Origin: a virus
Lineage: Duplodnaviria > Heunggongvirae > Uroviricota > Caudoviricetes
IMG/VR virus record: IMGVR_UViG_2706794694_000014
DNA: 41,126 bases
Strand: one strand, 5' to 3'
In this document: positions 1-41,126 of the stretch, piece after piece
How positions within the stretch are numbered: position 1 is the stretch's first letter
Layout of the letters: the number at the start of each line of letters is the position of its first letter
Notes under the pieces: generated by a model
What the model was told of the DNA's origin: nothing
The model's input: only the letters and a program-made list of their open reading frames with translations
Database searches by the model: none
Program-made: the position numbers and the translations under genes

Positions 1-858
1 ATGATGGCATTATTACTGGAGCCACTGCAGTTCACCTTTATGAGTCACGCACTGCTGATTTCACTGGTAGTTTCCATACCCTGTGCGCTGCTGTCGGTCT
101 TTCTGGTCCTGAAAGGTTGGGCACTGATGGGTGACGCGATGAGTCATGCGGTTTTTCCTGGTATTGTGCTTGCCTGGATTCTGAGGTTACCTCTGGCTAC
201 AGGGGCATTCGTCGCCGGAGTATTCTGCGCGGTGGCGACGGGATACCTGAAAGACAACAGCCGAATCAAGCAAGATACAGTGATGGGGATTGTTTTTTCT
301 GGCATGTTTGCCGCAGGTCTGATCTTGTATATTGCAGTCAAACCAGACGTACATCTTGACCATATTCTTTTCGGCGACATGCTCGGGGTAACCATCGGCG
401 ATATAATCCAGACGGTGATTATTGCCGGGCTGGTTACACTTGTTATTAGCGTAAAATGGCGGGATTTTTTGCTGTTCAGCTTTGATTATCAACAGGCGCA
501 GGTAAGCGGTTTGCATACGAGATGTCTGCATTATGGGCTGCTGTGCATGGTCTCTCTGACCATTGTGGCGACGCTGAAAGCGGTAGGTATCATTCTCTCC
601 ATTTCTCTGCTCATTGCGCCTGGCGCCATTGCGGTACTCCTGACACAACGCTTTCATATTGCGCTCCTACTGGCGATTGGCATATCGGTAATAGTGTCAA
701 TGACTGGTGTCTGGTTGTCCTTTTTTATCGACAGTGCACCAGCTCCGACGATTGTCGTCTTATTCGCGGTTGTGTTCATCATGACGTTCACCGTTACCAG
801 CATCAACGCACGCACAAAGGGAAACACCCATACACAGGATTTGTCATCACCCAATTAG
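1..858 (+). CDS. sitD: ABC-3 family metal (Mn/Fe) transporter permease, SitD/MntB-like; probable prophage cargo
   Basis: 285-aa highly hydrophobic multi-TM ORF starting exactly at position 1; sequence recalled as SitD-like permease. Upstream sitABC would lie outside the window. Confidence 0.6.
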   Translation: MMALLLEPLQFTFMSHALLISLVVSIPCALLSVFLVLKGWALMGDAMSHAVFPGIVLAWILRLPLATGAFVAGVFCAVATGYLKDNSRIKQDTVMGIVFSGMFAAGLILYIAVKPDVHLDHILFGDMLGVTIGDIIQTVIIAGLVTLVISVKWRDFLLFSFDYQQAQVSGLHTRCLHYGLLCMVSLTIVATLKAVGIILSISLLIAPGAIAVLLTQRFHIALLLAIGISVIVSMTGVWLSFFIDSAPAPTIVVLFAVVFIMTFTVTSINARTKGNTHTQDLSSPN

Positions 859-1016
859 CACAACATCCGAGGACAGCATCGTCCGCTGGCCCACAGAAGT
901 CCGGAAAGTCATGGAAGGTCGTTGTTGGGAGGAGGTACAAATTCTCTCATGCAAAAAATACGTAAAATCGATAATAGCTGGAAATAATTCAATACATGCA
1001 CTCTCGAAAGTGCATC

Positions 1017-1060
1017 AGCCAACCGCAGAACGTTATTGCATACAACGTTTCTGCGGCATA
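1017..1060. terminator. Hairpin between convergent sitD and tfa (ccgcagaacgtt ... aacgtttctgcgg)
   Basis: Near-perfect 12-bp inverted repeat with ~11-nt loop in the convergent intergenic region; no strong U-run. Confidence 0.3.
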
Positions 1061-1070
1061 ATCCCAATGA

Positions 1071-1341
1071 TTACTCCCTGACAGGGTTCGTAGGCCACTC
1101 AATATCAGGTGCAGTTGACGTATCAACACGGTTCAGCAATACCCGATACTTTTTCCATGCTTCCAGCAACGAGATTTCTTCCTCCGTTGCAATTTCCAGA
1201 TCTGCAGCATCCTGAAGCGGCGCAATATGCTCACTGGCTACCTGCATCAGGTTGTTTTTTGTTTCTTCCGCCTCCCGGATCCGGAACAGTTTTTCTGCTT
1301 CCGTATCCTTCACCCAGGCTGTGCCGTTCCACTTCTGAAAC
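1071..1341 (-). CDS. tfa: Tail fibre assembly protein Tfa, C-terminal part (N-terminus lost in N-run)
   Basis: C-terminal ...[28 protein letters not shown] matches the lambda Tfa C-terminus. The ORF track merges it with stf only because Ns translate as X. Confidence 0.7.
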
Positions 1342-1574
1342 NNNNNNNNNNNNNNNNNNNNNNNNNNNNNNNNNNNNNNNNNNNNNNNNNNNNNNNNNNN
1401 NNNNNNNNNNNNNNNNNNNNNNNNNNNNNNNNNNNNNNNNNNNNNNNNNNNNNNNNNNNNNNNNNNNNNNNNNNNNNNNNNNNNNNNNNNNNNNNNNNNN
1501 NNNNNNNNNNNNNNNNNNNNNNNNNNNNNNNNNNNNNNNNNNNNNNNNNNNNNNNNNNNNNNNNNNNNNNNNNN
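1342..1574. other. N-run (233 nt), assembly gap at stf/tfa boundary
   Basis: Run of n characters. Confidence 0.99.
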
Positions 1575-4286
1575 CATACCTACTGAGCCTTGTACACCCC
1601 AGGTATTTTGACCTGAGCTTGTATAACCATATTGATAAGTATCTTTAAAAACACTGGGGTTAAATCGACGGCCATCTCTATGGCTGTGATTACCAGCTGC
1701 ATTCGTGCTGCCACTTAAACTATGGGTATGCGCACCAGTGTTATTCGTGGATTTAGTGCCGTAATCAAACGACGATGTGGTTTTCGTCCCCAAATCCGTA
1801 CTGGATGCGCTGGCGCTGTGGGTATGCGATTTAATGCCGTCCTGTTCCTGAGACAATACGGCCCGACCACTGGCAGGTTTGCCCTTAATCGTCCAGCCAC
1901 GCATATCAGGGATCACGCCTGACGGATAAGCCGCTGCAAGTTTCGGGTATGCAGATTTGTCAAAAGCCTGCCCCTGCATCAGGGCATAGCCAGACGGAAC
2001 GGTATCTGATGGCCACGGGATTGGTGCGCCAGGCGGATAAAACTGCTCTGATGGCGTATAGAGTGAATAAACTGTACCGTCCGTTAACCCTTCCGGCTTA
2101 TTAGCAGAATATGCTGGTGACGTATGAATCGTCACGCTGGCATTACTGGTATAATCCCATTGAATATTTACACCAGTCGCATAATTTCCGATTGCAACGT
2201 AAATATCGTAAGTATCACCAGATGTATTAACCCAGGCAAAATTTGTAAACCCTGTCAATGTGCGCTGCCATAAAGCACCAGTAATCCCCTTCGGATTACC
2301 ATTACCTGCACGTAAAACAAGTTCAGATATACCTGCCTGTTGAGGTGACCCCACGTTAAATCCAGCGCCACCAATCAACGTAATTGAAACAACAGAACTC
2401 GCCTGTGGCATGGTTACCGTTGCTAATTTGAACCAACCAGCACCACCGCTGAATGACATTGTTGTTGAGTTAAGCGTACCAATATCTTTCGGCGTCAGTG
2501 TTATATCCGCTGAAAGCGCCTTACCATTCACCTTACGGGCAGAAGGTACCCGACCATTCGCATTGTCATTAGCTGCTTTCACTGCTTTCGGTGTCGCAGC
2601 AAGCGTTTCAGATGTGCTGTTGGTTGCACTACTGAGCTGGACAATTCCTTTTTGTGCTGTCGTAGCGTCCTGTGCGGTGTATTTCCCGTTAGCCAGGTCA
2701 TACGCGGCCTTAACGGCTTTTGGCGTTGCCGCCTGTGACTCGGAAGTGCTGTTAGTCGCACTGCTGAGCTGAACTATCCCTTTCTGTGCTGTCGTTGCAT
2801 CCTGTGCGGTGTATTTCCCGTTAGCCAGGTCATACGCGGCCTTAACGGCTTTTNNNNNNNNNNNNNNNNNNNNNNNNNNNNNNNNNNNNNNNNNNNNNNN
2901 NNNNNNNNNNNNNNNNNNNNNNNNNNNNNNNNNNNNNNNNNNNNNNNNNNNNNNNNNNNNNNNNNNNNNNNNNNNNNNNNNNNNNNNNNNNNNNNNNNNN
3001 NNNNNNNNNNNNNNNNNNNNNNNNNNNNNNNNNNNNNNNNNNNNNNNNNNNNNNNNNNNNNNNNNNNNNNNTGACGCCTGTCTGGTCGCCTCATCTTTTG
3101 AAGCAGACGCAGATGATGCCGATGACGCCGCCGAACTGGCGGACGATGCGGCAGCCGTTTTTGAGGATTCTGCGCTGGTTTCCGACGCTTTCGCGTTCGT
3201 TTCGGATGTCTTCGCTGCGGAAGCAGACCTCGCTGCTGCGCTGGCCTGTTCAGTGGCTTCGCCAGCCTTCGTTGTGGCTGTTGAAGCGGATGATGCGGCG
3301 CTTTCTGCCGATTTTCCGGCGGCGGTGGCACTGACTGCTGCCTCCTCTGCCTTAATGGACGCCTCACGGGCCGATGATGCAGCTGCTGTCTCAGAGTCTG
3401 CCGCAGCTGAGGCGCTCTGTTCCGCTGCCGTTTCAGAAGACTTAGCATTCGTCTCGGACGTTTTTGCCGCCTTCACGGAATTTCCTGCCGCCGTTGCCGA
3501 GGAGGCTGCACTGCTGGCGCTTGTGGAGGCGTTCGTTTCTGATGATTTTGCCGCCTCTTTGGAGGCCGCCGCATCTCTGGCTGAAGTGGCGGCTTCTGAC
3601 GCTTTCGTTGTCGCAGTGGATGCAGAAGTGGCTGCTGATTTTTGTGACGCTGCAGCATTCGTTTCTGACGTTTTCGCCGCACCGGCACTGGTGGCCGCCG
3701 CGCTTTTTGAGGACTCTGCAGCGGCAGCACTTTTTGATGCTTCAGTGGCCTTTGTTGATGCCGTTCCTGCGCTGGAAGACGCCTCCTGAGCCGAAGTCGC
3801 GGCCTGTCCGGCTGACGTGCTGGCTGCACGCGCTGAGCCTGCAGCATCAGTCGCATGGGTTGCCGCCTCACGGGCAGATGTGCCGGCATCACTGGCTGAC
3901 TTCTTCGCGGCTGCCGTGTTCTGTGCCACCGCGGACGCGTTACGCGCCACCTCTTCCACCATCAGTTCAAAACGGCGCAGAGCCTCCGGACGGGCATCAT
4001 CCTCCGTCATGGCACCGAGAAAATCATTCAGCGTACCGGGTCGGGAATCTTCATACACAGTGATGGTCCCGGCATGTGACGGCGGGAATCCTTCCACCAA
4101 CAGAATAACGCTGTACTGACCGTACTCAACGTCCATGCTGTAACGCCCGGCTTCATCCGGATTTTCTGAGGCCAGCGTGTTCACCACCACCGTGGTGCTG
4201 TTACGTTTTGCTTTCAGCTGGATTGTGCAGTTCTGTACCGGTTTTCCTGTGCCGTCTTTCAGTACACCTGAAATCTTTACTGCCAT
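1575..4286 (-). CDS. stf: Side tail fibre protein (lambda Stf homologue); C-terminus lost in gap, internal gap 2854-3071
   Basis: N-terminus [62 protein letters not shown] is near-identical to lambda Stf; long Ala/Ser/Thr-rich shaft; ATG at 4286 preceded by GGGGTG (track start 4292 is a GTG two codons upstream). Confidence 0.85.
2590..2853. repeat. Intragenic tandem repeat in stf (unit ~132 bp, at least 2 copies, continuing into gap)
   Basis: gtatttcccgttagccaggtcatacgcggccttaacggctttt occurs at ~2681-2723 and ~2811-2853; encoded peptide [41 protein letters not shown] repeated. Confidence 0.8.
2854..3071. other. N-run (218 nt) inside stf, adjacent to 132-bp tandem repeats
   Basis: Run of n characters immediately after a repeated 132-bp unit. 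Confidence 0.99.
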
Positions 4287-4295
4287 ATTCACCCC

Positions 4296-4326
4296 ACAAA
4301 AAAGCCCGCCTGAACCGGCGGGCTGT
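4296..4326 (-). terminator. Rho-independent terminator downstream of lom
   Basis: Minus strand agcccgcc-ggttc-aggcgggct followed by TTTTTT. Confidence 0.7.
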
Positions 4327-4350
4327 CATAACACTGTGTTACCTGGCTAA

Positions 4351-5413
4351 TCAGAATTTATAACCGACACCCACGATGAAACCGTCAGTGCGCCAGTCGC
4401 CACTGCCGGAGCCTTCATAAGCAATATCAATGGCCACGGATTCGGTCGGGTTAAACTGCACGCCAGCTCCCCACGCCAGAGACGTGTTGCTGTGGCGACC
4501 GTCATCACTTCCGGTCAGCACGTCGTGCGTTTTCCCCTTATTGTCAGTTACGCGGATATAATCCCCGGAAAAAGTCGACACACGGCTGTAAGCCACACCC
4601 GCCATCGCATACGCGCTGAACCANNNNNNNNNNNNNNNNNNNNNNNNNNNNNNNNNNNNNNNNNNNNNNNNNNNNNNNNNNNNNNNNNNNNNNNNNNNNN
4701 NNNNNNNNNNNNNNNNNNNNNNNNNNNNNNNNNNNNNNNNNNNNNNNNNNNNNNNNNNNNNNNNNNNNNNNNNNNNNNNNNNNNNNNNNNNNNNNNNNNN
4801 NNNNNNNNNNNNNNNNNNNNNNNNNNNNNNNNNNNNNNNNNNNNNNNNNNNNNNNNNNNNNNNNNNNNNNNNNNNNNNNNNNNNNNNNNNNNNNNNNNNN
4901 NNNNNNNNNNNNNNNNNNNNNNNCCAGCGGGTATCGCTGTAACGGGTCAGCTGGCGATTCTTGTCTCCTGCATAGCTGAACGACGTCACCATCCCCAGTG
5001 TGTCCGTAAACTCATAACGGTATTTCACGTTAATCCCGTTCAGATCATCACTGCCGGGAACGTTCGTCCGGGCATGAAGATACCCCGCGCTCAGCGTGGA
5101 CTGATGTTCAGACGCCCATGCAGGCGCACCGGATACGGACGGAATCTTCATGCCAGCGGGTATCGCTGTAACGGGTCAGCTGGCGATTCTTGTCTCCTGC
5201 ATAGCTGAATGACGTCACCAGCCCCAGCGTATCCGTAAACTCATAACGGTATTTCACGTTAATCCCGTTCAGATCATCACTGCCGGGAACGTTGGTCCGG
5301 GCATGAAGATACCCCGCGCTCAGCGTGGACTGATGTTCAGACGCCCATGCAGGCGCACCGGATACGGCCAGACAAATGGCTGCGGACAAAATTGCTGCAC
5401 AAACTTTACGCAT
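4351..5413 (-). CDS. lom: Lom-like outer membrane protein (Ail/Lom family), disrupted in assembly by a 300-nt N-run and a ~228-bp tandem duplicate of its 5' part
   Basis: N-terminus MRKVCAAILSAAICLAVSGAPAWASEHQSTLSAGYLHARTNVPGSDDLNGINVKYRYEFTDTLG and C-terminus ...DIAYEGSGSGDWRTDGFIVGVGYKF match lambda Lom; 4924-5151 nearly duplicates 5152-5380. Confidence 0.8.
4624..4923. other. N-run (300 nt) inside lom
   Basis: Run of n characters. Confidence 0.99.
4924..5151. repeat. Tandem duplicate (~228 bp, a few mismatches) of lom 5' coding region 5152-5380
   Basis: Direct comparison of the two segments; junction encodes ...TRWHEDSVR then restarts at the signal-peptide sequence VSGAPAWA. Confidence 0.85.
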
Positions 5414-5424
5414 AATTACCTCTC

Positions 5425-5465
5425 GCTTTTCTGCAATAAAAAAGGCGTCATTCCTGACGCCCTTT
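5425..5465 (-). terminator. Rho-independent terminator downstream of J (tJ-like)
   Basis: Minus strand ggcgtca-ggaa-tgacgcc followed by ttttttatt; A-run on the other side, so possibly bidirectional. Confidence 0.7.
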
Positions 5466-5483
5466 ATTGGGGTTATAAATATT

Positions 5484-8400
5484 TCAACGAATACTGATGC
5501 CGGAAGCGGCTTTTTTGGTCACAATCACCGTACAGTCGGTGATATTGCCTGCCCCCTGATTGCCTTTCTGGAAAATCTTAAACTCCAGAGTGACGCTTCC
5601 CCTGCCACTCGGCATATCAATAACTGCACTGTAACTACCGGGAATGGCCCCTTTAGTTTCTCTGGATGCGATTAATACGCCGTTTTTGCGAACTTCAAAA
5701 CCATAACCCGTGTATCGCGTGCCTCCTGGGTTATTTCCGCTCCCCGGATCGTCATACGCTATACCGTTAAAAATAATGGGCGGAATAATAATCTGGCGGT
5801 CAAAGTTATGATCATCGCTGATGGTGACTGTAACCGTACCGTTTGGTGTTTCCGTGTTACCCCACGTACCGACTTTTTTCGGGAAGGCTTTTGATACAGC
5901 TTTAACGAAATCTCCTCTGACCTGGGTCGCCTCCAGCATGCCCTTAATCGTACAGTTCTGGTTAATCGTGACATTGTTGAGCGTCCCTGAATTTGCATTC
6001 ACATTACCGCTGATATCCGCATTTTTAGCGGTCAGCTTTCCGTCTGGTGTCAGGGAAAATGCCGGCGGATTTCCACCGCTGGTAATGGTGGGAGCCGTCA
6101 GGCGTTTCAGGAACACGTCATTCATGAATATCTGGTTGCCCTGCGCCACAAACATCGGCGTTTCATTCCCGTTTGCCGGGTCAATAAACGCGATACGGTT
6201 AGCGGCAACCAGAAACTGGCTCAGTTTGCCTTCCTCCGTGTCCTCCATGCTGAGGCCAATACCCGCGACATAATGTTTGCCGTCTTTGGTCTGCTCAATT
6301 TTGACGCCCCACATGGCATTCCACTTATCGTTGGCGTCCTTCCACTCTTTCGAAAACTCCTCCAGTCTGCTGGCGTTATCCTCCGTCAGGTCGACTTTTT
6401 CCAGCAGCTCCTGGCCGAGATGGGATTCGGTTATCTGGCCTTTGAAAAAATCCAGGTAACCTTCCGCATCATCGCTCGCCCGACCGACAGCCTCCACGAA
6501 TGCTGATTTGCCGACGGTGTTCACACTGCGGATATAAAAGTAATAATCATGGCCCGGCTTAATATTGATACTGGCGGCTATCCAGTACAGCCCCGTGCCA
6601 AGGTAGCGGGCTGTGGTTTCAACCTGCCTGATATCCGCAATCCGTTTTTCCGAGAACCAGAACTCAAACTGTACCGTCGGGTCATAAACCGCAAGATGCG
6701 GCGTGGCGGTTATCTGAAAATAGCCCGGCGTCAGCTCAATCCGCGACGGCGCTGCCGGTGCGGCAATCCGGAACGATACCGACGCCGGATCGCCCTGCTG
6801 CCCCCACGCATTTACTGCCCGGACTGTCAGCCTGTAGTTCCCCAGAGCCAGTTGTGTGAAGCGGTAAGTGGTTTCCGTCGTCCGGGCCGTGCTGACCAGC
6901 CGCTCACGGCCGTCATCCGCTGCCACGGTCAGGCGAAGCAGGAAGCTCACGCCCTTCACCACCTTCGGCGTGTCCCAGCGGGCCAGCACCTGGTATTCCC
7001 CGCTGTCTGCGGTGACTTCTGCGGTCAGGTGCTGCACCGCTGGCGGCGTGACACCATTTACCGTGCCGCTCTGGTCGCCGTCAAAGTGCGCCCCGTTATC
7101 CACGATGGCCTCTTTTTCCGGTACATGCTGCACGGCAGTGATGGCATACGTGCCGTCGTCGTTCTCACGGATACTCACGCAGCGGAACAGGCGCTGGCGC
7201 AGCGTCGGCAGCTTCAGCCCCCATACGCTGTATTCAGCAACGCCGTCAGGAACACGGCTCACTTTCACCTTCACGCCGTCGGTGACGGACTGAACCTCCA
7301 CGCTGACCGGACTCCCCTGCCCGTCAACCAGGCTTATCAGCGTGGTGCCGGAAGATGGCAGCGTGATTTCACGGTCGAGCGTCAGCGTCCGGGTCTGGCT
7401 GTTTACCGCCAGCACGCGCCCGCCGGTGCGGATACCGGCATAGTCATCATCGCAGATTTCAATGACATCGCCCGGTACATGGCGAAGCCCTTCGGCACCC
7501 ACGCTGAAGTCCACGGTCTGCGTTTCCAGCAGTTCTGTTTTAATCAGCCACAGCCCGGCGCGGTGTGCCTGCCCCCGGCTGGTACAGCCAAAAGCATCCA
7601 TCTTCGTGACGTTACGACCGTAACGGGCAATGGCCTGCGTGTCCTCCACAAGCTCTGTCGCCGTCTCCCAGCCGTTATTCGGGTCAATCCAGTTCACCTC
7701 AACGGCATTATGGCGGTCCTTCAGGGCGCTGAAGCTGTAGCGGAACGGCGCACCATCATCCGGCATCACCACATTACTGCGGTTATAGGTCCACACCTTA
7801 TCCGACGGTCGGTCCTGCACGAACGTCAGCGTCTGCCCGTTCCATACCGGCATACAGCGCATCGCCGAGCAGAAATCACTGAGCACATCCCACGCCTTGC
7901 GCTGTGTGGTCAGGTACGCATTACAGGTGATGCGCGGCTCCGTGCCGCCAAAACCGTCCGGCACCGACTGATCGCAATGCTGGCCGATGACATACAGCGC
8001 CCATTTGTCCACATCCGCCGCACCAAGACGTTTCCCCATGCCGTAGCGCGGATGGGTCAGCATATCCCACAGACACCAGGCCATGTTGTTGCTGTATGCT
8101 GGCTTAAACGTTCCGTCCCAGATACCGCTGTATTGCCGCGTCTGCGGGTTATAGCTCGACGGCACCTGCAGAATGCGCCCGCGCAGATGATAATTACGGC
8201 TCACCTGCTGGCTGCCGAACTGCTCCGAATCCACCTGCACGCCGACCAGTGCCGTGTTCGGGTAGCACTGTTTCACATCGATGATTTCGGTGTATGACGA
8301 CCAGAGCGTTTTGTTCTGCAGCTGGTCTGTGGTGCTGTCTGGCGTCATCCTGCGCATCCGTATATTGAACGGGCGCGGCGGCAGGTTACCCACCACCACC

Positions 8401-8897
8401 GAGGCCAGATACTGCGAGGTGGTTTTGCCCTTAATGGTGATGTCTTTTTCCGTCACCCAGCCACCATTACGTTGTATCTGAACCAGCAGGCGGACTTCCG
8501 ACGGATTCCTGTCCCCCTTTGAGGTGGTTTCCACCAGTGCCTGCACACCGAAGGTAAAGCGCAGACGGTCAATGTTTGCCGACGTGATGGTCCGGGTGAT
8601 CGGCGTGTCGTATTTCACTTCCGTACCCAGTACCGTCTCGGAACCTGATGATTCAAATCCCTCCGGCGGTGTCTGTTCCTGCTCACCTGCCCGGAACACC
8701 ACCGTGACACCAGAGATGTTGGTATTCCCCTCACTGTCCAGCACCGGTGTACTGTTCAGCAGCACGCTTTTTAATCCATCCACCGGACCTTCAACCGGCC
8801 CTTCGCTGATGGTATCGATCACACTCAGCAACTGCGTGGACTTCAGGTTGTCCTTTGCTTCGCGCGGGGTATGCCCCTTACTGCTGCCTTTACCCAT
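5484..8897 (-). CDS. J: Tail tip central fibre / host specificity protein J, with C-terminal receptor-binding region differing from lambda
   Basis: 1137 aa; N-terminus [34 protein letters not shown] and most of the length match lambda J; the last ~150 aa do not match the lambda J C-terminus as recalled. Confidence 0.95.
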
Positions 8898-8957
8898 TCC
8901 TCACGCTCCATAAACGACAAAACCGCCCGGAGGCGGTTTCACATAAAACATTTTGCA

Positions 8958-9605
8958 TCAGCGACCAATCACCACAACCTGACCACCATCCCCTTCGTCT
9001 GCCGTGCTGATCTCCTGAGAAACCACACGTGACCCCACGCGCATTTCACCGTACAGAACAGGCAGAACATTGCCCTGGGCAACCATGTTATCCAGTGAGG
9101 AGAAATAGGTGTTCTGTTTGCCGTTATCTGTACTGGCTGCCGTGGGCGTCCTGGCTTTCGGTGCCAGCATCTGCGCCACTCCGCCCAGGATCATACTGGC
9201 CCCTGCCGCATACATGCCCGATACAGCCGCGGCCCCCAGCCAGCCCACAGGGTTCCACCATGCCACCGCAATCAGCGCCGCCCCAAGCACCACCTGAAAC
9301 ACACCGCCACTTTTAGCTCCCGCCAGACGCGGCACGATGTGGATCACGGCACCATTTGCCAGCGGCTCATTAAGACGGGCAGATAATTCATTTTCGCCTG
9401 CATCACGCCCGGCAATGCGCACCTGATACCAGCCCTCATTCAGTTTCTGACGAAACGCCGGGATCTGCATGGCCAGCGCCCGGATGGCTTCGGACCCCGT
9501 TTTCACTCGAAGGTCGATGCGGCGGCCAAATCGTTGTAAATCCCCGTAAAGGCAGATGCGTGCCATGCCCGGTGACGCCAGAGGGAGTGTGTGCGTCGCT
9601 GCCAT
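8958..9605 (-). CDS. I: Tail tip assembly protein I
   Basis: MAATHTLPLASPGMARICLYGDLQRFGRRIDLRVKTG... and C-terminus GNVLPVLYGEMRVGSRVVSQEISTADEGDGGQVVVIGR match lambda I. Confidence 0.9.
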   Translation of the reverse strand: MAATHTLPLASPGMARICLYGDLQRFGRRIDLRVKTGSEAIRALAMQIPAFRQKLNEGWYQVRIAGRDAGENELSARLNEPLANGAVIHIVPRLAGAKSGGVFQVVLGAALIAVAWWNPVGWLGAAAVSGMYAAGASMILGGVAQMLAPKARTPTAASTDNGKQNTYFSSLDNMVAQGNVLPVLYGEMRVGSRVVSQEISTADEGDGGQVVVIGR

Positions 9606-10246
9606 TTGTCGGTATACCTCTCTCGTTTGCTCAGTTGTTCAGGAATATGGTGCAGCAGCTCGCCGTCACCACAGTAAATGGCGGCATGATTCGGCACCGA
9701 TGAACCAAAACAGCACAGCAGCACATCGCCCGGCTGCGCCGCTGACAACGGCACCTGATACAGCCCTGTAGCCTCCAGATTATCCAGATAGAGATTCTGA
9801 CCGTGACGCCACCAGTCATCCCCGCGATGAAAATCCGGCATCTCAATCCCCGCCAGATGGTAAGCATCCCGGAACAGCGTGTAACAGTCCGTCACCCCGT
9901 GCTCAAAGCGCCGCCCGGTAAGATGTGGCACACAGCGGAACTTGTGAATCGCCCCCCGGCAGACCAGCCACCACGGCAAATCACTCTGCACCTGCAGCCG
10001 CCGGTCGGCCTCACTCAGCCAGGGCAGACCACCGGGGTGGCTGTGGACCAGCGCCACAATCTCACCCTGCATCTCTGCCCGCAGCCAGTCCTCCGGCGAC
10101 ATCCGGAAATACTCCTCCGGCTCACCGGAGATATTCACGCAGGGAAAATATCTTTCCCCCTCCGGTGTTCTCACCACGAAGCCGCACGACTCCGCTGGCG
10201 CACATCGCCGGGCGTGCGCCAGAATCGCTGATTCTGTCTCTGTCAT
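9503..10246 (-). CDS. K: Tail tip assembly protein K (JAB/MPN + NlpC/P60 domains)
   Basis: JAMM motif HSHPGG...SEAD and NlpC/P60 Cys motif GVTDCYTLF; overlaps the start of I by ~100 bp as in lambda; ATG at 10246. Confidence 0.9.
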   Translation of the reverse strand: MTETESAILAHARRCAPAESCGFVVRTPEGERYFPCVNISGEPEEYFRMSPEDWLRAEMQGEIVALVHSHPGGLPWLSEADRRLQVQSDLPWWLVCRGAIHKFRCVPHLTGRRFEHGVTDCYTLFRDAYHLAGIEMPDFHRGDDWWRHGQNLYLDNLEATGLYQVPLSAAQPGDVLLCCFGSSVPNHAAIYCGDGELLHHIPEQLSKRERYTDKWQRRTHSLWRHRAWHASAFTGIYNDLAAASTFE

Positions 10247-10251
10247 GGGAT

Positions 10252-11158
10252 TTACTGCGAAAGTTTGTTAATGGAAAGGAAGCCGCCAAAGTTGCCGACG
10301 TTATTGCGAAACTTACAGCCGCTCAGGCATTTGCTGCATTTATCCTTCGTGATATCGGACGTCGGCTGATCATATTCATCCGCGACCGCCGGACCGTGAT
10401 AACCGCACTCATCGCCGCGATAGGTCCAGGTGCAGGTGTTGGCCAGCATGATACGTCCCGGAAAAACAGCGCCATCCGTTTCCGTCGGCGTGGACAGTAC
10501 AAANNNNNNNNNNNNNNNNNNNNNNNNNNNNNNNNNNNNNNNNNNNNNNNNNNNNNNNNNNNNNNNNNNNNNNNNNNNNNNNNNNNNNNNNNNNNNNNNN
10601 NNNNNNNNNNNNNNNNNNNNNNNNNNNNNNNNNNNNNNNNNNNNNNNNNNNNNNNNNNNNNNNNNNNNNNNNNNNNNNNNNNNNNNNNNNNNNNNNNNNN
10701 NNNNNNNNNNNNGAGGCACTCACCGCGCTCAGTTCGCTGCACTGCTCGATGCGCCAGCGGCTGATCACCTCCTGCTCCGGATCGGCGTCACTGTTTCCGT
10801 TGACGAAGTTCACCGCATCCAGAAAACGGGCGTAAACCTTACGCCGGACCACCGTTCCGCCGACCAGACTCTGCAGATCTTCCGCCATCCCGGTGACCAT
10901 GCCGTGCAGGTTAGAAACCGTCAGTGTCGGACGGGCAGCACTGCCCTTGCCGTTCAGTTCAAAACCACTCCCCTGAATGGGATACGGCTGATACTGTCGC
11001 CCCTGCCAGGTGACCGGCTCACCTTTTTCGTTCTGCTCATTACAGAAAAAATAACGTTCTCCACCGACCTCTGTCAGATCGATTTCCCAGAGCACCACCT
11101 GGGCTGACTGAGTGAGGCGTGTCGTCTCATGATGTGTTTCCTGTGGAATATCCTGCAT
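10252..11158 (-). CDS. L: Minor tail protein L (interrupted by N-run; flanks are contiguous in protein sequence)
   Basis: MQDIPQETHHETTRLTQSAQVVLWEIDLTEVGGERYFFCNEQNEKGEPVTWQGRQYQPYPIQGSGFELNGKG...; C-terminal Cys cluster TCTWTYRGDECGY...CSKCLSGC. Confidence 0.9.
10504..10712. other. N-run (209 nt) inside L
   Basis: Run of n characters; flanking codons encode ...SELSAVSA(S) and FVLSTPTETDG, which are adjacent in lambda L as recalled. Confidence 0.99.
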
Positions 11159-11167
11159 CAGAGACTC

Positions 11168-11497
11168 CTATGCCACGACCTGTTCAAAATCTGCCGTTAT
11201 GGTTACCCACAACGCCCCCACGCTTGCCGACCATTTACGACAAACCACCCTGATCGGCTTCCAGTCATAAGGTGGCGTCCACTGAAATGCGCGGACGCCA
11301 CCGTGCCGTTCCAGAAAGGCTTTTAAAGATGGGTGTTCACATTTACGAACACGTATCGTCACGCTGTAAGTCGACAACTGGTTATTCAGTCCCGCCGCAC
11401 GACGCTGTTCATAACCATCGCCCAGCTTCACTGTCACCACTTTCGGCTCTGATACCACATTCATATCCGGGCGCACTTTCCAGTGAAACGTCTCCAT
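11168..11497 (-). CDS. M: Minor tail protein M
   Basis: 109 aa, METFHWKVRPDMNVVSEPKVVTVKLGDGYEQRRAAGLNNQLSTYSVTIRVRK... matches lambda M. Confidence 0.9.
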   Translation of the reverse strand: METFHWKVRPDMNVVSEPKVVTVKLGDGYEQRRAAGLNNQLSTYSVTIRVRKCEHPSLKAFLERHGGVRAFQWTPPYDWKPIRVVCRKWSASVGALWVTITADFEQVVA

Positions 11498-14400
11498 TAC
11501 CGATATGCTCCACTTAACCGACCACCATCACGGGCCTGCTGTTGCATAAAGTCCGCTGCCGCTTTTTTCCCAAGGTCATAAACCACCTTCAGGGCAGCCG
11601 GACCTATCTGCCCGTTCGTGCCATCGTTATTGATCTCGATGTTGTACTGCGGGGCAAACATCGCCATACCTGAACCACCAATATCCGCCACAACCCCCAG
11701 CTTACCGTCAGCACCACGACGCAGTGGCAGAATGGCTTCAGGTCCCGCTTCCCCCATCACACCCGCGCCTTTTGCAAAAGCAAAAAACGTCGGACGGTTA
11801 ACCACCGTGCCACTGTAACGACTCAAATCAGCAGACTGATAAATCCCCCCATTGGCATTCAGGGAAAGGCTGCTGAGATCAAATCCCAGTACACTGCCAA
11901 TCCCTTTTATCGATTTCATCATGGTTGCCTGCGCCAGGATTTTCGCCATATCTGACAGCACAGAAGAGGTGAAGGATTTGAAATTGAGTTTGCCGGTAGT
12001 GACAAAAGTTGCCAGGCCATTTCCCATGTTGCTGAAGGCTGACGAGAACACCTGTTCTGCTGTTCCTGCCGTATTATCTGCATCCACGGTAAAATCCTGA
12101 AATGCACGCAGGACTCCGTTTTTCCAGTTACCCTGCACAACTTCAAGCTGTTGCCAGTAACGGCGATTCTCATTCAGTTGTCGGTTCAGGCTCTCCGTCA
12201 GCGCCTGCTCGGCCTTTCTGTAGTCATCCGTGTTATATGTTCCTTTCTGCTCACTATCCCGCCTCAACTGCTCCAGCTGTTGCTGGTATTTCTGGCGAAG
12301 ACTCAGTTGTACCTGATATCGCTGCCGCTGCTGATCACCCATACCCACCGTGGCGATATCCAGGTCATGTTGCTGACGCTGAGCGCGCTCTTCTTCAGCC
12401 AGTTGACTGGTCAGCTGAATTGTTTTTTTCTTCAGCTCGTTGAGTGCCGTCTGTTTCTGAAGCTCCTGCTGTTTTACATCCAGCAGCGTCAGTGCCTGAA
12501 TCAGTTCATCTTTACGGGCCAGCACACTCTTTTCATCTGCCGTCAGTTTTTTCCCGTCCAGGTCGCTGATGCGCTGCTGCAGAGCCAGAAGCTGTTTATG
12601 CGCTTCTGTCATCCTTTCCGTGGCAATGCCTGCTGACTGTCTGGCAGCAGCAATCTGTCCTTCCACCTGTGCCTGTTGCTGACTGTACTGCAGCAATAAC
12701 CGGGTGGCCTCATCATTACGGGGTTCGCGTGTTTTTTTCTTACCGGATGCCAGGGCTTTCTCGTAACGTTCATTTTCACGTTGTATCGCCGCATCCCTGA
12801 CAGCCTGATCGGCGTACTGCATGGAATTAATACGCGCAATTTCACGCTGATGTCGTGCTGCTTCCGTTTCATTCATCCGGTTCAGTGCAGCATTTTCAGC
12901 ATTACGGCGTTTCTGTTGCTCCTGATAATTCCGCTCTGCCTGCTCTTTTGCATCCTGCAAATCCTTCTGGCGTTTTTTCTCCTGAAGCTCGTTAAGACGC
13001 TGCTGATCGTACTCAACCTGAGAAGATGATGCCGTCCAGGGGAGTCTTTTCGCCCGCGACACTTTCTCCTGTAAAGCGGAAATCTGTTCATCCAGCGAGT
13101 CTTCACGACCAATATTCATGGCCGCATCCCAGAAACGACTCCATAAATCAGACAGATACTTCAGCGTACTGCCCAGCGCATTGAGGTTATTATCAATATC
13201 CGCAGTACGCCGACCGGTTTCCTCTGCCAGTGCAGACATGGCTATCCGTGCCGCATCACTGGACCGCCCCTGTTCCCCAAGGACGCGTATCTGCTCAAGC
13301 TGAGTGGCAGTAAGAAAATGCAGCTCATTGTCCAGAGCCTTCGCGGCATTTACAGGATCATCCTTCAGCCGCTTAAACTGATTTATGGTATCGCTGACCG
13401 ACTGGCCAACCGATCGCTCCATCTGTGCGGCAGCTCTCGCCACCATACCGATATCGTTTCCACGAAATGCACCACTCCCCACCACCTGAGCCAGCGCACC
13501 GGCTGCAGCATGTTGCGTAATACCATTCCCGGAAATAGCACGACTGAGCGTCCACAGCTGCCCGGCAGTGACTCCGGCATAATGCCCCGTCAGCGACAAC
13601 TGGCGGTTAAATTCTTCCCCCTCCTTCTGACCGTCATACCAGGCTTTACCCAGACCATAGACAGCCGCGGCAATACCGCCAATAACCCCGCCCAGCATCA
13701 TGCCTTTCGGTGACATCAGTGTGTCTATCCATCCGGCACGGTTAGCCAGCGTTATTCCGGACCCCCTCAGCGCCCCTAAATTGCCGCGGGCCAGTTCACC
13801 TATCAGAACGCCTATCTCCTGGCGGGCTGCTGCACTTTTCAGACCCAGCGAATGCGTGGCTTTTCCTGCCTGCTCCATTTTGCGGATATACACTTCTGCA
13901 GCACTGCTTACCCCCAGCTGGGCAGCCTTAGCACGAAGCAACTCAGAAGATGAAAGATTCTGGCGGGTTGCCTGCTCTTTAAGCTGACGGATAAACGCCA
14001 CTTTCTGTCGGGTAGCCTCTTCCTCAGCCTGTGTAAGAACACGGGTTTTCGCCGTAACCTCAGAAATCAGCGCCAGATAATCCTGCTGACCAATCCCGCC
14101 ACTGTTTCTGGCCTGTCGGATCTGCTGCTGAATACGCTGTAATTCCTGCAGCCCCGCACTGGCCTGTTTCACACTGTCAATCTGACGATAAAACGCAGCA
14201 GCCGCTTTATCCTGAGCCTCCGCCAGAGCCATGGCCTGCGCCTGTTCCTCGCGCATTTTCTGGCTCAGTGCCTCCATGCGCTGGCGGGTTTTCTCCACCT
14301 CGCGGGACATGCGTTCATGAGCCTGTGCGTTCTTCTCCACCGTCTGCGCATGGACGGATGCGGCTGTTGCAGCCGAAGAAGCCGCCTGCGTTGTCTGCCG

Positions 14401-14562
14401 GGCGGCCTGAGTCTGACGCTCCATAAAACGCTGCATACGGGCAGAAGACCGTTCTGCATCGCTGGCTGCACCATTCAGAAGGTTTTTGATACGGGGAATT
14501 TCATTTTTAAACTCTGCCGCATCAATCCCCAAATCAATGACCAGGTTGGCTATCTGGTCCAT
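11497..14562 (-). CDS. H: Tail tape measure protein H
   Basis: About 1020 aa, coiled-coil-rich; C-terminus INNDGTNGQIGPAALKVVYDLGKK...DGGRLSGAYR matches lambda H; ATG at 14562 with GGAGG RBS (track start 14592 is a TTG further upstream). Confidence 0.9.
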   Translation of the reverse strand: MDQIANLVIDLGIDAAEFKNEIPRIKNLLNGAASDAERSSARMQRFMERQTQAARQTTQAASSAATAASVHAQTVEKNAQAHERMSREVEKTRQRMEALSQKMREEQAQAMALAEAQDKAAAAFYRQIDSVKQASAGLQELQRIQQQIRQARNSGGIGQQDYLALISEVTAKTRVLTQAEEEATRQKVAFIRQLKEQATRQNLSSSELLRAKAAQLGVSSAAEVYIRKMEQAGKATHSLGLKSAAARQEIGVLIGELARGNLGALRGSGITLANRAGWIDTLMSPKGMMLGGVIGGIAAAVYGLGKAWYDGQKEGEEFNRQLSLTGHYAGVTAGQLWTLSRAISGNGITQHAAAGALAQVVGSGAFRGNDIGMVARAAAQMERSVGQSVSDTINQFKRLKDDPVNAAKALDNELHFLTATQLEQIRVLGEQGRSSDAARIAMSALAEETGRRTADIDNNLNALGSTLKYLSDLWSRFWDAAMNIGREDSLDEQISALQEKVSRAKRLPWTASSSQVEYDQQRLNELQEKKRQKDLQDAKEQAERNYQEQQKRRNAENAALNRMNETEAARHQREIARINSMQYADQAVRDAAIQRENERYEKALASGKKKTREPRNDEATRLLLQYSQQQAQVEGQIAAARQSAGIATERMTEAHKQLLALQQRISDLDGKKLTADEKSVLARKDELIQALTLLDVKQQELQKQTALNELKKKTIQLTSQLAEEERAQRQQHDLDIATVGMGDQQRQRYQVQLSLRQKYQQQLEQLRRDSEQKGTYNTDDYRKAEQALTESLNRQLNENRRYWQQLEVVQGNWKNGVLRAFQDFTVDADNTAGTAEQVFSSAFSNMGNGLATFVTTGKLNFKSFTSSVLSDMAKILAQATMMKSIKGIGSVLGFDLSSLSLNANGGIYQSADLSRYSGTVVNRPTFFAFAKGAGVMGEAGPEAILPLRRGADGKLGVVADIGGSGMAMFAPQYNIEINNDGTNGQIGPAALKVVYDLGKKAAADFMQQQARDGGRLSGAYR

Positions 14563-14886
14563 AACGCACACCTCCGGAAATACCTTCCCCAAGATGCATC
14601 AGTTCTTCGTCCGTTCGCTCCGGTATCCCGTTCTCTTCCGGTAAAAGGCTGAAATCAGCCACCGCAGCATCACTGCTGCCGGACACCATTCTCACGATCA
14701 ATGCCTTCAGCGAGGCAAACTGCGCATCCATCCACACATCACTGAAGCTCTGCATCCGGAAATAATCGCCCCACTGACCAAGCTCAGTGGCCGACATTTC
14801 CGACAGCATCCGCCGCCAGTCTGCCCGCCGGAACTCCCGGGCAAGCCGCATGACAAACTGCATTTCCCGCGTCAGGACTTTTCCGG
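14534..14886 (-). CDS. T: Tail assembly chaperone T, made as G-T fusion by programmed -1 frameshift near the end of G
   Basis: ORF in the -1 frame relative to G, open from just upstream of the G stop; position equivalent to lambda T; overlaps the H start. Confidence 0.6.
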
Positions 14887-15261
14887 CGTCAGCCCCTCAT
14901 GCTCCAAATCCCCGGCATTATCAATGGCCCCCATACCGCTCAGCGACAGAACCATCTCCGCCCCCGCACCCAGGGCATCATACGACCATGTTGTAATAAC
15001 GGATGCGTAAAGCGTCTCAACATCCTGAGACTGTTCCGCATTCCACAGTGAGCGGGAAACCAGCCAGGCATTGATATCCATCCCCATCCGCAGAAAAGCA
15101 ATCTGTCGTTCAGCCTCCGGCAGTTCTCCCTCCCCGGCATCAAACTTTGCCGTTCGCTGCTGAACAAACGTCAGATATTCAATTCTCTGCAGCCCGGACA
15201 GCTCACTGAGCACCACGGACTGTTTTTCATAATTAAACGTGTCCTGTTTCAGAAACATCAT
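14872..15261 (-). CDS. G: Tail assembly chaperone G
   Basis: Position between V and T/H; MMFLKQDTF... resembles the lambda G start MFLKTESFEH; ATG at 15261 with GGTGGAG RBS. Confidence 0.8.
   Translation of the reverse strand: MMFLKQDTFNYEKQSVVLSELSGLQRIEYLTFVQQRTAKFDAGEGELPEAERQIAFLRMGMDINAWLVSRSLWNAEQSQDVETLYASVITTWSYDALGAGAEMVLSLSGMGAIDNAGDLEHEGLTPEKS
14878..14884 (-). promoter_or_regulatory. Candidate -1 frameshift slippery site (GGAAAAG on minus strand) in the last codons of G
   Basis: G frame ...ccg gaa aag tcc tga; -1 frame reads gcc gga aaa gtc ctg... into T. Not an exact X-XXY-YYZ heptamer. Confidence 0.4.
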
Positions 15262-15271
15262 GTTCTCCACC

Positions 15272-15298
15272 TGTAAAAAAGCCCCGAATAACCGGGGC
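15272..15298 (-). terminator. Intrinsic terminator-like hairpin between V and G
   Basis: Minus strand gccccgg-ttat-tcggggc followed by tttttt, 20-45 nt downstream of the V stop. Confidence 0.6.
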
Positions 15299-15318
15299 AA
15301 ATGATGAGTATCGTCCTG

Positions 15319-16062
15319 TTAACCTGCTGCGCTGACAGTCACCGTAGCCACTGCCACAAAATTCCCGTCAGCGGTCATGCCCACAATGCTGACACTGCCC
15401 TGCTTCACGCCTTTCACCGTGGCCACAAGCCCGTTCAGGGTCACCGTGGCAGTCTGTGGATCTGTCGAATGCACACTGATCGCTTTGTCACTGGCTCCGT
15501 CAGGTTTTACTGTAAAGGTCAGCGTGGTGGTTGCTCCCACTTTTACACTGGCAGATGCCGGTGCCACCGTCAGCCCGGTAACGCTCACTGTTTCAGTGCC
15601 TTCCTCTGCCAGATACGGACGCCCCACACCGCTGATTTTCACTGTGCGGGTCATCACGTCTTTTGAGGCAATGGTTTTACCCAGTGAACTCAGCCAGCCA
15701 CGGAAAACATCAACAGTACCGTTGGGATATTTGATACGAAACGCGCAGACTTCACCGGAGTCGAACAACTGAACCAGTTTTTTCTGCCCGCTGTCACCCG
15801 GACGCCAGGCCAGCGTCGCCGAAGTATCACCAACGGATTTCTGCCCCTGGGTTGTCGTTTTCCAGTCTGCATCTTCATCATCGAGATAAGTGTCATCTTC
15901 TGCATCAGCGGTCATTTCGCCAGGTTGCAGATCCTTCACCATCGCAAGACGCAGCCAGTCAGTGTCCGATAAAGGGTTCGCAAACGCATCGCCCTTGCCG
16001 GTATACATCCAGAACGTCGTTCCCGCACCTTTCGTTTTTGCCAGTGGATTTGGTGTGGTCAT
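15319..16062 (-). CDS. V: Major tail protein V with C-terminal Ig-like domain
   Basis: MTTPNPLAKTKGAGTTFWMYTG... ; C-terminal beta-rich Ig-like segment (VSVTGLTVAPASASVKVGATTTLTFTVKPDGASDKAISVHSTDPQTATV); AAGGAGG RBS before ATG at 16062. Confidence 0.9.
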   Translation of the reverse strand: MTTPNPLAKTKGAGTTFWMYTGKGDAFANPLSDTDWLRLAMVKDLQPGEMTADAEDDTYLDDEDADWKTTTQGQKSVGDTSATLAWRPGDSGQKKLVQLFDSGEVCAFRIKYPNGTVDVFRGWLSSLGKTIASKDVMTRTVKISGVGRPYLAEEGTETVSVTGLTVAPASASVKVGATTTLTFTVKPDGASDKAISVHSTDPQTATVTLNGLVATVKGVKQGSVSIVGMTADGNFVAVATVTVSAAG

Positions 16063-16072
16063 TACCACCTCC

Positions 16073-16474
16073 TTAATTCGTGTACGTGATCTGGTACGTG
16101 ATTTCCGCCATCGCCCAGGTGGCCATCTCATTATCACGTTGATAGTTAAAACCGAGTGGGATCAGGGTGTCGATGAGTCCGGAAAGTGCTGGTACATCAT
16201 TCAAGGCCGGGAAAATGGTGCTCTCCATCCACATATCCAGCTCTGAATCCGGTGCCTGTGCCCGGATGAAGACAGCAATATGCAGAACAGCCTGCCAGTC
16301 ATCTTCATCCGTCATTTTTCCGGTGTACTGAGCATCACTCAGCCACACCGCCACGGCAGGCAGTTCCTGCGCATCAACAAATGCCGGAAGCCCGTCAAAA
16401 AACGTGGCGCTGTCTCCACACTGTTCCCGAAGGCGTGCCAGTACGACCTGGCGGATTTGTGTATGTCGGTTCAT
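16073..16474 (-). CDS. U: Tail terminator protein U
   Basis: ...GDSATFFDGLPAFVDAQELPAVAVWLSDAQYTG...DSELDMWMESTIFPALNDVPALS resembles lambda U; ATGA overlap with the Z stop. Confidence 0.85.
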   Translation of the reverse strand: MNRHTQIRQVVLARLREQCGDSATFFDGLPAFVDAQELPAVAVWLSDAQYTGKMTDEDDWQAVLHIAVFIRAQAPDSELDMWMESTIFPALNDVPALSGLIDTLIPLGFNYQRDNEMATWAMAEITYQITYTN

Positions 16475-17049
16475 CGGGTCAGCCATAACCTCAGTTGTTG
16501 TTTCAGTGCATACCCCAGCTGTTTCGGCATTTCCGCAGCAATGATGCGGTCGCGGGCATCTTCAAATGCCTGTGTCAGCGGTCCGGACAGCGGGATTTTC
16601 ACCACATCAATGGGGTAACGATTTTTGCCATCAATACGCCGCATCACATGCCAGCGACCATTCGCCAGTTGCTGAATAAACGCATCCCGGAAAAGATATT
16701 TACCCACCTTCAGCACACTGCCACGGTACTGCAGTTTTCCACCACGCCGGGCCAGTCTGACCCGGGCTGTCCCCAGCTTAATGGCGGGCAGATTGCCCCG
16801 GTTAACGCGGATCCTGGCCGTCATTTTTCCTGACGGACTGGCTTTAAACACCCGGACACGCTGACGTACCAGTTTCAGGGGGATCCCTTTCACCTGGTTA
16901 TCTCCCGCAACGGTATTCCCGGCAACCTGCCGGGTGGCAACCGAGACCGCTTTCTGTGCCACACGGTTTATCGCCCATGCGCTGGCCTGTGGCACCATAC
17001 GGGTATCAAGGCTGTTCAGATTGCGGATGGCATTCTCAAGCCCCTTCAT
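16471..17049 (-). CDS. Z: Tail completion protein Z
   Basis: 192 aa, same length and position as lambda Z; basic protein. Confidence 0.8.
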   Translation of the reverse strand: MKGLENAIRNLNSLDTRMVPQASAWAINRVAQKAVSVATRQVAGNTVAGDNQVKGIPLKLVRQRVRVFKASPSGKMTARIRVNRGNLPAIKLGTARVRLARRGGKLQYRGSVLKVGKYLFRDAFIQQLANGRWHVMRRIDGKNRYPIDVVKIPLSGPLTQAFEDARDRIIAAEMPKQLGYALKQQLRLWLTR

Positions 17050-17060
17050 CCCACACCTCT

Positions 17061-17336
17061 TTACTCAATAAAGATCATTGGCTTACCGTTAAAGCGTTCA
17101 TGCCGTGTGACCGTCCATTGTTGTCCGTCATAAACAACGCGATCCCCGCGCCGTGGGCGGTATCCCGAAGAAAACACCACCAGAGAGACCGCAGGTCCGG
17201 ACAGAGCATTCAGCTCTGCCAGTGTTTCTCCCGGGATCACAGTCATATCGACATCATTAATCGAGGCTGTCTTTCCCATCTTTCTGACCGTGATCGCATC
17301 CATACGCGCTGCCAGCCGGGAAAAGGGATCAGACAT
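17061..17336 (-). CDS. Head-tail joining protein (FII-like position)
   Basis: 91-aa ORF between head genes and Z; assigned by position and size only. Confidence 0.5.
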   Translation of the reverse strand: MSDPFSRLAARMDAITVRKMGKTASINDVDMTVIPGETLAELNALSGPAVSLVVFSSGYRPRRGDRVVYDGQQWTVTRHERFNGKPMIFIE

Positions 17337-17652
17337 TGAGTTTTACCGGCACTTCTTCTGCACTGGTTCCGGCATCTGCCCAGACAACCCCGACCAGCGG
17401 ATCAGAGCCGCTGTTAGTCAGCTGAACTTTTCCGGACTTCAGATAAACCTTCTTACCCGTTTTCATGTCATCCGTTTTCAGCTTAGGCAGCATAAACACA
17501 CCTTCGGTCAGGCCGTCGCCTGTTTCACCCTGTGGAATATCGGTCAGTGCCACCGCAAAAACATCACCCACCTGCACCAGATCTCCGCTGCTGATGGCTG
17601 CACTGGCAACAATCGCCACCGTTTTTCCTTCTTCTACAAAATTCTTTGCCAT
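17329..17652 (-). CDS. Capsid-associated small protein (DUF2190-like, putative decoration or head completion)
   Basis: 107-aa ORF directly downstream of the capsid gene; GGAGA RBS before MAKNFVEEGK; family assignment from memory. Confidence 0.5.
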   Translation of the reverse strand: MAKNFVEEGKTVAIVASAAISSGDLVQVGDVFAVALTDIPQGETGDGLTEGVFMLPKLKTDDMKTGKKVYLKSGKVQLTNSGSDPLVGVVWADAGTSAEEVPVKLNV

Positions 17653-17738
17653 AACTGTCTCCGCACAGCCCCGTTCAGGGGCTGATTTCAGGTACAAAAA
17701 AAGCCCTTACGGGCCATCAGAGTTGTTGTCTGCGACGT

Positions 17739-19697
17739 TTACGCCGTACATTTCACCAGACCGCGGTGATCAACTGGCGCGACACCGGCGTCAATACGCA
17801 CTTTCGTTGTCACGCCATCCACACTGAAGCCCTCCATCTGATCAATATATGGCGTATCCACACCGTTGAGATAAGCCACTTCAATCGTATCGGAGCCTTT
17901 TGACGCAGCCAGGTAGAAGGTGGTCTGGCTGTTATCATCAAGACGAGGCTCTGCAATAACGGTCGCAAAATCTTTCACCGGGTTAATAATACCGGCGTTA
18001 ATGTCGGCCCCCTTGACACTTGAGGAGCGAATGACCTGGTTAGCAACAGACTCCATCGCCGTCGGTACCAGTACGAACGCAGGACGAATATTCAGATGAC
18101 GCTCCCCCTCTTTCTGAACGCGCATCAACTGGCGGGCTTTATCCAGCGATGCCACGTCCATTGCAGCGCTATCCAGTACGTTTGCATGTTTCGCTTTATC
18201 GAACAGACTTACATTATCTGTGGAGATTTTCGGGTTAGACGTCAGAATGGCATAAACCAGATCGGCAATAGTGGATTTCGCCGCACGGCCCAGTTTCATC
18301 GGGACATCGGTCAGCATATTCAGATCATCATTGATAATGGCCTGACGGGTGATACTGAACAGCTCGCCATAGGTCGCCAGTGCAATAGTGGCCTGTTTAT
18401 CTCCGGTGGTGACGTATTTATATTCCGCCCCTTCACGCACCTGACGCAGAGCACTGAAGCCCCCCATACCCACACGATGGGCAATTTTAAAATCAGACAA
18501 CTGACCTTTCCGCGTCCACTGTTCATAGGTTTCAGGGGCATCTTCCCAGCCCTGCAGAATGGCTTTGTTCGCAACATCCAGCAGAATATTACCGAAGTCA
18601 GACGTACTGTGTGTGAACGCCGCACCGACCATCTGCATCGGGTTATAACTGGAAACCCCAATACCCCGTTCAGTCAGTGACATACGGGCATATTCACGCA
18701 GGGTCATCCCGTTGTAGACATTATCACGTTCGGTTTTTTCAAATCCGGCACGCGCCATCAGCGCCTGGCGGATCCCGTCCCCCACAAAATTACCGTTTCC
18801 GGCATAAATATGAGCCGGGGTATTTTTATTGGATGGCGTGGACTCGCGCCCCATCTCGTTCAACAGCTTTTCGCGGGCCTGCTCCAGCGAACATTCAGGA
18901 TCGGCAAGACACTGAGCCTGCAGCGTCTGATAACGCCCGCCAAACATGGCAAACAGATCATTAATACCGTTTACACGCGCTTTTTGCTCTGCCAGTACCT
19001 GCGCACGGATACTGTTTTCATCCACCACGGGTGCTGCTGCCTGCACTGGCGTCCGGGAGGCTGCAGGTTCATCATCCTGTACGCGTGGAGCACTGTTGCG
19101 TGGCGGAGTAATCATGTTTCGAATGGATTCCGGCATCTTTTTAAATTCCTCTGTACGTTTTGACTGAATACATGCCATTGCCTTAACGGCTGGCGTCACC
19201 TGATCAGCAAATCCCTGTGCCAGACATTCGGCACCGGACATCCAGGTCTCATCCGCCAGCATGGCAGCAATTTCATCGGTGGTTTTCCCGGTTTTCTGTG
19301 CATAAGCGGGTAACAGAACCGCCTCAACCTTATCGAGCAGGTCGGCATAGGTGCGCATGTCCTCCGCATCACCGCCCGTAAAGCCAAATGGTTTATGAAT
19401 CATCATGAAGGTGTTTTCCGGCATAATGACCGGGTTTCCCACCATCGCAATGACCGACGCCATTGACGCCGCCACACCGTCGACATAAACGGTAATGGAC
19501 GCACCATGTGTTTTCAGCGCATTAAAAATGGCGATGCCTTCAAAGACATCGCCACCCGGTGAATTAATATGGAGATTAATGTGGGTGATATCGCCCAGTG
19601 CATTCAGATCACTGATAAACTGCTTCGCTGTAACACCCCAGAAACCAATCTCGTCATAAATATAAATATCCGCGTCACTCTGGTGACCAGCCTGCAT
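17739..19697 (-). CDS. Fused prohead protease (ClpP/S49-like) - scaffold-like linker - major capsid protein
   Basis: N-terminal DIYIYDEIGFWGV...INSPGGDVFEGIAIFNAL...MIHKP (ClpP-type serine protease); central Ala/Gln-rich linker; C-terminal ~300 aa capsid-like; start at MQAGHQ 13 nt after the portal stop. Confidence 0.8.
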   Translation of the reverse strand: MQAGHQSDADIYIYDEIGFWGVTAKQFISDLNALGDITHINLHINSPGGDVFEGIAIFNALKTHGASITVYVDGVAASMASVIAMVGNPVIMPENTFMMIHKPFGFTGGDAEDMRTYADLLDKVEAVLLPAYAQKTGKTTDEIAAMLADETWMSGAECLAQGFADQVTPAVKAMACIQSKRTEEFKKMPESIRNMITPPRNSAPRVQDDEPAASRTPVQAAAPVVDENSIRAQVLAEQKARVNGINDLFAMFGGRYQTLQAQCLADPECSLEQAREKLLNEMGRESTPSNKNTPAHIYAGNGNFVGDGIRQALMARAGFEKTERDNVYNGMTLREYARMSLTERGIGVSSYNPMQMVGAAFTHSTSDFGNILLDVANKAILQGWEDAPETYEQWTRKGQLSDFKIAHRVGMGGFSALRQVREGAEYKYVTTGDKQATIALATYGELFSITRQAIINDDLNMLTDVPMKLGRAAKSTIADLVYAILTSNPKISTDNVSLFDKAKHANVLDSAAMDVASLDKARQLMRVQKEGERHLNIRPAFVLVPTAMESVANQVIRSSSVKGADINAGIINPVKDFATVIAEPRLDDNSQTTFYLAASKGSDTIEVAYLNGVDTPYIDQMEGFSVDGVTTKVRIDAGVAPVDHRGLVKCTA

Positions 19698-19710
19698 CCT
19701 GAACCAGGAA

Positions 19711-21219
19711 TTATTCTTCGGACTGGTCGTCGGTGTGCTGCGGCTCCTGTCGTTTCGTTGCGGCACTGCTGCCTCCTTTATCACTGGCCGGATCGGTATC
19801 AAATACCAGATCCAGCTTGCGGTTTTCATCAATTTCGGCCTTGCGCCGACGTTTGACATCATCCGGATTACGACCACCTGCACGTACCCAGTCTGATTCT
19901 GTCGCCGCTCCACCACGAATCTGGATTTTCCAGGCCTCAGCCTCCTTAACAGGGTCAATCCACGGCATCACCGGTCCGGAATACACCGCGGTATACAGTG
20001 AAGAACGGTCAAGATCGCGGGGTAGCCTGATAACACCGGATGCCACAGCCTGTTTCAGCCATGCACGATACATCGGGCGGGTGACGGCACCAATAAACCA
20101 GTCCTGCAGGATCAGGTAGCCATCAGTAGATTCAACCAGCTCCTGACGCTGGGCGCTGTAAGTGCCGTTATAGTTGCGCGCTGTACTGGAAAAACTCAGA
20201 CGACTGCCCGCCGCCACGGCACGCAACTGACCATTACGAAAAGTTTCAAGGTTAGGATTGGGGCGATCCGACTTCACCATTCCGATTTCTTCGCCGGGTT
20301 TCAGATCGTCGTAAATAATGCCTGGCTGAATGGTAAGCTCGCGTTCCTTATCCTTGCTGCCATTACCATCCGGTTCATAGCTCTGCCCGTCGCCTTTGCG
20401 GATGTACATCCCCAGAGCAGCGGCGATCCTTGCTGCAGTCAGCTCATAATCTTCATAATCTTTCAGGGCACTGAGGCGGATCAGCACACCGGACAACAAA
20501 GACGTCCCGCGCATCTGGTGCAGACGGCGAACAAATTTAAGATGCAGCATTCGCTCTGCATCCACTTCTTTGGTTTCCATCTGCCGTCCGGATACGGGAC
20601 GGCTTTTATACACCAGATATTTTTCGGGACGCCCCCAGTCATCAACAAACACGCCCTGATTCAGCCTGTTGCTCTCATCACTGGTCATGGGAATAAAGTC
20701 CGGCTCGAGCGCCTCCAGCCAGAAATGAACACCGGCAGAAGGCGTCAGGCTGTTTATGCGCCCGGAAACCATCTGGGCAAACACCTCACCATCGCGCAGC
20801 CAGGTACGCAGCATCAGACGTTCCAGCATCGGACGGGTAAACTGCCCGGTGACTTCCGGGCTGACAGACCATTCACTCCATCGGGTGCGAATCTCCGCAG
20901 CCAGGTCACGGGCAATGGCCCCATTGCGTAATACCGGATGTGGCTCGACAATAATCCCGTTTTTCCCCACCACCCGTTCTTCCAGCTTGTCAAATACACC
21001 AATAACCAGATCGTGGTTGTTATCAAGGTAACGGGCCTGCTCACGTAACGACACGGCCCCGTACTGGCTTAACTGGTCGGCAGTTCGGTTTTCCCGCCGG
21101 CCTTTGTGTGTCCGCGTCGTTTTTACGGCCTCATAAGCCTGGATCACCGCACGGGAACGCAGCCTTGCCGCTTTCCATCCTGGTGAAAAAACGCCAATCA
21201 CATCATCAAGAATTGCCAT
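19711..21219 (-). CDS. Portal protein (lambda B family)
   Basis: About 500 aa between W and the protease/capsid gene; start MAILDDVIGVFSPGWKAARLRSRAVIQ overlaps the W stop (ATGA). Confidence 0.85.
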   Translation of the reverse strand: MAILDDVIGVFSPGWKAARLRSRAVIQAYEAVKTTRTHKGRRENRTADQLSQYGAVSLREQARYLDNNHDLVIGVFDKLEERVVGKNGIIVEPHPVLRNGAIARDLAAEIRTRWSEWSVSPEVTGQFTRPMLERLMLRTWLRDGEVFAQMVSGRINSLTPSAGVHFWLEALEPDFIPMTSDESNRLNQGVFVDDWGRPEKYLVYKSRPVSGRQMETKEVDAERMLHLKFVRRLHQMRGTSLLSGVLIRLSALKDYEDYELTAARIAAALGMYIRKGDGQSYEPDGNGSKDKERELTIQPGIIYDDLKPGEEIGMVKSDRPNPNLETFRNGQLRAVAAGSRLSFSSTARNYNGTYSAQRQELVESTDGYLILQDWFIGAVTRPMYRAWLKQAVASGVIRLPRDLDRSSLYTAVYSGPVMPWIDPVKEAEAWKIQIRGGAATESDWVRAGGRNPDDVKRRRKAEIDENRKLDLVFDTDPASDKGGSSAATKRQEPQHTDDQSEE

Positions 21220-21437
21220 CAGAACCTCGCCAGCCGGTACCCGGGATGCCCCCGTCGTCGTGTAATCAGAGCCGCAAGGCGGCGCTCCCACTCCTGCCGT
21301 CCCTGCCGGATCTCAGATAAGTTTTCCATGGTCATCTGCTGACCATTAAAGGTGACGGATTTTCCGTCCAGCACCGCCATTTCAGCTTCCGTATAACGCT
21401 GAATCATGGCTTCAATATCATTCTGGTTCATAACCAT
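21219..21437 (-). CDS. W: Head-tail joining protein W-like
   Basis: 72-aa ORF between terminase large subunit and portal, ending ...RRRGHPGY like lambda W (..RRRGPAGF). Confidence 0.7.
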   Translation of the reverse strand: MVMNQNDIEAMIQRYTEAEMAVLDGKSVTFNGQQMTMENLSEIRQGRQEWERRLAALITRRRGHPGYRLARF

Positions 21438-23530
21438 CCTCCGGAAGTCAGCCAGGGGTTAACATCGTCAGTTACTGTTTTCTTCCGTTTTTGTTTTTTA
21501 ACAGGCGTGGATACCGGTTCCGGTGAGGGTGACGGTTCGGTACTGTCCGGGACACACTCCAGCCAGGTTTCCCGGCTCGCCCACTCCGGTGCATCCGGCC
21601 AGCGGATCTTTTCGTATCCATGCAGAATGACCAGAGCCTCGGCATACACCATCAGGTCAAAAGCTTCGTTGGCACCGCGACCCGGCTTACTCCATTTCCC
21701 GTCACTGCTCCGCTCTTCATACGTCAGTTCGTCGTAAAACCAGCTCCCCAGCCAGTCAGGGAAATGCACATAGCCGGGACCTGGCGAGTCACGCCATAAC
21801 GCGTTATTCACCCGGTCTTTCAGTGCATCCGTCTGAAGAAGCCAGAGCGGCACATCACCTGCGGCCTGCGCCCGTCGGCCCGTTCGTCCGGTGTTATCAG
21901 GGAATGTACGGGTGATCAGTTTTGCGCGCCGGATGCTGTCGCCCTTAAACAGGTAAATACGTTTACCAAGGCCATCACGACGGCAACGACGCCAGAATTT
22001 ATAGGCATTATCAGTGACCCCGTCTTCACCGCCGGAGTCCACCGCCATTGCCATCAGTCGCATTTGTTGAGAAGGATCGGAGGCCAGCGGCCAGCTTTTA
22101 TGAAAAACATCCGTCAGCAGGACATCCCAGTCTTCCGGATAGCTGGCCGGATCAATTCGCTGGCTCTCCCCGTCGCTGTCACCGCGCAATGACTGCGTGA
22201 TGTTGTAACGATCAATAATCCAGCGTTCGCCACGGCTGCCATAGCCCGTTACCTGAACCACAAAACGGCGATGACGTCCCGCCTGCACATCCACTGTCGC
22301 CACAAGGAAATTAACGCCATCCGGCACACTGCGGGAAGGAACTGGCTCTGCCCGCTGCTCAAGCAGTTCACTTTTTCGTTGCTCCATGCTGGCGCGGGGA
22401 AGATAAGGTAATCCCCAGTCGGTATTGATAACCGTCTTGAGTGTTTCTTCACTTCCGGTTGTCTCGTATTCCTGTTCTGCAGTAAGCAGTTTGTAAACGA
22501 GTTGCGAGAGTGTCTGGTAAGCAGCTGCCGGACCCTCCATCCAGAATGACGCAATACGTGAGCGTCGGGGATCACCATAACGACTGCCATCCGCATTGAT
22601 GGATTCACCATCCCGCAACCAGACCCCACGTCCGTTCAGCTCACGTTTGTGTTCAGGCATAATCCGTCCTGAACAGGAAGGACACTGAATATAAGCCGCC
22701 TCACTTGCCAGCACGGGATCGGCAATATCACGGAAACCAGCAACCACATCGCCGCAGGGCTGAAAATACTCACCACAGTGTGGACAGGGCCAGTACCAGC
22801 GACGGCGATCGCCACGGTTATAGAGCGACAGTATCCCCGTGGTTGGTGGAGCCTCATGCGGTGAAGTCCGTCGCCATTTCACATCCTTCACATCCCTGCC
22901 GGGGGAACTCTCCACAAGCGTCATACCACTGGACATAAATGTTGTGGTACGTTTTGAGGCAAGAGAGAAAGCATCCCCCTCGCCATCAATATCTTCCGGA
23001 AAACGGTCATAATCCGTCAGCGCGACGCATTTATAATCTGATGAGGACATGATATTGACTGACGGCCAGCCGATTTTCAGGTAGTTACCAGCAAGGAATG
23101 TTCTGTCATAAACGTTGTTGTCATTTTTGTTCGGACTCAGGCGACTGACCACTTCCGGGCTGACGCGAAACGTTCTGGCGAGTCGTTTTTTGGAGTGTTC
23201 GCGGGCTTTTTCCTCCGTCATCTGAATGATCAGCATATCAGCAGGATCGCAAATCACGTTGTAAATCACCCAGCCGTCAATCAGGCCGATAGTCTTGCCG
23301 GTTCGTGCCGGGCCAACAAATATCACTGCGTCGTATTCACGCGAGGCCAGGCAGTTCATCGGCTCAATAACATACGGTGCCACCAGCGGATCCCACGGGA
23401 CTGAGTTCCCTGCCCCCATGGGCACCCGCATATACTGAGCAACGGCATCAGCAACCCGCATTCGTCTCGGTGCGCGAAGGATATAACCTGAATCGGTTCG
23501 TGCTGCCTTTGCGGTTTCCTGATTCAGCAT
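21428..23530 (-). CDS. A: Terminase large subunit (lambda gpA family)
   Basis: 700 aa; Walker A-like VGPARTGKT; Cys cluster WPCPHCGEYF...CPSC as in lambda A. Confidence 0.9.
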   Translation of the reverse strand: MLNQETAKAARTDSGYILRAPRRMRVADAVAQYMRVPMGAGNSVPWDPLVAPYVIEPMNCLASREYDAVIFVGPARTGKTIGLIDGWVIYNVICDPADMLIIQMTEEKAREHSKKRLARTFRVSPEVVSRLSPNKNDNNVYDRTFLAGNYLKIGWPSVNIMSSSDYKCVALTDYDRFPEDIDGEGDAFSLASKRTTTFMSSGMTLVESSPGRDVKDVKWRRTSPHEAPPTTGILSLYNRGDRRRWYWPCPHCGEYFQPCGDVVAGFRDIADPVLASEAAYIQCPSCSGRIMPEHKRELNGRGVWLRDGESINADGSRYGDPRRSRIASFWMEGPAAAYQTLSQLVYKLLTAEQEYETTGSEETLKTVINTDWGLPYLPRASMEQRKSELLEQRAEPVPSRSVPDGVNFLVATVDVQAGRHRRFVVQVTGYGSRGERWIIDRYNITQSLRGDSDGESQRIDPASYPEDWDVLLTDVFHKSWPLASDPSQQMRLMAMAVDSGGEDGVTDNAYKFWRRCRRDGLGKRIYLFKGDSIRRAKLITRTFPDNTGRTGRRAQAAGDVPLWLLQTDALKDRVNNALWRDSPGPGYVHFPDWLGSWFYDELTYEERSSDGKWSKPGRGANEAFDLMVYAEALVILHGYEKIRWPDAPEWASRETWLECVPDSTEPSPSPEPVSTPVKKQKRKKTVTDDVNPWLTSGGWL

Positions 23531-24024
23531 TACTCCTCCTGCTGTAATTCCTCCTCATCATCCGCACCTGCTTCAGTCACCCGCAGGGCTATCTGATCGC
23601 GCAGATCATCAATAATGGACTGAACACGGCTCACAGCGGCAGGCTGCAGACCGCAGTCACGTTCCAGAATATCCGGTAATGTCTCCAGCACCTGCACGAC
23701 CGCTTTTGCCCAGATGGCAAACTCCCGTCTGACATCACTGGCCGGAATGAGTTGTGCCGTTTCCTGTTCGAACTTAAGACGCTCACGTTCAGACTGATAC
23801 CAGGCTTTGCGCTCATGCGCGTCCATTTCGCCTTCTGCAACCGGCGGTGGCAATGCCAGAAATGCCGACACAATATCAACCACCCGATAAAGCTTGAGGT
23901 TGCTTTCATGCCCCCCTGCAACGGGTAGATTTTGCAGCCTTGCCGCAGCAGTCTGGCGATGTACACCTGACAGTGCCGCCAGTTGACTGATATTCAGCGT
24001 CAGATTTTTTAACTCTCGATCCAT
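23530..24024 (-). CDS. Terminase small subunit (Nu1-like, HTH)
   Basis: 164-aa ORF immediately upstream of and overlapping the large subunit; N-terminal HTH-like LTLNISQLAALSGVHRQTAAARL; acidic C-terminus. Confidence 0.75.
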   Translation of the reverse strand: MDRELKNLTLNISQLAALSGVHRQTAAARLQNLPVAGGHESNLKLYRVVDIVSAFLALPPPVAEGEMDAHERKAWYQSERERLKFEQETAQLIPASDVRREFAIWAKAVVQVLETLPDILERDCGLQPAAVSRVQSIIDDLRDQIALRVTEAGADDEEELQQEE

Positions 24025-24185
24025 ACCCGCTCCAGAATGTTTTAAACATGCATCTCGCGAACAACTTTAGGCAAACGGTGTTAGTGATGAACAAAAAACA
24101 ATCAAAATCGACACCATAAAAACAAAACCACTGTAATATCAATCTATTACAGTGGTGGTGATGACGAATGAAATTTCAAAAACTA

Positions 24186-24212
24186 GCCTTTTTCCGCGAC
24201 GCTCCCGCCCCG
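24186..24212. other. Candidate cos site (cosN-like GGGCGGGAGCGT followed by CGCGG on the minus strand)
   Basis: Resembles lambda cosN GGGCGGCGACCT-CGCGG (8 of 12 plus the flanking CGCGG) and lies ~175 bp upstream of the terminase small subunit start. Confidence 0.3.
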
Positions 24213-24381
24213 TGGCAGGCCACTCCACCGGGAGGACCCGTCAGCCTGACAGACATGACGAACGTCTGATACAGCGCCTTGCATGAATGGCATCGGGATA
24301 ATCCAGAAAGGAATAGCATCGTGCCCACAAGAATCTGTGTGAGTATCCTGTTTCTTCCACCCCCGCACAGGACTGGCGAGC

Positions 24382-24558
24382 ATGAGGGACAAACCCGCGA
24401 ACCATAAACGCGGTAAAAACCCGGTGTGCATCGTTTTTGATTATTCCCGCACACTCTCGCAGAAGGAGTTCCCCGTCGGGCTACGGTCTCTGTTAATACG
24501 GGAATACGGCGACGATACAGCGCATGATGTGTCAGGCTTGAATACCTTTATCCGTTAA
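24382..24558 (+). CDS. Small hypothetical ORF (58 aa) followed by a hairpin terminator
   Basis: ATG...TAA ORF MRDKPANHKRGKNPVCIVFDYSRTLSQKEF...; hairpin gccact-ctgtaggg-agtggc + tttt about 50 nt downstream; weak RBS. Confidence 0.25.
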   Translation: MRDKPANHKRGKNPVCIVFDYSRTLSQKEFPVGLRSLLIREYGDDTAHDVSGLNTFIR

Positions 24559-24839
24559 AAGGGATATCAGTTAAGTTATCCCGTGTAGGGTATAAGCCAT
24601 TATCAAAGCCACTCTGTAGGGAGTGGCTTTTGTAATGGCAATAAAAAGCCCCGCGAATGCGAGGCTAAATCCAGGTATTTTTAATGACTGGCTCTTATTT
24701 CAACGCAGCCCCTTACCGCGCGCCAGATGCTCAACTTCAAGCATCAGCAATGAGATGTTTAATCTGGATTCACTCCAGAAGTGATCACCACCCTGTCTAC
24801 AGAGCCAAATGTGAAGGATGATGAGTAAAATTATCGCTA

Positions 24840-25322
24840 TCATCGAAGGCATTGCGTCCTGATATATTCCTGAAGCGTTCTCAGTGCTGTCTGGTCTCTG
24901 ATGATTCCGTCCCGGATACCGAGAACGTTTCGTCCAGCAACTGGAGAGAGTTCGACGGTGGCATCATTGCCCATGCCGGAGGCGCTGGAGGTTTCGGCTG
25001 AGGATGGCACAGAGCATTTTCCTTTGACGAGCACCCGACCACCATTATCAAGCTTGCGCCGAAGAGCATCATTTTCAGCTTTCGCATCAGCCAACTCCTT
25101 CGTGTATTTAGCATCGAGTACATCAGCAGCACGCTGGCGTTGCTGCATGTCAGTAATGGTGGCGGTCGCCTGCTTCAGCTCACTGACTTTTTTATCACGC
25201 TGTTCTTTGTAGGCGATGGCGTTATCACGGTAATGATTGACCGCCCACGACAGGCAGACGATGATGCAGATAACCAGAGCATAAATAATCGCGGCGACTC
25301 TGCTCACTGATCTATCCCCCAA
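24840..25322 (-). CDS. Rz: Spanin inner-membrane subunit Rz (i-spanin)
   Basis: N-terminal [37 protein letters not shown]..., coiled-coil, ...LQEYIRTQC. Confidence 0.9.
24881..25087 (-). CDS. Rz1: Spanin outer-membrane lipoprotein Rz1 (o-spanin), embedded in Rz in another frame
   Basis: [21 protein letters not shown] lipobox followed by a Pro-rich segment [16 protein letters not shown]. Confidence 0.85.
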
Positions 25323-25837
25323 CAGGCTAATGCGCTTTCCTGGTCACGACGAATAACCTGTCCATAGCAGTTATTTGAACGTATGCGGCAATCGCGCCCA
25401 CCATCTTTTATCCACCAGCGAATCGCCTCGCATGCACCTTTACGATCACCAGCATTCAGCCGCTTATAAAACGTCGACGGAAAACACTTACCGGGGCCAA
25501 TGTTATAGGGACAAAATGACGCGATACCCGCTTTTTGTGGCTCGGTCAGTGGTACTTTAATATTGCGCTCCACCCATGCCAGCGCCTTATCACGCTCAAT
25601 GGCGTTGACCTGGTCGCATTTTTCCTTCGACAGTTTCATACCGGGAAAAACGGGTTTTCCATCCACCATCGTGGCACCCCGACAGATGGTCCAGATGCCG
25701 GACCCATCGCGGTATGCCGTTGTGTGGTTACCTTCTTTTTCATCCAGAAACTGGTCGAGAATATCAGGCGCGGGCGCACCGACGGCAATCAGTGCCAGAA
25801 CGGCAGCCGACAGGCCGTATCTGATTTTTGCGTTCAT
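25304..25837 (-). CDS. R: Endolysin, GH24 lysozyme with N-terminal signal-anchor-release (SAR)-type segment
   Basis: [24 protein letters not shown]... then E-x8-D-x5-T catalytic motif ([16 protein letters not shown]); resembles E. coli RrrD. Confidence 0.9.
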
Positions 25838-25982
25838 GGATATTTATCAGGATTTATCGGTTTCTGCCCACGGACAGGTTTATCTGTTCCGGTCAGTGAC
25901 TTAAGGTTGTGATTCCGGAGGAGTCTTCAGAGAACCAGTAATTCTTCCTGGTAGCTTTCCTTTGTAGGTTATCCAAACATTC

Positions 25983-26292
25983 NNNNNNNNNNNNNNNNNN
26001 NNNNNNNNNNNNNNNNNNNNNNNNNNNNNNNNNNNNNNNNNNNNNNNNNNNNNNNNNNNNNNNNNNNNNNNNNNNNNNNNNNNNNNNNNNNNNNNNNNNN
26101 NNNNNNNNNNNNNNNNNNNNNNNNNNNNNNNNNNNNNNNNNNNNNNNNNNNNNNNNNNNNNNNNNNNNNNNNNNNNNNNNNNNNNNNNNNNNNNNNNNNN
26201 NNNNNNNNNNNNNNNNNNNNNNNNNNNNNNNNNNNNNNNNNNNNNNNNNNNNNNNNNNNNNNNNNNNNNNNNNNNNNNNNNNNNNNNNNNNN
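25983..26292. other. N-run (310 nt) removing most of the holin gene
   Basis: Run of n characters. Confidence 0.99.
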
Positions 26293-26364
26293 AAACCAGT
26301 ACCCGGCACTACCTGCTGAGGTGCCATAGGCGACACCCGTTGTTAACTTATCCATGGATTTCAT
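26293..26364 (-). CDS. S: Holin, N-terminal fragment only (phage-21 S / EssD-like pinholin with dual start MKSMDK)
   Basis: [24 protein letters not shown] then Ns; two in-frame starts (M1, M4); GGTGGGG RBS. Confidence 0.7.
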
Positions 26365-26431
26365 AACCCCACCTCGCAGATGCGGGTGCTGTGTAATGGA
26401 AATAAAAAGGCCACCTGACGTGGCCACCAGA

Positions 26432-27484
26432 TTATTTCCCCACCAGCTCGTTTATCTCTTTCACTGTCTGATTAAACCGCTCTGACTCAAGCTCAACACC
26501 TAAGGCCCGACGCCCCAGCGCCATTGCTGCTTTTATTGTGGAACCGGATCCCATAAAAAAATCAGCAACCAGATCACCTGGTCGACTACTGGCATTGATT
26601 ATTTGCCTGAGCATATCCGCCGGTTTCTCACACGGATGTTTCCCCGGGTAGAACTGAACGGGTTTATGCATCCAGACATCGGTATAAGGCACGGAGACTG
26701 ATACGGAGAAATAGCGCCGGAGAGATTTAAACTCATCCAGCAATTCAGAATATTTACGATTCAGTGAATCATAAGATGCCACCAGCTGGTGGTGTGGTTG
26801 TTCCAGTTGTTGTTCCTGAAACTTCTCTGCCGCTATACGGGAAAACAGTGCCTGTAACTTCCGATAGTCAGCCTCATTCGGCAACTGCCACTGACTGGCA
26901 CCAAACCAGTGGGAAACCATATTTTTCTTACCTGTGGCTTCGGCAATTTGTTTTGCCGTTATACCCAGTTCGGCACGAGCATCCCTGAAATACGATATCA
27001 GCGGTGCCATTATGTGCTGTTTGAGTTCCCTTTCTTTTGCCGCATAGCCGTCACTTTTGCCGCGATATGGCCCCTGGTAATGTTCAGCAAACAGAACGCG
27101 CTCTGTGGCAGGAAAATATGCGCGCAGACTTTCTTTATTACACCCATTCCAACGTCCGGACGGCTTCGCCCAGATGATATGGTTAAGCACGTTGAAACGT
27201 TCACGCATCATGATCTCAATATCAGATGCCAGGCGATGCCCACAGAACAGGTAAAGGCTTCCGGCAGGTTTCAACACCCGCCAGAACTGGGCCAGACAGT
27301 GGTCCAGCCACTTAAGGTAATCTTCGTCCCCTTTCCACTGATTGTCCCAACCGTTGGGTTTCACCTTGAAGTAAGGCGGATCGGTAACAATCAGGTCAAT
27401 GGAATCATCAGGCAGGGACTGAATAAAATGCAGGCAATCAGCGTTGATTAAATCAACACTGTTTATTTTTACAGTATTTTTCAT
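26432..27484 (-). CDS. DNA methyltransferase (N6-adenine/N4-cytosine, beta class), orphan
   Basis: IVTDPPYF (motif IV) near the N-terminus; no adjacent restriction endonuclease. Confidence 0.8.
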
Positions 27485-27634
27485 GGATCAGTAAGCGTAA
27501 CTCTGGTAGGCTCACTCTGCTTTTGCGCTAAAGCAGTGGGCCGTGGTTCGCTTGTGACCAGTAAGCATGAGCGAATGGCTGGCAGGTGCTACCAACACCC
27601 ACCAGCCGCCCATTTTCACAGCAGGAAACCGCCA

Positions 27635-27862
27635 TTACTGGCAGCGTCTGAATTTATTCCCGTACCCGCCGTTATCCTTCGCCAGACCCGCCAGAACTAA
27701 CTGAGTCAGTATTAACTGGCACCGGGCTTCGCTTACTCCGGTAGTTCTCGTCATCATGCGTGGCGTTACCCACTTGTCAGCAGGTAAGAAATGAAGGACT
27801 GCGGCGGCGGTTTCTGTCATATCTTGCTGTTTTAGCATGTCTTTTTCCCTTCTGGTTAACAT
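27635..27862 (-). CDS. Hypothetical small protein (possible winged-helix DNA-binding)
   Basis: 75-aa ORF between the moron and the MTase; start codon uncertain. Confidence 0.35.
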   Translation of the reverse strand: MLTRREKDMLKQQDMTETAAAVLHFLPADKWVTPRMMTRTTGVSEARCQLILTQLVLAGLAKDNGGYGNKFRRCQ

Positions 27863-27959
27863 GACATACCAATAACTCTTGTCTAAAAAGCCAGCAAGAT
27901 AAAAAGTCAGTATTCACGACCACCAGCGTGTTTACTGTACTGCACCAAGTTTACGGGTA

Positions 27960-27988
27960 CAAAAAACCCGCTCAGTGGCGGGTTGCTA
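27960..27988 (-). terminator. Rho-independent terminator downstream of the lipoprotein moron
   Basis: Minus strand aacccgcc-actga-gcgggtt followed by ttttttg. Confidence 0.65.
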
Positions 27989-28061
27989 TCACAGCTATAT
28001 ATTTACTTATTATGCCGTTACTAACATTTATCTTCGACATATAATCGAAAACAAGGTTTGC

Positions 28062-28487
28062 TTAAAACTCTGCTTTCATTTTATCCGGGAATTTTTTATT
28101 TGCAGCATAATAACTACCAAGTACATAAGCGTTCATTTGCTGCTCTACATCAACCCGACATGCCGCACTAGAACAAGCTCCACTGATAAGCCCAAAAGAA
28201 CTCCCTTTAGCAGAGAGATCAGCTTTGATTTCCTCTACAGTGTTTTTCCCCATAGCAACTACACACCCTGTCACAATATATCTAGCTTTCACATCATCCA
28301 TGCTAAGGATAGTAGTTTTCGCAATTTTGCTGTATCCATCATTTTTATAAACATCCATGGCAAACGCACGGCAATCTGTATAATACGGACTTGCTTTAAC
28401 TTGCGAATACTCAGGTAATTTCATACCTGCACAACCAACTAAACAAAAACCTATCGCTGCTATTAATACCTTTTTCATTACAGTCAT
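28062..28487 (-). CDS. Moron lipoprotein (141 aa, signal peptide + lipobox), function unknown
   Basis: MKKVLIAAIGFCLVGCAG lipobox; AT-rich segment flanked by two near-identical hairpins; sits at the Q-to-lysis locus (position of stx in Stx phages). Confidence 0.7.
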   Translation of the reverse strand: MTVMKKVLIAAIGFCLVGCAGMKLPEYSQVKASPYYTDCRAFAMDVYKNDGYSKIAKTTILSMDDVKARYIVTGCVVAMGKNTVEEIKADLSAKGSSFGLISGACSSAACRVDVEQQMNAYVLGSYYAANKKFPDKMKAEF

Positions 28488-28633
28488 AACCTAGAAGCAT
28501 CATTGAAACTAATTTATTAAATAACCATCGAGTTTCTGGAATACAGACGTTAACCATCTCTCCAAAATCTAAAAGATAATAAGAAAAAATGTTTAACGCA
28601 CCAATCCATTTCATAGTTTCATGAGACATCAGG

Positions 28634-28664
28634 CACAAAAAACCCGCTCAGCGGCGGGTTTTTG
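28634..28664. terminator. Bidirectional rho-independent terminator (tR'-like) about 100 nt downstream of Q
   Basis: aaaaaacccgc-tcagc-ggcgggttttt, with A-run and T-run on either side. Confidence 0.7.
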
Positions 28665-28689
28665 ACATTTACCAACGGTAGACATACAA

Positions 28690-28730
28690 GGCCCATCGTT
28701 GAGAAAATCTTATCCATATTTTTTGAAAAA
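28690..28730 (-). promoter_or_regulatory. Candidate late promoter PR' (-35 TTGCAT, 17-nt spacer, -10 TAAGAT on minus strand)
   Basis: Sigma-70-like hexamers in the Q-proximal intergenic region upstream of the tR'-like hairpin. Confidence 0.3.
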
Positions 28731-28766
28731 TGCAAGTATCACGTCGACATCTTCGGCGAAAATTAT

Positions 28767-29519
28767 CTATCTTGTCACTTTTCTCAATTGCGATTCAGCA
28801 TACGCTTCTTCCTGCCAGCACTTTGTAACCAGTTTATTAATAACGTCTGCATATCCTTTGTACCACTGATAATCCGTCAGGTCCGGTACCAGTTTCTGGA
28901 CATGATGCCGCGCCAGTGTGGTTGGTAAACGGCTAAACCGGTTGCCATTGCAACGCCCACAAATCTTATAAACAGGCACACCATGAAGCCGGGTTCTTTT
29001 TTCATCCAGGACAATACCTTTACCCTTACACCCTCTGCACGCTGTGCTGACTTCTCCCTTACCATGGCAATGCTGACATAGTTCCTTCACCCACTCTTCC
29101 TTGATAACAGATTCCCCGCTTCTGGAGTGTTTCACCACTTCGCGCAATACATTATGAAATCCAGTACCAGCACAATGCTCACAGCGAGCCTTACTTGCCG
29201 CAGACCTGGAATAATCAGCAAAGGCAAAATTCACAAGGTAAGGGATGATCTGTAACCGGGTTTCTTCACTCAATTTGTTCAATGTCGGGTTATCCAGTGC
29301 CATCGCGTAATTGAGCAGACCTTCAATCGCAAATTGAGGATCCTGAACACCAACTTTTGCCAGGAATAAGGCAAACCCAAGCGGTGCTTTCGACTGCACC
29401 ATCCCCTGCGCAGCCATCACATCCGTAATCGTTAAACCACCTGAGCCTGTCGCCGGTGCGTCATCGCTCAATTTTGGAGATTTTGGGGAGTAATATTTTG
29501 GTAAGGCTTCAAGGTTCAT
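28767..29519 (-). CDS. Q: Late-gene antitermination protein Q (QuuD/phage-82-type)
   Basis: MNLEALPKYYSPKSPKLSDDAPATG...; Zn-finger Cys clusters CEHCAGTG, CQHCHGKGE, CRGCKGKG, CGRCNGNR; resembles E. coli QuuD. Confidence 0.9.
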   Translation of the reverse strand: MNLEALPKYYSPKSPKLSDDAPATGSGGLTITDVMAAQGMVQSKAPLGFALFLAKVGVQDPQFAIEGLLNYAMALDNPTLNKLSEETRLQIIPYLVNFAFADYSRSAASKARCEHCAGTGFHNVLREVVKHSRSGESVIKEEWVKELCQHCHGKGEVSTACRGCKGKGIVLDEKRTRLHGVPVYKICGRCNGNRFSRLPTTLARHHVQKLVPDLTDYQWYKGYADVINKLVTKCWQEEAYAESQLRKVTR

Positions 29520-29532
29520 GCTCGTTCTCCAC

Positions 29533-30528
29533 TTACGCCAATACGCCAATTGCCAGCGCACGATCGATAAAACGAAATATCAGCTCCAGCTGGGAGCCAT
29601 ACTTCTCTTCAAATGCCACGGTATCCGCATGCAGCTCGTCGTGATGCTTTCTGCACAAAGGCAACACAAAGAGGTCATGCGCTTTTGTACCCATTCCACC
29701 CTGACCGTGGCCTATCAGGTGGTGGGGATCATCAGCAGGCTTTCCACAACATGCACACGGCTGTGTCTTAACCCAGCGCGTGTACTTTTCATTAACCCAG
29801 CGGCGGCGTTTTGGGCGTAACATAAAAGACTCCGGCGACTCCGGATCCACTTTCAGCGCCAGCACCTTTTTTGCCTTATCCTGGATGATGCTGGTGGCAG
29901 GAACCGAAGGCACAAGGTCACTTTCCCGGGTGACAGACGGCACAACAGGCTTTGGTAATCTCAGTGCCTTACGGGCTGCACTTTCCGGTAAGGCATCCGC
30001 CAGGTCATTACGAATCAGCCACCAGCACAGTTCCGGCATTGTCACAACGTGACTATCATCAAAACCGAGATCCCGACGCACAACAGACAACACCCAGCGG
30101 GCACAGTTATCCGTTGCCATTGATTCCAGCCGTTCCGTGAACTGATCGCGCAGCTGGTTATCGCAGTGCCAGCACAGACGGATTGCGCCCGGAGCGTGTC
30201 GCATTGTGGTCATGTTCTCGCTGTGCCAGTCGGAATGAGGCCACTGGCAGCCTTTTTCACGAAGTAACCAGCTTTCAAGACATTCCACGCCACCAGCACG
30301 ACGGATCACTGCCTCATTGCGGAACACGGCCCGAACGGCAGGATCATCCGCCAGCGGTTGTGATGCCGCCGGAACGGCACCACTGGCGAAAGATGAATAA
30401 CGTTCCGGCTCAGGCTCCAGCAGAACACGCCCCTGCATAAACAGGGGCATCAGCTCTGAACCTGGCCTGAACAATACGATCCCCATACGCGGGGCAATTT
30501 CAGGGGTCAGTAGTGCTCTCACGGTCAC
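29533..30528 (-). CDS. DUF968-like protein with HNH-like His motif
   Basis: C-terminal CACCGKPADDPHHLIGHGQGGMGTKAHD...CRKHHDELH; typical nin-region position. Confidence 0.6.
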   Translation of the reverse strand: MTVRALLTPEIAPRMGIVLFRPGSELMPLFMQGRVLLEPEPERYSSFASGAVPAASQPLADDPAVRAVFRNEAVIRRAGGVECLESWLLREKGCQWPHSDWHSENMTTMRHAPGAIRLCWHCDNQLRDQFTERLESMATDNCARWVLSVVRRDLGFDDSHVVTMPELCWWLIRNDLADALPESAARKALRLPKPVVPSVTRESDLVPSVPATSIIQDKAKKVLALKVDPESPESFMLRPKRRRWVNEKYTRWVKTQPCACCGKPADDPHHLIGHGQGGMGTKAHDLFVLPLCRKHHDELHADTVAFEEKYGSQLELIFRFIDRALAIGVLA

Positions 30529-30529
30529 C

Positions 30530-31339
30530 TCAATGAACGGTATCGAGCAGCTTTAACAGCTCAGGGAATCGGGATTCGAAGAAATGCGGCTGCGTCTCGC
30601 GCGGATTTGCAGGACTGGTGATGTTCTTGCCGAACATGCAGCCTTTCGCCGTCAGCGACCAGAATTTTTTGATGTTGTTAATCGCGGTACGGCTGTATCG
30701 TTCGCGTTGTTCAACGATCCCCAGCTTCACCATCTGGTGATATGCCTGATTAGCCGTCAGGCGGATACCATACTGCTTCAGCAGTGCACTCAGCGACAGC
30801 GTGGGGCGACTTGAGCCATCAGGCGCGTCAGCAGGAGCATCAATGGCATAGCGCGGTGCCAGATTCGGTAAGCCAACAGCCTCCTGAAGCTTCTGACAGG
30901 CTCCAAGCACTGATGAGTTAGACAGATTTAATTCCCGGCGCATAAAGTCCAGCAGGATCACGCCAGCCTGCATCTTGTCAGCAGCCTGTCCGGATAATTT
31001 TTCCGGTGCGCTGGTTACCATGTCGAAAGTACGGATCACCTTCAGATGGAATGACGGGCTGATCCACATTGCATAGGCATACACCAGTTCTTTGCAGACA
31101 TACGTCCCCTGGTTATTTCCGCCATTAATGACGCTAACTGGTTGATTTTGTTCCAGAGGCGGAATTCCACCCTCGGTGAAAAGTTGTTCAATCAATTCAC
31201 AGGTTTGCTTATTGGAGAGCCAGTATTTCGGGCGGTTTTTTTGTTCTCCCCCGGCTGCCCTGTGCAGATCGTTCAGGCTGTAACGCCCATAAGCATCACG
31301 ACGAACTTCAATACCATCAATGACCATCAGATTATTCAT
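30530..31339 (-). CDS. KilA-N domain protein
   Basis: MNNLMVIDGIEVRRDAYGRYSLNDLHRAAGGEQKNRPKYWLSNKQTCELIE (KilA-N-like); GAGGAG RBS. Confidence 0.7.
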   Translation of the reverse strand: MNNLMVIDGIEVRRDAYGRYSLNDLHRAAGGEQKNRPKYWLSNKQTCELIEQLFTEGGIPPLEQNQPVSVINGGNNQGTYVCKELVYAYAMWISPSFHLKVIRTFDMVTSAPEKLSGQAADKMQAGVILLDFMRRELNLSNSSVLGACQKLQEAVGLPNLAPRYAIDAPADAPDGSSRPTLSLSALLKQYGIRLTANQAYHQMVKLGIVEQRERYSRTAINNIKKFWSLTAKGCMFGKNITSPANPRETQPHFFESRFPELLKLLDTVH

Positions 31340-31358
31340 ACTTCGTTTCTCCTCTTGA

Positions 31359-31748
31359 TCAGGCGGCTGCACCCGCCGGTTTCTCATACTTACTGATAGT
31401 GATCTCGACCTTCCCTTTCTGGATAACCGGTCCCCACTCCACCAGCATTCTTTTCACCTGGCTGTCGTCTTCCCACACCCCCGCGTGGGTCAGGGCGTCA
31501 AACAGCGCCTTGTTATAGTTGTCCAGATCGCGGATCCGGTTATCCGGAGGAAACAACACGATCTCCACTGAAGCAGGTGCCGACGTTGGTTTTGGCAGAC
31601 GACGTAACTGCTCAACTATTGCTGCGCACGCCGCGCTCTGAAATTTTCGCCCCGCCGCGCTTATCAGGCTCTTACCAGCAAATGCCCCTTTGTTGGGGTG
31701 TCGCCAGTACGTGTTCACGCTGGGCGGGAAAGGCAGGATCAGCTTCAT
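31359..31748 (-). CDS. rusA: Holliday junction resolvase RusA
   Basis: 129 aa; PPSVNTYWRH...IRDLDNYNKALFDALTHAGVWEDDSQV (RusA catalytic Asp motif). Confidence 0.85.
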   Translation of the reverse strand: MKLILPFPPSVNTYWRHPNKGAFAGKSLISAAGRKFQSAACAAIVEQLRRLPKPTSAPASVEIVLFPPDNRIRDLDNYNKALFDALTHAGVWEDDSQVKRMLVEWGPVIQKGKVEITISKYEKPAGAAA

Positions 31749-32071
31749 ACTTTCAGGCCTCTCTCATGTAACCAGTGGGTTGCACGCAGCCTGGCGTTTT
31801 CCTCACCGGCAAGCAGTGAGCGGATAATCCCGACCGCCTCGCTGTCGTCGTCCTTCACCGCGGTATGAAGAGTGATACCCCGGGCCATGCCACGCTTTAT
31901 CGTGATGACGCCTTTTTTCTCCAGTGCGCGAAGATGTTCCACCGCTGCATTCACTGAACGGTATCCCAGCATGGTTGCCACCTCCTGATTGGTTGGCGGG
32001 AAGCCACGTTCTTTCTGGTAAGAAATCAGCATATCCAGCACCTGCTGCTGGCATTGAGTTAACGTCGTCAT
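31745..32071 (-). CDS. LexA N-terminal DNA-binding-domain-like protein, lacking the S24 peptidase domain
   Basis: LTQCQQQVLDMLISYQKERGFPPTNQEVATMLGYRSVNAAVEHLRALEKKGVITIKRGMARGITL parallels the LexA N-domain; only 108 aa. Confidence 0.65.
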   Translation of the reverse strand: MTTLTQCQQQVLDMLISYQKERGFPPTNQEVATMLGYRSVNAAVEHLRALEKKGVITIKRGMARGITLHTAVKDDDSEAVGIIRSLLAGEENARLRATHWLHERGLKV

Positions 32072-32721
32072 GCCGCCATCTCCCTGACCAGTTTTTCCGC
32101 CTGCTGGCGAACCTGCGCCAGAAACGCCTCACCACATGCCTCAAGTTCATCGCGCCCGATGTAGCTGATTGCCGGTCCCTTCCAGGTCTTGTCGAAAACA
32201 GCAATAGCACCAGCGAAGAAAGCGCCTGTCGGCACCTGCTTCTCGTCCTTCGGGATAAACCAGGCAGGCAGTTCAAAACCAATACGCCCGCGAATAAAAG
32301 CAATATGATCTGCATCTTCCGGCCACCACACTTCGCTGGTGGCAGCTTTGATCAGGAAAACATAGCGTCCGCCCTTATCACGCATGGCACTGGCATGTTT
32401 CATGATGTAACGCATGCCGGTGATGTATTGCCCTTCATGCTGACTGGCGCGGCTGTACGGGGGATTACCAAAGGCAGCACCTTTAAGCTCCGCAAGACGT
32501 TCAGACCAGTCATGCGCCAGCGCGTTGTCTTCCGCAGTGTAATAAGCGGCACATTTGGCGTTATCACCATCAGTGAACAGATCCAGAACAAACGGGCCAA
32601 ACAGGGTGTTAATTCCCCAGAAAATGTTATCCGGCGTGCGCCACTGATCGCCCACTTCCTTCAGTTCATGGGCTGGTTTGTTCCGCAGCTCCACCAGCGC
32701 CTGGCAATATTTATTACTCAT
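32068..32721 (-). CDS. Phage Dam-like DNA N6-adenine methyltransferase
   Basis: FGNPPYS motif; size and nin-region context; track ORF extends to 32754 (possible alternative start). Confidence 0.8.
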   Translation of the reverse strand: MSNKYCQALVELRNKPAHELKEVGDQWRTPDNIFWGINTLFGPFVLDLFTDGDNAKCAAYYTAEDNALAHDWSERLAELKGAAFGNPPYSRASQHEGQYITGMRYIMKHASAMRDKGGRYVFLIKAATSEVWWPEDADHIAFIRGRIGFELPAWFIPKDEKQVPTGAFFAGAIAVFDKTWKGPAISYIGRDELEACGEAFLAQVRQQAEKLVREMAA

Positions 32722-33215
32722 TAAGCCCCCACGTAATTCCCTGACAGATACCACTCTTCACCCGATGCAGCGCGCTTGCTGCTTTTCCGTAAGCACCGCT
32801 CACGACGCGCCAGAAAATTGTTTCGTTCTGGCTGGGAGTGGCTTTCACGGAATGCCGCCATCCACACCGTTGCAGCACGACGGTATAAGCCCCTGGACTC
32901 CAGTTCTTCCGCCTGGCGGGTCAGGCACAAAATCACCCGGGGATCGTTAGTGCCGACATAGAAATTGCGCACAGGTCTGGTTTCACGAACTGGTTGTGGT
33001 TCCGGCTCCTGCGCTCTCTCAGTCAGGCGTGGGAAATGTCTGCGTGTATCTCCTTCATAACGGTGAGCCACACGCCCACTCTGACGTAACTTGCTTGCTG
33101 ACTGCAGAACGCGCTGCCGTGAGTAACCTGCAAAAGCATCCGCAATGTCTCCGGAAGTACACCCCGGATGGGCTTCAATGAATTTCTGAACTTCATTCAA
33201 AAGACTCATGATCAC
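32721..33215 (-). CDS. PerC-family-like transcriptional regulator (putative)
   Basis: ...AEELESRGLYRRAATVWMAAF resembles the PerC/Pch signature; from memory. Confidence 0.4.
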   Translation of the reverse strand: MIMSLLNEVQKFIEAHPGCTSGDIADAFAGYSRQRVLQSASKLRQSGRVAHRYEGDTRRHFPRLTERAQEPEPQPVRETRPVRNFYVGTNDPRVILCLTRQAEELESRGLYRRAATVWMAAFRESHSQPERNNFLARRERCLRKSSKRAASGEEWYLSGNYVGA

Positions 33216-34030
33216 CCCCTGAATCCTGCCGGGATCTGGCTGTAGTCCACGTTGTCGTAACTGGCTTTGAAGTACGGGTCCTCGCGTCTGGCTGCAGATA
33301 CCGCAGGAACTTCCCAGAATTCTTCGAAATGACGATCCGGACCAAAGAACGTGACAGCCTGTTTCACAAATTGTGTGCCGCTGTTACCCATCGCAGATAC
33401 CCATCCCGCGTAGCGTTTCACACCTTCCAGCATGGTTTCGGGGTTTACTCCCTCATTCAAACGGGCTTTCCAGGCTTTGAAGGCTGCAGATTTTGAATTG
33501 CCACCAGCACGTTTGGGATATGCCAGCCATGCCTGCTCAAACTCCGGAGAGTATTCCGGTCGGTTTGAACGAACTCGCACGGACTCATCAACTGATGCAC
33601 CAACAGCTATTGGTTCATTGACTGGTTCTTTGACTGGTTCAAAAGAGTGACTGGTTCTGGGTGAATCTCCTGCACTACCCCCTGGTGCAACTCCTGCACT
33701 ACCTGGTGAATTTGCTGCACCAGATAGTGAATTATTTGCACTACCCCCTAGTGAATCTCCTGCACCATCCAGATGAAGGAGATAGATATTACTTGAGTTA
33801 CCTTTTTCACCTTTCCGGGTGACTTTTTTTACCAGCCCGGACTCACAAAGGGCCGCAATATGATTCATCACAGAACGTTTGCTAATTTCGCACTGGTCAG
33901 CAATATGCTGGTAGCTGGGCCAGCACTCACCCTGATCGCTGGCATTATCAGCCAGCTTGATCAGAACCAGTTTTCGCAATGGATTACCCACTCGAATTTT
34001 CATCGCTTTAACCATCAGCTCCATACTCAT
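33212..34030 (-). CDS. Putative replication initiation protein with N-terminal winged HTH
   Basis: N-terminal NPLRKLVLIKLADNASDQGECWPSYQHIADQCEISKRSVMNHIAALCESGLV; low-complexity Gly/Ser linker; position of O. Confidence 0.5.
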   Translation of the reverse strand: MSMELMVKAMKIRVGNPLRKLVLIKLADNASDQGECWPSYQHIADQCEISKRSVMNHIAALCESGLVKKVTRKGEKGNSSNIYLLHLDGAGDSLGGSANNSLSGAANSPGSAGVAPGGSAGDSPRTSHSFEPVKEPVNEPIAVGASVDESVRVRSNRPEYSPEFEQAWLAYPKRAGGNSKSAAFKAWKARLNEGVNPETMLEGVKRYAGWVSAMGNSGTQFVKQAVTFFGPDRHFEEFWEVPAVSAARREDPYFKASYDNVDYSQIPAGFRG

Positions 34031-34263
34031 GCTGCACCTCCGAGATGCTTCATGTTTTTTCCGGAGCGAAAGGCTATAAGCGGCATACTGACGCGGTAAT
34101 TACGGCCCAGCGGTTCACAAATCACCTTCTGGCATTCACGGTCAACCAGGCTAACACGTAGAACATGCCCTGCAGGCGTGGTGTACCACTGCCCAACTGT
34201 AGGAATTGATATTTTTTTACGCTGAAGCAAACGGCAAATATTGAGGATCAACGGATTAAGCAT
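34027..34263 (-). CDS. Hypothetical protein
   Basis: 78-aa ORF coupled by overlap to both neighbours. Confidence 0.4.
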   Translation of the reverse strand: MLNPLILNICRLLQRKKISIPTVGQWYTTPAGHVLRVSLVDRECQKVICEPLGRNYRVSMPLIAFRSGKNMKHLGGAA

Positions 34264-35092
34264 GACGATGCCCTCCGCTGATATTCAGGAGACGGTGAAT
34301 ATGAAAATTAGCCTTATCCGCCAGACGAATACGTTCAGCTTGCAAGTTAAGAAGGGTTTCTACCAGAACCTGATGTGCCTGCGGATCCGAAAGAGTTACC
34401 TTGCGCAGAGCACGTAGTGCAGTTGTTACATAACTGAGTTTATGTAAGTCTTCATCATTCAGACGAGTGAGGGCTGGGACAGTAGCCATGATGGCAGCCT
34501 CCTTGATCGGTGAAATACTTCCACCACCGGAAACGCCAATTTCGCTGGTGGTGAACTGAACGGGGTTGGCGTAACCGGTGATCAAGGAAACCGGCGCATC
34601 TTTCGATGCCCCCGCCCAGCCCACCATAACTTTGATGTGAGCAAATGCGGACGATAAAAAAGACGCTGGCGCGTCATATATCGCCTTGATCAATTCCAGG
34701 ACGCCAATCCCGGCACCCGCTTTATAAGGTGCCTGAACAGTGTAACGTCCCGGAATGGCAGAATCAATGTGCTGGTGGTCCTTCACACTCAACAAAATCA
34801 CGCCTGAATTTCCACAAAGGACTAAAGCACTCATGCGGGTAGTCTTTGCGAAGATAGATAACGCGCTGTGTTTCTGGCTCCCAACGAATAACATGAACAT
34901 AAAGTCCTCTTCCGTCACGAAACCAGCGGTTAAGTTCCTGCACAACTCGCCCCCCACAGTCAGGTAAAGTTCTCTGTGGTTACTTACAGCCAGGTGATTT
35001 GGTAATCTGCATTCATGCCGTAACAACAGGTGTTCAGCGACGCTGACCACCAGCTGTTGCGACAAACGGTTATTTGCCGTTAAACTGTTCAT
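34256..35092 (-). CDS. Hypothetical protein (replication-region, unrecognised)
   Basis: 278-aa ORF translationally coupled to neighbours; no motif recognised. Confidence 0.5.
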   Translation of the reverse strand: MNSLTANNRLSQQLVVSVAEHLLLRHECRLPNHLAVSNHRELYLTVGGELCRNLTAGFVTEEDFMFMLFVGSQKHSALSIFAKTTRMSALVLCGNSGVILLSVKDHQHIDSAIPGRYTVQAPYKAGAGIGVLELIKAIYDAPASFLSSAFAHIKVMVGWAGASKDAPVSLITGYANPVQFTTSEIGVSGGGSISPIKEAAIMATVPALTRLNDEDLHKLSYVTTALRALRKVTLSDPQAHQVLVETLLNLQAERIRLADKANFHIHRLLNISGGHRHA

Positions 35093-35652
35093 GCGTTAGT
35101 TTCTCCACAGACACAAAACGCCACGACGCCCGGAGCTGCACACTCGCGGGCGTCACTCTTTTCTGGAGCGCAAAAGATTTTGTAGACCAGTGCTGCATGC
35201 TCCTGGAGCTTCGAAATTGACAGATACAACTCATCATTAATTGCTGTCTGCTCGTGTGGCTCCACTACCCCATCTTCGATTGCCGAACGAATCTGCTTTG
35301 AGTAACTCCCGATCTGTTCGATGACTTCCAGCAGGCGCTGGTTTATATCGGCGTTCTCTACTTCCTCAATTTCAGGAAGCGATACAAACACCCCACCAGC
35401 AGACTGTGCGACAGCATCCGCAATGTAGTGAGTGCCAGCCGCGCGCTGTAAAATCATTGCCCATCCCAGCGGGAAAATCTGATCGCCATCTGCACGAAGG
35501 CGGTTGAATAAAGCGTTCTCTGTTACATCCAGCCACTCAGCAGCTTCAGCGTAACCCCCCGGCAACGCCGCGATAGTTTTTCTGACAGCTTTCACGTACC
35601 ACTCAGGCTGTTTTTCTACTTTCCAGTGATGCTTACCCACGGTTAGCCTCAT
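35089..35652 (-). CDS. Putative phage regulatory protein (CII/CP76-like)
   Basis: 187-aa ORF immediately downstream of the cro-like gene; family assignment from memory. Confidence 0.4.
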   Translation of the reverse strand: MRLTVGKHHWKVEKQPEWYVKAVRKTIAALPGGYAEAAEWLDVTENALFNRLRADGDQIFPLGWAMILQRAAGTHYIADAVAQSAGGVFVSLPEIEEVENADINQRLLEVIEQIGSYSKQIRSAIEDGVVEPHEQTAINDELYLSISKLQEHAALVYKIFCAPEKSDARECAAPGVVAFCVCGETNA

Positions 35653-35683
35653 CGTTCTGTGGTTAAAAATTGAAGGTGTTCTG

Positions 35684-35884
35684 TTAATCTTTCGGATAGA
35701 TATCCGGTCTTAAGTCAGATTTCGTAATTGCACCTGACGTGCATTGCTCAAGTTTTTTAGCCAGCACAAAACTGGCTTTTTTATAACCATTGAAAACCAG
35801 CCGTAAGTAGCCTGGTGTTGAGCCAACTTTTCCGGCCAACTCACCCTGCTGTTCTTTGGTTAAAGAGTCCCAATACGCTTTCAT
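35684..35884 (-). CDS. Cro-like HTH repressor
   Basis: 66 aa, MKAYWDSLTKEQQGELAGKVGSTPGYLRLVFNGYKKASFVLAKKLEQCTSGAI; divergent from cI; GGAGG RBS. The longer track ORF 35684..36187 is an upstream extension. Confidence 0.8.
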   Translation of the reverse strand: MKAYWDSLTKEQQGELAGKVGSTPGYLRLVFNGYKKASFVLAKKLEQCTSGAITKSDLRPDIYPKD

Positions 35885-35974
35885 ACAATATGTACCTCCG
35901 GTATACATATTACATGATTGAGATGAACCTTCAAGATACTTGTACCTTATCGGTACAAAGGTTTTAATTTCTTT
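35885..35974. promoter_or_regulatory. Immunity-region operator/promoter (OR-like) with palindromic operator candidates and divergent promoters
   Basis: tgtacctccggtataca (~35891-35907) and ttgtacc-ttatc-ggtacaa (~35940-35958); candidate rightward promoter on minus strand (-35 TTGAAG, -10 TAATAT). Confidence 0.6.
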
Positions 35975-36649
35975 ATGAAAACAGTCCATGACATCCGGCG
36001 GTCTAACGCCAGAAAACTGAGAGATGGTGTTGGCGGGAATTCTTCCTTTGCCACCATGATTGATCGCGAGCCAACCCAGACCAGCAGGTTTATGGGAGAT
36101 GGTGCAACTAAAAATATCGGTGACAGCATGGCACGGCACATCGAAAAATGTTTCGACCTGCCTGTCGGATGGCTTGATCAAGAACACCAGACAACGAACA
36201 TCACAAAAAAACCTGACGTTTCAATCACTAACAAACAAATAACGTTAGTCCCTGTCATATCATGGGTACAGGCCGGAGCATGGAAAGAAGTTGGCTATTC
36301 TGAGGTTGATTTGAGCACAGCAGAAACTTATCCCTGCCCTGTACCCTGTGGCGAAATGACTTATATCTTGCGGGTGATTGGTGATTCAATGATTGATGAG
36401 TACCGCCCGGGAGACATGATTTTTGTTGATCCTGAAGTCCCTGCCTGCCACGGTGACGACGTTATTGCATTGATGCACGATACAGGCGAAACCACCTTCA
36501 AGCGGTTGATAGAAGATGGAACACAGCGTTATCTCAAAGCATTAAACCCAAACTGGCCTGAGCCTTACATTAAGATTAACGGTAATTGCTCTATAATTGG
36601 TACAGTGATTTTCTCAGGAAAACCAAGAAGATACATAATAAAGGCCTAA
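35975..36649 (+). CDS. CI-like prophage repressor (HTH + LexA-like S24 autopeptidase domain)
   Basis: C-terminal VISWVQAGAWKEV...LRVIGDSMIDEYRPGDMIFVDPE...FKRLIEDG...LKALNPNWPEPYIKINGNCSIIGTV closely parallels P22 C2 / lambda CI. Confidence 0.9.
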   Translation: MKTVHDIRRSNARKLRDGVGGNSSFATMIDREPTQTSRFMGDGATKNIGDSMARHIEKCFDLPVGWLDQEHQTTNITKKPDVSITNKQITLVPVISWVQAGAWKEVGYSEVDLSTAETYPCPVPCGEMTYILRVIGDSMIDEYRPGDMIFVDPEVPACHGDDVIALMHDTGETTFKRLIEDGTQRYLKALNPNWPEPYIKINGNCSIIGTVIFSGKPRRYIIKA

Positions 36650-36660
36650 TCAATATTTAT

Positions 36661-36684
36661 AACCTGCTTCGGCAGGTTTTTTTA
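36661..36684 (+). terminator. Rho-independent terminator after cI
   Basis: cctgc-ttcg-gcagg followed by ttttttt. Confidence 0.75.
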
Positions 36685-36687
36685 TAC

Positions 36688-36716
36688 TTGACAATGTACC
36701 TTTGGGATACATAATG
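36688..36716 (+). promoter_or_regulatory. PL-like early-left promoter with embedded operator
   Basis: -35 TTGACA, 16-17 nt spacer, -10 CATAAT; spacer contains tgtacctttgggataca, matching the OR operator motif. Confidence 0.6.
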
Positions 36717-37152
36717 TATCTAAAAGAAACACAGCACAGGCAAGATTAAACAAAATTTGGTTGTAACACGGCGTATGGCACATGCGTCGTTAGCGGTCTG
36801 GGGACGTTAAAGGGGACAATCCACTCCTTGCTCGGGCAAACAAACCAGGTAGCCGGAATGTGCAAGTCAATGATGATGCTGATAAGACGCCTAACCAGCG
36901 TGGCGATTCGGTTTGACGCCTGGGAAGAGACCAGGGTGCAACGATGAGGACATTTATGGAACCGCGACAAAGTGTGGTGCCGTAACTGGCTAAGTGCTCT
37001 CAGCGTTGTGGTGAATGCGCAGGCTGATGCGCGAAAGACATTGCAGCTAATGCGGAAAAGAGCTGTTCGGCGGGGCAATTAAACGCCCGTGAGAGTCTGA
37101 AATAACCGCAAGCCGGAGATCAGCACCGGTCACCACAACAGCCACTGCTTTG

Positions 37153-37198
37153 GCGGTACCAGTTTGTACACTTGCTTCCGGCTGGTACCGCTCTTTTT
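37153..37198 (+). terminator. Terminator-like hairpin in the early-left leader (tL-like)
   Basis: 10-bp perfect inverted repeat gcggtaccag ... ctggtaccgc with 19-nt loop, followed by tcttttt. Confidence 0.5.
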
Positions 37199-37201
37199 AC
37201 A

Positions 37202-37284
37202 AAACAGAGAAGAGCATCACCGGACGACGGGCTCATAACCAAATCCATCCGGGCGGCTGCCACCGCAGGTGTTCTTCTCTGTTT
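37202..37284 (+). ncRNA. Structured leader RNA element (12-bp perfect inverted repeat enclosing ~59 nt) upstream of the first early-left gene
   Basis: aaacagagaaga (37202-37213) pairs with tcttctctgttt (37273-37284); no ORF longer than ~30 codons with an ATG start in the 600-nt leader. Confidence 0.35.
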
Positions 37285-37335
37285 TGTGGAGAAACCAACC
37301 GACCTTGCAGGGTCGATATGATTAGGAGCAGCAAA

Positions 37336-37698
37336 ATGGCTAGCGAACGCAGTACTGATGTGCAGGCATTTATTGGGGAGCTGGACGGCGGCGTATTTGA
37401 AACCAAAATCGGCGCAGTTCTCAGTGAAGTCGCTTCCGGTGTGATGAACACGAAAACCAAAGGTAAGGTCTCACTCAACCTGGAAATCGAACCATTTGAT
37501 GAGAACCGTGTGAAAATCAAACACAAACTCTCATATGTTCGCCCGACTAACCGCGGGAAAATTTCCGAAGAAGACACCACCGAAACGCCGATGTATGTCA
37601 ATCGCGGTGGTCGCCTGACTATTCTGCAGGAAGACCAGGGACAATTACTGACTCTTGCCGGTGAACCTGACGGAAAACTCCGCGCAGCAGGTCATTAA
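37336..37698 (+). CDS. Hypothetical early protein (YfdP-like)
   Basis: 121 aa from MASERSTDVQAFIGELDGG with AGGAG RBS; the track ORF 37150..37698 is an upstream extension. Confidence 0.6.
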   Translation: MASERSTDVQAFIGELDGGVFETKIGAVLSEVASGVMNTKTKGKVSLNLEIEPFDENRVKIKHKLSYVRPTNRGKISEEDTTETPMYVNRGGRLTILQEDQGQLLTLAGEPDGKLRAAGH

Positions 37699-37763
37699 TA
37701 TCGTTCTTAATTAACCGATTATTTATCTCATCACTGAATATCTTTATATAGTGAGGACTTATT

Positions 37764-38588
37764 ATGTCTCAGAACTTAGACGCAACCGCAATTAATCAAA
37801 TCCATGCCCTTATTTCTGCTCAGGGTGTTAATGAAATTATCAGTAAGATTGGTGCCGATGCTGTGGCATTGCCTGAGAATTTCCGCATTCATGATCTGGA
37901 AAAATTAAATTTAAATCGTTTCCGTTTCCGTGGTGCGCTTTCCACTGCCAGCATCGATGACTTTACTCGTTATTCTAAAGATCTTGCAGATGAAGGCACC
38001 CGCTGCTTTATCGATGCTGATAATATGCGTGCCGTCAGTGTTCTTAACCTGGGTACTATTGATGAACCAGGTCACGCAGATAACACCGCCACTCTCAAAC
38101 TGAAAAAGACAGCTCCGTTCTCTGCTCTGTTGTCTGTTAATGGCGAGCGTAACTCCCAGAAGTCACTGGCAGAATGGATTGAAGACTGGGCCGACTACCT
38201 TGTGGGCTTTGATGCTAATGGTGACGCCATTCAGGCAACCAAAGCGGCTGCGGCGATCCGTAAAATCACAATTGAAGCGAACCAGACCGCTGATTTTGAA
38301 GATAATGACTTCAGCGGCAAACGCTCCCTGATGGAGTCTGTCGAAGCGAAGACCAAAGACATTATGCCAGTGGCATTTGAATTTAAATGCGTTCCGTTTG
38401 AAGGTCTGAAAGAACGTCCGTTTAAATTACGCCTCAGCATTATCACTGGCGATCGTCCTGTACTGGTTCTGCGCATTATTCAGCTGGAAGCGGTACAGGA
38501 AGAAATGGCTAACGAATTTCGTGATCTGCTTGTTGAGAAATTCAAAGACAGCAAAGTAGAAACCTTTATTGGTACTTTCACCGCCTGA
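37764..38588 (+). CDS. DUF2303-like protein (YfdQ-like)
   Basis: 274 aa, [21 protein letters not shown]...; GAGGA RBS; family from memory. Confidence 0.6.
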
Positions 38589-38599
38589 TTTCATTACTG

Positions 38600-38626
38600 C
38601 AAATGCCCCTGCGGGGGCATTTACGG
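38600..38626 (+). terminator. Terminator-like hairpin after the YfdQ-like gene
   Basis: atgcccc-tgc-gggggcat followed by ttac (weak U-run). Confidence 0.4.
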
Positions 38627-38764
38627 AAGCGATAATTTTAACTATTGCCGCCCCTATAAAGAACCATTAAACAATAACGTGACGTAGCTATTGATAGTAA
38701 ATGAAGCACTTGCAAAATAATTGCATTGCGTATATATACACACATGTGTTGTATTACAGCGATA

Positions 38765-39559
38765 ATGGTAAAGCAAATGATTAACTCTGAAGCAATTGAG
38801 CAACTAATGTGGCTATGGTCCTTATTTGACATTAAATTCTTATCTATTCTTGCCGCTGCCTTCACTATATATTTTGGCGTGCAAAAAATATCAAAAAAGG
38901 TGACAGTGTCGTATTCAGCAAATGCAAGTAGAATATATGACATGCATATATCAACCATAATCCTGAATAATAAAAGAGATAATGCAATTGCTATATCTTC
39001 AATCAATATGGAGGTTGAAGGTAAAGGGATACTACAAGTTATTAAATTTGACTCCCCTCTTCTTTTAAAGAACTATGATTCTTTAAAAGTTGAACCACCA
39101 AAATTTAGCAGCCTTTACAATAATGATGGCGTAGTTAAGTTAGATATTTCTGATAAGTTTCATTTTTATATAATCACGACATCTGGAGATGAAATTAAAT
39201 GTATTTCTGAAAATAAATATGTAGCACCAAACATGGAAAACAAAATAGCTACAGACATAAGAAAATTTAATGGCATTGTCTTAACAAACAGAATGTCTTA
39301 TATTTTTTTCTATGCAAATGACAACGGAGAGAAATACTGCATAATAGATGTTTCATTGTTCATAAATGGTGACAACCCATTTCATTTTAATTTTTTAAAA
39401 GAAGATGAATTAAGAGATTTTTCTAGCATCCTTATTAGTTACGGATATCACCAACAGTTTAAAAGTTATGCATTGTTTAAAATAGACAACCATCTTGCTC
39501 CTTCTTTGGTTTTAAATAAATCAATGATAGAAAATAATATTATTGAAATGAATAAGTAA
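38765..39559 (+). CDS. AT-rich moron: membrane-anchored protein of unknown function (candidate exclusion/abortive-infection protein)
   Basis: Sharp drop in GC content over ~38700-39560; N-terminal TM helix LWSLFDIKFLSILAAAFTIYFGV; candidate own promoter (TTGCAA...TATATA) upstream; alternative starts at 38726 and 38777. Confidence 0.6.
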   Translation: MVKQMINSEAIEQLMWLWSLFDIKFLSILAAAFTIYFGVQKISKKVTVSYSANASRIYDMHISTIILNNKRDNAIAISSINMEVEGKGILQVIKFDSPLLLKNYDSLKVEPPKFSSLYNNDGVVKLDISDKFHFYIITTSGDEIKCISENKYVAPNMENKIATDIRKFNGIVLTNRMSYIFFYANDNGEKYCIIDVSLFINGDNPFHFNFLKEDELRDFSSILISYGYHQQFKSYALFKIDNHLAPSLVLNKSMIENNIIEMNK

Positions 39560-39595
39560 CTCACCGGGTGCAGCCGGTTATGATGGAGAAATGAT

Positions 39596-39877
39596 ATGAA
39601 TACCTTGTTTTTACTGATGGCTGAATTCAATACCCCAAACATTGAACTCTCAGCAGTTAGTCAAAAATACTTTGGTATGAGTCCAGCCACAGCAGAAGCA
39701 AAAGCAAACGCTTGTAAGTTGCCTGTACCTACATATCGCATCGGTACATCACAAAAAGCAAAACGTTGCATCAATATTCAGGATCTTGCGGAATACATAG
39801 ACAAAAGACGAGAAGAAGGACGTATCGAGTGGGAACAGGTCAGAACAGGCAAACAGAAGGGCAAAGAACATCACTAA
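39596..39877 (+). CDS. PrtN-family (pyocin-activator/excisionase-like) DNA-binding protein
   Basis: MNTLFLLMAEFNTPNIELSAVSQKYFGMSPATAEAKANACKLPVPTYRIGTSQKAKRCINIQDLAEYID matches the PrtN-family pattern as recalled; GGAGA RBS. Confidence 0.6.
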   Translation: MNTLFLLMAEFNTPNIELSAVSQKYFGMSPATAEAKANACKLPVPTYRIGTSQKAKRCINIQDLAEYIDKRREEGRIEWEQVRTGKQKGKEHH

Positions 39878-39878
39878 A

Positions 39879-39906
39879 GAAAAAACCCGCCTAAAGGCGG
39901 GTTTTC
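39879..39906. terminator. Bidirectional rho-independent terminator between convergent operons
   Basis: aaaaaacccgcc-taaa-ggcgggtttt. Confidence 0.8.
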
Positions 39907-39923
39907 AAAAAGCACCAGCTATG

Positions 39924-40097
39924 ATCATGCTGCTTTGCGACGACGAAGCTTACCCTGCTGCTCTTTACCAGAGACAGTAGCGTGAGTGAACGCATTAGGA
40001 GCAGCCTTCATCAGAACTTCAACAGCAGCACCCATACCTGCGAATGCTTTCATTGTGTCGAACTTAACCTGTGGCTTGGTTGCTTTTTGATCTTCCA
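39924..40097 (-). CDS. Small hypothetical protein (57 aa), last gene of the Panacea operon
   Basis: ATG with GGAG RBS ~8 nt upstream; MEDQKATKPQVKFDTMKAFAGMGAAVEVLMKAAPNAFTHATVSGKEQQGKLRRRKAA; ends just before the bidirectional terminator; below the ORF-track cutoff. Confidence 0.4.
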
Positions 40098-40137
40098 TAG
40101 AAAACTCCAGAAGCTATACCGAAACAATTCCTGTTGT

Positions 40138-40557
40138 TTACTCATCATCAATAGATGATACGCAATATTTATTTTTAAATTTAAGGTTCTTTGGCGTAAC
40201 TTCATCAGATATATCAAAACCGTCCAGAATTCTATTGAATGTAGCTTCTGGCATATCATCATGAACGGAAATCTCACCCGATCGCTGCTTTCTAACCATG
40301 TTATCCACTCGCCAAATTATAGCTTCAGCGTAAACAACATAACTTGGATGCTTGATAAAGCGATGATCACCAGAATTCAAGACGCAAGACGGATCGTGGG
40401 GGACACCATCCTTGATACTAGAAATATTAACAACTAAAACACAATAACAATCGTTAACGGGGTAATAAACAGGATCATTACAAATCACATGAAGATGATT
40501 GCATGGCCCAGTTGGGGCAAGCACAGTTCCTTTCCTGTATGGCTGATAATCCGTCAT
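40138..40557 (-). CDS. Unrecognised Cys/His-rich protein (139 aa), candidate toxin/effector partner of the Panacea-domain protein
   Basis: 4-bp overlap with the upstream Panacea gene; GPCNHLHVICNDPVYYPVNDCYCV...HDPSCVLNSGDHRF Cys/His cluster; no family recognised. Confidence 0.6.
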   Translation of the reverse strand: MTDYQPYRKGTVLAPTGPCNHLHVICNDPVYYPVNDCYCVLVVNISSIKDGVPHDPSCVLNSGDHRFIKHPSYVVYAEAIIWRVDNMVRKQRSGEISVHDDMPEATFNRILDGFDISDEVTPKNLKFKNKYCVSSIDDE

Positions 40558-41126
40558 GATAATTGCAAAGAAAATTCCTTAAGTTTCTGAGATTCTTCCA
40601 TTTTGCCAATTATACGATTAGCCTCATCCTCGCTTTTACCCTCACTGATCAGCATTTCTTTCAGGTCTATAGGCTTACGAGAATTGCCAGGATTGTGCCA
40701 CTCTGGACAAACGCTTTCTAAATGCGTCATGTTTGCGAGATCAAATCGGTTCATATGCCCATACAGAGAATAGATTTCATCTAAAATCCGGATATCTGCA
40801 CGGCTCAACTCATCAAAGACCTCGTCTGCATCCATTTCCCTCGGATCTGAACGCAACAACACATCATGCCCGTTCGTCTCTATCAGGTTGTACCAGTAGT
40901 CACCAATACCTTCAGCCTTACCACGAATCAAGTTCAGCGTATTCGACATGACTGGACCAAATTTCATAGAGTAAAGGCTATCTTCGCCGATCATCCTGCC
41001 ATGCTTCAAAATCGACTTGCGGTTAGACAGATAGAGCAGCTTCATCAATTTCAGATATGCCATGCGCCCACCTCGCTTAAGAAGTAGGTATGCAGCCATT
41101 TGAGCTACTTTTTCTTCGCAAAACAT
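40554..41126 (-). CDS. Panacea (DUF4065) domain protein, putative PanA-type antitoxin
   Basis: MAYLKLMKLLYLSNRKSILKHGRMIGEDSLYSMKFGPVMSN matches the DUF4065 signature (K-L-x-K-L-L-Y ... GPV) as recalled; ATG is the last codon of the window. Confidence 0.65.
   Translation of the reverse strand: MFCEEKVAQMAAYLLLKRGGRMAYLKLMKLLYLSNRKSILKHGRMIGEDSLYSMKFGPVMSNTLNLIRGKAEGIGDYWYNLIETNGHDVLLRSDPREMDADEVFDELSRADIRILDEIYSLYGHMNRFDLANMTHLESVCPEWHNPGNSRKPIDLKEMLISEGKSEDEANRIIGKMEESQKLKEFSLQLS

Follow-up and report, generated by a model that had tools for sequence, protein, structure and literature searches.

Runs of N and an apparent lom duplication in a draft Escherichia coli lambdoid prophage scaffold very probably stem from short-read assembly

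The prophage locus and its runs of N

The window, i.e., the whole stretch of 41,126 nucleotides that was analysed, derives from contig CWUS01000006.1 of NCBI assembly GCA_001250595.1, a draft E. coli scaffold which carries a lambdoid prophage on the minus strand. Five runs of N interrupt this sequence, next to which no other ambiguity codes occur (Table 1). Four of them locate to the tail module L-K-I-J-lom-stf-tfa and the fifth to the essD-ydfR lysis cassette, where it takes out the 3' two-thirds of the essD holin gene and the 5' three-quarters of ydfR. The gap regions were found in a median of 2-3 places per E. coli genome. Tail module and lysis cassette were further seen to exist in several near-identical copies each in most E. 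coli genomes. All five runs are identically present in the public record, hence they do not represent masking that was added afterwards. The deposited annotation calls genes around them, whereby L is given as products of 149 and 83 aa, lom as products of 101 and 90 aa and stf as products of 405 and 426 aa. A literature search revealed no paper on CWUS01 or GCA_001250595.

Table 1. Features of the window with positions, strand and remarks.
Feature	Position	Strand	Remarks
sitD, last gene of sitABCD	1..858	+	Pfam ABC-3; chromosomal or cargo flank of Rac-site prophage
tfa (tail fibre assembly), 3' fragment	1071..1341	-	72-aa Caudo_TAP fragment in source record; 5' 314 nt inside gap 1
Gap 1, 233 N	1342..1574	.	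Real distance 538 bp (tfa 5' end and stf 3' end)
stf (side tail fibre), middle and C-terminal fragment	1575..2853	-	426-aa Phage_fiber_2/Collar fragment in source record
132-bp tandem repeat in stf, cut by gap 2	2614..2853	-	TRF: period 132, 1.8 copies, 91% matches
Gap 2, 218 N	2854..3071	.	Real distance 242 bp in sister assembly CWVO
stf, 5' fragment	3072..4286	-	99.8% identical to CWVO; repaired stf starts at 4286
lom, 3' fragment (nt 328-600)	4351..4623	-	90-aa Ail_Lom fragment in source record; aligned to reference lom genes
Gap 3, 300 N	4624..4923	.	Real distance 66 bp (lom nt 262-327)
lom copy A (nt 47-261), redundant second copy	4924..5138	-	Abuts the 300-N run; 215 nt visible
lom, 5' part including copy B (nt 1-275)	5139..5413	-	Contiguous with J; copy B at 5153-5367
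Junction of the lom copies	5120..5160	.	41-mer; microhomology of only 4-5 nt (CCGT/CGTA)
L (minor tail protein), 3' fragment	10252..10503	-	83-aa Phage_tail_L fragment in source record
Gap 4, 209 N	10504..10712	.	Exactly 1 bp missing
L, 5' fragment	10713..11158	-	149-aa Phage_tail_L fragment in source record
ydfR (DUF1327), 3' remnant, last 27 codons	25901..25982	-	Mapped onto A14 and CDF6 annotation; repaired 116 aa
Gap 5, 310 N	25983..26292	.	Real distance 417 bp: ydfR 5' 269 nt, spacer, essD 3' 144 nt
essD holin, 5' remnant, first 24 codons	26293..26364	-	Mapped onto A14 and CDF6 annotation; repaired 71 aa

Distances across the gaps and repaired genes

The distances between the gap flanks were derived from the sister assembly CWVO01000006.1, which is free of N here, and from complete genomes; the designation as sister relates to an identical J protein, and the CWVO flanks were identified to be 99.8-100% identical to the window. 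For gaps 1-4 the values in Table 1 were obtained from CWVO01000006.1 and for gap 5 from strains A14 and CDF6. The N count equals the replaced length, as a length-preserving mask would demand, at none of the five gaps, and the mismatch goes both ways, with 233 N standing for 538 bp and 209 N for a single base. The flanks are nonetheless colinear with gapless relatives, and four of the five gaps stand in for sequence that these relatives possess.

The gap 1 distance of 538 bp was found in CWVO, UDRL, CDF6, A2, mEp460_ev081 and F2_407 and, from BLAST coordinates, also in NCTC9082. The adjoining stf fragment is 100% identical to CWVO and, over 1575-2783, 99.4% identical to strain A2. Within this fragment TRF located the 132-bp tandem repeats which the preliminary description had placed before the stf gap, and they do run into gap 2. 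This repeat is a genuine feature of the stf gene; 2.3 copies are present in CWVO, which is free of N here, and 2.4 in the complete genome F2_407, while TRF on stf of A2 and mEp460_ev081 did not find the 132-bp array. The flanks of gap 2 reside at 7809 and 8052 in CWVO, giving 242 bp, and the same distance was obtained for F2_407, mEp460_ev081 and NCTC9082, as compared to 110 bp for A2 (colinear BLAST). As the repeat number differs between stf alleles, it is solely CWVO that settles the length of gap 2 as 242 bp.

For gap 3 the distance amounts to 66 bp in 10 of the 10 related sequences that contain both flanks. In the case of gap 4, one base lies between the flanking 25-mers in all eight related sequences containing both of them, which is exactly what had been proposed for L, where about 1 nt was said to be really missing. 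The base is polymorphic, being A in A14, CDF6, UDRL and A2 and G in CWVO and NCTC9082, and its addition yields an intact L which differs at 2 residues from that of A14. Sister assemblies possess N-runs in L as well (61 and 235 N), whereby the run of CWVI begins at the same base as gap 4; in CWUT the sequence is broken in L no more than 11 nt away, and a further break in stf lies at most 9 nt from the right edge of gap 2. A prophage switch point at gap 4, suspected because CDF6 identity falls to its left, was rejected, as A14 keeps 99.0-99.9% identity to the left and to the right of it and no break occurs at this point in CWVO and UDRL. Finally, the gap 5 distance of 417 bp was obtained from A14 and CDF6 with flanks of 99.9-100% identity, and for a 5001-nt query of this region 12 of the 12 top matches span 5108 bp.

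Once the gaps were filled and one lom period was removed, tfa (194 aa), stf (986 aa), lom (199 aa), L (232 aa), YdfR (116 aa) and EssD (71 aa) were all found to be intact. This justifies the caution expressed in the preliminary description that L, lom, stf, tfa and the holin should not be called pseudogenes, and the N-runs are no proof of a defect in any of the interrupted prophage genes. The same holds for its reading of the N-runs as scaffolding artefacts, i.e., assembly gaps of unreliable length, which is supported by the intact genes and by the distances in relatives, differing from the N counts at all five positions. It could be argued that the runs hide inserted DNA, e.g., small mobile elements, or are length-preserving masks, so that the genes would be truly disrupted, given that the runs are alike in size (209-310) and that some sequence collections contain masked stretches. 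We regard this as extremely unlikely: the runs are part of the NCBI record with genes called around them, their lengths are at odds with every relative in both directions, neither direct repeats nor target-site duplications were found at the edges of any gap, CWVO is continuous across near-identical flanks and the N-runs of sister assemblies at the same sites have other lengths.

The tandem repeat in lom

Beside gap 3 a tandem repeat was identified by TRF (4924-5367, period 229, 1.9 copies, 97% matches), which covers lom nt 47-275 and confirms the near-exact duplicate of about 228 bp that had been noted next to the gap in the 5' coding region. Both copies reside on one side of gap 3 and are joined without N between them by the sequence GCAGGCGCACCGGATACGGACGGAATCTTCATGCCAGCGGG. 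They differ at 5 of the 215 visible nucleotides (2.3%), at sites where they match different natural lom alleles. Copy B shows 0 mismatches in 215 to the Rac-site lom of NCTC9082, whereas copy A represents a different mix of alleles, being mEp460-like at 4981/4992. When lom was rebuilt with either copy A or copy B, the best identity in complete genomes was 99.1% and 99.3%, respectively, values too close to single out one copy as native.

In the preliminary description a real duplication was left possible, and indeed an isolate-specific event can be envisaged in which microhomology-mediated slippage generated the second copy and lom became inactivated by the frameshift. The copies follow one another head to tail and share 4-5 nt of microhomology at their border, which fits such an event but is short enough to occur by chance, the junction lies inside a contig as the copies meet without N, and the source record holds a frameshifted 101-aa product from the lom 5' part. 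Against this, the sister assemblies CWVO, CWUT and UDRL each possess a single intact lom (199 aa), copy A is missing from all three and the period-229 repeat was not found by TRF in CWVO. Since these assemblies, with identical J, show about 0-1 SNP per 8 kb relative to the window when L is left aside, any duplication would have to be very recent, yet the two copies are 2.3% apart and carry variants of different natural alleles. The junction gave no single-piece match in 5,426 complete E. coli genomes, and the 41-mer was not found in GTDB representative genomes or IMG/VR, hence it is not widespread; the repeat moreover sits right beside an N-run that puts 300 N for 66 bp. A real duplication is thus very unlikely. 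Judged from position next to a gap, alternative-allele variants and lack of the second copy in the sister assemblies, the lom repeat is almost certainly a false duplication that arose in assembly.

Two prophage types and the scaffold order

Over window 1-1341 the sequence matches the Rac-site sitD-tfaR segment of at least nine complete genomes with 100% identity, and window 6400-41126 shares 99.0-99.97% identity with the A14 prophage at dusA. The homology of the NCTC9082 Rac-type prophage to the window extends only as far as about position 11110 in L, a short way from gap 4, and at variant sites in L and lom the dusA type and the Rac type alternate among sister assemblies in the manner of a checkerboard. 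Taken with the recurrent gap edges, this suggests that the L-to-tfa module is common to two prophages, and from these patterns across sister assemblies we infer that the strain harbours at least two lambdoid prophages with a common tail module.

No integrase was found in the window prophage, which terminates at a Panacea gene. In 9 of 10 places this gene and an identical neighbouring 139-aa protein were located on that side of the dusA site where zur/lexA reside. Queries with this 139-aa protein, a LexA-like protein, TerL and a DUF968 protein, all of them common, which were meant to reach the 10 kb to the right of the window and to show if zur/lexA come after the Panacea gene, gave only long unrelated contigs. 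The body of the window is also possessed by A14, CDF6 and UDRL, the latter having an identical J protein, and in all of them it ends in tfa-RT-SLATT-dinI-int-dusA. With a Rac-site flank on a dusA-type body and no integrase, the scaffold is probably chimeric, the sitABCD flank of Rac-site type being joined to a body which relatives carry at dusA. This join of two prophage loci had not been noticed in the preliminary description.

The opposite view, namely that the scaffold order is correct and describes one hybrid prophage at the Rac site, running from an A14-like body over A2-like stf and tfaR to sitABCD, appears unlikely but draws some support, as CWVO01000006.1 shows the same order ompN-uspF-sitABCD-tfa-stf-lom-J into the head genes, free of N in this stretch, lambdoid tail-fibre regions are highly mosaic and the Rac-site prophage of NCTC9082 carries sitD-tfaR-stf-lom-J. 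However, CWVO comes from the same project series and may thus repeat the same misjoin, CWUT links the same body to a UDRL-type stf with 100% identity, and the missing integrase, the Panacea end and the dusA-type ends of A14, CDF6 and UDRL speak against it. Among the complete genomes, none of those ranked joins sitD colinearly to window 1093-12000, the best 15 places all starting at 1093. Furthermore, we take stf-tfa to have the same chromosomal direction at the dusA and Rac loci, as suggested by gene orders and the K-12 map, wherefore a single crossover between the loci would delete about 1.8 Mb rather than give the scaffold order. A far-reaching variant, in which both scaffold order and lom structure are real and recombination of a dusA-type phage with a resident Rac-site element formed the hybrid, is highly improbable. 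If it held true, sitABCD would reside directly behind a functional tail-fibre module and unequal exchange between two alleles of lom would have left the partial duplication as its scar.

Proposed origin and significance

It is very probable that the N-runs are short-read scaffolding gaps, that the lom duplication is false and that two prophages share the affected module. The gap lengths, the genes intact on repair, the sister assemblies without duplication and the allelic differences between the copies, which are documented by sequence comparison, are what this explanation builds on; the exact software steps behind the artefacts we infer. It is assumed that contigs of a short-read draft were linked by read pairs and that the sequence between them was written as N of estimated length; the lengths of the runs carry no information. 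The two prophages would be an A14-like one, of the kind integrated at dusA, and an element at the Rac site adjacent to sitABCD. Reads from these paralogues may have conflicted at variant sites, whereby contig extension would have stopped there; the 1-bp gap in L coincides precisely with a base at which the prophage types differ as A or G. Two alleles of lom nt 47-275 may both have been retained and set end to end instead of being merged, which would result in the false 229-bp tandem duplication beside the gap and in the apparent frameshift. Consistent with such a course of events, SSPACE and GapFiller were described as greedy, capable of false joins and writing gaps of unknown size as N (PMC5320598), and false duplications typically accompany assembly gaps and allelic k-mers (PMC9516828).

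The value of the findings is of a practical rather than a biological kind. If the record is read literally, L, lom, stf, tfa and the holin emerge as five false pseudogenes or split genes, with ydfR in addition, next to which it yields a false lom frameshift and duplication and probably also a false prophage, free of an integrase and seeming to carry the sitABCD iron/manganese transporter as cargo. Errors of this kind would pass on to surveys of prophage completeness, tail-fibre diversity, Lom variants and phage cargo that are based on draft scaffolds. The case also documents that such gaps can be resolved from sister assemblies without reads.

Comparison with known systems

The window resembles drafts produced by SSPACE followed by GapFiller (PMC5320598), an example pipeline which may not be that of CWUS01, in its variable N-runs between colinear contigs. 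As in read-pair scaffold gaps generally, the runs fall within prophage modules that exist in multiple copies, their lengths bear no relation to the true distance and genes are split in the annotation; unlike the usual case, 209 N were entered in L for just one base, an overestimate of unusual extent. The lom repeat in turn matches the false 'heterotype' duplications described by Ko et al. 2022 (PMC9516828), where two differing versions are kept in tandem by a gap, in that its differences are those of alternative alleles and an independent assembly lacks the duplication. It departs from them in that the lom versions would stem from paralogous prophages of a haploid genome instead of from the haplotypes of a diploid one, and in that the gap follows the second copy and does not, as in the textbook layout, separate the two. 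Regarding the prophages themselves, the lambdoid dusA prophages of A14 (NZ_CP028760.1) and CDF6 (NZ_CP158429.1) share the body with the window, which however is devoid of their RT-SLATT-dinI-int end, and the Rac-site prophages with sitABCD of NCTC9082 (NZ_LR134080.1) and 30COLEC (NZ_CP070930.1) share its sitD-tfaR flank.

N-runs and gene calls in the deposited record

The 41,126-bp window, in which a lambdoid prophage lies on the minus strand, contains exactly five N-runs, numbered here as gaps 1 to 5, and no other ambiguity codes. The same N-runs are present in the source contig CWUS01000006.1 (GCA_001250595.1; 65,786 bp), whose record positions minus 14,632 give window positions, and as the genes of this record were called around them, ending and resuming at the N-runs, the runs are original to the deposited draft scaffold. 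Within the record, L is split into 149 + 83 aa, lom into 101 + 90 aa and stf into 405 + 426 aa, tfa is represented by a 72-aa fragment, and the 101-aa frameshifted Lom product corresponds to window 5108-5413 (minus strand). A mechanical ORF listing gave spurious ORFs across the N-runs at 1071-4292, 25893-26336 and 25969-26427, one of them a 1073-aa 'protein' in which tfa and stf are fused over two gaps.

Features of the window, gap lengths and gene products after repair
Feature	Window position	N count	True distance (bp)	Product or status
Gap 1 (tfa/stf)	1342-1574	233	538	
Gap 2 (stf)	2854-3071	218	242	
Gap 3 (lom)	4624-4923	300	66	
Gap 4 (L)	10504-10712	209	1	
Gap 5 (essD/ydfR)	25983-26292	310	417	
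stf 132-bp repeat	2614-2853			1.8 copies
lom repeat	4924-5367			period 229, 97% matches
lom copy A	4924-5138			
lom copy B	5153-5367			
HTH_36 gene	33212-34030 (minus strand)			272 aa
Short tandem repeats	33611-33765			periods 12, 21, 24
139-aa ORF and 190-aa SocA/Panacea-domain protein	40138-41126			4-nt overlap, prophage end
tfa				194 aa, intact ORF after repair
stf				986 aa, intact ORF after repair
lom				199 aa, intact ORF after repair
J				1137 aa, intact ORF after repair
I				215 aa, intact ORF after repair
K				247 aa, intact ORF after repair
L				232 aa, 2 residues unlike A14 L, intact ORF after repair
Lysozyme				177 aa, intact ORF after repair
YdfR				116 aa, intact ORF after repair
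Holin EssD				71 aa, intact ORF after repair

Gap lengths derived from relatives

A look-up of the J protein (1137 aa, complete) revealed identical copies in seven contigs (five of the seven listed). The sister draft contig CWVO01000006.1 (GCA_001256815.1, 65,572 bp) shares the gene order of the window, lacks N-runs in this region and is identical to the window flanks at 100% (1-1341, 1575-2853), 99.8% (3072-4623), 99.7% (5127-10503) and 99.95% (10713-19105), whereby the flanks of gaps 1-4 lie 538, 242, 66 and 1 bp apart. The comparison further included the complete genomes A14, CDF6, A2, F2_407 and NCTC9082, the phage mEp460_ev081 and the draft contig UDRL01000005.1 (UDRL). The distance for gap 1 recurred in every relative with both flanks, that for gap 3 in 10 of 10 relatives and that for gap 2 in four, with colinear BLAST against A2 giving 110, i.e., one 132-bp unit less. 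For gap 4, the preliminary description had supposed that about 1 nt was really missing in L, which proved exact, the flank distance being 1 bp in 8 of 8 relatives. The distance for gap 5 was obtained from A14 and CDF6 (flanks 99.9-100% identical), and all 12 of the 12 best complete-genome matches to a 5001-nt query around this gap span 5108 bp.

The N counts hence err both ways, being too long for gaps 3 and 4 and too short for gaps 1, 2 and 5, and the earlier view of the N-runs as assembly gaps of unreliable length is confirmed by the five counts as set against 538, 242, 66, 1 and 417 bp. Because the errors go in both directions, a length-preserving mask over real sequence and hidden inserts under N were both ruled out. 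Gap estimates in the sister drafts are at times correct and at times far off: in CWUT01000017.1, 61 N stand in for 270 bp of UDRL sequence and another run of 250 N for 251 bp, and CWVI01000019.1 carries an N-run of its own (235 N in L).

Repaired genes

For repair, fill sequence from CWVO and A14 was put in place of the N-runs and one 229-bp lom period was cut, yielding 40,891 bp. The 3' end of stf and the 5' end of tfa fall within gap 1, and gap 5 takes up 144 nt at the essD 3' end together with 269 nt at the ydfR 5' end. Once repaired, tfa, stf, lom, L and EssD are intact, in line with the earlier advice that the interrupted genes not be called pseudogenes. In E. coli A2 (NZ_CP028772.1, 'complete'), lom, I, K, L, H and T of the same tail module are annotated as frameshifted, which suggests uncorrected long-read indel errors and therefore renders this genome unfit for judging reading frames.

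The 132-bp unit of the stf repeat is found in 2.3 copies in CWVO and in 2.4 copies in the complete genome F2_407, and gap 2 begins within the third unit. The repeat is a genuine part of the gene.

The lom repeat

Copy B of the lom repeat continues without a break into the lom start and J, and copy A leads directly into the N-run of gap 3, where 300 N stand for 66 bp. The copies join at ...GATTCCGT/C/CGTATCC... with a microhomology of only 4-5 nt (junction sequence GCAGGCGCACCGGATACGGACGGAATCTTCATGCCAGCGGG), and the period of 229 results in a lom frameshift. Of 215 sites, 5 differ between the copies (2.3%), all five matching known allelic differences: copy B shows 0/215 mismatches to the Rac-site lom of NCTC9082 and one to that of A2, and copy A resembles mEp460 at 4981/4992 and is mixed at the other sites. 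In CWVO, CWUT and UDRL, sister assemblies with prophage bodies only ~0-1 SNP per 8 kb away from that of the window except in a small L patch, lom is single and intact (199 aa). A real duplication would therefore have to be younger than the divergence of the sisters, which does not fit copies that differ by 2.3%. The junction 41-mer was not found in GTDB representative genomes or IMG/VR, and a 161-nt query over the junction gave two-piece, single-copy matches only among 5,426 complete E. coli genomes. On sequence comparison, the lom duplication is almost certainly an assembly artefact; the preliminary description had favoured this reading, and the single lom of the sisters and the allelic nature of the copies speak against the real duplication that it left possible.

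Location of the gaps

Every gap region is part of a sequence family with a median of 2-3 locations per E. coli genome. The N-run of CWVI begins at the exact same L base as gap 4, the 61-N break of CWUT in L lies 11 nt from that of the window, and its 250-N break in stf lies at most 9 nt from the right edge of gap 2. The missing L base is polymorphic, being A in A14, CDF6, UDRL and A2 and G in CWVO and NCTC9082. At the L variable sites 10453-10474 and 10964-10987 two variant types alternate, one being that of the dusA-site prophages A14, CDF6 and UDRL and the other that of the Rac-site prophage of NCTC9082, and the pattern of alternation is unlike between CWUS, CWVO, CWUT and CWVI. The same checkerboard, varying by assembly, was identified at the lom sites 5210-5299 and 5393/5396, as expected from consensus switching between paralogous copies. 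The NCTC9082 Rac-site prophage has the order sitD-tfaR-stf-lom-J-I-K-L at ~95% identity to the window, and this homology extends to ~11110 in L, not far from gap 4. As the simplest reading, two prophages in the strain may share the L-to-tfa module, whereby contig extension would stop at sites where their reads conflict and the consensus would flip between the paralogous copies.

A probably chimeric scaffold

Window 1-1341 (sitD, spacer, tfaR 3' end) matches the Rac-site flank ompN-uspF-sitABCD-tfaR of at least nine complete genomes at 100% identity, and window 6400-41126 shares 99.0-99.97% identity with the A14 dusA prophage, through the Panacea gene at the window end. Together with the identical 139-aa protein next to it, this gene (40554-41126) adjoins the dusA site on the zur/lexA side in 9 of 10 places, its usual location being at attR of dusA. 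The prophages of A14, CDF6 and UDRL (the latter with an identical J protein) end in stf-tfa-RT-SLATT-dinI-int-dusA; the window prophage as scaffolded has no integrase. In CWUT the same prophage body is joined to a UDRL-type stf at 100% identity; in CWUS and CWVO it is joined to an A2-like stf, followed by sit. Gene orders and the K-12 map show stf-tfa pointing the same way along the chromosome at the two loci, so that a real single crossover would delete ~1.8 Mb and not yield the order of the scaffold. The scaffold is thus probably chimeric, fusing the Rac-site and dusA loci, and there is a good likelihood that the misjoin falls between 1341 and ~6750. That the gene order is real and free of any misjoin is unlikely; CWVO displays the same order in a stretch without N-runs, but it stems from the same project series as CWUS and may carry the same error.

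A pair of reverse transcriptase (RT) and SLATT-domain genes, likely defence cargo, lies between tfa and dinI-int of the dusA prophage at L017 44871-46770, L005 7194-9093 and L024 18244-20143 (A14, CDF6, UDRL, respectively); the window lacks this pair and has sitD in its position.

Other features in the window

The short tandem repeats within the HTH_36 gene resemble replication-origin iterons inside an initiator gene, and the arrangement of the 139-aa ORF and the Panacea protein is reminiscent of a Panacea-type toxin-antitoxin pair. Within the C-terminal, receptor-binding part of J, a patch at 6000-6700 fits none of the complete-genome references well (5-25 mismatches per 100 nt); this patch is common to the sister assemblies and is ordinary tail-tip mosaicism.

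Comparison with known assembly errors

Altogether, the N-runs and the lom repeat are an assembly artefact without new biology, their sole value being to warn against taking pseudogenes, prophage boundaries and cargo in draft scaffolds at face value. A widely used pipeline combines greedy scaffolding with gap filling, possibly creating false joins, and writes gaps of unknown size as N (PMC5320598); it is one example of how such gaps may arise. False duplications were reported to be recognizable by allelic k-mers and an associated gap (PMC9516828). Unlike in that report, the 'alleles' of the window lom would be paralogous prophage copies, and, as an awkward point, the two copies abut without N between them. 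In its allelic differences and its adjoining gap, the window lom is like these false duplications.

Follow-up and report, generated by a model that had tools for sequence, protein, structure and literature searches.

A catalogued pair of orphan adenine methyltransferases in a lambdoid E. coli prophage, with a likely role in staged anti-restriction

The tested members of the M.EcoGI/M.EcoGII family of adenine methyltransferases (MTases) methylate adenine whatever the sequence context. M.EcoGII acts irrespective of context and, in vivo, by itself modifies as many as 86% of the adenines in a plasmid (PMC5778455). PhiOS31_p25, a second and independently tested member, is relaxed or non-specific for adenine by experiment, methylating it regardless of context and blocking HinfI, PfeI, SchI, Hin1II, Tru1I, TasI and MboI sites; its authors give its identity to the homologues of phiP27 and IME1369_02 as 67% and 66%, respectively (PMC7556043). 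The reconstructed ancestor Anc291 is also active and non-specific (sequences from PMC11551740). M.EcoGI, M.EcoGII and M.EcoMV are silent in lysogens, leaving neither methylation signal nor transcript, and are harmful once expressed, growth being slowed by expression of M.EcoGII (PMC5778455, PMC4659465). Where we attribute non-specific activity, lysogen silence or toxicity below, it is on the literature for such close relatives, not for the alleles described here.

We analysed a window of 41,126 nucleotides from a lambdoid prophage of the mEp460/SfV/cdtI type, in which a first-pass annotation had proposed two orphan DNA MTases. The proposal holds: adenine-type MTases with DPPY (MTase A) and NPPY (MTase B) motifs, matching PF01555 and PF05869/TIGR01712, respectively, bound the interval from 26432 to 32721, and they lie where that annotation had put them, MTase B in the nin region and MTase A between Q and the lysis genes. 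The catalytic motifs of both are intact, and the E-values exclude chance matches. The two belong to unrelated catalogued families and to two separate temporal transcription units, and both genes are ordinary and previously catalogued components of a common E. coli prophage. Their pairing is not unusual: the 7.3-kb arrangement recurs at 96–100% identity in phages mEp460 and SfV and in Stx2c phages, and it is present in 299 of 5,426 complete E. coli genomes (∼5%).

MTase A (26432..27484, minus strand) is a beta-class N6-adenine MTase of 350 residues, the final base of its stop codon being 26432. PF01555 (N6_N4_Mtase) matches it with E=2.2e-42 over profile positions 1–220 of 221 in the Pfam scan, and DPPY (residues 35–38) precedes FMGSG (310–314), the beta-class order. 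Set against M.EcoGII and ancestor sequences that were machine-read from the PMC11551740 supplement and contain small errors, MTase A is identical to M.EcoGII at 281 of 349 BLASTP positions, with 315 of 349 positives (global identity about 80%, range 80–81%), and is 88% identical to Anc291. By region, identity to M.EcoGII reaches 88% across the N-terminal core and drops to 76% across the target-recognition domain (TRD) and C-terminal regions, residues 116–275 also falling to 76%. The differences (∼20% of positions) include the central region, where the TRD is expected. Among phage proteins, the cdtI methylase is 100% identical to MTase A and SfV orf48 98.3%, with the phiP27 and IME1369_02 homologues at 82.6% and 64.2%. 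By sequence, MTase A falls in the M.EcoGI/M.EcoGII family; the beta-class part of the first-pass description stands, and the generic N6A/N4C label gives way to this clade, as identity to M.EcoGII is ∼80%.

MTase B (32068..32721, minus strand) is a 217-residue phage N-6-adenine MTase of the PF05869/TIGR01712 'phage Dam' type in the nin-equivalent region, between a replication gene and Q. The A of its ATG is base 32721; a longer GTG-started open reading frame reaches 32754, but 99.9%-identical genomes annotate the start at 32721. The Pfam scan matched PF05869 'Dam' with E=1.1e-45, and TIGR01712 (phage_N6A_met) scored 255 bits against a cutoff of 97. NPPY occupies residues 86–89, and D47, N86, P87, P88 and Y89 are invariant or nearly so in homologues down to 25–32% identity. 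The 933W nin-region methylase, whose record notes similarity to the methylases of HP1 and T1, aligns at 31% identity (E=6e-12), and the Dam proteins of T1 and of S. aureus phage 80 are both PF05869 enzymes. T1 Dam and HP1 Dam are specific for GATC. S. aureus PamA, whose NPPY motif contains P65, is reported to methylate GATC and confers sensitivity to DpnI. MTase B probably methylates GATC on replicating phage DNA, a family-level guess since its identity to members with reported specificity is only 25–43%.

No restriction endonuclease was detected anywhere in the window when the neighbours and the unassigned open reading frames were scanned with Pfam, PADLOC and PHROGs, nor does the RefSeq annotation of a prophage 99.9% identical to this one include any, in agreement with the earlier claim that neither MTase has a cognate enzyme. 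MTase B is embedded in a run of overlapping minus-strand genes. Its start overlaps the stop of a PerC-family regulator (32721..33215, PF06069; TAATG), and its stop overlaps the start of a 108-residue protein consisting only of a LexA DNA-binding domain (31745..32071, PF01726, E=2e-19; ATGA), both overlaps being read directly from the junctions; the LexA-domain gene is one that Cronobacter and Buttiauxella relatives also keep downstream of the MTase slot. The nin-region genes that follow as far as Q (29533..31748, minus strand) encode RusA (31359..31748), KilA-N (30530..31339) and DUF968/HNH (29533..30522) proteins, none of which is a restriction enzyme according to Pfam, PADLOC, PHROGs and annotation. 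In the same nin slot, relatives have an additional predicted C5-MTase, consistent with a site for anti-restriction cargo. The minus strand between 31300 and 36200 gave no sigma-70-like promoter call, hence none directly before MTase B, and the sole minus-strand terminator-like hairpin there (34675–34662) lies upstream of the replication gene.

MTase A sits between Q and the holin/endolysin/Rz cassette as the last gene ahead of the holin. Antiterminator Q (28767..29519, minus strand) was identified by PF03589 (Antiterm, E=6.9e-54) and is annotated as such in the 99.9%-identical prophage. Sequence reading places a tR′-type intrinsic terminator (28640..28665, minus strand) about 100 nt downstream of it, with a candidate late promoter, TTGCAT-17-TAAGAT, between the two that the consensus scan did not call. 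There follow, all on the minus strand, a lipoprotein-like moron of 141 residues and low GC content (28062..28487; 39% GC), with a signal/lipobox-like N terminus and assigned to phrog_4748, of unknown function; a second copy of the tR′-type terminator (27965..27984; AACCCGCCACTGAGCGGGTTTTTTGT); a winged-helix (wHTH) gene; a leader RNA; and MTase A itself. A terminator-like hairpin called by the consensus scan (26409..26425, minus strand; GGCCACGTCAGGTGGCC then TTTTT) occupies the gap between the MTase A stop codon and the holin, and N15 has an annotated terminator at the matching site. N15 also has an annotated promoter and terminator upstream of its MTase A homologue, which, as in PY54 and a Vibrio phage, lies in the same slot directly before the lysis cassette; in Stx2a phages the homologue sits before tRNA-stx2AB.

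The leader (27482..27618, minus strand) is a structured 5′ RNA of 137 nt whose end falls at the start codon of MTase A. Its outer stem P0 (UGGGC/GCCCA) closes around two elements, the long and variable hairpin P1 and the arm P2, and is followed by hairpin P3. Its minimum free energy is −65.3 kcal/mol (z=−3.1), and P1 folds end to end in all 55 distinct sequences. The leader's covariation score of 0.331 compares with 0.131 in shuffles (0/500) and at most 0.094 in slid controls. Covariance model R1 gives 122.9 bits on this leader and detects a single copy ahead of the MTase in each of 77 loci; an Rfam search of the leader returned no match. The wHTH gene (27635..27838, minus strand) encodes a stand-alone 67-residue protein of phrog_331 (E=3e-26), a family that also takes in N15 gp51, PY54 ORF59 and Stx2a gp28; its AF2 model (pLDDT 88) superposes on the TrmBL2 winged helix with a TM score of 0.81. 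In every cross-checked phage record the gene lies 150–190 nt upstream of the MTase. Leader and wHTH gene are kept directly upstream of the MTase A family in lambdoid, N15-like and PY54-like phages, a conservation that may be a new side result.

We consider it likely that this catalogued pair serves staged anti-restriction, with a probably GATC-specific Dam acting early and context-free m6A deposited late. MTase B is translationally coupled in the early-right operon, which runs from the replication gene through PerC, Dam, LexA-DBD and RusA on to Q, and would be made after induction as a delayed-early protein. Because MTase A is the last pre-holin gene, Q-dependent and bracketed by intrinsic terminators, it would be off in the lysogen and expressed only late, while concatemeric DNA is being packaged. 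Methylating adenine in any context shortly before lysis and packaging, it would leave virion DNA hypermethylated and so give progeny genomes blanket protection in the next host against restriction of Types I, II and III that is sensitive to adenine methylation. Protection of phage DNA, one of the two roles first suggested for the pair, is the literature's own explanation for these enzymes (PMC5778455); a literature search found no report of hypermethylated virion DNA for SfV, mEp460 or cdtI-type phages. Blanket m6A would also expose the phage to m6A-dependent Type IV nucleases, and the Dam may have another role, since a non-specific late enzyme makes a GATC enzyme redundant for protection.

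The other role first suggested, epigenetic action on host genes, would require one or both MTases to be expressed in the lysogen, which we regard as unlikely. It draws on PamA, the PF05869-type NPPY Dam of an S. aureus prophage, which methylates host DNA, making it sensitive to DpnI, and whose catalytic activity increases virulence, phage 80 Dam being of the same type. In addition, lysogen cultures of Stx phage Phi24B showed its 175-residue nin-region 'dam' as one of the expressed products (PMC3342100), although spontaneously induced cells are always present in such cultures, and a different prophage MTase, of the MT-A70 type, alters the frequency of spontaneous induction (PMC10810198). For MTase A, however, the silence of its relatives, the growth cost of M.EcoGII and a position in a Q-dependent operon behind two or three terminators all argue against expression in the lysogen. 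MTase B lacks a promoter-like site of its own and is coupled within a repressed early operon; if its target is GATC, its marks would not show against those of host Dam, which already cover >97% of sites. Because of the silence of the relatives and the Q-dependent operon, a lysogen without extra methylated motifs, once offered as a refutation, is the expected result and refutes nothing; comparing the methylomes of lysogen and cured strain would miss MTase A.

That MTase A instead recognizes a discrete target through its diverged central region is very unlikely. M.PflMI, the nearest characterized site-specific relative, belongs to the same wider similarity network but is only ∼27% identical to M.EcoGII, and the closest solved structures, 8urk and M.RsrI, were deposited as ordinary DNA MTases. 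Yet the clade shows non-specific activity at points both nearer and farther away: in M.EcoGII (80%), in reconstructed ancestors (88% and deeper) and in PhiOS31_p25, which has relatives at 64–83% identity to MTase A. The differences from M.EcoGII are scattered and mostly conservative. We give still less credence to an RNA substrate, or to redirection by a partner with the adjacent winged-helix protein as targeting subunit. RNA is an in vitro substrate of M.EcoGII and of its reconstructed ancestors, and there is precedent for a prophage MTase–wHTH holoenzyme with a preference for rRNA; PNB-2, which serves the phiPA8 MT-A70 enzyme that methylates 16S rRNA, is a model for such a subunit, and the predicted winged-helix fold and the persistence of its gene from lambdoid phages to N15 and PY54 would suit that role. 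Against this, the extent of plasmid methylation by M.EcoGII alone means that no partner is needed for DNA activity, the N15 wHTH gene lies upstream of the promoter and terminator preceding the MTase, so that co-expression is not required, and the Vibrio phage homologue has no wHTH gene.

For staged anti-restriction, the preferred reading, the nearest known counterparts of MTase A are M.EcoGII and M.EcoGI of the E. coli O104:H4 C227-11 prophages (Murray et al. 2018, PMC5778455). These are likewise prophage-borne orphans of 349–350 residues, beta-class with an N-terminal DPPY, a central TRD and a C-terminal FxGxG, and a close Stx2a-phage homologue occupies the same slot between Q and the late genes; MTase A differs from the O104:H4 alleles in lying nearer those of cdtI, mEp460 and SfV (98–100%). 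PhiOS31_p25, from the Serratia prophage vB_SspS_OS31, is more distant; its gene too lies directly upstream of a holin/lysozyme cassette, but its upstream neighbours are a putative toxin–antitoxin pair rather than a wHTH gene (PMC7556043). MTase B resembles T1 Dam, the 933W methylase (also a nin-region gene), HP1 Dam and PamA/phage 80 Dam as a small single-domain NPPY enzyme of PF05869/TIGR01712, and differs from them in two insertions, one after NPPY (ASQHEGQYITGM) and one around residues 150–166. Separately, an O111 study lists M.EcoVT2Dam with a predicted specificity of GATC. Membership of MTase B in the alpha-class E. coli Dam/T4 Dam family (PF02086) was rejected: searches against PF02086 and PDB chains gave no sequence-level match, only 107–112 residues align structurally with E. 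coli Dam and T4 Dam, and the separate DNA-recognition domain of EcoDam is absent. Hia5, Hin1523 and Nma1821 of Mu-like prophages, proposed as a substitute for Mom-type anti-restriction, share with the MTase A family a prophage origin, non-specific m6A activity and inactivity in the lysogen (PMC3299994). Unlike MTase A, they are alpha-class enzymes in which FxGxG comes first and DPPY last, and EcoDam and DpnM are among their relatives; the two lineages are unrelated and have converged in function only.

Both DNA methyltransferase (MTase) genes reported by the first-pass annotation were recovered to the base by ORF listing and profile searches, the interval ending at the stop codon of MTase A (26432) and the ATG of MTase B (32721). 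Gene order also agrees with their placement in that annotation, MTase B in the nin region and MTase A between Q and the lysis genes. After a CI-like repressor on the plus strand come a CII-like gene, an Ash-family gene, a replication gene (33212..34030), PerC and MTase B (32068..32721, minus strand), followed by genes for a LexA-DBD protein, RusA, KilA-N, DUF968/HNH and Q (28767..29519) and a terminator. Beyond this terminator lie a low-GC, lipoprotein-like moron, a second terminator, a 67-residue protein and MTase A (26432..27484, minus strand), and then the holin (partly N-masked), endolysin, Rz, terminase, head and tail genes. The prophage is lambdoid and reads on the minus strand; an E. 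coli A14 prophage matches it over window positions 6400-41126 at 99.9% identity.

Several features of the prophage lie outside the two methylase loci. Five N runs mask the window (1342-1574, 2854-3071, 4624-4923, 10504-10712 and 25983-26292), the last covering most of the holin and YdfR-type genes just 3′ of MTase A and being ∼107 nt shorter than the matching A14 stretch. A host gene for an ABC-3 family transporter forms the left end (1-858, plus strand), so the integration site differs from that of the dusA-integrated A14 relative; an Rfam IS009 match (221 bits; 1114-1312, minus strand) lies near the tail-fibre end of the prophage. At the right end (40138-41126, minus strand), a gene with a Panacea (SocA-like antitoxin) domain is preceded by a small ORF and is possible toxin–antitoxin or defence cargo; PADLOC gave no matches in this region. 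Gathering-level Rfam matches to C4 antisense RNA (34544-34631, minus strand; 82 bits) and to the Hfq-binding sRNA isrK (34656-34732, minus strand; 64 bits), inside or beside the Ash-family ORF (34256..35092), suggest that the early region has an antirepressor control module of the P1/P7 or Gifsy type. The A14 relative carries, beside its integrase and outside the window (L003, 8871-10770), a reverse-transcriptase gene and a SLATT-domain gene, likely a retron or defence cargo, neither of which has a match in the window.

MTase B (217 residues) matched PF05869 ‘Dam’ over profile positions 3-167 of 169 (E=1.1e-45; 155.7 bits, cutoff 28.1) and the NCBIfam equivalog TIGR01712, ‘phage N-6-adenine-methyltransferase’, over positions 1-165 of 165 (255.3 bits, cutoff 97.05). 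Its NPPY tetrapeptide occupies residues 86-89. In alignments that include T1 Dam, the Dam of phage 80 and 23 representatives of down to 32% identity, NPPY and residues W27, T29, P30 and D47 are either fully conserved or conserved to at least 90%. Since these residues are kept even in distant alignments of 25-32% overall identity, the catalytic motifs are not degenerate. T1 Dam and the Dam of Staphylococcus aureus phage 80 were confirmed as members of PF05869, a family of small single-domain NPPY enzymes. The 175-residue nin-region methylase of phage 933W, whose record describes it as ‘similar to methylases of HP1 and T1’, is 31% identical to MTase B (E=6e-12) and, judged from sequence, also appears to belong to the family. 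T1 Dam and HP1 Dam are specific for GATC. PamA, from an S. aureus prophage, has been reported to confer DpnI sensitivity, and its P65 lies within NPPY, consistent with the position of this tetrapeptide in phage 80 Dam (residues 64-67). GATC is our best guess for the target of MTase B, by analogy with the distant enzymes PamA, T1 Dam and HP1 Dam; the PF05869 relatives compared are at most 43% identical to it. Avoidance of GATC in the phage DNA was considered as a further clue to Dam function and set aside as uninformative, the site occurring at 0.75 of Markov expectation when other 4-bp palindromes span 0.56-1.08.

MTase B shares bases with both neighbours, its start codon with the stop of PerC (TAATG) and its stop codon with the start of the LexA-DBD-only gene (ATGA), which itself overlaps rusA. 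Given these overlaps, and the finding of no promoter-like site ahead of MTase B on the minus strand, we read it as part of the early-right operon. The LexA-DBD-only protein (31745-32071, minus strand; 108 residues) has no peptidase domain, and its translation is coupled to the stop of Dam; the gene is conserved 3′ of the methylase slot in Cronobacter/Buttiauxella relatives. As a partner of Dam the protein was set aside, the adjacency not being strict: these relatives (L006-L009, ∼4861-6843) place between the two a gene of 587-660 codons with a weak PF00145 C5-MTase signature. Its presence suggests that the slot may collect modification genes, and some phages of this type would carry three MTases. 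Many database proteins (P0004-P0016, 380 residues) are in-frame PerC–Dam fusions produced by a frame change at the end of perC, and a few (P0003/P0019, 292 residues) are Dam–LexA-DBD fusions with an internal deletion; either these variants are natural, or assembly or gene calling went wrong at the overlapping junctions.

MTase A matched PF01555 (N6_N4_Mtase) over the whole profile with E=2.2e-42. Within its 350 residues DPPY (residues 35-38) precedes FMGSG (310-314), the beta-class order, in which the target-recognition domain (TRD) is central. Its alignment with M.EcoGII, the non-specific adenine MTase of an E. coli O104:H4 prophage (PMC5778455), is collinear and full-length, with 281 of 349 positions identical and two gaps (∼80% globally); the N-terminal core is the better conserved part (88%), the central and C-terminal regions reaching 76%. 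MTase A is 88% identical to Anc291, a reconstructed ancestor active on both DNA and RNA (PMC11551740). Both reference sequences were machine-read from the supplement of the latter (SUPREM) paper, that of M.EcoGII with a few obvious errors. The nearest site-specific relative, M.PflMI, is only ∼27% identical to M.EcoGII (PMC11551740). In tblastn searches of phage records MTase A was 100% identical to the ‘putative DNA methylase’ of phage cdtI, 98.3% to SfV orf48, 80-85% to the methylases of Stx2a/Stx2c phages, 82.6% to that of phiP27, 64% to that of Morganella phage IME1369_02 and 56-60% to N15 gp52 and PY54 gp60. The Serratia prophage enzyme PhiOS31_p25, a second and independently tested member of the clade, protects DNA from MboI and from six m6A-sensitive enzymes with different sites, and its authors list the phiP27 (67% identity) and IME1369_02 (66%) proteins among its homologues (PMC7556043). 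By analogy with M.EcoGII, the reconstructed ancestors and PhiOS31_p25, MTase A should be read as an M.EcoGII-type, context-free adenine methylase. Non-specific activity has been shown on both sides of it in sequence space, which makes a discrete sequence specificity unlikely.

The first-pass annotation had described both genes as orphans, and this stood up: scans of the neighbouring genes and of the unassigned right-end ORFs with Pfam, PADLOC and PHROGs found no restriction endonuclease, nor does RefSeq annotate one in the near-identical A14 prophage. The immediate neighbours are the 67-residue protein and the holin for MTase A, and PerC and the LexA-DBD protein for MTase B. Type II endonucleases are diverse and can slip past HMM and profile searches, so the evidence for orphan status is strong rather than absolute. 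The HNH/DUF968 gene (29533-30522) was weighed as a hidden nuclease partner and rejected; it is a conserved nin-region gene (phrog_96) also found in phages with other gene content, has no PADLOC match, and is separated from MTase B by 1.5 kb and from MTase A by 2 kb.

The position of MTase A bears on when it would be expressed. Three elements of terminator type occur here: an intrinsic terminator (AAACCCGCCGCTGAGCGGGTTTTTTGTG) ∼100 nt beyond the stop codon of Q, a second, near-identical copy after the moron, and a terminator-like hairpin between MTase A and the holin. A candidate late promoter, TTGCAT-17-TAAGAT, can be read between Q and the first terminator, at a site that the consensus scan did not call. 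The two terminator copies (28640-28665 and 27965-27984, minus strand; consensus AACCCGCCxCTGAGCGGGTTTTTTGT) flank the moron (28062..28487; 39% GC, lipoprotein-like), as though a moron had inserted into the late leader and left this pair as its trace; in N15 and PY54 the late-leader terminators have a similar sequence. Homologues of MTase A are found between Q and the tRNA-stx2AB genes in Stx2a phage WGPS2 and directly upstream of the holin in N15, PY54 and a Vibrio phage; in N15 a promoter–terminator pair is annotated ahead of the homologue and a terminator behind it. This conserved last-before-lysis slot fits late-only expression, in which MTase A would be made only from antiterminated late transcription, when replicated DNA is about to be packaged. 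M.EcoGI and M.EcoGII gave no signal in the native lysogen and their constitutive expression harms the cell (PMC5778455), and M.EcoMV, the ST131 homologue, is likewise untranscribed (PMC4659465). From the behaviour of these relatives and from its location behind terminators in a Q-dependent unit, we expect MTase A to be silent in the lysogen and hence invisible in lysogen methylomes, so that its methylation must be sought in induced cells or virion DNA.

The spacer between the 67-residue protein gene and MTase A contains a structured RNA. Its 150 nt fold with −65.3 kcal/mol (z=−3.1; 0/200 shuffles) and align at the DNA level with the corresponding leaders of Stx2a phage, N15 and PY54, in which the proteins are only 57-81% identical. 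The leader proper (27482-27618, minus strand; ∼135 nt) reaches to the MTase A start codon, and in its structure an outer stem surrounds a long hairpin of variable sequence (P1) and a second arm (P2), followed by a third hairpin (P3). It also occurs at four other loci (L010, 4367-4503; L011, 1372-1503; L012, 1368-1503; L013, 1234-1364). Loci found by alignment search were 98-100% identical copies, of no use for covariation, and the N15 and PY54 proteins were therefore used as queries; 236 loci were collected and reduced to 47 representatives, of which 34 were aligned. A covariance model built on the structure from the window's minimum-free-energy fold found exactly one copy, in sense orientation and upstream of the methylase, in 77 of 81 MTase-bearing sources, with matches in Vibrio and other loci outside the seed, and none in the 933W, T1 or Dam loci. 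In the scored alignment, which is fitted to the structure, 78.4% of cells pair compared with 65.3% in shuffles (0/500), the covariation score is 0.331 compared with 0.131 shuffled (0/500) and no more than 0.094 after sliding the partners by 1-3 columns, and double changes occur at 25 of the 32 pairs.

RNAalifold recovered only the 5-bp outer stem from both MAFFT and model-fitted alignments, missing the inner helices because helix P1 shifts register between clades. For this reason, and since the alignment had been fitted to the structure, we added a register-independent test, in which each of the 55 distinct sequences of the P1 segment formed one hairpin spanning its full length (median 11 bp, median z=−4.6); weaker values were obtained for P2 and P3 (median z −1.4 and −1.6). 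Support for the inner helices thus comes from the counts on the named structure together with register-independent folding. G-U pairs are frequent in the helices, favouring the sense strand as the functional one, and a column-diagonal scan returned only alternative pairings of UGGGC and AGGC with a conserved GAGCCUA box. To test the association without bias, IMG/VR was scanned with a pattern drawn solely from the RNA core (AATGGGCG, 45-72 nt, GAACCAAGGCCCA), which yielded 76 stretches; a methylase start lies 52-55 nt downstream in 72, the other four being without stored downstream DNA. No Rfam 15 match overlaps the leader, and relaxing the gathering thresholds to E≤5 under permissive filters brought none. 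Leaders of 130-140 nt lie immediately 5′ of M.EcoGII-family genes in lambdoid, N15-like, PY54-like and Vibrio phages, and among the samples examined the association with this methylase family has so far been exclusive. A GATC site (TGATCCATG; 27485-27490, minus strand) abuts the MTase A start codon and is kept in E. coli and Klebsiella-type leaders and absent from those of the N15/PY54 types; it may point to a connection with Dam, whether that of phage or host, or may just belong to the RNA element itself.

The leader holds four G/C-rich segments complementary to one another (GGGCG, CGCCC, GGGCG and GCCC), which allow two exclusive arrangements. The folds of individual leaders alternate between these, a three-way junction formed by pairing of UGGGC with GCCCA and an extended P1 formed by pairing of AUGGGCG with CGCCCAU. 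These predicted folds suggest a switch, which might respond to a ligand, a protein or the enzyme, or be purely kinetic, and which may confine production of a context-free, toxic methylase to a brief late interval. Just 5′ of the leader, most lineages have a gene for a stand-alone winged-helix protein. In the window this is the 67-residue ORF (27635..27838, minus strand), which has no Pfam match and belongs to phrog_331, as do N15 gp51, PY54 ORF59 (both by HMM) and Stx2a gp28, all ∼20% identical to it; some homologues are named ‘TrmB family transcriptional regulator’ by NCBI. Its AlphaFold model (pLDDT 88) is a three-helix winged helix with a TM score of 0.81 to the TrmBL2 wH domain, the Foldseek E-values being weak, as expected at 67 residues. 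The protein is found in 57 phage records by tblastn, 150-190 nt upstream of the methylase on the same strand wherever cross-checked, and could be a controller or partner of the MTase. That a dedicated, undescribed cis-regulatory device controls the M.EcoGII-family gene is a tentative proposal, to which we give somewhat less than even weight; the RNA itself may already be known from sources outside Rfam. Should the leader prove regulatory, it would explain how phages keep a toxic methylase silent and, if also undescribed, would be a new phage-specific class of cis-regulatory RNA, linked to an enzyme family in wide use for chromatin footprinting.

What the two enzymes do for the phage had been put as either protection against host restriction or epigenetic action on host gene expression. 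The former is the standard reading and stands; the latter is weak where MTase A is concerned, and for MTase B only a weak case can be made, from detection of the Phi24B dam in lysogen cultures (PMC3342100) and the precedent of PamA. Temporally staged self-methylation of phage DNA for restriction evasion is most likely, in which the late enzyme would act on adenines whatever their context. A literature search found nothing on hypermethylation of phage DNA by M.EcoGII relatives or on SfV Dam function. A paper on a phiPA8 rRNA methyltransferase (PMC10810198) was set aside because its subject, encoded near the integrase end, is an MT-A70 (DPPW) enzyme and so of a different family. If the virion DNA of this very common type of prophage is indeed adenine-hypermethylated, this would bear on host range and the spread of prophages across restriction barriers, on sensitivity to m6A-dependent Type IV nucleases, and on nanopore and SMRT data from induced cultures.

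The arrangement is widespread. Coverage of the whole 7.3-kb block reaches at least 80% both in 21 phage records (among them mEp460, SfV, Ayreon and Stx2c phages) and in 299 of 5,426 complete E. coli genomes. Taken singly, MTase A is present in 1,148-1,255 (about 21-23%) of the 5,426 genomes and MTase B in 1,725-2,120 (about 32-39%). Methylome papers on STEC and ST131 (the latter PMC4659465) list such prophage MTases as silent or indistinguishable from Dam. The two-methylase finding is thus already known, both genes being annotated in RefSeq and present in the named phages SfV (2002), cdtI and mEp460; only the leader RNA and the winged-helix gene ahead of the M.EcoGII-type gene are potentially new.

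Compared with known systems, neither MTase appears to be part of a Type II restriction–modification system, for which an adjacent cognate endonuclease would be expected and none was detected. A search of PDB sequences returned no solved close relative of either enzyme: MTase A matched only generic beta-class MTases (8urk/9c3u, M.RsrI, M.MboIIA and CcrM), and MTase B matched nothing at E<0.1. MTase B has the Rossmann-type fold of SAM-dependent MTases but differs from the E. coli Dam/T4 Dam family, which is alpha-class (PF02086), its motif order running from FxGxG to DPPY, and has a DNA-binding domain of its own; it has no PF02086 match, and only 107-112 residues superpose on EcoDam and T4 Dam. 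It is an adenine-MTase fold without a close solved relative rather than a member of the E. coli Dam family. MTase A shares with the M.EcoGI/M.EcoGII family the beta-order PF01555 domain, similarity over its full length and the setting of a prophage-borne orphan beside the lysis genes.

Follow-up and report, generated by a model that had tools for sequence, protein, structure and literature searches.

The lambda-like prophage analysed here (the window, 41,126 nucleotides in length) probably carries a self-contained moron cassette of ≈676 bp, comprising leader, lipoprotein gene and terminator and placed directly after tR' in a late operon of the lambda type. The cassette is a genuine but ordinary moron: a well-documented case of a known phenomenon, with an uncharacterised cargo, which overturns nothing. 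An earlier, sequence-only reading of this DNA had placed a lipoprotein gene directly downstream of Q, PR' and tR', and all of these elements, together with the lipobox LVGC, were located as proposed. That reading left the strand unstated; all of these genes are on the minus strand. In the direction of transcription, the order is Q (ending at 28767), PR', AACGATGGG, the tR' hairpin, a 144-nt AT-rich leader, the 141-aa ORF and a second hairpin, with the following features:

28767–29519, minus strand: Q, late-gene antiterminator and lambda Q homologue, 250-aa form (context, outside the cassette).
28707–28735, minus strand: PR'-type late promoter, read from the sequence, with −35 TTGCAT (28735–28730), a 17-nt spacer and −10 TAAGAT (28712–28707).
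28692–28700, minus strand: AACGATGGG pause element, identical to the lambda PR' transcript start; predicted +1 at ≈28700.
28632–28663, minus strand: tR' intrinsic terminator, repeat copy 1, AAAAACCCGC-CGCUGA-GCGGGUUUUU followed by UGUGCC.
28488–28631, minus strand: AT-rich non-coding leader with a candidate sigma-70 promoter of its own, TTGGTG (28604–28599)-17-TATTAT (28581–28576).
28062–28487, minus strand: prelipoprotein gene, 141 aa, with lipobox L16-V17-G18-C19 (codons 28442–28431; Cys19 at 28433–28431).
27956–27984, minus strand: cassette terminator, repeat copy 2, AACCCGC-CACUGA-GCGGGUU followed by UUUUGUACC; the right-hand insertion boundary.
27635–27862, minus strand: first resident late gene 3' of the cassette, an ORF of 68–75 aa (phrog_331) (context, outside the cassette).

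The region upstream of the cassette contains the three components of lambda-type late control: a homologue of lambda Q, a promoter with a pause element, and an intrinsic terminator downstream. The Q-region ORF (28767–29561) matches PF03589 (E = 6.9e-54), and the 250-aa form of Q (28767–29519) matches the lambda Q structures 7ubm (E = 2.9e-37) and 4mo1 in the PDB. A 753-nt "antitermination protein" is annotated by PGAP at the equivalent position. The putative PR' aligns with lambda PR' (TTGACT-17-TAAATT); it scores 8/12 and was not called by the consensus promoter scan, which requires 9/12. In an alignment of the window, lambda and phage vB_EcoM-720R4 (720R4), AACGATGGG forms an invariant block. 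In lambda, Q loads at AACGAT, a sigma-dependent pause element that resembles a −10 element. The inverted repeat of tR' is paired at 10/10 positions, with a fold energy of −14.5 kcal/mol (z = −2.6), and a "terminator" is annotated at the equivalent position in phage Ayreon.

Compared to the lambda late control region (Q, PR', 6S RNA and tR'), the window thus shares the homology of Q, the spacing of the −35 and −10 elements, the AACGATGGG initial transcribed sequence and the intrinsic terminator that follows it. There are three differences. The window Q has an inserted DnaJ-type CxxCxGxG zinc-finger segment (PF00684, E = 1.6e-8); the PR'-to-tR' distance, like the predicted length of the terminated PR' transcript, is ≈65–70 nt, against a distance of 194 nt in lambda; and tR' is duplicated around an insert.

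This duplication defines the cassette. The two near-identical hairpins described in the sequence-only reading, AACCCGC-TCAGT-GGCGGGTT at 27965–27984 and AACCCGC-TCAGC-GGCGGGTT at 28641–28660, proved to be parts of a longer, 29-nt direct repeat (27956–27984 and 28632–28660) with 27/29 identical positions and a spacing of 676. On the transcribed strand, each hairpin has a G+C stem of 7–10 bp closed by a loop of 6 nt, with U6 after it, and the fold energies range from −13 to −14.5 kcal/mol. Repeat copy 2, which folds at −13.3 kcal/mol, was terminator-like in the scan, and Ayreon carries a "terminator" annotation for it, so that the cassette has, by prediction, a downstream terminator of its own at 27956–27984, as expected for a moron. 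The identity of the two repeats extends beyond the stem in other phages as well, at 24/24 positions in Stx2c phages and Ayreon. The hairpin pattern occurs three times in the window, compared to 0.01 occurrences expected by chance; the third hairpin, which has the same stem, lies elsewhere, at 39884–39903. Between the repeats (27985–28631) the GC content is 35.7%, against 51.4% for the window, in agreement with the module having been called AT-rich and with the deviant composition typical of morons. The cassette is followed by the phrog_331 ORF, a DNA methylase gene (26432–27484) and then the lysis genes.

That the module was acquired as a unit had been suggested from the paired hairpins, and this was borne out by the occurrence of the empty site. 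The empty locus, with one hairpin and no cassette, is found in phage 720R4 and in 269 of 5426 complete E. coli genomes, while 215 (≈4%) of the same genomes carry the gene, full-length and intact. In 720R4, the left and right homologies with the window overlap by 35 nt on the single hairpin, and the phrog_331 ORF follows directly after it. Homology with the window begins at the hairpin in phages cdtI, PhiR40_1 and PhiR55_1; for cdtI, PhiR40_1 and 720R4 it resumes at repeat copy 2 (window positions 27984–27988). Relative to its collinear relatives, the window therefore has a 676-bp insertion with precise boundaries between 29-nt direct repeats. The same arrangement of hairpin, leader, gene and hairpin occurs in two Salmonella loci (L005 and L018), behind a different, DUF1133-type Q, and the two loci diverge from each other right after hairpin 2. 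The earlier remark that this is the locus where Stx phages carry stx also held up: an identical cassette lies between Q/PR' and stx2 in Stx2c and Stx2k phages; the family is present in 15/15 of the Stx2c phages in the collection and in one Stx2k phage. Other hosts of the gene include the E. coli ST131 strain JJ1886 and STEC O111. A copy of the gene also stands by itself in a Rac-like early region, where it is divergent from vapBC, and the gene occurs in ≈200 SSU5-like phage-plasmids of Klebsiella, Cronobacter and Citrobacter, including in their replication regions. Judged by these sequences, the family is confined to temperate phages and SSU5-like phage-plasmids of Enterobacterales.

The 141-aa protein is identical to RefSeq WP_000217632.1, a "hypothetical protein". 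The 28478 ATG (M4), which would give a protein of 138 aa, is probably the conserved start, as the Salmonella homologue does not share the first ATG. The predicted signal peptide MKKVLIAAIGFCLVG has the division MTVM-KK-VLIAAIGFC-LVGC, with a positive n-region and a hydrophobic h-region, and ends in a lipobox that conforms to [LVI][ASTVI][GAS]C. The lipobox was present in 7/7 homologues or loci checked, and its Cys and the Gly at −1 are invariant in eight homologues. Under the strict PROSITE PS51257-style pattern, {DERK}(6)-[LIVMFWSTAG](2)-[LIVMFYSTAGCQ]-[AGS]-C, 6/7 homologues pass and the window copy fails, but only because its residue −4 is Cys (FCLVGC); the core LVGC is canonical. Residue +2 is Ala in the window protein and Ala, Ser or Val across the homologues, never Asp, from which we infer that the Lol pathway would export the protein to the outer membrane.

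An alignment of eight homologues, which are 54–98% identical, has 60 invariant columns, including the lipobox Cys and four more Cys residues (39, 75, 105 and 110). In the pairs compared, dN/dS is 0.08–0.22, with synonymous sites near saturation. The ORF is a real gene under strong purifying selection. An AF2 model made from the eight-sequence alignment has six helices and no strands (pLDDT 70.8, pTM 0.72), and the mature domain is accordingly predicted to be all-alpha.

The protein belongs to the unannotated family phrog_4748 (E = 7.5e-91), with a weak second PHROG match to phrog_8068. Pfam gave no family at E ≤ 1 beyond noise for either the whole or the mature protein, NCBIfam and the PDB sequence search gave no match, and none of the PADLOC anti-phage defence models matched at E ≤ 1. 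Foldseek searches of the AF2 model against BFVD and the PDB gave no match at E ≤ 0.001, which is not strong evidence for a new fold, given that the model is only moderately confident. The family is small, with 8–9 clusters among billions of proteins; an exhaustive profile search of 1.84 billion representatives yielded only eight members, and one distant member (P0015) is an orphan without further relatives. A tblastn match in Pseudomonas phage UF_RH1 (28.7% identity, E = 8e-4) was discarded as spurious, as it lies outside any ORF.

Bor, Cor/Llp and MliC/PliC had been put forward as candidate families, and none of them matched by family or by fold. For Bor/Iss, there was no Lambda_Bor match in Pfam and none in NCBIfam; for Cor and Llp, no relationship was detected by sequence, PHROG, or PDB or BFVD fold; and for MliC, PliC, Ivy and T4 Spackle, there was no Pfam match, and the six-helix model has no strands. 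By sequence and predicted fold, then, the lipoprotein is not Bor, Cor, Llp, MliC or PliC. We found no published work on the gene and no transcript data in searches by accession and of the moron, lipoprotein, Q and mEp460 literature. An "sRNA-17" was reported in an mEp460-like prophage, in a study that removed hypothetical genes from the annotation beforehand (PMC7719688); it is unrelated to the lipoprotein gene, as its primers map to 37004–37197 on the minus strand, in the early region.

The leader contains a promoter-like site whose Salmonella counterpart is TTGGTA-18-TATCAT, kept in position even though the leaders are only ≈60% identical. The candidate promoter is weak (8/12, below the threshold of the consensus scan), and its conservation is drawn from two diverged lineages only. 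This site could nevertheless allow independent expression of the gene in the lysogen. No ORF is conserved in the leader between the window and Salmonella. A 75-aa ORF (28411–28638, minus strand; phrog_37626) that is annotated in some phages was treated as spurious, since all frames are broken in the Salmonella leader. The idea that the leader encodes a structured or regulatory RNA was likewise rejected: the fold has z = −1.07, no Rfam family was found, and the Rfam hits were sub-threshold and driven by the terminator.

Taken together, we propose the following scheme for the moron cassette. In the lysogen, constitutive PR' transcripts would end at tR' after ≈65–70 nt, while the weak leader promoter would give low-level expression of the lipoprotein. 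The second repeat copy would act as the insulating terminator that any promoter-bearing insert at the tR' site would need, stopping leader-promoter transcription short of the methylase and lysis genes. Once the prophage is induced, RNA polymerase modified by Q would pass both terminators, and no late product would be transcribed earlier or more abundantly than the lipoprotein. The protein would be exported, lipidated at Cys19 and delivered by Lol to the outer membrane's inner leaflet, and oxidation by DsbA would produce two disulfides. The repeated terminator would also account for the mobility of the cassette, since crossovers within the hairpin repeats could install or excise it cleanly.

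As its likeliest, though tentative, role, the lipoprotein may act on the envelope to keep other phages from adsorbing or from delivering their DNA, or to mask a receptor and so spare the loss of progeny on lysed cells, a role for which Cor and Llp are the functional model, though unrelated to it. Set against this is the lack of homology or fold similarity to any exclusion protein in PHROG, PADLOC, BFVD and the PDB. The presence of the gene in phages of different types also argues against the blocking of one specific receptor. A more far-reaching version, which we regard as unlikely, would make phrog_4748 the founder of a new class of outer-membrane lipoproteins of phages and phage-plasmids, with an unseen all-alpha, two-disulfide fold. 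Such proteins would block a general step in siphophage entry or alter the envelope at lysis, and spread as terminator-bracketed cassettes by recombination at tR' hairpins. As the first Q-dependent gene ahead of stx2c and stx2k, the gene would, in this version, be co-induced with Shiga toxin and could influence the spread of toxin phages or the release of toxin.

We also considered that the protein could be a host-fitness or virulence conversion factor of the Bor/Iss or TraT kind, made by the lysogen and raising resistance to serum, bile or antimicrobial peptides, or colonisation, with no action on phages. A stand-alone unit with terminator insulation and possibly its own promoter would suit such a factor, as would its frequency in clinical E. 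coli (ST131 JJ1886 and STEC O111) and in phage-plasmids of Klebsiella and Cronobacter, and its occurrence on temperate elements unrelated to one another is in keeping with a host benefit. However, the protein resembles neither Bor (Pfam Lambda_Bor) nor TraT nor members of any other family, and its predicted fold is all-alpha and without neighbours; we consider this explanation rather improbable. A purely late lytic helper, silent in the lysogen and encoded by the first gene of the Q-dependent late transcript, would act on the envelope ahead of lysis, perhaps modulating endolysin or spanin action or the release of outer-membrane vesicles, and could affect toxin release in Stx phages. That the gene follows PR'/tR' directly and precedes the lysis genes in phages of E. 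coli and Salmonella, and that PR' and stx2 flank it in Stx2c and Stx2k phages, is consistent with this idea, as is the weakness of the gene's own promoter. Homologues are nevertheless found far from lysis genes, in early regions and phage-plasmid replication regions, and many collinear phages do without the cassette. Moreover, a second terminator would be needless if nothing initiated inside the cassette. Since the gene also stands alone and occurs in phage-plasmids, it is not a component of a lysis module, and we judge the lytic helper quite improbable.

At the other extreme, the ORF could be non-functional, a decaying remnant or a chance reading frame in AT-rich DNA, flanked by hairpins that are alike by chance. 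The bare annotation as a "hypothetical protein", the very small family (8–9 clusters) and the same-stem hairpin at 39884–39903 all lean in this direction. Yet the tests run already contradict it, and it is barely credible: selection is purifying, with dN/dS of 0.08–0.22 in pairs close to saturation at synonymous sites, no variation is seen in the lipobox or in four Cys residues across homologues of 54–98% identity, intact full-length copies are present in 215 genomes, the repeat outruns the stem (27/29 positions in the window, and 24/24 for Stx2c phages and for Ayreon), and the empty site has exactly one hairpin copy.

If an exclusion or envelope function is correct, the moron product would represent a new, structurally unrelated family among the few lipoproteins by which phages remodel the surface of Gram-negative cells. 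The family is also visible in epidemiological terms: it occurs in ≈4% of complete E. coli genomes, ST131 and STEC among them, in phages of the Stx2c and Stx2k types and in ≈200 phage-plasmids. The duplicated tR' would provide a clean natural example of how an insert with its own promoter can sit ahead of lysis or toxin genes and leave their control undisturbed, and of terminator hairpins serving as mosaic joints.

Among known phage proteins, Cor (of phi80, N15 and HK022) and Llp (of T5) are superinfection-exclusion lipoproteins that inactivate FhuA. They are small outer-membrane proteins with one or more disulfides that act in the periplasm, as the cassette product is predicted to be; the mature domain of the cassette protein is about twice as large and predicted to be all-alpha. 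MliC, PliC, Ivy and T4 Spackle are likewise exported envelope proteins of small size, MliC being a lipoprotein; MliC and PliC, however, are beta-barrels, whereas the cassette protein is predicted to be all-alpha. Lambda Bor is an outer-membrane lipoprotein, as the cassette product is predicted to be, but the two are non-homologous (no Pfam match).

The genetic organization has closer parallels. As with the morons of HK97, HK022 and lambda (bor and lom), the cassette is an extra gene of deviant composition within a phage operon, absent from collinear relatives, and like the classical morons it has its own terminator; it may also have its own promoter. It differs from bor and lom in its location between Q–tR' and the late genes rather than downstream of the lysis genes. 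We know of no classical moron for which a duplicated resident tR' has been described as the boundary. Accessory genes in the same Q-to-lysis slot include the porin genes lc of PA-2 and nmpC of DLP12. The stx1 and stx2 genes of Stx phages also occupy this slot, and their products, like the porins, are unrelated to the lipoprotein. A gene in this position, downstream of Q, PR' and tR', would have its expression boosted by Q antitermination upon induction.

The minus strand of the window is the transcribed strand of the prophage late region, and on it a lipoprotein gene and its leader are inserted between two copies of a terminator hairpin, directly behind the late control elements. In the order of transcription, the locus consists of:

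28767-29561, minus strand: ORF of Q, the late antiterminator gene
28735-28730 and 28712-28707, minus strand: late promoter PR' (-35 TTGCAT, 17-nt spacer, -10 TAAGAT), at most 100 nt past the Q stop codon
28700-28692, minus strand: AACGATGGG, six bases beyond the TAAGAT of PR'
28663-28632, minus strand: tR' hairpin, with a perfect 10-bp stem (AAAAACCCGC/GCGGGTTTTT), a 6-nt loop and a U-run
Between tR' and the lipoprotein ORF, minus strand: AT-rich leader of 144 nt
28062-28487, minus strand: lipoprotein ORF, 141 aa
27984-27956, minus strand: second hairpin with U-run, about 77 nt past the lipoprotein stop codon

The lipoprotein ORF, Q, PR', tR', paired hairpins and AT-rich module noted in the sequence-only reading all proved to be real; only the strand and a probable start codon had to be added. 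The Salmonella homologue lacks the first ATG of the ORF, so translation probably starts at the second, at 28478.

Q was matched by Pfam (PF03589, "Antitermination protein Q", E = 6.9e-54) and is called by PGAP as a 753-nt version corresponding to 28767-29519. The N- and C-terminal parts of the protein matched the lambda Q structures 7ubm and 4mo1 (E = 2.9e-37 and 2.1e-24). A DnaJ-type CxxCxGxG zinc-finger segment (PF00684, E = 1.6e-8), which lambda Q does not have, is inserted at approximately residues 162–207 of the 264-aa ORF. The promoter that follows aligns with lambda PR' (TTGACT-17-TAAATT...AACGATGGG), the AACGATGGG block being invariant between the two, and is therefore, as judged from its sequence, a lambda-type PR'. 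In lambda, AACGAT is a -10-like element that pauses sigma-containing polymerase for Q loading. An RNA initiated at PR' and ending at tR' would be about 65–70 nt long.

A 29-nt sequence recurs in the two hairpins, its copies identical at 27 of 29 positions and 676 bp apart, and GC content between the copies is 35.7%, compared to 51.4% for the whole window. The stem-loop pattern occurs three times in the window against an expectation of 0.01. The third occurrence, at 39884-39903, has the same AACCCGC...GCGGGTT stem with the loop CTAAAG, and directly follows a 93-aa ORF on the plus strand (39596-39877).

That the module was acquired as a unit, as had been suggested, was borne out by the corresponding empty site and by its recurrence behind a different Q. 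Phage vB_EcoM-720R4 agrees with the window in Q, PR' and, further downstream, the 68-aa ORF, the methylase and the lysis genes, but has a single hairpin and no lipoprotein gene; the stretches that match the window on either side share 35 nt at this hairpin. Among 5426 complete E. coli genomes, the empty junction was contiguous in 269, as detected with a 221-nt probe across it, and the lipoprotein gene was found in 215. At this one site, presence or absence of the cassette is a frequent polymorphism. In a Salmonella prophage, the gene for a 76%-identical protein follows another type of Q (DUF1133, weak PF06530), again in the order hairpin, leader, gene, hairpin; DNA similarity begins at the first hairpin, and two Salmonella variants part from each other directly after the second. 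Phages cdtI, PhiR40_1 and PhiR55_1 carry another, short Q and genes on the reverse strand ahead of the same hairpin family, and their homology to the window starts at the hairpin, at 27984.

Although the E. coli gene and its Salmonella counterpart are close to saturated at synonymous sites (pS 0.68), their hairpins are almost identical, which suggests that selection for terminator function, or else recurrent recombination, has preserved the hairpins. In the Stx2c phages and Ayreon, both hairpin copies are identical over 24 nt. We infer that the terminator repeat acts as insulator and recombination joint alike: the cassette could be gained via two crossovers and lost via one between the repeats.

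The cassette was found at 98–100% identity in mEp460, Ayreon (whose record annotates both terminators), PhiR47_1, 15 Stx2c-converting phages and phiSTEC1575-Stx2k, and ST131 strain JJ1886 encodes an identical protein. The comparison with the stx locus drawn in the sequence-only reading was right: in the Stx2k phage, Q is followed by the cassette, small regulators, tRNAs and stx2AB, and in one Stx2c phage stx2A begins 1.9 kb past the second hairpin. In an O111:H8 prophage, the cassette is followed by a tRNA and typical Stx-phage late genes. By tblastn, the lipoprotein was also present, at 62–65% identity, in Klebsiella phage-plasmid genomes and about 200 non-mobilizable plasmids of 100–120 kb from Klebsiella, Cronobacter, Citrobacter and Buttiauxella; a weak match in a Pseudomonas phage fell outside any ORF and was discarded. 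In Rac-like Salmonella prophages a homologue occupies the early region and diverges from a vapBC pair; in SSU5-like phage-plasmids one lies within the replication region, and the most distant family member sits among IS elements. Such varied contexts imply that its expression can be independent, and argue for an autonomous accessory function rather than a part of the lysis machinery.

In the SSU5-like phage-plasmids, the gene for another lipoprotein, of 99 aa and unrelated to the first (lipobox LSGC/LSAC, phrog_7666, no Pfam match), begins 10 nt after the homologue, making a two-lipoprotein operon (L014 5434-5733; L006 5446-5745; L019 751-1050). The lambdoid cassette lacks this partner.

The family is tiny: 5.8 billion proteins contain nine clusters of it, and an exhaustive profile search through 1.84 billion representatives recovered eight. 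Eight homologues (54–98% identical) share 60 invariant columns, including the lipobox G18-C19, cysteines 39, 75, 105 and 110, the motif VYKNDGYSK and a C-terminal KxFP...K.EF, and pairwise dN/dS is 0.08–0.22, indicating selective constraint; a non-functional ORF is effectively excluded. The K/R-rich n-region, hydrophobic core, lipobox and non-Asp residue at +2 found in all homologues predict an outer-membrane lipoprotein, and the four invariant cysteines suggest two disulfides in the exported domain. The window copy misses one strict PROSITE-like lipoprotein pattern, solely through a Cys at -4.

No match to the lipoprotein was found in Pfam, NCBIfam, PADLOC or PDB sequences, and PHROGs assigns it to phrog_4748, function unknown. 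The AlphaFold2 model (pLDDT 70.8, pTM 0.72) has six helices and no strands, and Foldseek gave no match at E ≤ 0.001 in BFVD or PDB. Kinship with the suggested candidate families Bor, Cor/Llp or MliC/PliC thus found no support in Pfam, NCBIfam, PDB or fold searches; MliC/PliC proteins are beta-barrels, inconsistent with the predicted all-alpha model. Functional analogy to these proteins may still exist.

A 75-aa ORF (28411-28638, minus strand; phrog_37626) has its start within tR' and runs into the beginning of the lipoprotein gene. The Ayreon and Stx2k phage records list portions of it as very small hypothetical proteins. Since no frame stays open through it in the Salmonella leader, it is probably an annotation artefact. 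The leader itself yielded no conserved ORF, significant structure or Rfam match. It does contain a weak candidate promoter, TTGGTG-17-TATTAT (28604-28576), which is conserved in Salmonella as TTGGTA-18-TATCAT despite a leader identity of only about 60%.

In the lysogen, PR' transcripts would halt at tR', and the leader promoter may give low constitutive expression, with the second terminator keeping its transcript out of the methylase, holin and endolysin genes. After induction, Q-modified polymerase would pass both terminators, making the lipoprotein the first late product. Cor and Llp, known small phage outer-membrane lipoproteins, act in superinfection exclusion or receptor masking, and the Q-to-lysis slot commonly holds envelope conversion genes. 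On these analogies, we tentatively favor an envelope-level anti-phage role, either superinfection exclusion or protection of progeny through receptor masking. Less likely is a contribution to host fitness comparable to that of Bor or TraT, and slightly less likely again a late helper in lysis or at the envelope.

Elsewhere in the window, three RNAs were detected at Rfam gathering level:

34544-34631, minus strand: C4 antisense RNA, 82 bits
34656-34732, minus strand: isrK Hfq-binding RNA, 64 bits
1114-1312, minus strand: IS009 RNA, 221 bits, near the tail-fibre end

We considered the possibility that sRNA-17, an ArcA-modulated small RNA of an mEp460-like prophage in E. coli K1 RS218, overlaps the lipoprotein gene, since hypothetical genes had been removed before intergenic regions were defined (PMC7719688). 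However, it maps to 37004-37197 (minus strand), in the early region, with exact matches for its full-length primers, Northern probe and promoter primer, and is unrelated to the Q-lysis locus. Five N runs mask parts of the window (1342-1574, 2854-3071, 4624-4923, 10504-10712 and 25983-26292); the last covers the bulk of the holin region beyond the methylase gene, leaving the lysis genes only partly readable. The closely related E. coli A14 prophage carries reverse-transcriptase and SLATT-domain genes, a retron/defence-like pair, beside its tail-fibre genes (L016 43871-45770), and a Panacea-domain gene at its other end.

The adjacency of C4 and isrK resembles P1/P7-type immunity and antirepressor control regions. 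Known kinds already include morons at the Q-to-lysis locus, morons that encode lipoproteins, and modules bounded by terminators; databases list the gene as a hypothetical protein and as a PHROG. New are a lipoprotein family without detectable relatives or fold neighbours, the precise record of a cassette with duplicated tR' and a matching empty site, and its position upstream of stx2c and stx2k.

What the first reader, a model, noticed from the sequence alone, without database searches (positions are those of the whole stretch)
35885..36716. Shared operator motif TGTACC-N3-GG(T/G)ATACA at OR and inside the PL-like promoter spacer
tgtacctccggtataca (OR, overlapping the cro-side promoter) and tgtacctttgggataca (inside the spacer of the PL-like promoter) are 15/17 identical. 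A third palindrome, ttgtacc-ttatc-ggtacaa, lies nearer the cI start. This is consistent with repressor and Cro binding sites controlling both early promoters of this immunity type.
Basis: seen in the sequence. Interest (0 to 1): 0.45.

Follow-up and report, generated by a model that had tools for sequence, protein, structure and literature searches.

The report
Repressor operators of e14/SfV-type prophage
The repeated motif is real and is best read as five 17-bp repressor-binding sites (half-site TGTACC) guarding the early promoters of an e14/SfV-type prophage: a well-conserved but ordinary lambda-style genetic switch.

Summary
The two 15/17-identical sites and the "third palindrome" are one class: 17 bp, TGTA-N9-TACA (ideal TGTACC-N5-GGTACA). 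That pattern occurs exactly three times in 41 kb, all at these sites (expected 0.24).

In 16 prophages from other genera (CI 73-88% identical) and 105 viral contigs, the sites keep the same offsets from the cI start. Their arms are invariant and their central 5 bp vary freely. Two weaker conserved sites complete the set: three at OR (35891, 35924, 35941) and two at PL (36695, 36715).

The half-site tracks the CI N-terminal domain. Homologues that keep the helix REPTQxSR keep it (Pseudomonas, Salinicola, Salinivibrio, Morganella). Homologues with another helix, including H-19B, do not.

CI differs at 2 of 224 residues from E. coli K-12 e14 YmfK, and Cro is identical to YmfT/CroE. The module is in 1324 of 5426 complete E. 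coli genomes. SfV's GenBank record already marks OR as a "putative operator region".

Binding by CI, and especially by Cro, is inferred and was not measured. This is a lambda-type switch of a known kind, so interest is low to moderate.

The parts
35684..35884 (-). cro-like gene (66 aa), identical to E. coli K-12 e14 YmfT/CroE
   Evidence: ORF. Weak YdaS-family/HTH_3 Pfam hits, below the curated cut-off. 66/66 identical to YmfT. Weak match to PDB 'antirepressor protein Cro' 8co2/8c7k, E 0.01.
35891..35907 (.). OR1: TGTACCTCCGGTATACA, at about -7 to +10 of the inferred PR. Its complement carries cro's GGAGG Shine-Dalgarno.
   Evidence: Found at offset -84/-85 from the cI ATG in all 16 divergent loci. 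Arms score 2.0 bits over 91 haplotypes.
35907..35934 (-). Inferred PR (cro promoter): -10 TAATAT (complement of 35907-12), 16-nt spacer, -35 TTGAAG (complement of 35929-34)
   Evidence: Read from the sequence. The -10 is conserved as TAATAT or CATAAT and the TTG of the -35 is kept in the alignment of 18 loci. The match is below the promoter scanner's threshold, so this is an inference.
35924..35940 (.). OR2: weak site TGAACCTTCAAGATACT covering the PR -35, centred about 43 bp upstream of the cI ATG
   Evidence: Recurs at offset -51/-52 in 14 of the 16 divergent loci and in E. coli L003, with 2-3 mismatches. TGAACC and the right-hand arm are mostly conserved over 91 haplotypes. The outgroups Pseudomonas CF67a and Salinicola have TGTACCGTCAAGGTTCT at the same place.
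35941..35957 (.). OR3: TGTACCTTATCGGTACA, the best palindrome, overlapping the inferred PRM -35 and spacer
   Evidence: Found at offset -34/-35 in 15 of the 16 divergent loci as an exact TGTA-N9-TACA, and with one mismatch in the sixteenth, L020. Its centre varies.
35940..35968 (+). Inferred PRM: -35 TTGTAC (35940-45), 17-nt spacer, -10 TTTAAT (35963-68), ending 6 nt before the cI ATG, which implies a leaderless cI mRNA
   Evidence: A conserved 'TnTAAT' block and a variable 6 nt with no conserved SD before the ATG. The inference follows lambda PRM and CP-933P paaR2, which is leaderless (PMC8630535).
35975..36649 (+). cI-like repressor (224 aa): N-terminal HTH (recognition helix about 33-40, TQTSRFMG), Ala100-Gly101, S24 peptidase domain with Ser138/Lys176. 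It is 222/224 identical to K-12 YmfK.
   Evidence: Pfam S24 E 1.5e-26. The C-terminal domain matches the lambda CI C-terminal domain 1f39, E 1.8e-9. N-terminal model pLDDT 86.9, best fold match 5d50 Rep, then XRE/434/P22/lambda HTH folds. Identity figures.
36661..36686 (+). Intrinsic terminator after cI
   Evidence: Annotated as a terminator in Ayreon and SfV.
36688..36715 (+). PL-like promoter TTGACA-16-CATAAT
   Evidence: 11/12 consensus match. Invariant in 18 loci. Annotated as a promoter in phage Ayreon.
36695..36711 (.). OL1: TGTACCTTTGGGATACA in the PL spacer, overlapping the -10 by 2 nt
   Evidence: Found at offset about +720 in the divergent loci.
36715..36731 (.). OL2: weak site TGTATCTAAAAGAAACA at about -7 to +10 of PL, the same geometry as OR1 at PR
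   Evidence: Recurs at +740/+741 in 11 of the 16 divergent loci, in E. coli L003 and in the window. The left half TGTACC is conserved and the right half is degenerate. It is an exact TGTA-N9-TACA in L015 and L019.

Best explanation
These are the operators of a lambda-style CI/Cro switch of the e14/SfV immunity type.

Inferred mechanism: dimers of the CI-like repressor (K-12 YmfK type) bind 17-bp dyads with ideal form TGTACC-N5-GGTACA. Binding is through an N-terminal helix-turn-helix whose recognition helix is about residues 33-40 (TQTSRFMG).

At PL, OL1 fills the -35/-10 spacer and OL2 covers -7 to +10. At PR, OR1 covers -7 to +10 plus the cro ribosome-binding site, and OR2 covers the -35. 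Occupied sites would therefore exclude RNA polymerase from both early promoters.

OR3 overlaps the -35 and spacer of the inferred cI maintenance promoter PRM, which would make a leaderless cI mRNA. OR3 would give negative autoregulation by CI and/or shut-off of cI by Cro. OR2 is centred about 43 bp upstream of that start, close to where lambda OR2 sits (recalled as about -42), so activation of PRM is possible.

Derepression would follow RecA-stimulated self-cleavage at Ala100-Gly101 by the Ser138/Lys176 S24 domain.

What is shown: existence of the sites, their restriction to the immunity region, their conservation, their position relative to conserved promoter hexamers, and their co-variation with the CI N-terminal domain.

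What is inferred: actual binding, order of occupancy, Cro sharing the sites, PRM activation, and the leaderless start.
For: (1) Specificity. TGTA-N9-TACA occurs 3 times in 41 kb, only at these sites. In 1.16 Mb of related viral contigs it occurs at the homologous positions plus 13 other places, which is no more than the about 18 expected from length for equal base frequencies.

(2) Footprint. In 16 loci from other genera (CI 73-88% identical) exact matches fall only at -84/-85, -34/-35, about +720 and, in two loci, +741 relative to the cI ATG; one locus (L020) lacks the exact -34 match and carries it with one mismatch. Over 91 distinct haplotypes the arms score about 2.0 bits and the central 5 bp 0.3-1.0 bits. 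The centres differ even between phages whose CI is 99% identical.

(3) Extra weak sites recur at -51 and +741.

(4) Promoter overlap. PL (TTGACA-16-CATAAT) is invariant. PR and PRM elements are conserved.

(5) Linkage. All 105 viral contigs that carry the PL/OL1 pattern and have enough upstream sequence hold a CI homologue directly upstream, and nearly all show the OR sites about 805 and 755 bp upstream.

(6) Co-variation:
- Pseudomonas phage CF67a (CI N-terminal domain 58% identical, C-terminal domain diverged) has sites at -85, -50 and -34.
- Salinicola has sites at -87, -53 and -37 plus a PL-like TTGACG-A-TGTACC... promoter. Salinivibrio has clear sites at -86 and -36 and a downstream site without an evident -35. 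Morganella has sites at -78 and -28 plus a PL-like TTGACG-A-TGTACC... promoter.
- Homologues with a different recognition helix (L152, L153, H-19B CI) lack the sites, and H-19B shows TTTATCA-type repeats instead.

(7) Protein. S24 domain, Ala-Gly site and Ser/Lys dyad. The N-terminal domain folds as an XRE/lambda-type HTH.

(8) Prior annotation. SfV's 'putative operator region' spans exactly OR1 to OR3. The related CP-933P switch has experimentally shown shared CI-like/Cro-like operators at OR and PL (PMC8630535).
Against: No binding, footprinting or reporter data for this immunity type were found. The key papers were not held: SfV 2002, Roberts 2007 and Mehta 2004.

OR1's left arm and centre are confounded with cro's ribosome-binding site.

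OL1's arms were partly fixed by the search pattern used for the viral contigs. They were not fixed in the protein-seeded genome loci.

The PR and PRM hexamers are weak matches (4/6 + 4/6 and 3/6 + 5/6), and no transcription start is mapped.

OR2 and OR3 abut at 17 bp centre to centre, about 1.6 helical turns. This differs from lambda's cooperative spacing as recalled, so lambda's occupancy logic may not transfer.

Cro co-occurs with CI in most relatives, so co-variation cannot separate the two proteins. One Morganella locus keeps weaker sites without a cro ORF.
Confidence: 0.85

Rival explanations
1. The sites are CI operators only. Cro (YmfT/CroE) recognises a different or only partly overlapping sequence in the intergenic region, as in switches where the lytic and lysogenic regulators have separate sites.
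For: CI and Cro have different HTH subfamilies. A Morganella locus keeps CI and weaker sites without any cro ORF. Nothing here tests Cro binding.
Against: All strongly conserved intergenic blocks are explained by the five sites and the promoter hexamers, so no separate conserved motif is left over. Cro homologues with a conserved (G/A/S)YLR segment co-occur with the TGTACC sites in Pseudomonas, Salinicola and Salinivibrio. In CP-933P the YdaS-type Cro and the CI-like PaaR2 footprints overlap (PMC8630535).
Confidence: 0.25
2. The palindromes act as nucleic-acid hairpins, not protein sites. For example, 35940-35958 would be an intrinsic terminator, or the sites would form mRNA 5' structures.
For: The scanner lists 35940-35958 as terminator-like, with a 7-bp stem followed by AGGTTTTAAT.
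Against: The arms are invariant, with no compensatory changes, while the loops vary. The T-run after 35958 is not conserved. OR1, OR2, OL1 and OL2 are imperfect dyads that would make poor hairpins. OL1 lies upstream of the PL start and is therefore not transcribed from PL.
Confidence: 0.03
3. The similarity is due to chance or to promoter sequence, or the sites belong to a host factor such as LexA.
For: Many short imperfect repeats exist in the region. The sites overlap promoter elements. TGTA...TACA loosely recalls the LexA box CTGT-N8-ACAG (form given from general knowledge).
Against: 0 of 100 shuffles reach 3 matches. Position and arms are conserved across orders while spacers and flanks change. 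OL1 sits in a promoter spacer, where sequence is normally free. The base before TGTA is A or T, not C, and the spacing is N9, so the LexA box is not met. The motif follows the phage CI helix, not the host.
Confidence: 0.02

Closest known systems
Phage lambda OR/OL operators with CI and Cro
   Same: A repressor with an HTH N-terminal domain and an S24 self-cleaving C-terminal domain homologous to the lambda CI C-terminal domain. Divergent cI and cro genes. 17-bp partly symmetric operators repeated at OR (three) and at a PL downstream of cI on the same strand. Sites overlap PR, PRM and PL. One site is centred about 43 bp upstream of the inferred leaderless cI start, close to lambda OR2 (recalled as about -42).
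   Different: Different half-site (TGTACC, versus TATCAC recalled for lambda). Two OL sites rather than three. Spacings of 33 and 17 bp at OR and 20 bp at OL, versus 23-24 bp recalled for lambda. OR1 lies at +1 and on the cro ribosome-binding site rather than in the promoter core. OL is only about 0.8 kb from OR. Cro is of the YdaS type, not a lambda Cro fold. No N gene is evident, and PL is followed by a long untranslated leader.
SfV and E. coli K-12 e14 immunity region (cI/YmfK-CohE, cro/YmfT-CroE)
   Same: It is the same module. CI is 222/224 identical to YmfK and Cro is identical to YmfT. DNA identity to SfV, cdtI, Ayreon, 2H10 and Stx2c phages is 97.6-98.6%, and 94.4% to SfIV. K-12 e14 and SfV carry the same five sites. 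SfV's GenBank 'putative operator region' coincides with OR1 to OR3.
   Different: Only the central bases of the sites and the first ~430 nt of the PL leader differ. I found no record of the explicit motif, the OL sites or any binding experiment.
CP-933P PaaR2 / YdaS / YdaT switch (E. coli O157:H7)
   Same: A CI-like regulator and a YdaS-type Cro footprint on overlapping repeats in the divergent intergenic region and at a PL-like promoter. The repressor gene is leaderless (PMC8630535).
   Different: Different repeats (18-bp palindromes, consensus GTTTAGTAA). Four inverted repeats at OR and three operators at OL. The window's Cro matches that Cro only weakly (E 0.01). The gene after cro here is a CII/CP76-family protein rather than YdaT.
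Rep repressor of a Salmonella temperate phage (PDB 5d50; SPC32H, named from memory)
   Same: Closest solved structure to the CI N-terminal domain: TM 0.80-0.82, 33% identity, sequence E 0.0026.
   Different: The match covers only Rep's N-terminal part. From memory, Rep is inactivated by an antirepressor rather than by self-cleavage. Its operators could not be compared because the paper is not held.

Membership tests
Lambda-type CI/Cro operator switch | Repressor with an N-terminal HTH DNA-binding domain | tested here: met
   AlphaFold model of residues 1-77, pLDDT 86.9, with helices 22-28 and 33-40. Foldseek matches to 5d50 Rep, 434 repressor, P22 c2 and the lambda cI N-terminal domain. No Pfam HTH model hits it.
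Lambda-type CI/Cro operator switch | C-terminal LexA/S24 self-cleaving domain with an Ala-Gly site and a Ser/Lys dyad | tested here: met
   PF00717 E 1.5e-26. Lambda CI C-terminal domain 1f39 E 1.8e-9. A100-G101, S138 and K176 are present, with S138 and K176 nearly invariant. Cleavage itself was not tested.
Lambda-type CI/Cro operator switch | Divergently transcribed cI and cro with several dyad operators between them that overlap both promoters | tested here: met
   Three 17-bp sites lie in the 90-bp intergenic region, overlapping the inferred PR and PRM. The promoters are consensus inferences only.
Lambda-type CI/Cro operator switch | The same operator type at a second early promoter (PL/OL) | tested here: met
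   OL1 and OL2 flank the -10 of TTGACA-16-CATAAT, and the arrangement is invariant across 18 loci.
Lambda-type CI/Cro operator switch | CI and Cro bind the same operators with opposite order of affinity, and CI binds cooperatively | not testable with these tools
   Needs EMSA or footprinting. Only analogy is available (PMC8630535).
e14 / SfV immunity type | Repressor and Cro essentially identical to YmfK and YmfT | tested here: met
   222/224 and 66/66 identical. RefSeq names the genes ymfK and ymfT in matching E. coli genomes.
e14 / SfV immunity type | Same operator and promoter sequences as e14 and SfV | tested here: met
   The five sites are at the same positions in K-12 e14 and SfV, differing only in central bases.
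CP-933P PaaR2/YdaS/YdaT switch | YdaS-family Cro and YdaT-family CII equivalent | tested here: inconclusive
   Cro hits PF15943 at 25.1 bits, below the 30-bit cut-off. The downstream gene is PF06892 (CII/CP76), not YdaT.
LexA box (host SOS operator) | CTGT-N8-ACAG (form given from general knowledge) | tested here: not met
   The sites are TGTA-N9-TACA, preceded by A or T and not C.

The most novel reading that the evidence does not exclude
The 3 + 2 layout, with a conserved, deliberately weak OR2 that abuts OR3 (16-17 bp centre to centre, roughly opposite helical faces) and is kept from Pseudomonas to E. coli phages, might reflect a non-lambda binding mode. One possibility is a higher-order CI assembly bridging OR2/OR3 and OL1/OL2 across the short 0.8-kb cI gene. 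This would echo the tetrameric Rep that is the closest structural relative of the N-terminal domain (its oligomeric state is recalled from memory, not verified here).

At minimum, the work supplies the still-undefined binding motif of the E. coli K-12 y-gene regulators YmfK/CohE and YmfT/CroE.
Probability: 0.15. Interest if true: 0.45.

Novelty: new member of a known kind. Interest (0 to 1): 0.25.

Why it matters
It gives a concrete, testable operator definition (TGTACC-N5-GGTACA, five sites) for an immunity type found in about a quarter of complete E. coli genomes. That type includes the K-12 e14 element, Shigella serotype-converting phages SfV and SfIV, the cdtI phage and Stx2c phages.

The definition helps to:
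- predict homoimmunity between such prophages;
- annotate the K-12 regulators YmfK and CroE;
- design reporters for SOS induction of toxin-carrying prophages.

Conceptually it adds nothing beyond the lambda paradigm.

Tried and rejected
**Literature**
- No paper in the held library contains any of the three site sequences.
- These papers are not held: the SfV genome paper, Roberts et al. 2007, Mehta et al. 2004, the Stx2c phage 2851 paper and the Rep-Ant structure paper.

**Searches that gave little**
- Rfam scan of 35000-38000 gave only a chance miRNA hit.
- A protein search with the CI N-terminal domain alone returned only fragments. The full-length search was used instead.

**Readings considered and rejected**
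- The terminator reading of 35940-35958, because the arms are invariant and the T-run is not conserved.
- The LexA-box reading, on sequence.
- The other near-matches in the window (28668, 923, and the 2-3-mismatch hits). They are isolated and were not compared in relatives, and the count is near its chance expectation.

Full report
**1. Observation**

The quoted sequences are present:
- TGTACCTCCGGTATACA at 35891-35907;
- TGTACCTTTGGGATACA at 36695-36711, 15/17 identical to the first;
- TTGTACCTTATCGGTACAA at 35940-35958.

The second lies inside a near-consensus promoter, TTGACA (36688-93), 16 nt, CATAAT (36710-15). This promoter directly follows the cI terminator.

A 15/17 repeat is not striking in itself, because the 1.8-kb region holds dozens of similar short repeats. 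However, all three sites share one 17-bp form, TGTA-N9-TACA. That pattern occurs exactly three times in the 41,126-bp window, only at these sites. The expectation is 0.24, and 0 of 100 shuffles reached three.

**2. Context**

| Feature | Coordinates | Evidence |
|---|---|---|
| CI-like repressor, 224 aa, with S24 peptidase domain | 35975-36649 (+) | |
| Cro-like HTH protein, 66 aa | 35684-35884 (-) | |
| CII/CP76-family gene | 35089-35652 (-) | |
| Ash-family gene, then a replication gene | further along the minus strand | |

The region is 97.6-98.6% identical to SfV, cdtI, Ayreon, 2H10 and Stx2c phages, and 94.4% identical to SfIV. It occurs in 1324 of 5426 complete E. coli genomes, where the genes are named ymfK and ymfT.

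These are the e14 prophage genes of K-12. The window's CI is 222/224 identical to YmfK, and its Cro is identical to YmfT/CroE. PMC8249747 lists YmfK as the SOS-sensitive repressor of e14.

SfV's GenBank record marks a 'putative operator region' that runs from one base before the first site to one base after the third. Phage Ayreon's record annotates the promoter after cI.

**3. Phylogenetic footprint**

A protein-seeded scan of one genome per species returned 16 loci from other genera with CI 73-88% identical. The genera include Atlantibacter, Leclercia, Klebsiella, Pantoea, Rahnella and Edwardsiella.

- In these loci exact TGTA-N9-TACA matches fall only at homologous places: -84/-85 and about +720 from the cI ATG in all 16, -34/-35 in 15 (the sixteenth, L020, has it with one mismatch), and a fourth at +741 in two loci.
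- A mismatch scan with TGTACC-N5-GGTACA revealed two further recurrent, weaker sites:
  - -51: TGAACC-N5-GGTACT, window 35924-35940;
  - +741: left half TGTACC, window 36715-36731.
- Alignments show invariant arms, variable centres and conserved promoter hexamers.
- A pattern scan of viral contigs with the PL/OL1 block gave 120 loci. All 105 with enough upstream DNA carry a CI homologue (74-100% identical) directly upstream, and in nearly all the two strong OR sites lie about 805 and 755 bp upstream of OL1.
- In the full 1.16 Mb of those contigs only 13 other matches occur. About 18 would be expected from length for equal base frequencies.
- Over 91 distinct OR+OL haplotypes the arms carry about 2.0 bits and the central five positions 0.3-1.0 bits.
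- The centres differ even among phages whose CI is 99% identical.

**4. Link to the repressor**

The N-terminal 77 residues have no Pfam hit, but they model confidently (pLDDT 86.9) as a helical HTH domain. The HTH helices are 22-28 and 33-40 (TQTSRFMG). The best structural match is the Rep repressor of a Salmonella temperate phage (5d50, TM 0.80-0.82). Generic XRE, 434, P22 c2 and lambda cI N-terminal domains follow.

Homologues that keep the segment REPTQxSR keep the operator type and layout:

| Homologue | Similarity to the window CI | Sites, offset from cI ATG |
|---|---|---|
| Pseudomonas phage vB_Pae_CF67a | N-terminal domain 58% identical, C-terminal domain diverged, Cro 33% identical | -85, -50, -34 |
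| Salinicola | 51% identical | -87, -53, -37, plus a PL-like TTGACG-A-TGTACC... promoter |
| Salinivibrio | 42% identical | -86, -36, plus a downstream site without an evident -35 |
| Morganella | 43% identical | -78, -28, plus a PL-like TTGACG-A-TGTACC... promoter |

Homologues with a different helix have no such sites. These are two metagenomic or genomic proteins with SSYLSQVR and the H-19B CI with PSQLTQVS. H-19B's OR shows TTTATCA-type repeats instead. The half-site therefore follows the CI DNA-binding domain.

Cro homologues (33-46% identical) co-occur in three of the four positive outgroups. The Morganella locus has no cro ORF. Co-variation therefore cannot cleanly separate CI from Cro.

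**5. Inferred architecture and mechanism**

- **PL.** OL1 (36695-36711) fills the spacer and overlaps the -10 by 2 nt. OL2 (36715-36731) begins at the last T of the -10 and covers about -7 to +10.
- **PR, read on the minus strand.** -35 TTGAAG (35934-35929), 16 nt, -10 TAATAT (35912-35907).
  - OR1 (35907-35891) begins at the last T of the -10. This is the same geometry as OL2 at PL, and the site contains cro's GGAGG.
  - OR2 (35940-35924) covers the -35.
- **PRM, inferred.** TTGTAC (35940-45), 17 nt, TTTAAT (35963-68), ending 6 nt before the ATG. No conserved SD follows, which implies a leaderless cI mRNA, as in lambda and in CP-933P paaR2 (PMC8630535).
  - OR3 (35941-57) overlaps its -35 and spacer.
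  - OR2 is centred about 43 bp upstream of that start.

CI occupancy should therefore silence PR and PL. It may activate PRM through OR2 and repress it through OR3. Cro would, by analogy, use the same sites.

CI carries Ala100-Gly101, Ser138 and Lys176, which is consistent with SOS-triggered self-cleavage. All binding steps are inferences.

**6. Rivals**

- *Hairpin or terminator function.* Unlikely. The arms are invariant without compensatory change, the T-run is not conserved, and the other sites are imperfect dyads.
- *Chance, promoter-only conservation or a LexA box.* Excluded.
- *CI-only sites with Cro binding elsewhere.* Still open. No leftover conserved motif exists in the intergenic region.

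**7. Comparison and verdict**

This is a lambda-type switch and a member of the e14/SfV immunity type. The OR region was already flagged as a putative operator in SfV.

What this analysis adds is the single 17-bp register, the explicit half-site, the two weak sites, the OL pair, and evidence that the module is conserved from Pseudomonas and Halomonadaceae to Enterobacterales.

The closest experimentally dissected analogue is the CP-933P PaaR2/YdaS switch, which uses different repeats.

The finding is sound but ordinary.

Noticed in passing
window 36732-37335: PL is followed by about 600 nt with no convincing ORF before the first gene (ATG at 37336). Only the last ~190 nt (37150-37340) are conserved in many related loci. 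The first ~430 nt are shared only with phage Ayreon, at 88.6% identity. There is no Rfam match. Roberts et al. 2007 (cited in PMC3475682) reported non-coding-RNA, transcription-termination-mediated immunity in SfV. Whether it maps here could not be checked.
   Followed up: partly
window 37152-37292: A 13-bp GC-rich hairpin (GGCGGUACCAGCC...) is followed by CUCUUUUUA, which looks like an intrinsic terminator about 470 nt downstream of PL. Immediately after it comes a roughly 100-nt long hairpin (37194-37292). The 161-nt segment folds at -71.3 kcal/mol, z = -7.07. The two could gate read-through into the early-left genes.
   Followed up: partly
L003, L002 (SfV) 3228-3290, L147 (K-12 e14), and most loci L006-L020, just after OL2: Most relatives start the PL transcript with a conserved block, ACAGCGAACAGGCAGGACGCCCACGAAGTAGCCGCC..GG.GCATATGAA..CCGG. 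The window lacks this block. It may be a structured leader RNA.
   Followed up: no
OR1, OR3 and OL1 centres in L027-L146, compared with the window: The central 5 bp of the operators differ among phages whose CI is 99-100% identical. For example, OL1 reads CTTGAGA, TTTGAGA, CATGAGA or CACAAGA. These positions are either unconstrained or tune affinity.
   Followed up: partly
L149 2240-2962 (Salinicola); L150 2164-3234 (Salinivibrio): In these distant relatives the PL/OL-like site lies about 1.8 kb from the cI start, with extra genes in between. In Salinicola the extra gene is a zeta-toxin family gene. This position resembles that of rexAB in lambda.
   Followed up: no
L148 2327-2341 and 2373-2387 (Pseudomonas phage vB_Pae_CF67a): Two copies of TCTGTATATACA(G/A)AG, containing the 10-bp palindrome TGTATATACA, lie just downstream of the repressor gene. 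They differ from the 17-bp operator. Their function is unknown.
   Followed up: no
L151 (Morganella) 1204-1500: A CI homologue with weaker TGTACC-type sites sits next to a Toprim primase-like gene and an antiterminator-family gene, with no cro ORF. This may be a satellite or a degraded element that retains the immunity repressor.
   Followed up: no
window 35089-35652 (-) and 34256-35092 (-): The gene after cro is a CII/CP76-family protein (PF06892) closely similar to K-12 YmfL. It is followed by an Ash-family protein rather than e14's cell-division inhibitor YmfM. The SfIV paper stated that no CII-like factor is present in this phage group (PMC3851460).
   Followed up: partly

Follow-up and report, generated by a model that had tools for sequence, protein, structure and literature searches.

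Organization of the leader

The window (the whole stretch of DNA analyzed, 41,126 nt from a Caudoviricetes virus) contains a cI-like repressor gene with its own terminator, a PL-like promoter and a yfdP-like gene preceded by a long leader. The features of this region are listed in Table 1. The promoter lies directly 3' of the S24 repressor gene; its spacer carries an operator-like repeat (36694–36713), with OR-type copies at 35890–35909 and 35941–35957, and it is repressor-controlled. The region is not enriched in promoter-like sites as a class (4 observed, 4.1 expected). In phage Ayreon, a promoter and a terminator are annotated at the equivalent place.

A preliminary description of this DNA had reported a near-consensus promoter after the cI terminator, a first credible start codon about 620 nt downstream, and no ATG-initiated reading frame longer than about 30 codons. 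All three observations stand. The leader extends for about 614 nt from the presumed transcription start to the yfdP-like ATG, with a Shine-Dalgarno sequence before it, and its longest ATG-initiated ORF on the + strand has 29 aa. The order of elements is promoter, module A, helix P0, module B, terminator, long hairpin and yfdP-like ATG.

Table 1. Features between the repressor gene and the yfdP-like gene (positions in the window)
Feature	Position	Strand	Description
cI-like repressor gene	35975–36649		Peptidase_S24 domain
Intrinsic terminator of the cI-like repressor gene	36661–36685	+	7-bp GC-rich stem (36661–36678), then T-run
PL-like sigma-70 promoter	36688–36715	+	TTGACA, 16-nt spacer, CATAAT; 11/12 positions match
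Module A	36768–36935	+	Pseudoknotted RNA; covariation
Module A, helix Ha	36769–36789	+	
Module A, invariant core	36848–36866	+	GGUAGCCGGAAUGUGCAAG
Module A, helix Hd, pseudoknot and helix Hf	within 36886–36935	+	Hf loop GAAGAGA
Helix P0	36943–37004	+	Joins A to B; compensatory variants across loci
P0, 5' strand	36943–36956	+	GAUGAGGACAUUUA; encloses a variable hairpin with the 3' strand
P0, 3' strand	36991–37004	+	UAAGUGCUCUCAGC
Module B (type B1)	37007–37137	+	tRNA-like layout; 110 distinct cores aligned
B, closing stem P1	37007–37013 with 37131–37137	+	7 bp
B, joiner	37014–37016	+	AAU
B, hairpin P2	37017–37032	+	Loop AGGCUGAU
B, variable insert	37033–37111	+	
B, hairpin P3	37112–37130	+	Loop AGAUCAGCA
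Intrinsic terminator closing the RNA cassette (putative)	37152–37199	+	13-bp stem (37152–37192), 15-nt loop, then CUCUUUUU
Long near-perfect hairpin	37196–37290	+	23–25 bp; directly upstream of the yfdP ribosome-binding region
Small hairpin, Shine-Dalgarno and yfdP-like ATG	37300–37338	+	Hairpin 37300–37315; AGGAG
yfdP-like gene	37336–37698		phrog_204, E = 1e-49

As a whole, the leader folds modestly better than shuffled sequences (z = −2.5). The real evidence for its structure is comparative. The leader is a mosaic, in which query segments 100–362, 353–491 and 501–691 have separate distributions.

Coding potential

When TTG or GTG starts are allowed, the + strand of the leader has ORFs of 39, 36 and 49 aa. 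The − strand has an ORF of 110 aa, which is annotated in mEp460. None of the leader ORFs has a match in Pfam or PHROGs. Across the 115 copies of module A, the ORF which starts at an invariant ATG codes for unrelated peptides of 5 to 80 aa, and the spacers between conserved blocks fall in all three length classes modulo 3. Neither a conserved ORF nor an N-like gene is found in the leader by Pfam, PHROGs or the comparison of ORFs across copies, in agreement with the missing N homologue of the preliminary description. Since the peptides are unrelated, the spacer lengths vary modulo 3 and families are not matched, the stretch between PL and yfdP is a non-coding structured RNA. Several records contain spurious ORF calls which span RNAs of the A and B types.

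Module A and helix P0

About 47 nt separate the presumed start site from module A, which covers about 170 nt and has at least four helices including a pseudoknot. We have found 115 distinct copies in the fetched loci. In 43 distinct cores, 97.9% of the cells are paired, vs. about 30% when the partner strand is slid, and 77 cells show double changes, vs. 22.9 in shuffles. The pseudoknot pair is C-G in 35 cores and A-U in 8, and it is broken in none. P1, phiV10-like phages and many IMG/VR phages carry module A, which usually lies at a transcript's 5' end or immediately follows tRNA-Ile2; a promoter lies directly upstream in several loci.

Helix P0 joins both modules. Compensatory variants are found across loci, for example AAGAGCAUUG/CAGUGCUCUU, GAGAACACUGG/CCAGUGUUCUC and AAGCGCAC/GUGCGCUU, and at least 11 of 12 positions are complementary in 43 of the 73 copies which bear the motif. 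In locus L059, the hairpin enclosed by P0, between A and B, is a hammerhead ribozyme. This argues that the junction between A and B may be a processing site.

A covariance check across homologous prophages had been proposed for this leader: Covariation supports module A with its pseudoknot, P0 and module B. Rfam 15 holds no known family which matches either A or B1, in the window at gathering score, in the leader at E ≤ 10, or in 34 related loci. The cores of both modules are single-copy in the 41-kb window, even when up to three mismatches are allowed.

Module B

The alignment of 110 distinct cores shows a compact arrangement. P1 is paired in more than 93% of cases, with 3 to 36 double-change sequences per pair. 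P2 (4-bp stem, 8-nt loop) is 97.5% paired, and P3 (5-bp stem) 98.5%. P1 abuts the 3' strand of P3 without any spacer (alignment columns 6–12/59–65 next to 54–58), and P3 is stacked on it. In the alignment, pairing of P1 decays past 7 bp; P1 is often extended to 9–12 bp. The loops of P2 and P3 are invariant and mutually complementary (96%). The inserts are hypervariable, with 206 distinct sequences of 12 to 213 nt, which have no conserved seed-like or anticodon-like feature.

The P2 and P3 loops are invariant from Escherichia to Rhizobium, and 20 consecutive nt are identical across bacterial classes. To judge from this conservation, the loops are less likely to be a simple scaffold for base-pairing seeds than to bind a universal partner or to make a tertiary or intermolecular contact. 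The conserved G-U pairs of A and B fix the + strand, transcribed from PL, as the folded strand, so a gene on the − strand does not account for the structure. Two other readings of module B have been rejected. The P2 loop contains CUGAU, as in hammerhead ribozymes, but GAAA is not conserved and there is no Rfam match in the window. The inverted repeat GTTGTGG...CCACAAC is not an integron attC or a MITE: It has conserved internal hairpins and strand-specific G-U pairs.

We have also considered whether the leader contains a nut site used by an unrecognized N, or codes for a small protein on either strand. A boxA-like sequence (GUGCUCUC, 36994–37001) is followed 15 nt later by the GC-stem hairpin P2, and the ORFs mentioned above (29–49 aa on the + strand, 110 aa on the − strand) are available. 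In a lambda-type nut site, boxA is a single-stranded CGCUCUUA or UGCUCUUUAACA, followed by a boxB pentaloop and a gene for an Arg-rich N. The boxA-like sequence is part of the 3' strand of the covarying helix P0, and we have rejected a boxA role as the primary one for GUGCUCUU on the same grounds. The P2 loop has 8 nt and is invariant across phages with and without N-like genes, and the first gene is yfdP-like. The ORFs vary in length, frame and sequence, they match no family, and the G-U pattern places the structure on the + strand. We consider such a nut site or leader protein extremely unlikely.

Terminator and long hairpin

The terminator-like hairpin of the preliminary description is present and is stronger than claimed, with a stem of 13 rather than 10 bp (−21.2 kcal/mol, z = −5.0). 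It is conserved in related phages: Homologous terminators, with compensatory changes in the stem, are found after a tRNA-Arg in a phiV10-like phage and after a B2/STnc100 core in SfV. From this comparison, it appears to be the conserved 3' end of an RNA cassette. Such a hairpin is found within 130 nt 3' of module B in 33 of 143 copies; therefore, many copies would lie within longer transcripts.

The 12-bp inverted repeat around some 59 nt which had also been described is part of a longer structure, the long hairpin of Table 1 (−47.7 kcal/mol, z = −6.5). Its perfect core has 15 nt (37199–37213 with 37273–37287, 59 nt between them). This hairpin travels with yfdP in most E. coli matches (query positions 501–691), and, by analogy with the PL leader of lambda and its RNase III hairpin, it is a candidate RNase III site.

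Distribution of the modules and exchange of payloads

Module B is found in 852 of 5426 complete E. coli genomes, and it is annotated in none of them. It is also found across Proteobacteria, in prophages from Pseudomonas to Rhizobium. It occupies a few kinds of positions: PL leaders 3' of cI-type repressors, late leaders between Q/pR' and the lysis genes, and tRNA arrays, where the spacing is 0–11 nt. In HK620, for example, it is flanked by qut and tQ. The same late-leader position holds tRNAs in P22-like phages (PMC8022706), and the P22 late and PL leader RNAs (P22E, P22B) of a small-RNA dataset (PMC13397905) are not of the B type. The leader positions of B are transcribed without antitermination. 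Modules A and B are also present in virulent phages and in P1, between trnI and ban, where they directly precede the ban ribosome-binding site, with no terminator to overcome.

At one homologous site, flanked upstream by A-P0 and downstream by the shared terminator, close relatives carry different payloads. The window and mEp460 have B1 there, a phiV10-like phage has a tRNA-Arg(UCU), SfV has a B2 core, and Ayreon has yet another RNA closed by a stem. When 3618 neighboring ORFs were clustered in search of a protein partner, the recurrent clusters were only markers of these positions (repressor, Q-like, holin, endolysin, spanin, yfdP/yfdQ).

The leader is visibly mosaic and its segments have separate distributions, so that one might regard it as non-functional debris, recombination scars or linkers which are kept because they promote exchange; conserved flanks around swapped payloads would in fact favor homologous exchange. 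We find this very improbable, since at least eight helices maintained by compensatory changes, a 20-nt stretch exactly conserved across bacterial classes and strand-specific G-U pairs would not be expected in neutral scars.

The preliminary description had suggested antitermination by an RNA such as HK022 put. In terms of the modules, A and/or B would then act in cis, binding the transcribing polymerase and carrying it past the terminator and further on, in place of N. [quoted passage not shown] In both cases a structured nascent RNA is found 3' of PL in a lambdoid phage without an N gene. An early promoter precedes the modules and a strong terminator follows them; read-through of the latter into yfdP and yfdQ needs an explanation, and B recurs at both antitermination positions of lambdoid phages (the PL leader, and the pR' leader of HK620, before tR'). 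Nevertheless, the leader elements are single-copy. Neither the PR operon nor any other part of the window contains a second copy, unlike putL/putR (PMC9378689), and on the PR (minus) strand between 33000 and 37400 leader-derived repeats amount to 14–28-nt matches at chance level. The size and fold of A and B are unlike the two-stem V, and both are found in many contexts with nothing to antiterminate, such as tRNA arrays, virulent phages and P1. In HK620, Q and qut already take care of the late terminator. Some Pseudomonas-type prophages have both a perfect boxA/boxB-like nut site and a gene for an Arg-rich N-like protein, and B lies between these two as an additional element. A put-like role is thus quite improbable. 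The PL leader of lambda resembles ours in being long and untranslated, with a long duplex just before the ribosome-binding site of the first gene; it differs in having an N gene and a free boxA.

Comparison with known RNAs

Among known RNAs, STnc100 (RF02076) has a similar layout. It is an expressed enterobacterial sRNA of lambdoid prophages; one of its locations is the late operon, 3' of stx2 (PMC12370729). PasD, an sRNA of EPEC, has been proposed as its relative (PMC13192938), and the Pas sRNAs, including PasD, depend on Hfq (PMC8550237). A comparison of the Rfam consensus and structure line with the B consensus shows the same layout in both: a closing stem xxUGGUG/CACCAxx, an AAU joiner with a hairpin straight after it, variable hairpins, a CCGG-type hairpin which abuts the 3' strand of the closing stem, and then a linker and an intrinsic terminator. 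In SfV, an RNA of the STnc100 type occupies the exact position of B and the terminator in the window. This payload and its terminator match the full-length Rfam model with 39.5 bits (E = 4e-6), and for the B2 cores of P1 and of a P1-like plasmid the match covers positions 31–147 of the model. These three scores (33–39.5 bits, E from 4e-6 to 8e-4) are below the gathering score of the family, 47 bits. The model has no match in the window between 36400 and 37600 at E ≤ 10, and the B1 copies of mEp460, HK620, IME207 and the P1-like plasmid are also unmatched. B1 differs from STnc100 in its hairpin loops, which are invariant and mutually complementary, and in its range, far beyond the enterobacteria. 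On the basis of the shared layout and the shared locus, we think that B may be a sibling of STnc100.

Module B also resembles a tRNA. Its 7-bp terminal stem is contiguous to a 5-bp hairpin stem, as in the coaxial acceptor and T stems, there is a 4-bp hairpin near the 5' side, and it fills positions of tRNAs, with which it is exchangeable. An anticodon arm, a consensus for the T and D loops and a conserved CCA are all missing. ARAGORN detects no tRNA genes in the window, and with the Rfam tRNA model (RF00005) the leader gives no match, even with the limit at E ≤ 10. B is not a tRNA. The idea of a tRNA-like RNA ending in CCA is also weakened: NCCA is found 3' of the stem in 16 of 143 copies, and the window copy has ACAG. 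Among the tRNA-like RNAs with which its layout may be compared (mascRNA, tmRNA, YrlA), the Rfam models for tmRNA and YrlA do not match B. YrlA (RF02553) is defined by its rsr (Ro60) neighbor and a GNCGAA motif, and it has a tRNA-type T loop (PMC4201824); B has neither the neighbor nor the motif, and a TROVE-like gene is absent from its recurrent neighbor clusters.

B might then be a tRNA mimic, either a processing signal for RNase P or other tRNA enzymes, or a decoy which, early in infection, would soak up a defense nuclease or toxin of the host directed at tRNAs. The stack of 7 + 5 bp would agree with this, as would the hairpin of 4 bp which follows a joiner of 3 nt and the elbow that the complementary loops would form, and a 7-bp acceptor-like stem has been cited as a major determinant for RNase P (PMC4201824). 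B replaces real tRNAs or sits among them at tRNA-like spacing, it occupies the immediate-early position, and in the P1-like plasmid Tad2 adjoins the tRNA/B cluster. The missing consensus loops, anticodon arm and, in the window copy, CCA argue against it. Besides, P1 often has 9–12 bp and its 5' flank is paired in P0 up to the stem, which is unfavorable for RNase P, and a loop-loop helix of six base pairs would have a geometry unlike the tRNA elbow. A tRNA mimic with such a role, as processing signal or decoy, is unlikely.

Other ornate non-coding RNAs of phages and prophages, GOLLD and ROOL, often adjoin tRNAs or are exchangeable with them. The modules in the window share this link with tRNAs; they differ in having hosts among the Proteobacteria, and in being smaller modular units rather than a single fold of 600–800 nt. 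The Rfam models for GOLLD, ROOL and C4-CI RNA have no match in the leader. Elsewhere in the window, the C4 and isrK models match at 34544–34732, on the minus strand.

A search of the literature on tRNA-like phage RNAs, together with text searches for the exact sequences, found no description of A or B1.

Discussion

The interpretation which we favor, with modest confidence, is that PL and yfdP are separated by a mobile cassette of non-coding RNA in the immediate-early position, not by a single cis-acting leader. The suggestion of an sRNA or riboregulator in the preliminary description comes close to this. The leader is better described as RNA genes inserted between PL and yfdP.

The analysis shows the structures of the RNAs, their conservation and genomic positions, the exchange of payloads at one site and the lack of coding; processing of the RNA, action in trans and partner proteins are what we infer for such a cassette. 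Helix P0 would follow A in the transcript, then module B, and most transcripts would end at the intrinsic terminator. The precursor may be cut at two places, P0 or its vicinity and the base of the 7-bp stem of B. These cuts would release a stable RNA of about 190 nt, with B, the terminator hairpin and a U-tail. By analogy with STnc100, B may act in trans, with the hypervariable insert providing specificity, and the conserved tRNA-like scaffold may give stability, processing or binding of a host factor. yfdP and yfdQ would be transcribed only by polymerases which read through the terminator, and the long hairpin before yfdP probably separates or stabilizes its mRNA.

We also propose, tentatively and with slightly less assurance than even, that A and B1 are two previously undescribed families of phage RNAs: B1 a pan-proteobacterial mimic of the top half of a tRNA, and A a new pseudoknotted 5'-terminal domain. 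If this is correct, the B1 loops would serve for self-assembly or as the binding site of a universal host component, and module A might be catalytic or bind a ligand or a protein. STnc100, PasD and B1 would form a single class of scaffolded phage RNAs, with the same architecture and the same positions.

In summary, about one in six complete E. coli genomes, P1, HK620 and many proteobacterial prophages carry an RNA whose structure has very strong support from covariation and which is found neither in their annotation nor in Rfam. A lambdoid phage without N need not use a put-type RNA: The early-left genes may sit behind a genuine terminator. If STnc100-type sRNAs, the B core and real tRNAs are interchangeable payloads of one cassette, this offers a concrete and testable picture of how phages may package and express non-coding RNAs, in positions which are transcribed first (PL) or constitutively (pR'). 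It also bears on why phages carry tRNAs and tRNA-like RNAs.

Boundaries of the leader

The window is a lambdoid prophage. BLAST finds its leader with 100% identity in E. coli 6409, and the closest phages are mEp460, cdtI, Ayreon and SfV. The features of the region are collected in the Table. The promoter spacer holds one copy of the operator repeat, two more copies are found at OR. There is no credible gene before the start of the yfdP-like gene, so a stretch of about 614 nt is untranslated, and its small ORFs have no match in protein families. The long, structured, untranslated leader of the preliminary description is thus confirmed. Its hairpin with a U-run proves stronger than that description has it, with 13 bp at -21.2 kcal/mol (z = -5), and the perfect core of the inverted repeat measures 15 nt, in a stem of 23-25 bp at -47.7 kcal/mol (z = -6.5).

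Table. Features of the PL leader and its surroundings (window coordinates).
Feature	Position	Remarks
S24 repressor gene	35975-36649	domain match
Repressor-gene terminator	36661-36678	
Promoter TTGACA-16-CATAAT	36688-36715	downstream of repressor terminator
Module A	36768-36935	
Module B	37007-37137	
Leader terminator	37152-37199	
yfdP-like gene, next credible start	ATG 37336	AGGAG 5' of it; phrog_204 match

A mosaic of RNA modules

The leader has a mosaic make-up, with non-coding modules which also occur in unrelated phages: A, helix P0, B and a terminator, in this order. In BLAST searches of E. coli genomes and phage records, its segments have separate distributions. For example, a P1-like plasmid has the first segment immediately 5' of tRNA-Ser and the second immediately 3' of tRNA-Ile2. 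In phage P1, the second is flanked by trnI and the ribosome-binding site of ban; in phiV10-like phages this segment has its own promoter, with tRNA-Arg(UCU) directly 3'. In Klebsiella phage IME207, the first segment is found 5' of tRNA-Ser and tRNA-Arg. Each pattern scan of IMG/VR matched at least 120 contigs.

The fetched loci hold 115 distinct copies of module A. It has four helices, one of them a pseudoknot between the 7-nt Hd loop (CACC/AACC) and a downstream GGUG/GGUU. These helices are 97.9% paired, versus about 30% in slid controls, and double-change cells number 77, compared to 22.9 in shuffles. The loops and joiners GGCAC, GGUAGCCGGAAUGUGCAAG and GAAGAGA are invariant, and several loci have a promoter immediately 5' of A. 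P0, which lies 3' of A, consists of 10-12 bp around a hairpin of about 43 nt and is backed by compensatory variants; its 3' strand, AGUGCUCUU, is the boxA-like motif. P0 of one IMG/VR contig contains, between A and B, a near-consensus type I hammerhead (L059, 384-430; 28.7 bits, gathering score 34, E = 6.5e-4), a position which suggests that the junction between A and the payload is a processing site.

A hairpin, ACCACCGAGCCUGAnGUGGUGAAAAGACAGGC, recurs just 5' of A or of B2 (STnc100-type) modules, in SfV (L319, 1865-1900) and several IMG/VR loci. P22 sas RNA has an almost identical sequence in its 3' part (PMC13397905).

Module B, whose copies were anchored separately on their 5' and 3' halves, gives 143 unique full copies with 110 distinct cores. 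By consensus, a 7-bp stem (P1) encloses a joiner AAU, hairpin P2 (GCGC-AGGCUGAU-GCGC), an insert, an A, and hairpin P3 (GCCGG-AGAUCAGCA-CCGGC), which directly adjoins the P1 3' strand. Covariation in this structure is strong: the score is 0.267 versus 0.096 in shuffles, none of 500 being as high. Each of the seven P1 pairs is changed on both sides in 3-36 sequences; pairing exceeds 93% at each of them and reaches 97.5% in P2 and 98.5% in P3. The whole structure is 87% paired, versus 30-50% with slid partners. Covariance analysis, as proposed in the preliminary description, favors structured RNA, in A and B by covarying helices and in P0 by compensatory variants. The two loops of B are complementary (GCUGAU/AUCAGC, 96%) yet invariant, which places their contact beyond the reach of covariation. 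The hypervariable insert comes in 206 distinct versions, 12-213 nt long.

Pairing fades past the seventh P1 pair, which implies a contiguous 7 + 5 bp stack, similar to the acceptor/T arm of a tRNA. B itself is not a tRNA: ARAGORN gives no match in the window, nor does the Rfam tRNA model in the leader. NCCA is found 3' of the stem in just 16 of the 143 copies.

Distribution of module B

Of 5426 complete E. coli genomes, 852 have the window version of B, at 725 places on chromosomes and 237 on plasmids; none of these copies is annotated. An exact 20-mer from its 5' half is also found in Kosakonia, Erwinia, Pantoea, Pseudomonas, Burkholderia, Xanthomonas, Stenotrophomonas, Dyella, Massilia, Thauera, Halomonas, Rhizobium and Methylobacterium, and in a few MAGs assigned outside Proteobacteria. 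Complete B is present in 85 of 120 fetched genome loci, where no Rfam family covers it.

Clustering of neighboring ORFs gives three recurrent contexts. The first, some 350-450 nt 3' of cI-type repressors on the same strand, is the PL-leader position of the window. The second is the late leader, with Q-like, RusA or NinG genes upstream and holin, endolysin or spanin genes downstream; in HK620, B has the annotated pR'/qut on one side and the late terminator tQ on the other. At this position, tRNAs are found in the P22-like phages L and Sf6 (PMC8022706). The third is tRNA arrays, with 0-11 nt spacing.

In some Pseudomonas-type prophages, the PL leader contains a perfect boxA, a boxB-like hairpin, B and an Arg-rich N-like ORF, in this order. 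B is thus distinct from a nut site. Four loci from other Proteobacteria prophages (L396, L411, L416, L423) have a perfect boxA, CGCTCTTTAACA or TGCTCTTTAACAA, in their PL leaders. L416 and L423 have B and an Arg-rich N-like ORF 3' of it, L416 also a boxB-like hairpin after boxA. B there occupies the place of lambda's RNase III hairpin.

Coding potential

The leader modules are not coding. The ORF starting at an invariant ATG within A encodes unrelated peptides of 5-80 aa, spacers between conserved blocks fall in every length class modulo three, and on the opposite strand, conserved G-U pairs would turn into A-C mismatches. A conserved N-like protein, which by the preliminary description would count against such a leader, does not appear. 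ORFs annotated here in mEp460 and Ayreon are therefore doubtful, as are plp and upl of P1.

In P1 (AF234172, 1310-1700), a B1-type module (the type in the window) and P0 with an STnc100-type core lie on the ban-operon strand, flanked by tRNA-Thr and tciA. They overlap plp and upl, opposite-strand ORFs which may be spurious.

Payload swapping and STnc100

We have aligned one site in the window, a phiV10-like phage, Ayreon and SfV. The sequence 5' of the payload (the RNA between P0 and terminator) is identical in the first three, while SfV only shares the last bases, ...AGCGUUGUGG. All four have the same terminator, with compensatory changes in the phiV10-like phage. The payloads differ: B1, tRNA-Arg, another stem-closed RNA and a B2 core.

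SfV payload and terminator together align with Rfam STnc100 over the full length of the model (39.5 bits; E = 4e-6, gathering score 47), and the B2 cores of P1 and the P1-like plasmid match positions 31-147. The model does not detect B1 in the window leader or related loci. The STnc100 consensus has a B-like layout: a stem (..UGGUG/CACCA..), AAU, a hairpin, variable hairpins, and a CCGGG hairpin abutting the stem, followed by a terminator. STnc100 is an expressed prophage small RNA, in one example 75 nt 3' of stx2 (PMC12370729). A preprint proposes PasD, an Hfq-dependent EPEC sRNA, as its relative (PMC13192938, PMC8550237). Ayreon (L001) has a weak full-length STnc100 match (4411-4591, 23 bits, E = 0.35) 3' of its yfdQ homologue, overlapping an annotated terminator.

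Other features of the window

C4 antisense RNA (82 bits) and isrK (64 bits) are found in tandem in the PR operon (34544-34732, minus strand), inside an ORF of 278 aa with an Ash-family domain (34256-35092). Adjoining a cII-like gene, the pair resembles an RNA-based module of immunity or anti-Q type. A full-length IS009 RNA (RF02111, 221 bits; 1114-1312, minus strand) lies inside a long ORF of the tail-fibre region (1071-4292). As IS009 is among the most prevalent Rfam neighbors of the prophage sRNA PasB (2026 preprint), a PasB gene may lie close by. Inside the replication gene (33212-34030), a 19-nt iteron-like repeat occurs five times at a spacing of 21-24 nt (33660-33768), which probably marks the origin of replication. 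At the window edge (40138-41126, minus strand), two ORFs of 190 and 139 aa overlap and may be a toxin-antitoxin or defence pair; by eye, the longer one resembles the DUF4065/SocA antitoxin type.

Discussion

Antitermination by the leader RNA itself, like put of HK022, was one suggestion of the preliminary description. It seems improbable: no paired copy has been found downstream of PR, the RNA lacks the put architecture (PMC9378689), and the other contexts of the modules fit poorly. The other suggestion, a small RNA, agrees with the STnc100-like layout and locus. In the best-supported reading, which we hold with moderate confidence, PL, A, P0, B and the terminator form an immediate-early RNA cassette that would be processed to a stable STnc100-like RNA. 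Cleavage would take place at P0 and P1, and polymerase passing the terminator would supply yfdP and yfdQ. What the analysis establishes are the structures, their genomic slots, the exchange of payloads and the absence of coding; processing, action in trans and partner proteins are inferences. A tRNA-mimic role for B, to signal processing or to act as a decoy, is a serious alternative and is partly compatible with this cassette.

In summary, A and B1 are two RNA families supported by covariation, found neither in Rfam 15 nor in the searchable literature. The locus appears to be an STnc100-type prophage small RNA in a tRNA slot.

Follow-up and report, generated by a model that had tools for sequence, protein, structure and literature searches.

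For the early-left arm of a lambdoid Escherichia coli prophage integrated at dusA, the best explanation of our data is that a dispensable block running from yfdR to an exonuclease gene was replaced by a horizontally mobile cassette holding a single gene. The gene encodes a 260-aa protein with a predicted membrane anchor, and belongs to an unnamed family found in cargo slots of many mobile elements, which makes it a reasonable candidate phage-exclusion gene. We give roughly an even chance to the proposal that its product is a stand-alone, membrane-tethered exclusion or defence protein benefiting the carrier element. The features of the region are listed below in positions of the window, that is, the whole 41,126-nt stretch of DNA that was analysed.

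35975..36649, plus strand: cI-like repressor gene (ymfK; HTH and Peptidase_S24 domains; Pfam Peptidase_S24, E 1.5e-26)
36661..36678 plus a T run, plus strand: intrinsic terminator after cI (pattern scan)
36688..36715, plus strand: promoter-like site TTGACA-16-CATAAT, 11/12 matches, the best in the region (pattern scan)
37336..38588, plus strand: yfdP and yfdQ, conserved backbone upstream of the cassette (Pfam DUF2303, E 8e-93; RefSeq names)
38597..38626, plus strand: GC-rich conserved hairpin after yfdQ, the left edge of the variable slot
38632..39563, plus strand: AT-rich cassette (junctions set by aligning KH_005, H10407 and SfV; the GC minimum of the window starts at 38632)
38691..38718, plus strand: weak candidate sigma-70 promoter TTGATA-16-CAAAAT, 9/12 matches
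38777..39559, plus strand: coding sequence of the 260-aa protein (100% identical to the RefSeq coding sequence of WP_047654657.1, "hypothetical protein")
38810..38881, plus strand: predicted N-terminal hydrophobic (transmembrane) helix, residues ~12-35 (hydropathy, flank charges, AF2)
38900..39370, plus strand: predicted Ig-like beta-sandwich, residues 42-198, of which 144-152 form a disordered loop
39401..39553, plus strand: predicted small C-terminal alpha/beta subdomain, residues 209-259 (AF2 secondary structure)
39596..39877, plus strand: PrtN-family excisionase-like gene xis (Pfam PyocinActivator, E 3e-23; PHROG 1300 "excisionase", E 1e-39)
39881..39906, minus strand: strong terminator hairpin with an 11-bp stem (terminator scan, minus strand only)

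The cassette is compositionally foreign to the prophage. When all 932-nt segments of the window free of N were compared (mean GC 51.3%, sd 5.7), the minimum of 29.6% (z -3.8) fell on the segment starting at 38632, exactly at the junction, and the lowest value elsewhere was 37.4%. A second low-GC stretch at ~25.9-26.3 kb was dismissed as a run of N. The gene itself has a GC content of 29.0% and a GC3 of 26%, against 46% in the left flank, 42% in the right flank and 50% in the entire window. The ~0.93-kb cassette is made up of the gene, ~145 nt of 5' region before it and 4 nt past the stop codon. In dusA-integrated sister prophages, a variable slot is bounded by the yfdQ hairpin on one side and by the PrtN-type xis on the other, and in the prophages of KH_005, H10407 and O157 it contains yfdR, 2-4 further genes and a 3'-5' exonuclease gene (~2.7 kb). 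Since this slot is already filled in the sisters, the cassette is a replacement and not a pure insertion. E. coli genomes with the hairpin number more than 2,300, and it also occurs in SfV, in Stx2c-converting phages, and in H10407 and KH_005, a distribution indicating that it is conserved phage backbone and does not belong to the cassette. The locus shows cleanly that, in lambdoid prophages integrated at dusA, an exchangeable slot is delimited by the hairpin at one end and by the ribosome-binding region of xis at the other.

The sequence-only reading had described the region as a horizontally acquired, AT-rich moron. The low GC content and the horizontal origin are borne out by the analysis, which finds a single-gene cassette of foreign composition within the early-left arm of a lambdoid E. 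coli prophage. A moron as defined by Juhala and Hendrix is extra DNA between genes that lie side by side in related phages, has a different base composition together with its own promoter and terminator, and is expressed from the repressed prophage (PMC3594210). The deviant base composition is present here and in 13 other loci examined, but no insertion between adjacent genes is seen, the slot being occupied in KH_005, H10407 and O157. The cassette is not a textbook moron: it replaces ~2.7 kb of early genes, carries no terminator of its own and has only a candidate promoter.

The cassette region contains one real gene only. The mechanically called open reading frame extends from 38726 to 39559, and the start common to all homologues, which is also the RefSeq call, is the ATG at 38777 (MIN...); starting instead at the in-frame ATG 38765 would lengthen the protein to 264 aa. 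The open reading frame proposed earlier for a protein of ~265 aa is therefore real, but the conserved start yields 260 aa. A dN/dS of 0.36, with pN far below pS, indicates that 38777-39559 codes for a protein under purifying selection. The protein matched PHROG 14996 (function unknown) over 260/260 positions with an E value of 2.3e-178, and this was its sole match in the homology searches. Neither Pfam nor NCBIfam matched it, PADLOC-DB v2.0.0, which is expected to include the PD-lambda systems, gave no match at E up to 0.1, and a PDB sequence-profile search returned nothing at E up to 1, in agreement with the earlier claim that it has no recognisable domain. Every one of 33 tested relatives matched PHROG 14996 alone, and scans of 33-50 relatives with Pfam, PADLOC and PHROGs added no named family; no PADLOC model fitted the 50 family members searched, which gave only two stray single-member matches, at E above 1e-3. 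The PHROG 14996 family, to which the window protein is a full-length match, has neither a Pfam or DUF number nor a solved structure. The gene itself had no match when INPHARED (phages) and PLSDB (plasmids) were searched at the DNA and protein levels.

The family comprises ~220 cluster representatives (about 221) of 240-260 aa from Enterobacteriaceae, Vibrio, Aeromonas and relatives. Full-length homologues share 40-92% identity, and those down to ~20% identity, from several gammaproteobacterial genera, retain the length and the architecture. In all 14 loci examined, the gene has a GC content of 29-36% between flanks of ~39-62% and occupies an accessory slot with no conserved partner gene. A profile search of genome contigs with a narrow alignment returned one locus only. 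The slots are of several types. The gene lies before xis-int in the window and in further loci of the family, in nin regions (early-right operons) in Klebsiella and in loci L013 and L041, between gpA and the portal gene in a P2-like prophage, after zot in an inovirus, and among the cargo of a T4SS (conjugative) element. The family moves between very different mobile elements, and the P2 interval between gpA and gpQ is a defence hotspot (PMC9122126). In the inovirus, PDC-M36A and a defence gene of the dCTP-deaminase type (E 4e-142) lie within 6 kb of the homologue; in L041, the homologue is 200 nt downstream of RmrT and RmrA, a complete Rosmer pair, and is not itself RmrT; in one locus, an OLD/AriA-like ATPase lies 2.6 kb from the gene. 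Known defence genes were found nearby in just 3-4 of ~13 distinct contexts, which form a non-random sample.

The early-left placement proposed from the sequence was confirmed by the order of cI, terminator, promoter-like site, yfdP, yfdQ, the gene and xis on one strand. The cI-like gene, named "LexA family protein ymfK" in RefSeq, matches the position of SfV cI and is where the leftward arm begins. SfV has an annotated terminator at the place equivalent to 36661-36678, and the site at 36688-36715 is a candidate pL. The transcription signals proposed for the cassette itself fared less well. The hairpin after yfdQ, described as terminator-like, is real and stable (dG -23.4 kcal/mol, z -4.1), but it is no canonical terminator, as a U-tract is missing and the scan for terminators left it uncalled. 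The candidate promoter of the gene does not rise above chance, as 11 such sites were seen in the region and 12.4 were expected from shuffles. The pattern scan called no terminator between 39559 and 39596, and xis begins 36 nt downstream of the gene. The strong hairpin at 39881-39906 lies 4 nt past the xis stop codon, at the end of convergent minus-strand genes, and, judging by its position, it is probably also where the plus-strand leftward transcript stops. Constitutive expression in the lysogen would be somewhat awkward, since transcription would run on into xis, which no terminator precedes. The missing terminator and the chance-level promoter fit an early gene expressed at induction as well as one expressed in the lysogen. 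Promoter and terminator pattern scans were uninformative for the window and for two homologous loci, and the region gave no match in Rfam or tRNA scans. Indirect support for a regulatory region of its own comes from the ~130 nt 5' of the gene, which are conserved with a Citrobacter copy in a different context, and from locus L044, in which the gene stands alone on the strand opposite to its neighbours. The candidate promoter lies in this partly conserved 5' region.

A rival possibility is that the gene is an accessory lytic gene of the pL operon, switched on only after induction or infection, which would modulate the host membrane or division or aid the development of the phage itself, comparable to lambda Kil and other nonessential pL genes, and would leave the lysogen unprotected. 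The tight packing on the same strand between yfdQ and xis with no intervening terminator, the chance-level site at 38691-38718, the replacement of other nonessential early genes by the cassette, and the copies inside early-right operons in Klebsiella, L013 and L041 all agree with such a role. However, an early lytic function of lambdoid type is implausible for family members in the P2-like hotspot, after zot in an inovirus or in a conjugative element, and both the lone, oppositely oriented gene of L044 and the 5' region that travels with the gene argue against it. We regard this explanation as unlikely.

Hydropathy and structure prediction agreed with the proposal of a single N-terminal hydrophobic helix. 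The highest Kyte-Doolittle 19-mer scored 1.68 and the runner-up just 0.95, and AF2 placed a helix at residues 4-38. The hydrophobic segment is only moderately hydrophobic and is broken by D18 and K20 in the close family. Averaged over 50 family members, K/R residues number 2.3 in the C-terminal flank vs 0.8 in the N-terminal flank, consistent with the positive-inside pattern, and a single-pass topology with the N-terminus outside and the C-terminus cytoplasmic is predicted. The whole AF2 model (pLDDT 85.6) combines this helix with an Ig-like sandwich, which carries the conserved motifs NK[KR]D[KN] and PL[IL]LK, and with the small C-terminal subdomain (pLDDT 86-95). Structure searches returned generic Ig-like folds only, and no catalytic or nuclease fold was matched. 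A pilin-like top match was discarded because the protein has no class III signal peptide, and Arrestin/Spo0M-like matches were discarded at TM-scores of ~0.2. As modelled, the Ig-like sandwich is a generic interaction fold that points to no specific function. The 260-aa protein has no signal peptide and no lipobox; its first 140 residues contain no Cys, and the sole conserved Cys is C142, the other conserved positions including N65, D68, P94, K98, Y179 and N205. A receptor-blocking lipoprotein of the Cor or Llp type, which would need a signal peptide with a lipobox cysteine, was thus ruled out.

A lysogenic-conversion or host-fitness factor outside defence, for example a membrane-tethered adaptor altering envelope physiology, stress tolerance or virulence, would also accommodate an Ig-like domain as a generic interaction module, and AT-rich, horizontally acquired cargo resembles many conversion genes. 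The window also carries the fitness cargo sitD and Ail/Lom. However, the predicted cytoplasmic orientation is at odds with surface or virulence roles, as is the lack of a signal peptide and lipobox, and the distribution of the family tracks accessory and defence slots of mobile elements instead of pathotypes, the host isolates including bovine, chicken, human and opossum ones. A conversion role is thus quite doubtful.

A single membrane-anchored protein recurring across many mobile elements could also stabilise its carrier as a toxin acting on the membrane or as an addiction (post-segregational killing) element, and membrane proteins are frequent among toxic effectors (PMC9122126). This is improbable, since no conserved antitoxin gene is adjacent in any context, type I toxins do not resemble a 260-aa protein whose cytoplasmic domain is folded, and 99 complete E. 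coli genomes carry the gene intact. The idea of a non-functional AT-rich remnant with a chance open reading frame, for which an overlapping 122-aa antisense frame (38638-39006) might speak, has a negligible probability and is refuted by the full-length homologues of unchanged length and architecture, by the selection on the gene and by the confident AF2 model, AT-rich DNA moreover yielding long frames less often, not more.

The location and the architecture of the protein make it a candidate for superinfection exclusion or abortive infection (Abi), whereas its membrane localisation in vivo, the timing of its expression, its target and any phage-resistance phenotype are inferences. In the proposed mechanism, the N-terminal helix would anchor the protein in the inner membrane, leaving the short acidic N-terminus in the periplasm, and the remaining ~220 residues, comprising the Ig-like beta-sandwich and the small alpha/beta subdomain, would face the cytoplasm. 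There a non-enzymatic binding domain may sense some part of the incoming phage or of other invading DNA machinery. Recognition might then block productive genome entry, as for HK97 gp15 and P22 SieA or by the positioning logic of SNIPE, or it might drive the helix to disturb the membrane with an Abi-like outcome; we consider these two options about equally probable. Put more broadly, the family may be a new single-gene type of anti-phage or anti-mobile-element protein, in which an Ig-like sensor or blocker in the cytoplasm, held by a membrane anchor, would act without an enzymatic domain at the inner membrane face on incoming DNA-delivery machinery, carried by tailed prophages (lambdoid, P2-like and podovirus-like), inoviruses and conjugative elements of Gammaproteobacteria. 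We hold this broader proposal tentatively, at slightly less than an even chance.

If phage exclusion is its function, the family would be a compact, enzyme-free and membrane-tethered defence family missed by current catalogues, as PADLOC has no model for it and WP_047654657.1 is absent from the tables and supplements of DefensePredictor; the accession was not found in a literature search either. About 2% of complete E. coli genomes carry the gene, O25b:H4 among them, and it also occurs in Shigella sonnei; in that case it could affect the host range of phage therapy. If it has no defence role, it is an ordinary hypothetical cargo gene.

Several known systems resemble the proposed one in part. 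Lactococcal Sie2009-type proteins and lambda and P22 SieB are membrane-associated exclusion proteins encoded in the lysogeny or early-left region, within the repressor-integrase interval; their expression in lysogens is established, and their sizes and topologies are unlike those of the window protein. Their placement matches that of the gene in the window, in the Citrobacter copy and in loci L014, L038 and L043, all in the repressor-integrase region, and no homology was detected. HK97 gp15, a much smaller, YebO-like protein, shares with the window gene its status as compositionally foreign prophage cargo. It is a small moron-encoded inner-membrane superinfection-exclusion protein that, acting alone, blocks entry of the incoming genome (PMC3594210), and P22 SieA, a prophage-encoded inner-membrane protein, also acts singly against genome entry (PMC10883804). 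Neither gp15/YebO nor SieA has a sequence or fold relationship to the 260-aa protein, which matches PHROG 14996 only and nothing in Pfam, and SieA has 162-164 aa and three transmembrane helices, whereas the window protein has a single helix and a large Ig-like domain predicted to be cytoplasmic. SNIPE (PD-lambda-1) is a single-gene E. coli defence with an N-out single-pass anchor that holds its cytoplasmic bulk at the site of genome injection (PMC13190303). The predicted N-out/C-in topology of the window protein is the same, but SNIPE's DUF4041 domain and its GIY-YIG nuclease are both absent from it by Pfam, and it has no nuclease fold. Suicide effectors of signalling defence systems, for example Cap15 of CBASS, can combine one or more N-terminal membrane helices with a C-terminal all-beta sensor domain, an architecture similar to that predicted for the window protein.

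The window holds most of a lambdoid prophage. Over this region it is 100% identical to E. coli O25b:H4, where the prophage is integrated at dusA: the integrase adjoins dusA at the far end, and the near end has a dusA fragment. The local gene order is as follows.

Gene order around the AT-rich gene
Before ymfK: cro-like ymfT (-), start of the local order
35975-36649 (+): cI-like ymfK
36661-36678: intrinsic terminator after ymfK
36688-36715 (+): TTGACA-16-CATAAT, near-consensus sigma-70, the best promoter-like site of the region
Between this site and yfdQ: yfdP
37764-38588: yfdQ/DUF2303
38597-38626: hairpin between yfdQ and the AT-rich gene
38632-39563 (+): AT-rich cassette
38777-39559 (+): AT-rich gene
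39596-39877: PrtN-family excisionase-like gene (xis), PHROG 1300 'excisionase'
39881-39906: strong terminator hairpin, called on the minus strand, just past the xis stop
Beyond it: three convergent genes, among them a Panacea (SocA-like) antitoxin gene and its overlapping 139-aa partner, then zur

The site at 36688-36715 is likely the pL equivalent, and approximately 620 nt without an annotated gene lie between it and yfdP. Because of this gene order and a layout shared with phage SfV (cI, terminator, yfdP, yfdQ, hairpin), 'early-left operon', the placement proposed by an earlier sequence-only reading, is a fair description.

The low GC content noted in that reading was borne out. GC falls from 43-54% to 26-34% over about 38650 to 39550, and among all N-free 932-nt windows of the 41-kb window the minimum starts at 38632 (29.6% vs a mean of 51.3%, sd 5.7, z -3.8), the runner-up stretch elsewhere reaching 37.4%. 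A second apparent dip near 26 kb was rejected as a run of N. Five N runs (209-310 bases; 1342-1574, 2854-3071, 4624-4923, 10504-10712 and 25983-26292) break up tail-fibre, Lom, tail and holin-region genes, and the last of them imitates a low-GC island in composition plots. The sole substantial sense ORF of the AT-rich region is 38726-39559. Its gene start is ATG 38777 (MINSEAIEQL..., 260 aa), which is kept in all homologues and agrees with the RefSeq call (WP_047654657.1, 'hypothetical protein'); the in-frame ATG 38765 would yield the ~265 aa suggested earlier. GC3 of the gene is 26% vs 35-67% in eight of the nine other window genes sampled, the ninth being the 139-aa gene at 40138-40557 (31%). 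In comparisons with distant copies, pN was much smaller than pS, and a 93% identical variant gave a dN/dS of 0.36. The AT-rich gene is shown to code for a protein under purifying selection.

Alignments with KH_005, H10407 and SfV placed the left cassette junction at ~38632, just 3' of the hairpin, and the right junction at 39564, 4 nt past the stop codon and 32 nt short of the xis ATG; therefore, a 932-bp unit, the ORF with ~145 nt of sequence 5' of it, has taken the place of the usual early genes. In the sister dusA-integrated prophages of KH_005, E. coli H10407 and O157:H7, the slot from hairpin to xis spans ~2.7 kb, with yfdR, a 3'-5' exonuclease and between two and four small genes. The hairpin is present in >2,300 E. 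coli genomes, and phages that have it include SfV and Stx2c-converting phages; among 5,426 complete E. coli genomes, xis was found in 741 and the AT-rich gene in 99. The hairpin and the conserved CCGGGTGCAGCCGG stretch with the ribosome-binding region (39564-39595) before xis act as two fixed slot ends, between which different prophages carry different gene sets. This amounts to the exchange of a mosaic module, with both boundaries conserved. A textbook moron is something else: DNA added between adjacent genes with its own promoter and terminator (PMC3594210). Because the cassette is a replacement without its own terminator, the earlier label 'moron' is right only loosely. In NZ_CP121157.1 and NZ_CM172811.1, an IS element (IS1X2 or IS50R) lies inside or beside the yfdQ-cassette region. 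The O25b:H4 sister prophage (L004 28708-30607) carries a reverse transcriptase and SLATT-domain pair, likely a defence system, between tail-fibre genes and DinI/int; this is where the window has sitD, and the position is therefore a second variable cargo slot. A third at this prophage end is the CoiA-like insertion in H10407 (L022 4506-5540), between xis and a conserved 57-aa minus-strand gene.

The hairpin preceding the cassette is part of the conserved phage backbone. Its folding energy of dG -23.4 kcal/mol was matched by none of 200 shuffles, so that it is stable, and in this sense its earlier description holds; it lacks a U-tract and was uncalled in the terminator scan, so that 'terminator-like' is not supported. 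The gene's own promoter proposed at 38691-38718 (TTGATA-16-CAAAAT) matches 9 of 12 positions, which is at chance level, as the region has 11 sites of that grade vs 12.4 expected from shuffles. Indirect evidence for a putative 5' regulatory region comes from ~130 nt of upstream sequence recognisably conserved with a Citrobacter copy (64% protein identity, different context) and from the viral contig L044, where the gene stands alone on the strand opposite both neighbours. No terminator was found between the gene and xis in the window or in the Citrobacter locus scanned, and a lysogen-active promoter would therefore read into xis; in L014, L038 and L043 the gap to xis, by length, is likewise ~25-55 nt. 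Induction-time expression from pL fits as well as the predicted expression in the lysogen. An induction-time early-left accessory gene is the strongest rival to a defence role, and an unlikely one.

The 260-aa protein had no match in Pfam, NCBIfam or PADLOC, in keeping with the initial impression of no recognisable domain. Its sole PHROGs match was phrog_14996 (unknown function; E 2e-178, full length), and by these matches we assign it to PHROG 14996 and to nothing else named. A word-indexed search of 5.8 billion proteins returned 11 clusters, which fall in E. coli/Shigella, Citrobacter and Klebsiella; Vibrio, Photobacterium, Aeromonas, Raoultella and Pseudoalteromonas came from a second indexed search, all of whose named matches were 'hypothetical protein'. 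An exhaustive profile search of 1.84 billion representatives gave 221 matches at E <=1e-3 and 141 at <=1e-10, a list that includes fragments; most full-length members have 240-280 aa and align to the greater part of the profile. Among 50 diverse members there was no consistent Pfam family and no PADLOC model save two stray matches with E >1e-3, and no PDB sequence matched the family profile.

We examined 14 loci, as returned by the look-ups rather than as a random sample, which comprise about ten distinct contexts beyond the window's own.

Contexts of homologues
Klebsiella (45% identity): nin-like region of a prophage judged podovirus-like from its Head-tail_con and Phage_nozzle genes, between MT-A70 methylase and DUF1367
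Citrobacter (64%): at the end of an island, directly ahead of a 68-aa xis and int; the islands upstream vary
L013, metagenomic lambdoid contig (53%): between replication genes and Q; an OLD/AriA-like ATPase lies 2.6 kb away
A further lambdoid contig (47%): cI, 63-aa ORF, gene, xis, int
L038 and L043 (IMG/VR): gene, xis, int at the contig end
L041: phage nin region, before DUF1367 and 200 nt downstream of a Rosmer pair on the same strand (4067-5801), which is complete with RmrT (E 9e-26) and RmrA (E 6e-107)
L044: by itself on the strand opposite its neighbours, flanked by an antirepressor/DUF968 block and an AT-rich DUF4145 gene
Buttiauxella: adjacent to an AT-rich HNH_2 protein
Vibrio parahaemolyticus (26%): in the cargo region of a conjugative element with a T4SS
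V. tasmaniensis (L017): directly after zot of an inovirus
Aeromonas veronii: P2-like prophage, between gpA and ogr/portal

Gene GC was 29-36% in all 14 loci, whatever the flanks (about 39-62%), and no neighbour gene is conserved across contexts, so that the unit is a single gene. The gene is thus shown to be a mobile single-gene cassette of foreign composition, which at least four types of mobile element carry in their accessory slots. The interval that holds the A. veronii copy corresponds to the gpA-gpQ defence hotspot (Rousset et al., PMC9122126). Known or candidate defence genes lie beside the homologues in L041, in L013 (7940-9904, the ATPase, between Q and holin) and in L017 (9441-13478, where PDC-M36A and a dCTP-deaminase defence gene, E 4e-142, are both within 6 kb).

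AF2 with a 33-sequence alignment (pLDDT 85.6, pTM 0.70), in agreement with the first model, confidently predicted one N-terminal helix and an Ig-like domain. The helix spans residues 4-38; a beta-rich region follows at 42-198, its loop at 144-152 being disordered, and then come short helices (209-227), two strands and a terminal helix (248-259). The single N-terminal membrane helix recognised at the outset accords with one hydrophobic segment (best 19-mer Kyte-Doolittle 1.68, next 0.95). Among 50 family members, the 15 residues after the helix average 2.3 K/R and 0.4 D/E and those before it 0.8 and 1.5, the C-terminal flank being the more basic in 40 members. The positive-inside rule thus predicts a short, acidic, periplasmic N-terminus and a cytoplasmic domain of ~220 residues on an inner-membrane anchor; there is no signal peptide or lipobox. 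K37, beside the membrane, is invariant in the 50-member alignment, and at least 90% of its members keep N65 (in NK[KR]D[KN]), P94 and K98 (in PL[IL]LK), S111, C142, Y179 and N205. These positions form no recognisable catalytic constellation, and the protein matches no known catalytic domain.

We infer, with confidence and doubt about evenly balanced, that the protein acts by itself as a determinant of exclusion or defence. It would sit at the inner face of the inner membrane and bind part of the incoming phage's DNA-delivery apparatus, or an early product, thereby blocking productive entry; alternatively, recognition may be turned into membrane damage (abortive infection). These are two sub-modes of the defence reading, which share that even weight jointly. 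HK97 gp15 and P22 SieA are precedents for an entry block (PMC3594210, PMC10883804), and SNIPE, shown experimentally to be N-out and single-pass with its bulk in the cytoplasm (PMC13190303), the topology predicted here, supplies the positional logic. Homology-based membership failed for gp15/SieA, SNIPE, PADLOC systems, pilins and Cor/Llp lipoproteins, and the protein resembles inner-membrane single-protein exclusion systems at most in working manner. The superinfection-exclusion or abortive-infection idea of the sequence-only reading is still a hypothesis, to which the context evidence now lends support. A conversion or fitness factor unrelated to defence appears somewhat less probable than the induction-time gene, and a membrane toxin or addiction element improbable; a non-gene is effectively refuted. 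AT-rich prophage cargo that lies near the repressor/integration end and encodes a membrane protein is familiar in kind, while the family itself is uncharacterised; as a defence candidate the gene is well defined and cheap to test, with an unusually broad distribution over mobile elements.

Several other features of the window were observed. The Panacea antitoxin gene (Pfam E 1.8e-18) overlaps the downstream 139-aa gene by 4 nt, the two lying within 40138-41126 (-) and running past the window end. The latter gene had no Pfam or PADLOC match and belongs to PHROG 19071 (unknown function); together they look like a PanA-type toxin-antitoxin pair, toxin unclassified, at the attR-proximal prophage end. 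A C4 antisense RNA (82 bits) and an isrK Hfq-binding sRNA (64 bits), both above the Rfam gathering score, lie side by side at 34544-34732 (-) in the early-right region near ash/ymfL-like genes. At 1-858 (+) is a complete sitD (iron/manganese ABC permease; Pfam ABC-3 E 2.5e-76; named from RefSeq matches), which adjoins tail-fibre genes, placing the sit operon beside the prophage tail end or as its cargo. Between sitD and the tail-fibre genes, adjoining an N run, is a full-length Rfam IS009 RNA candidate (1114-1312, minus strand, 221 bits).
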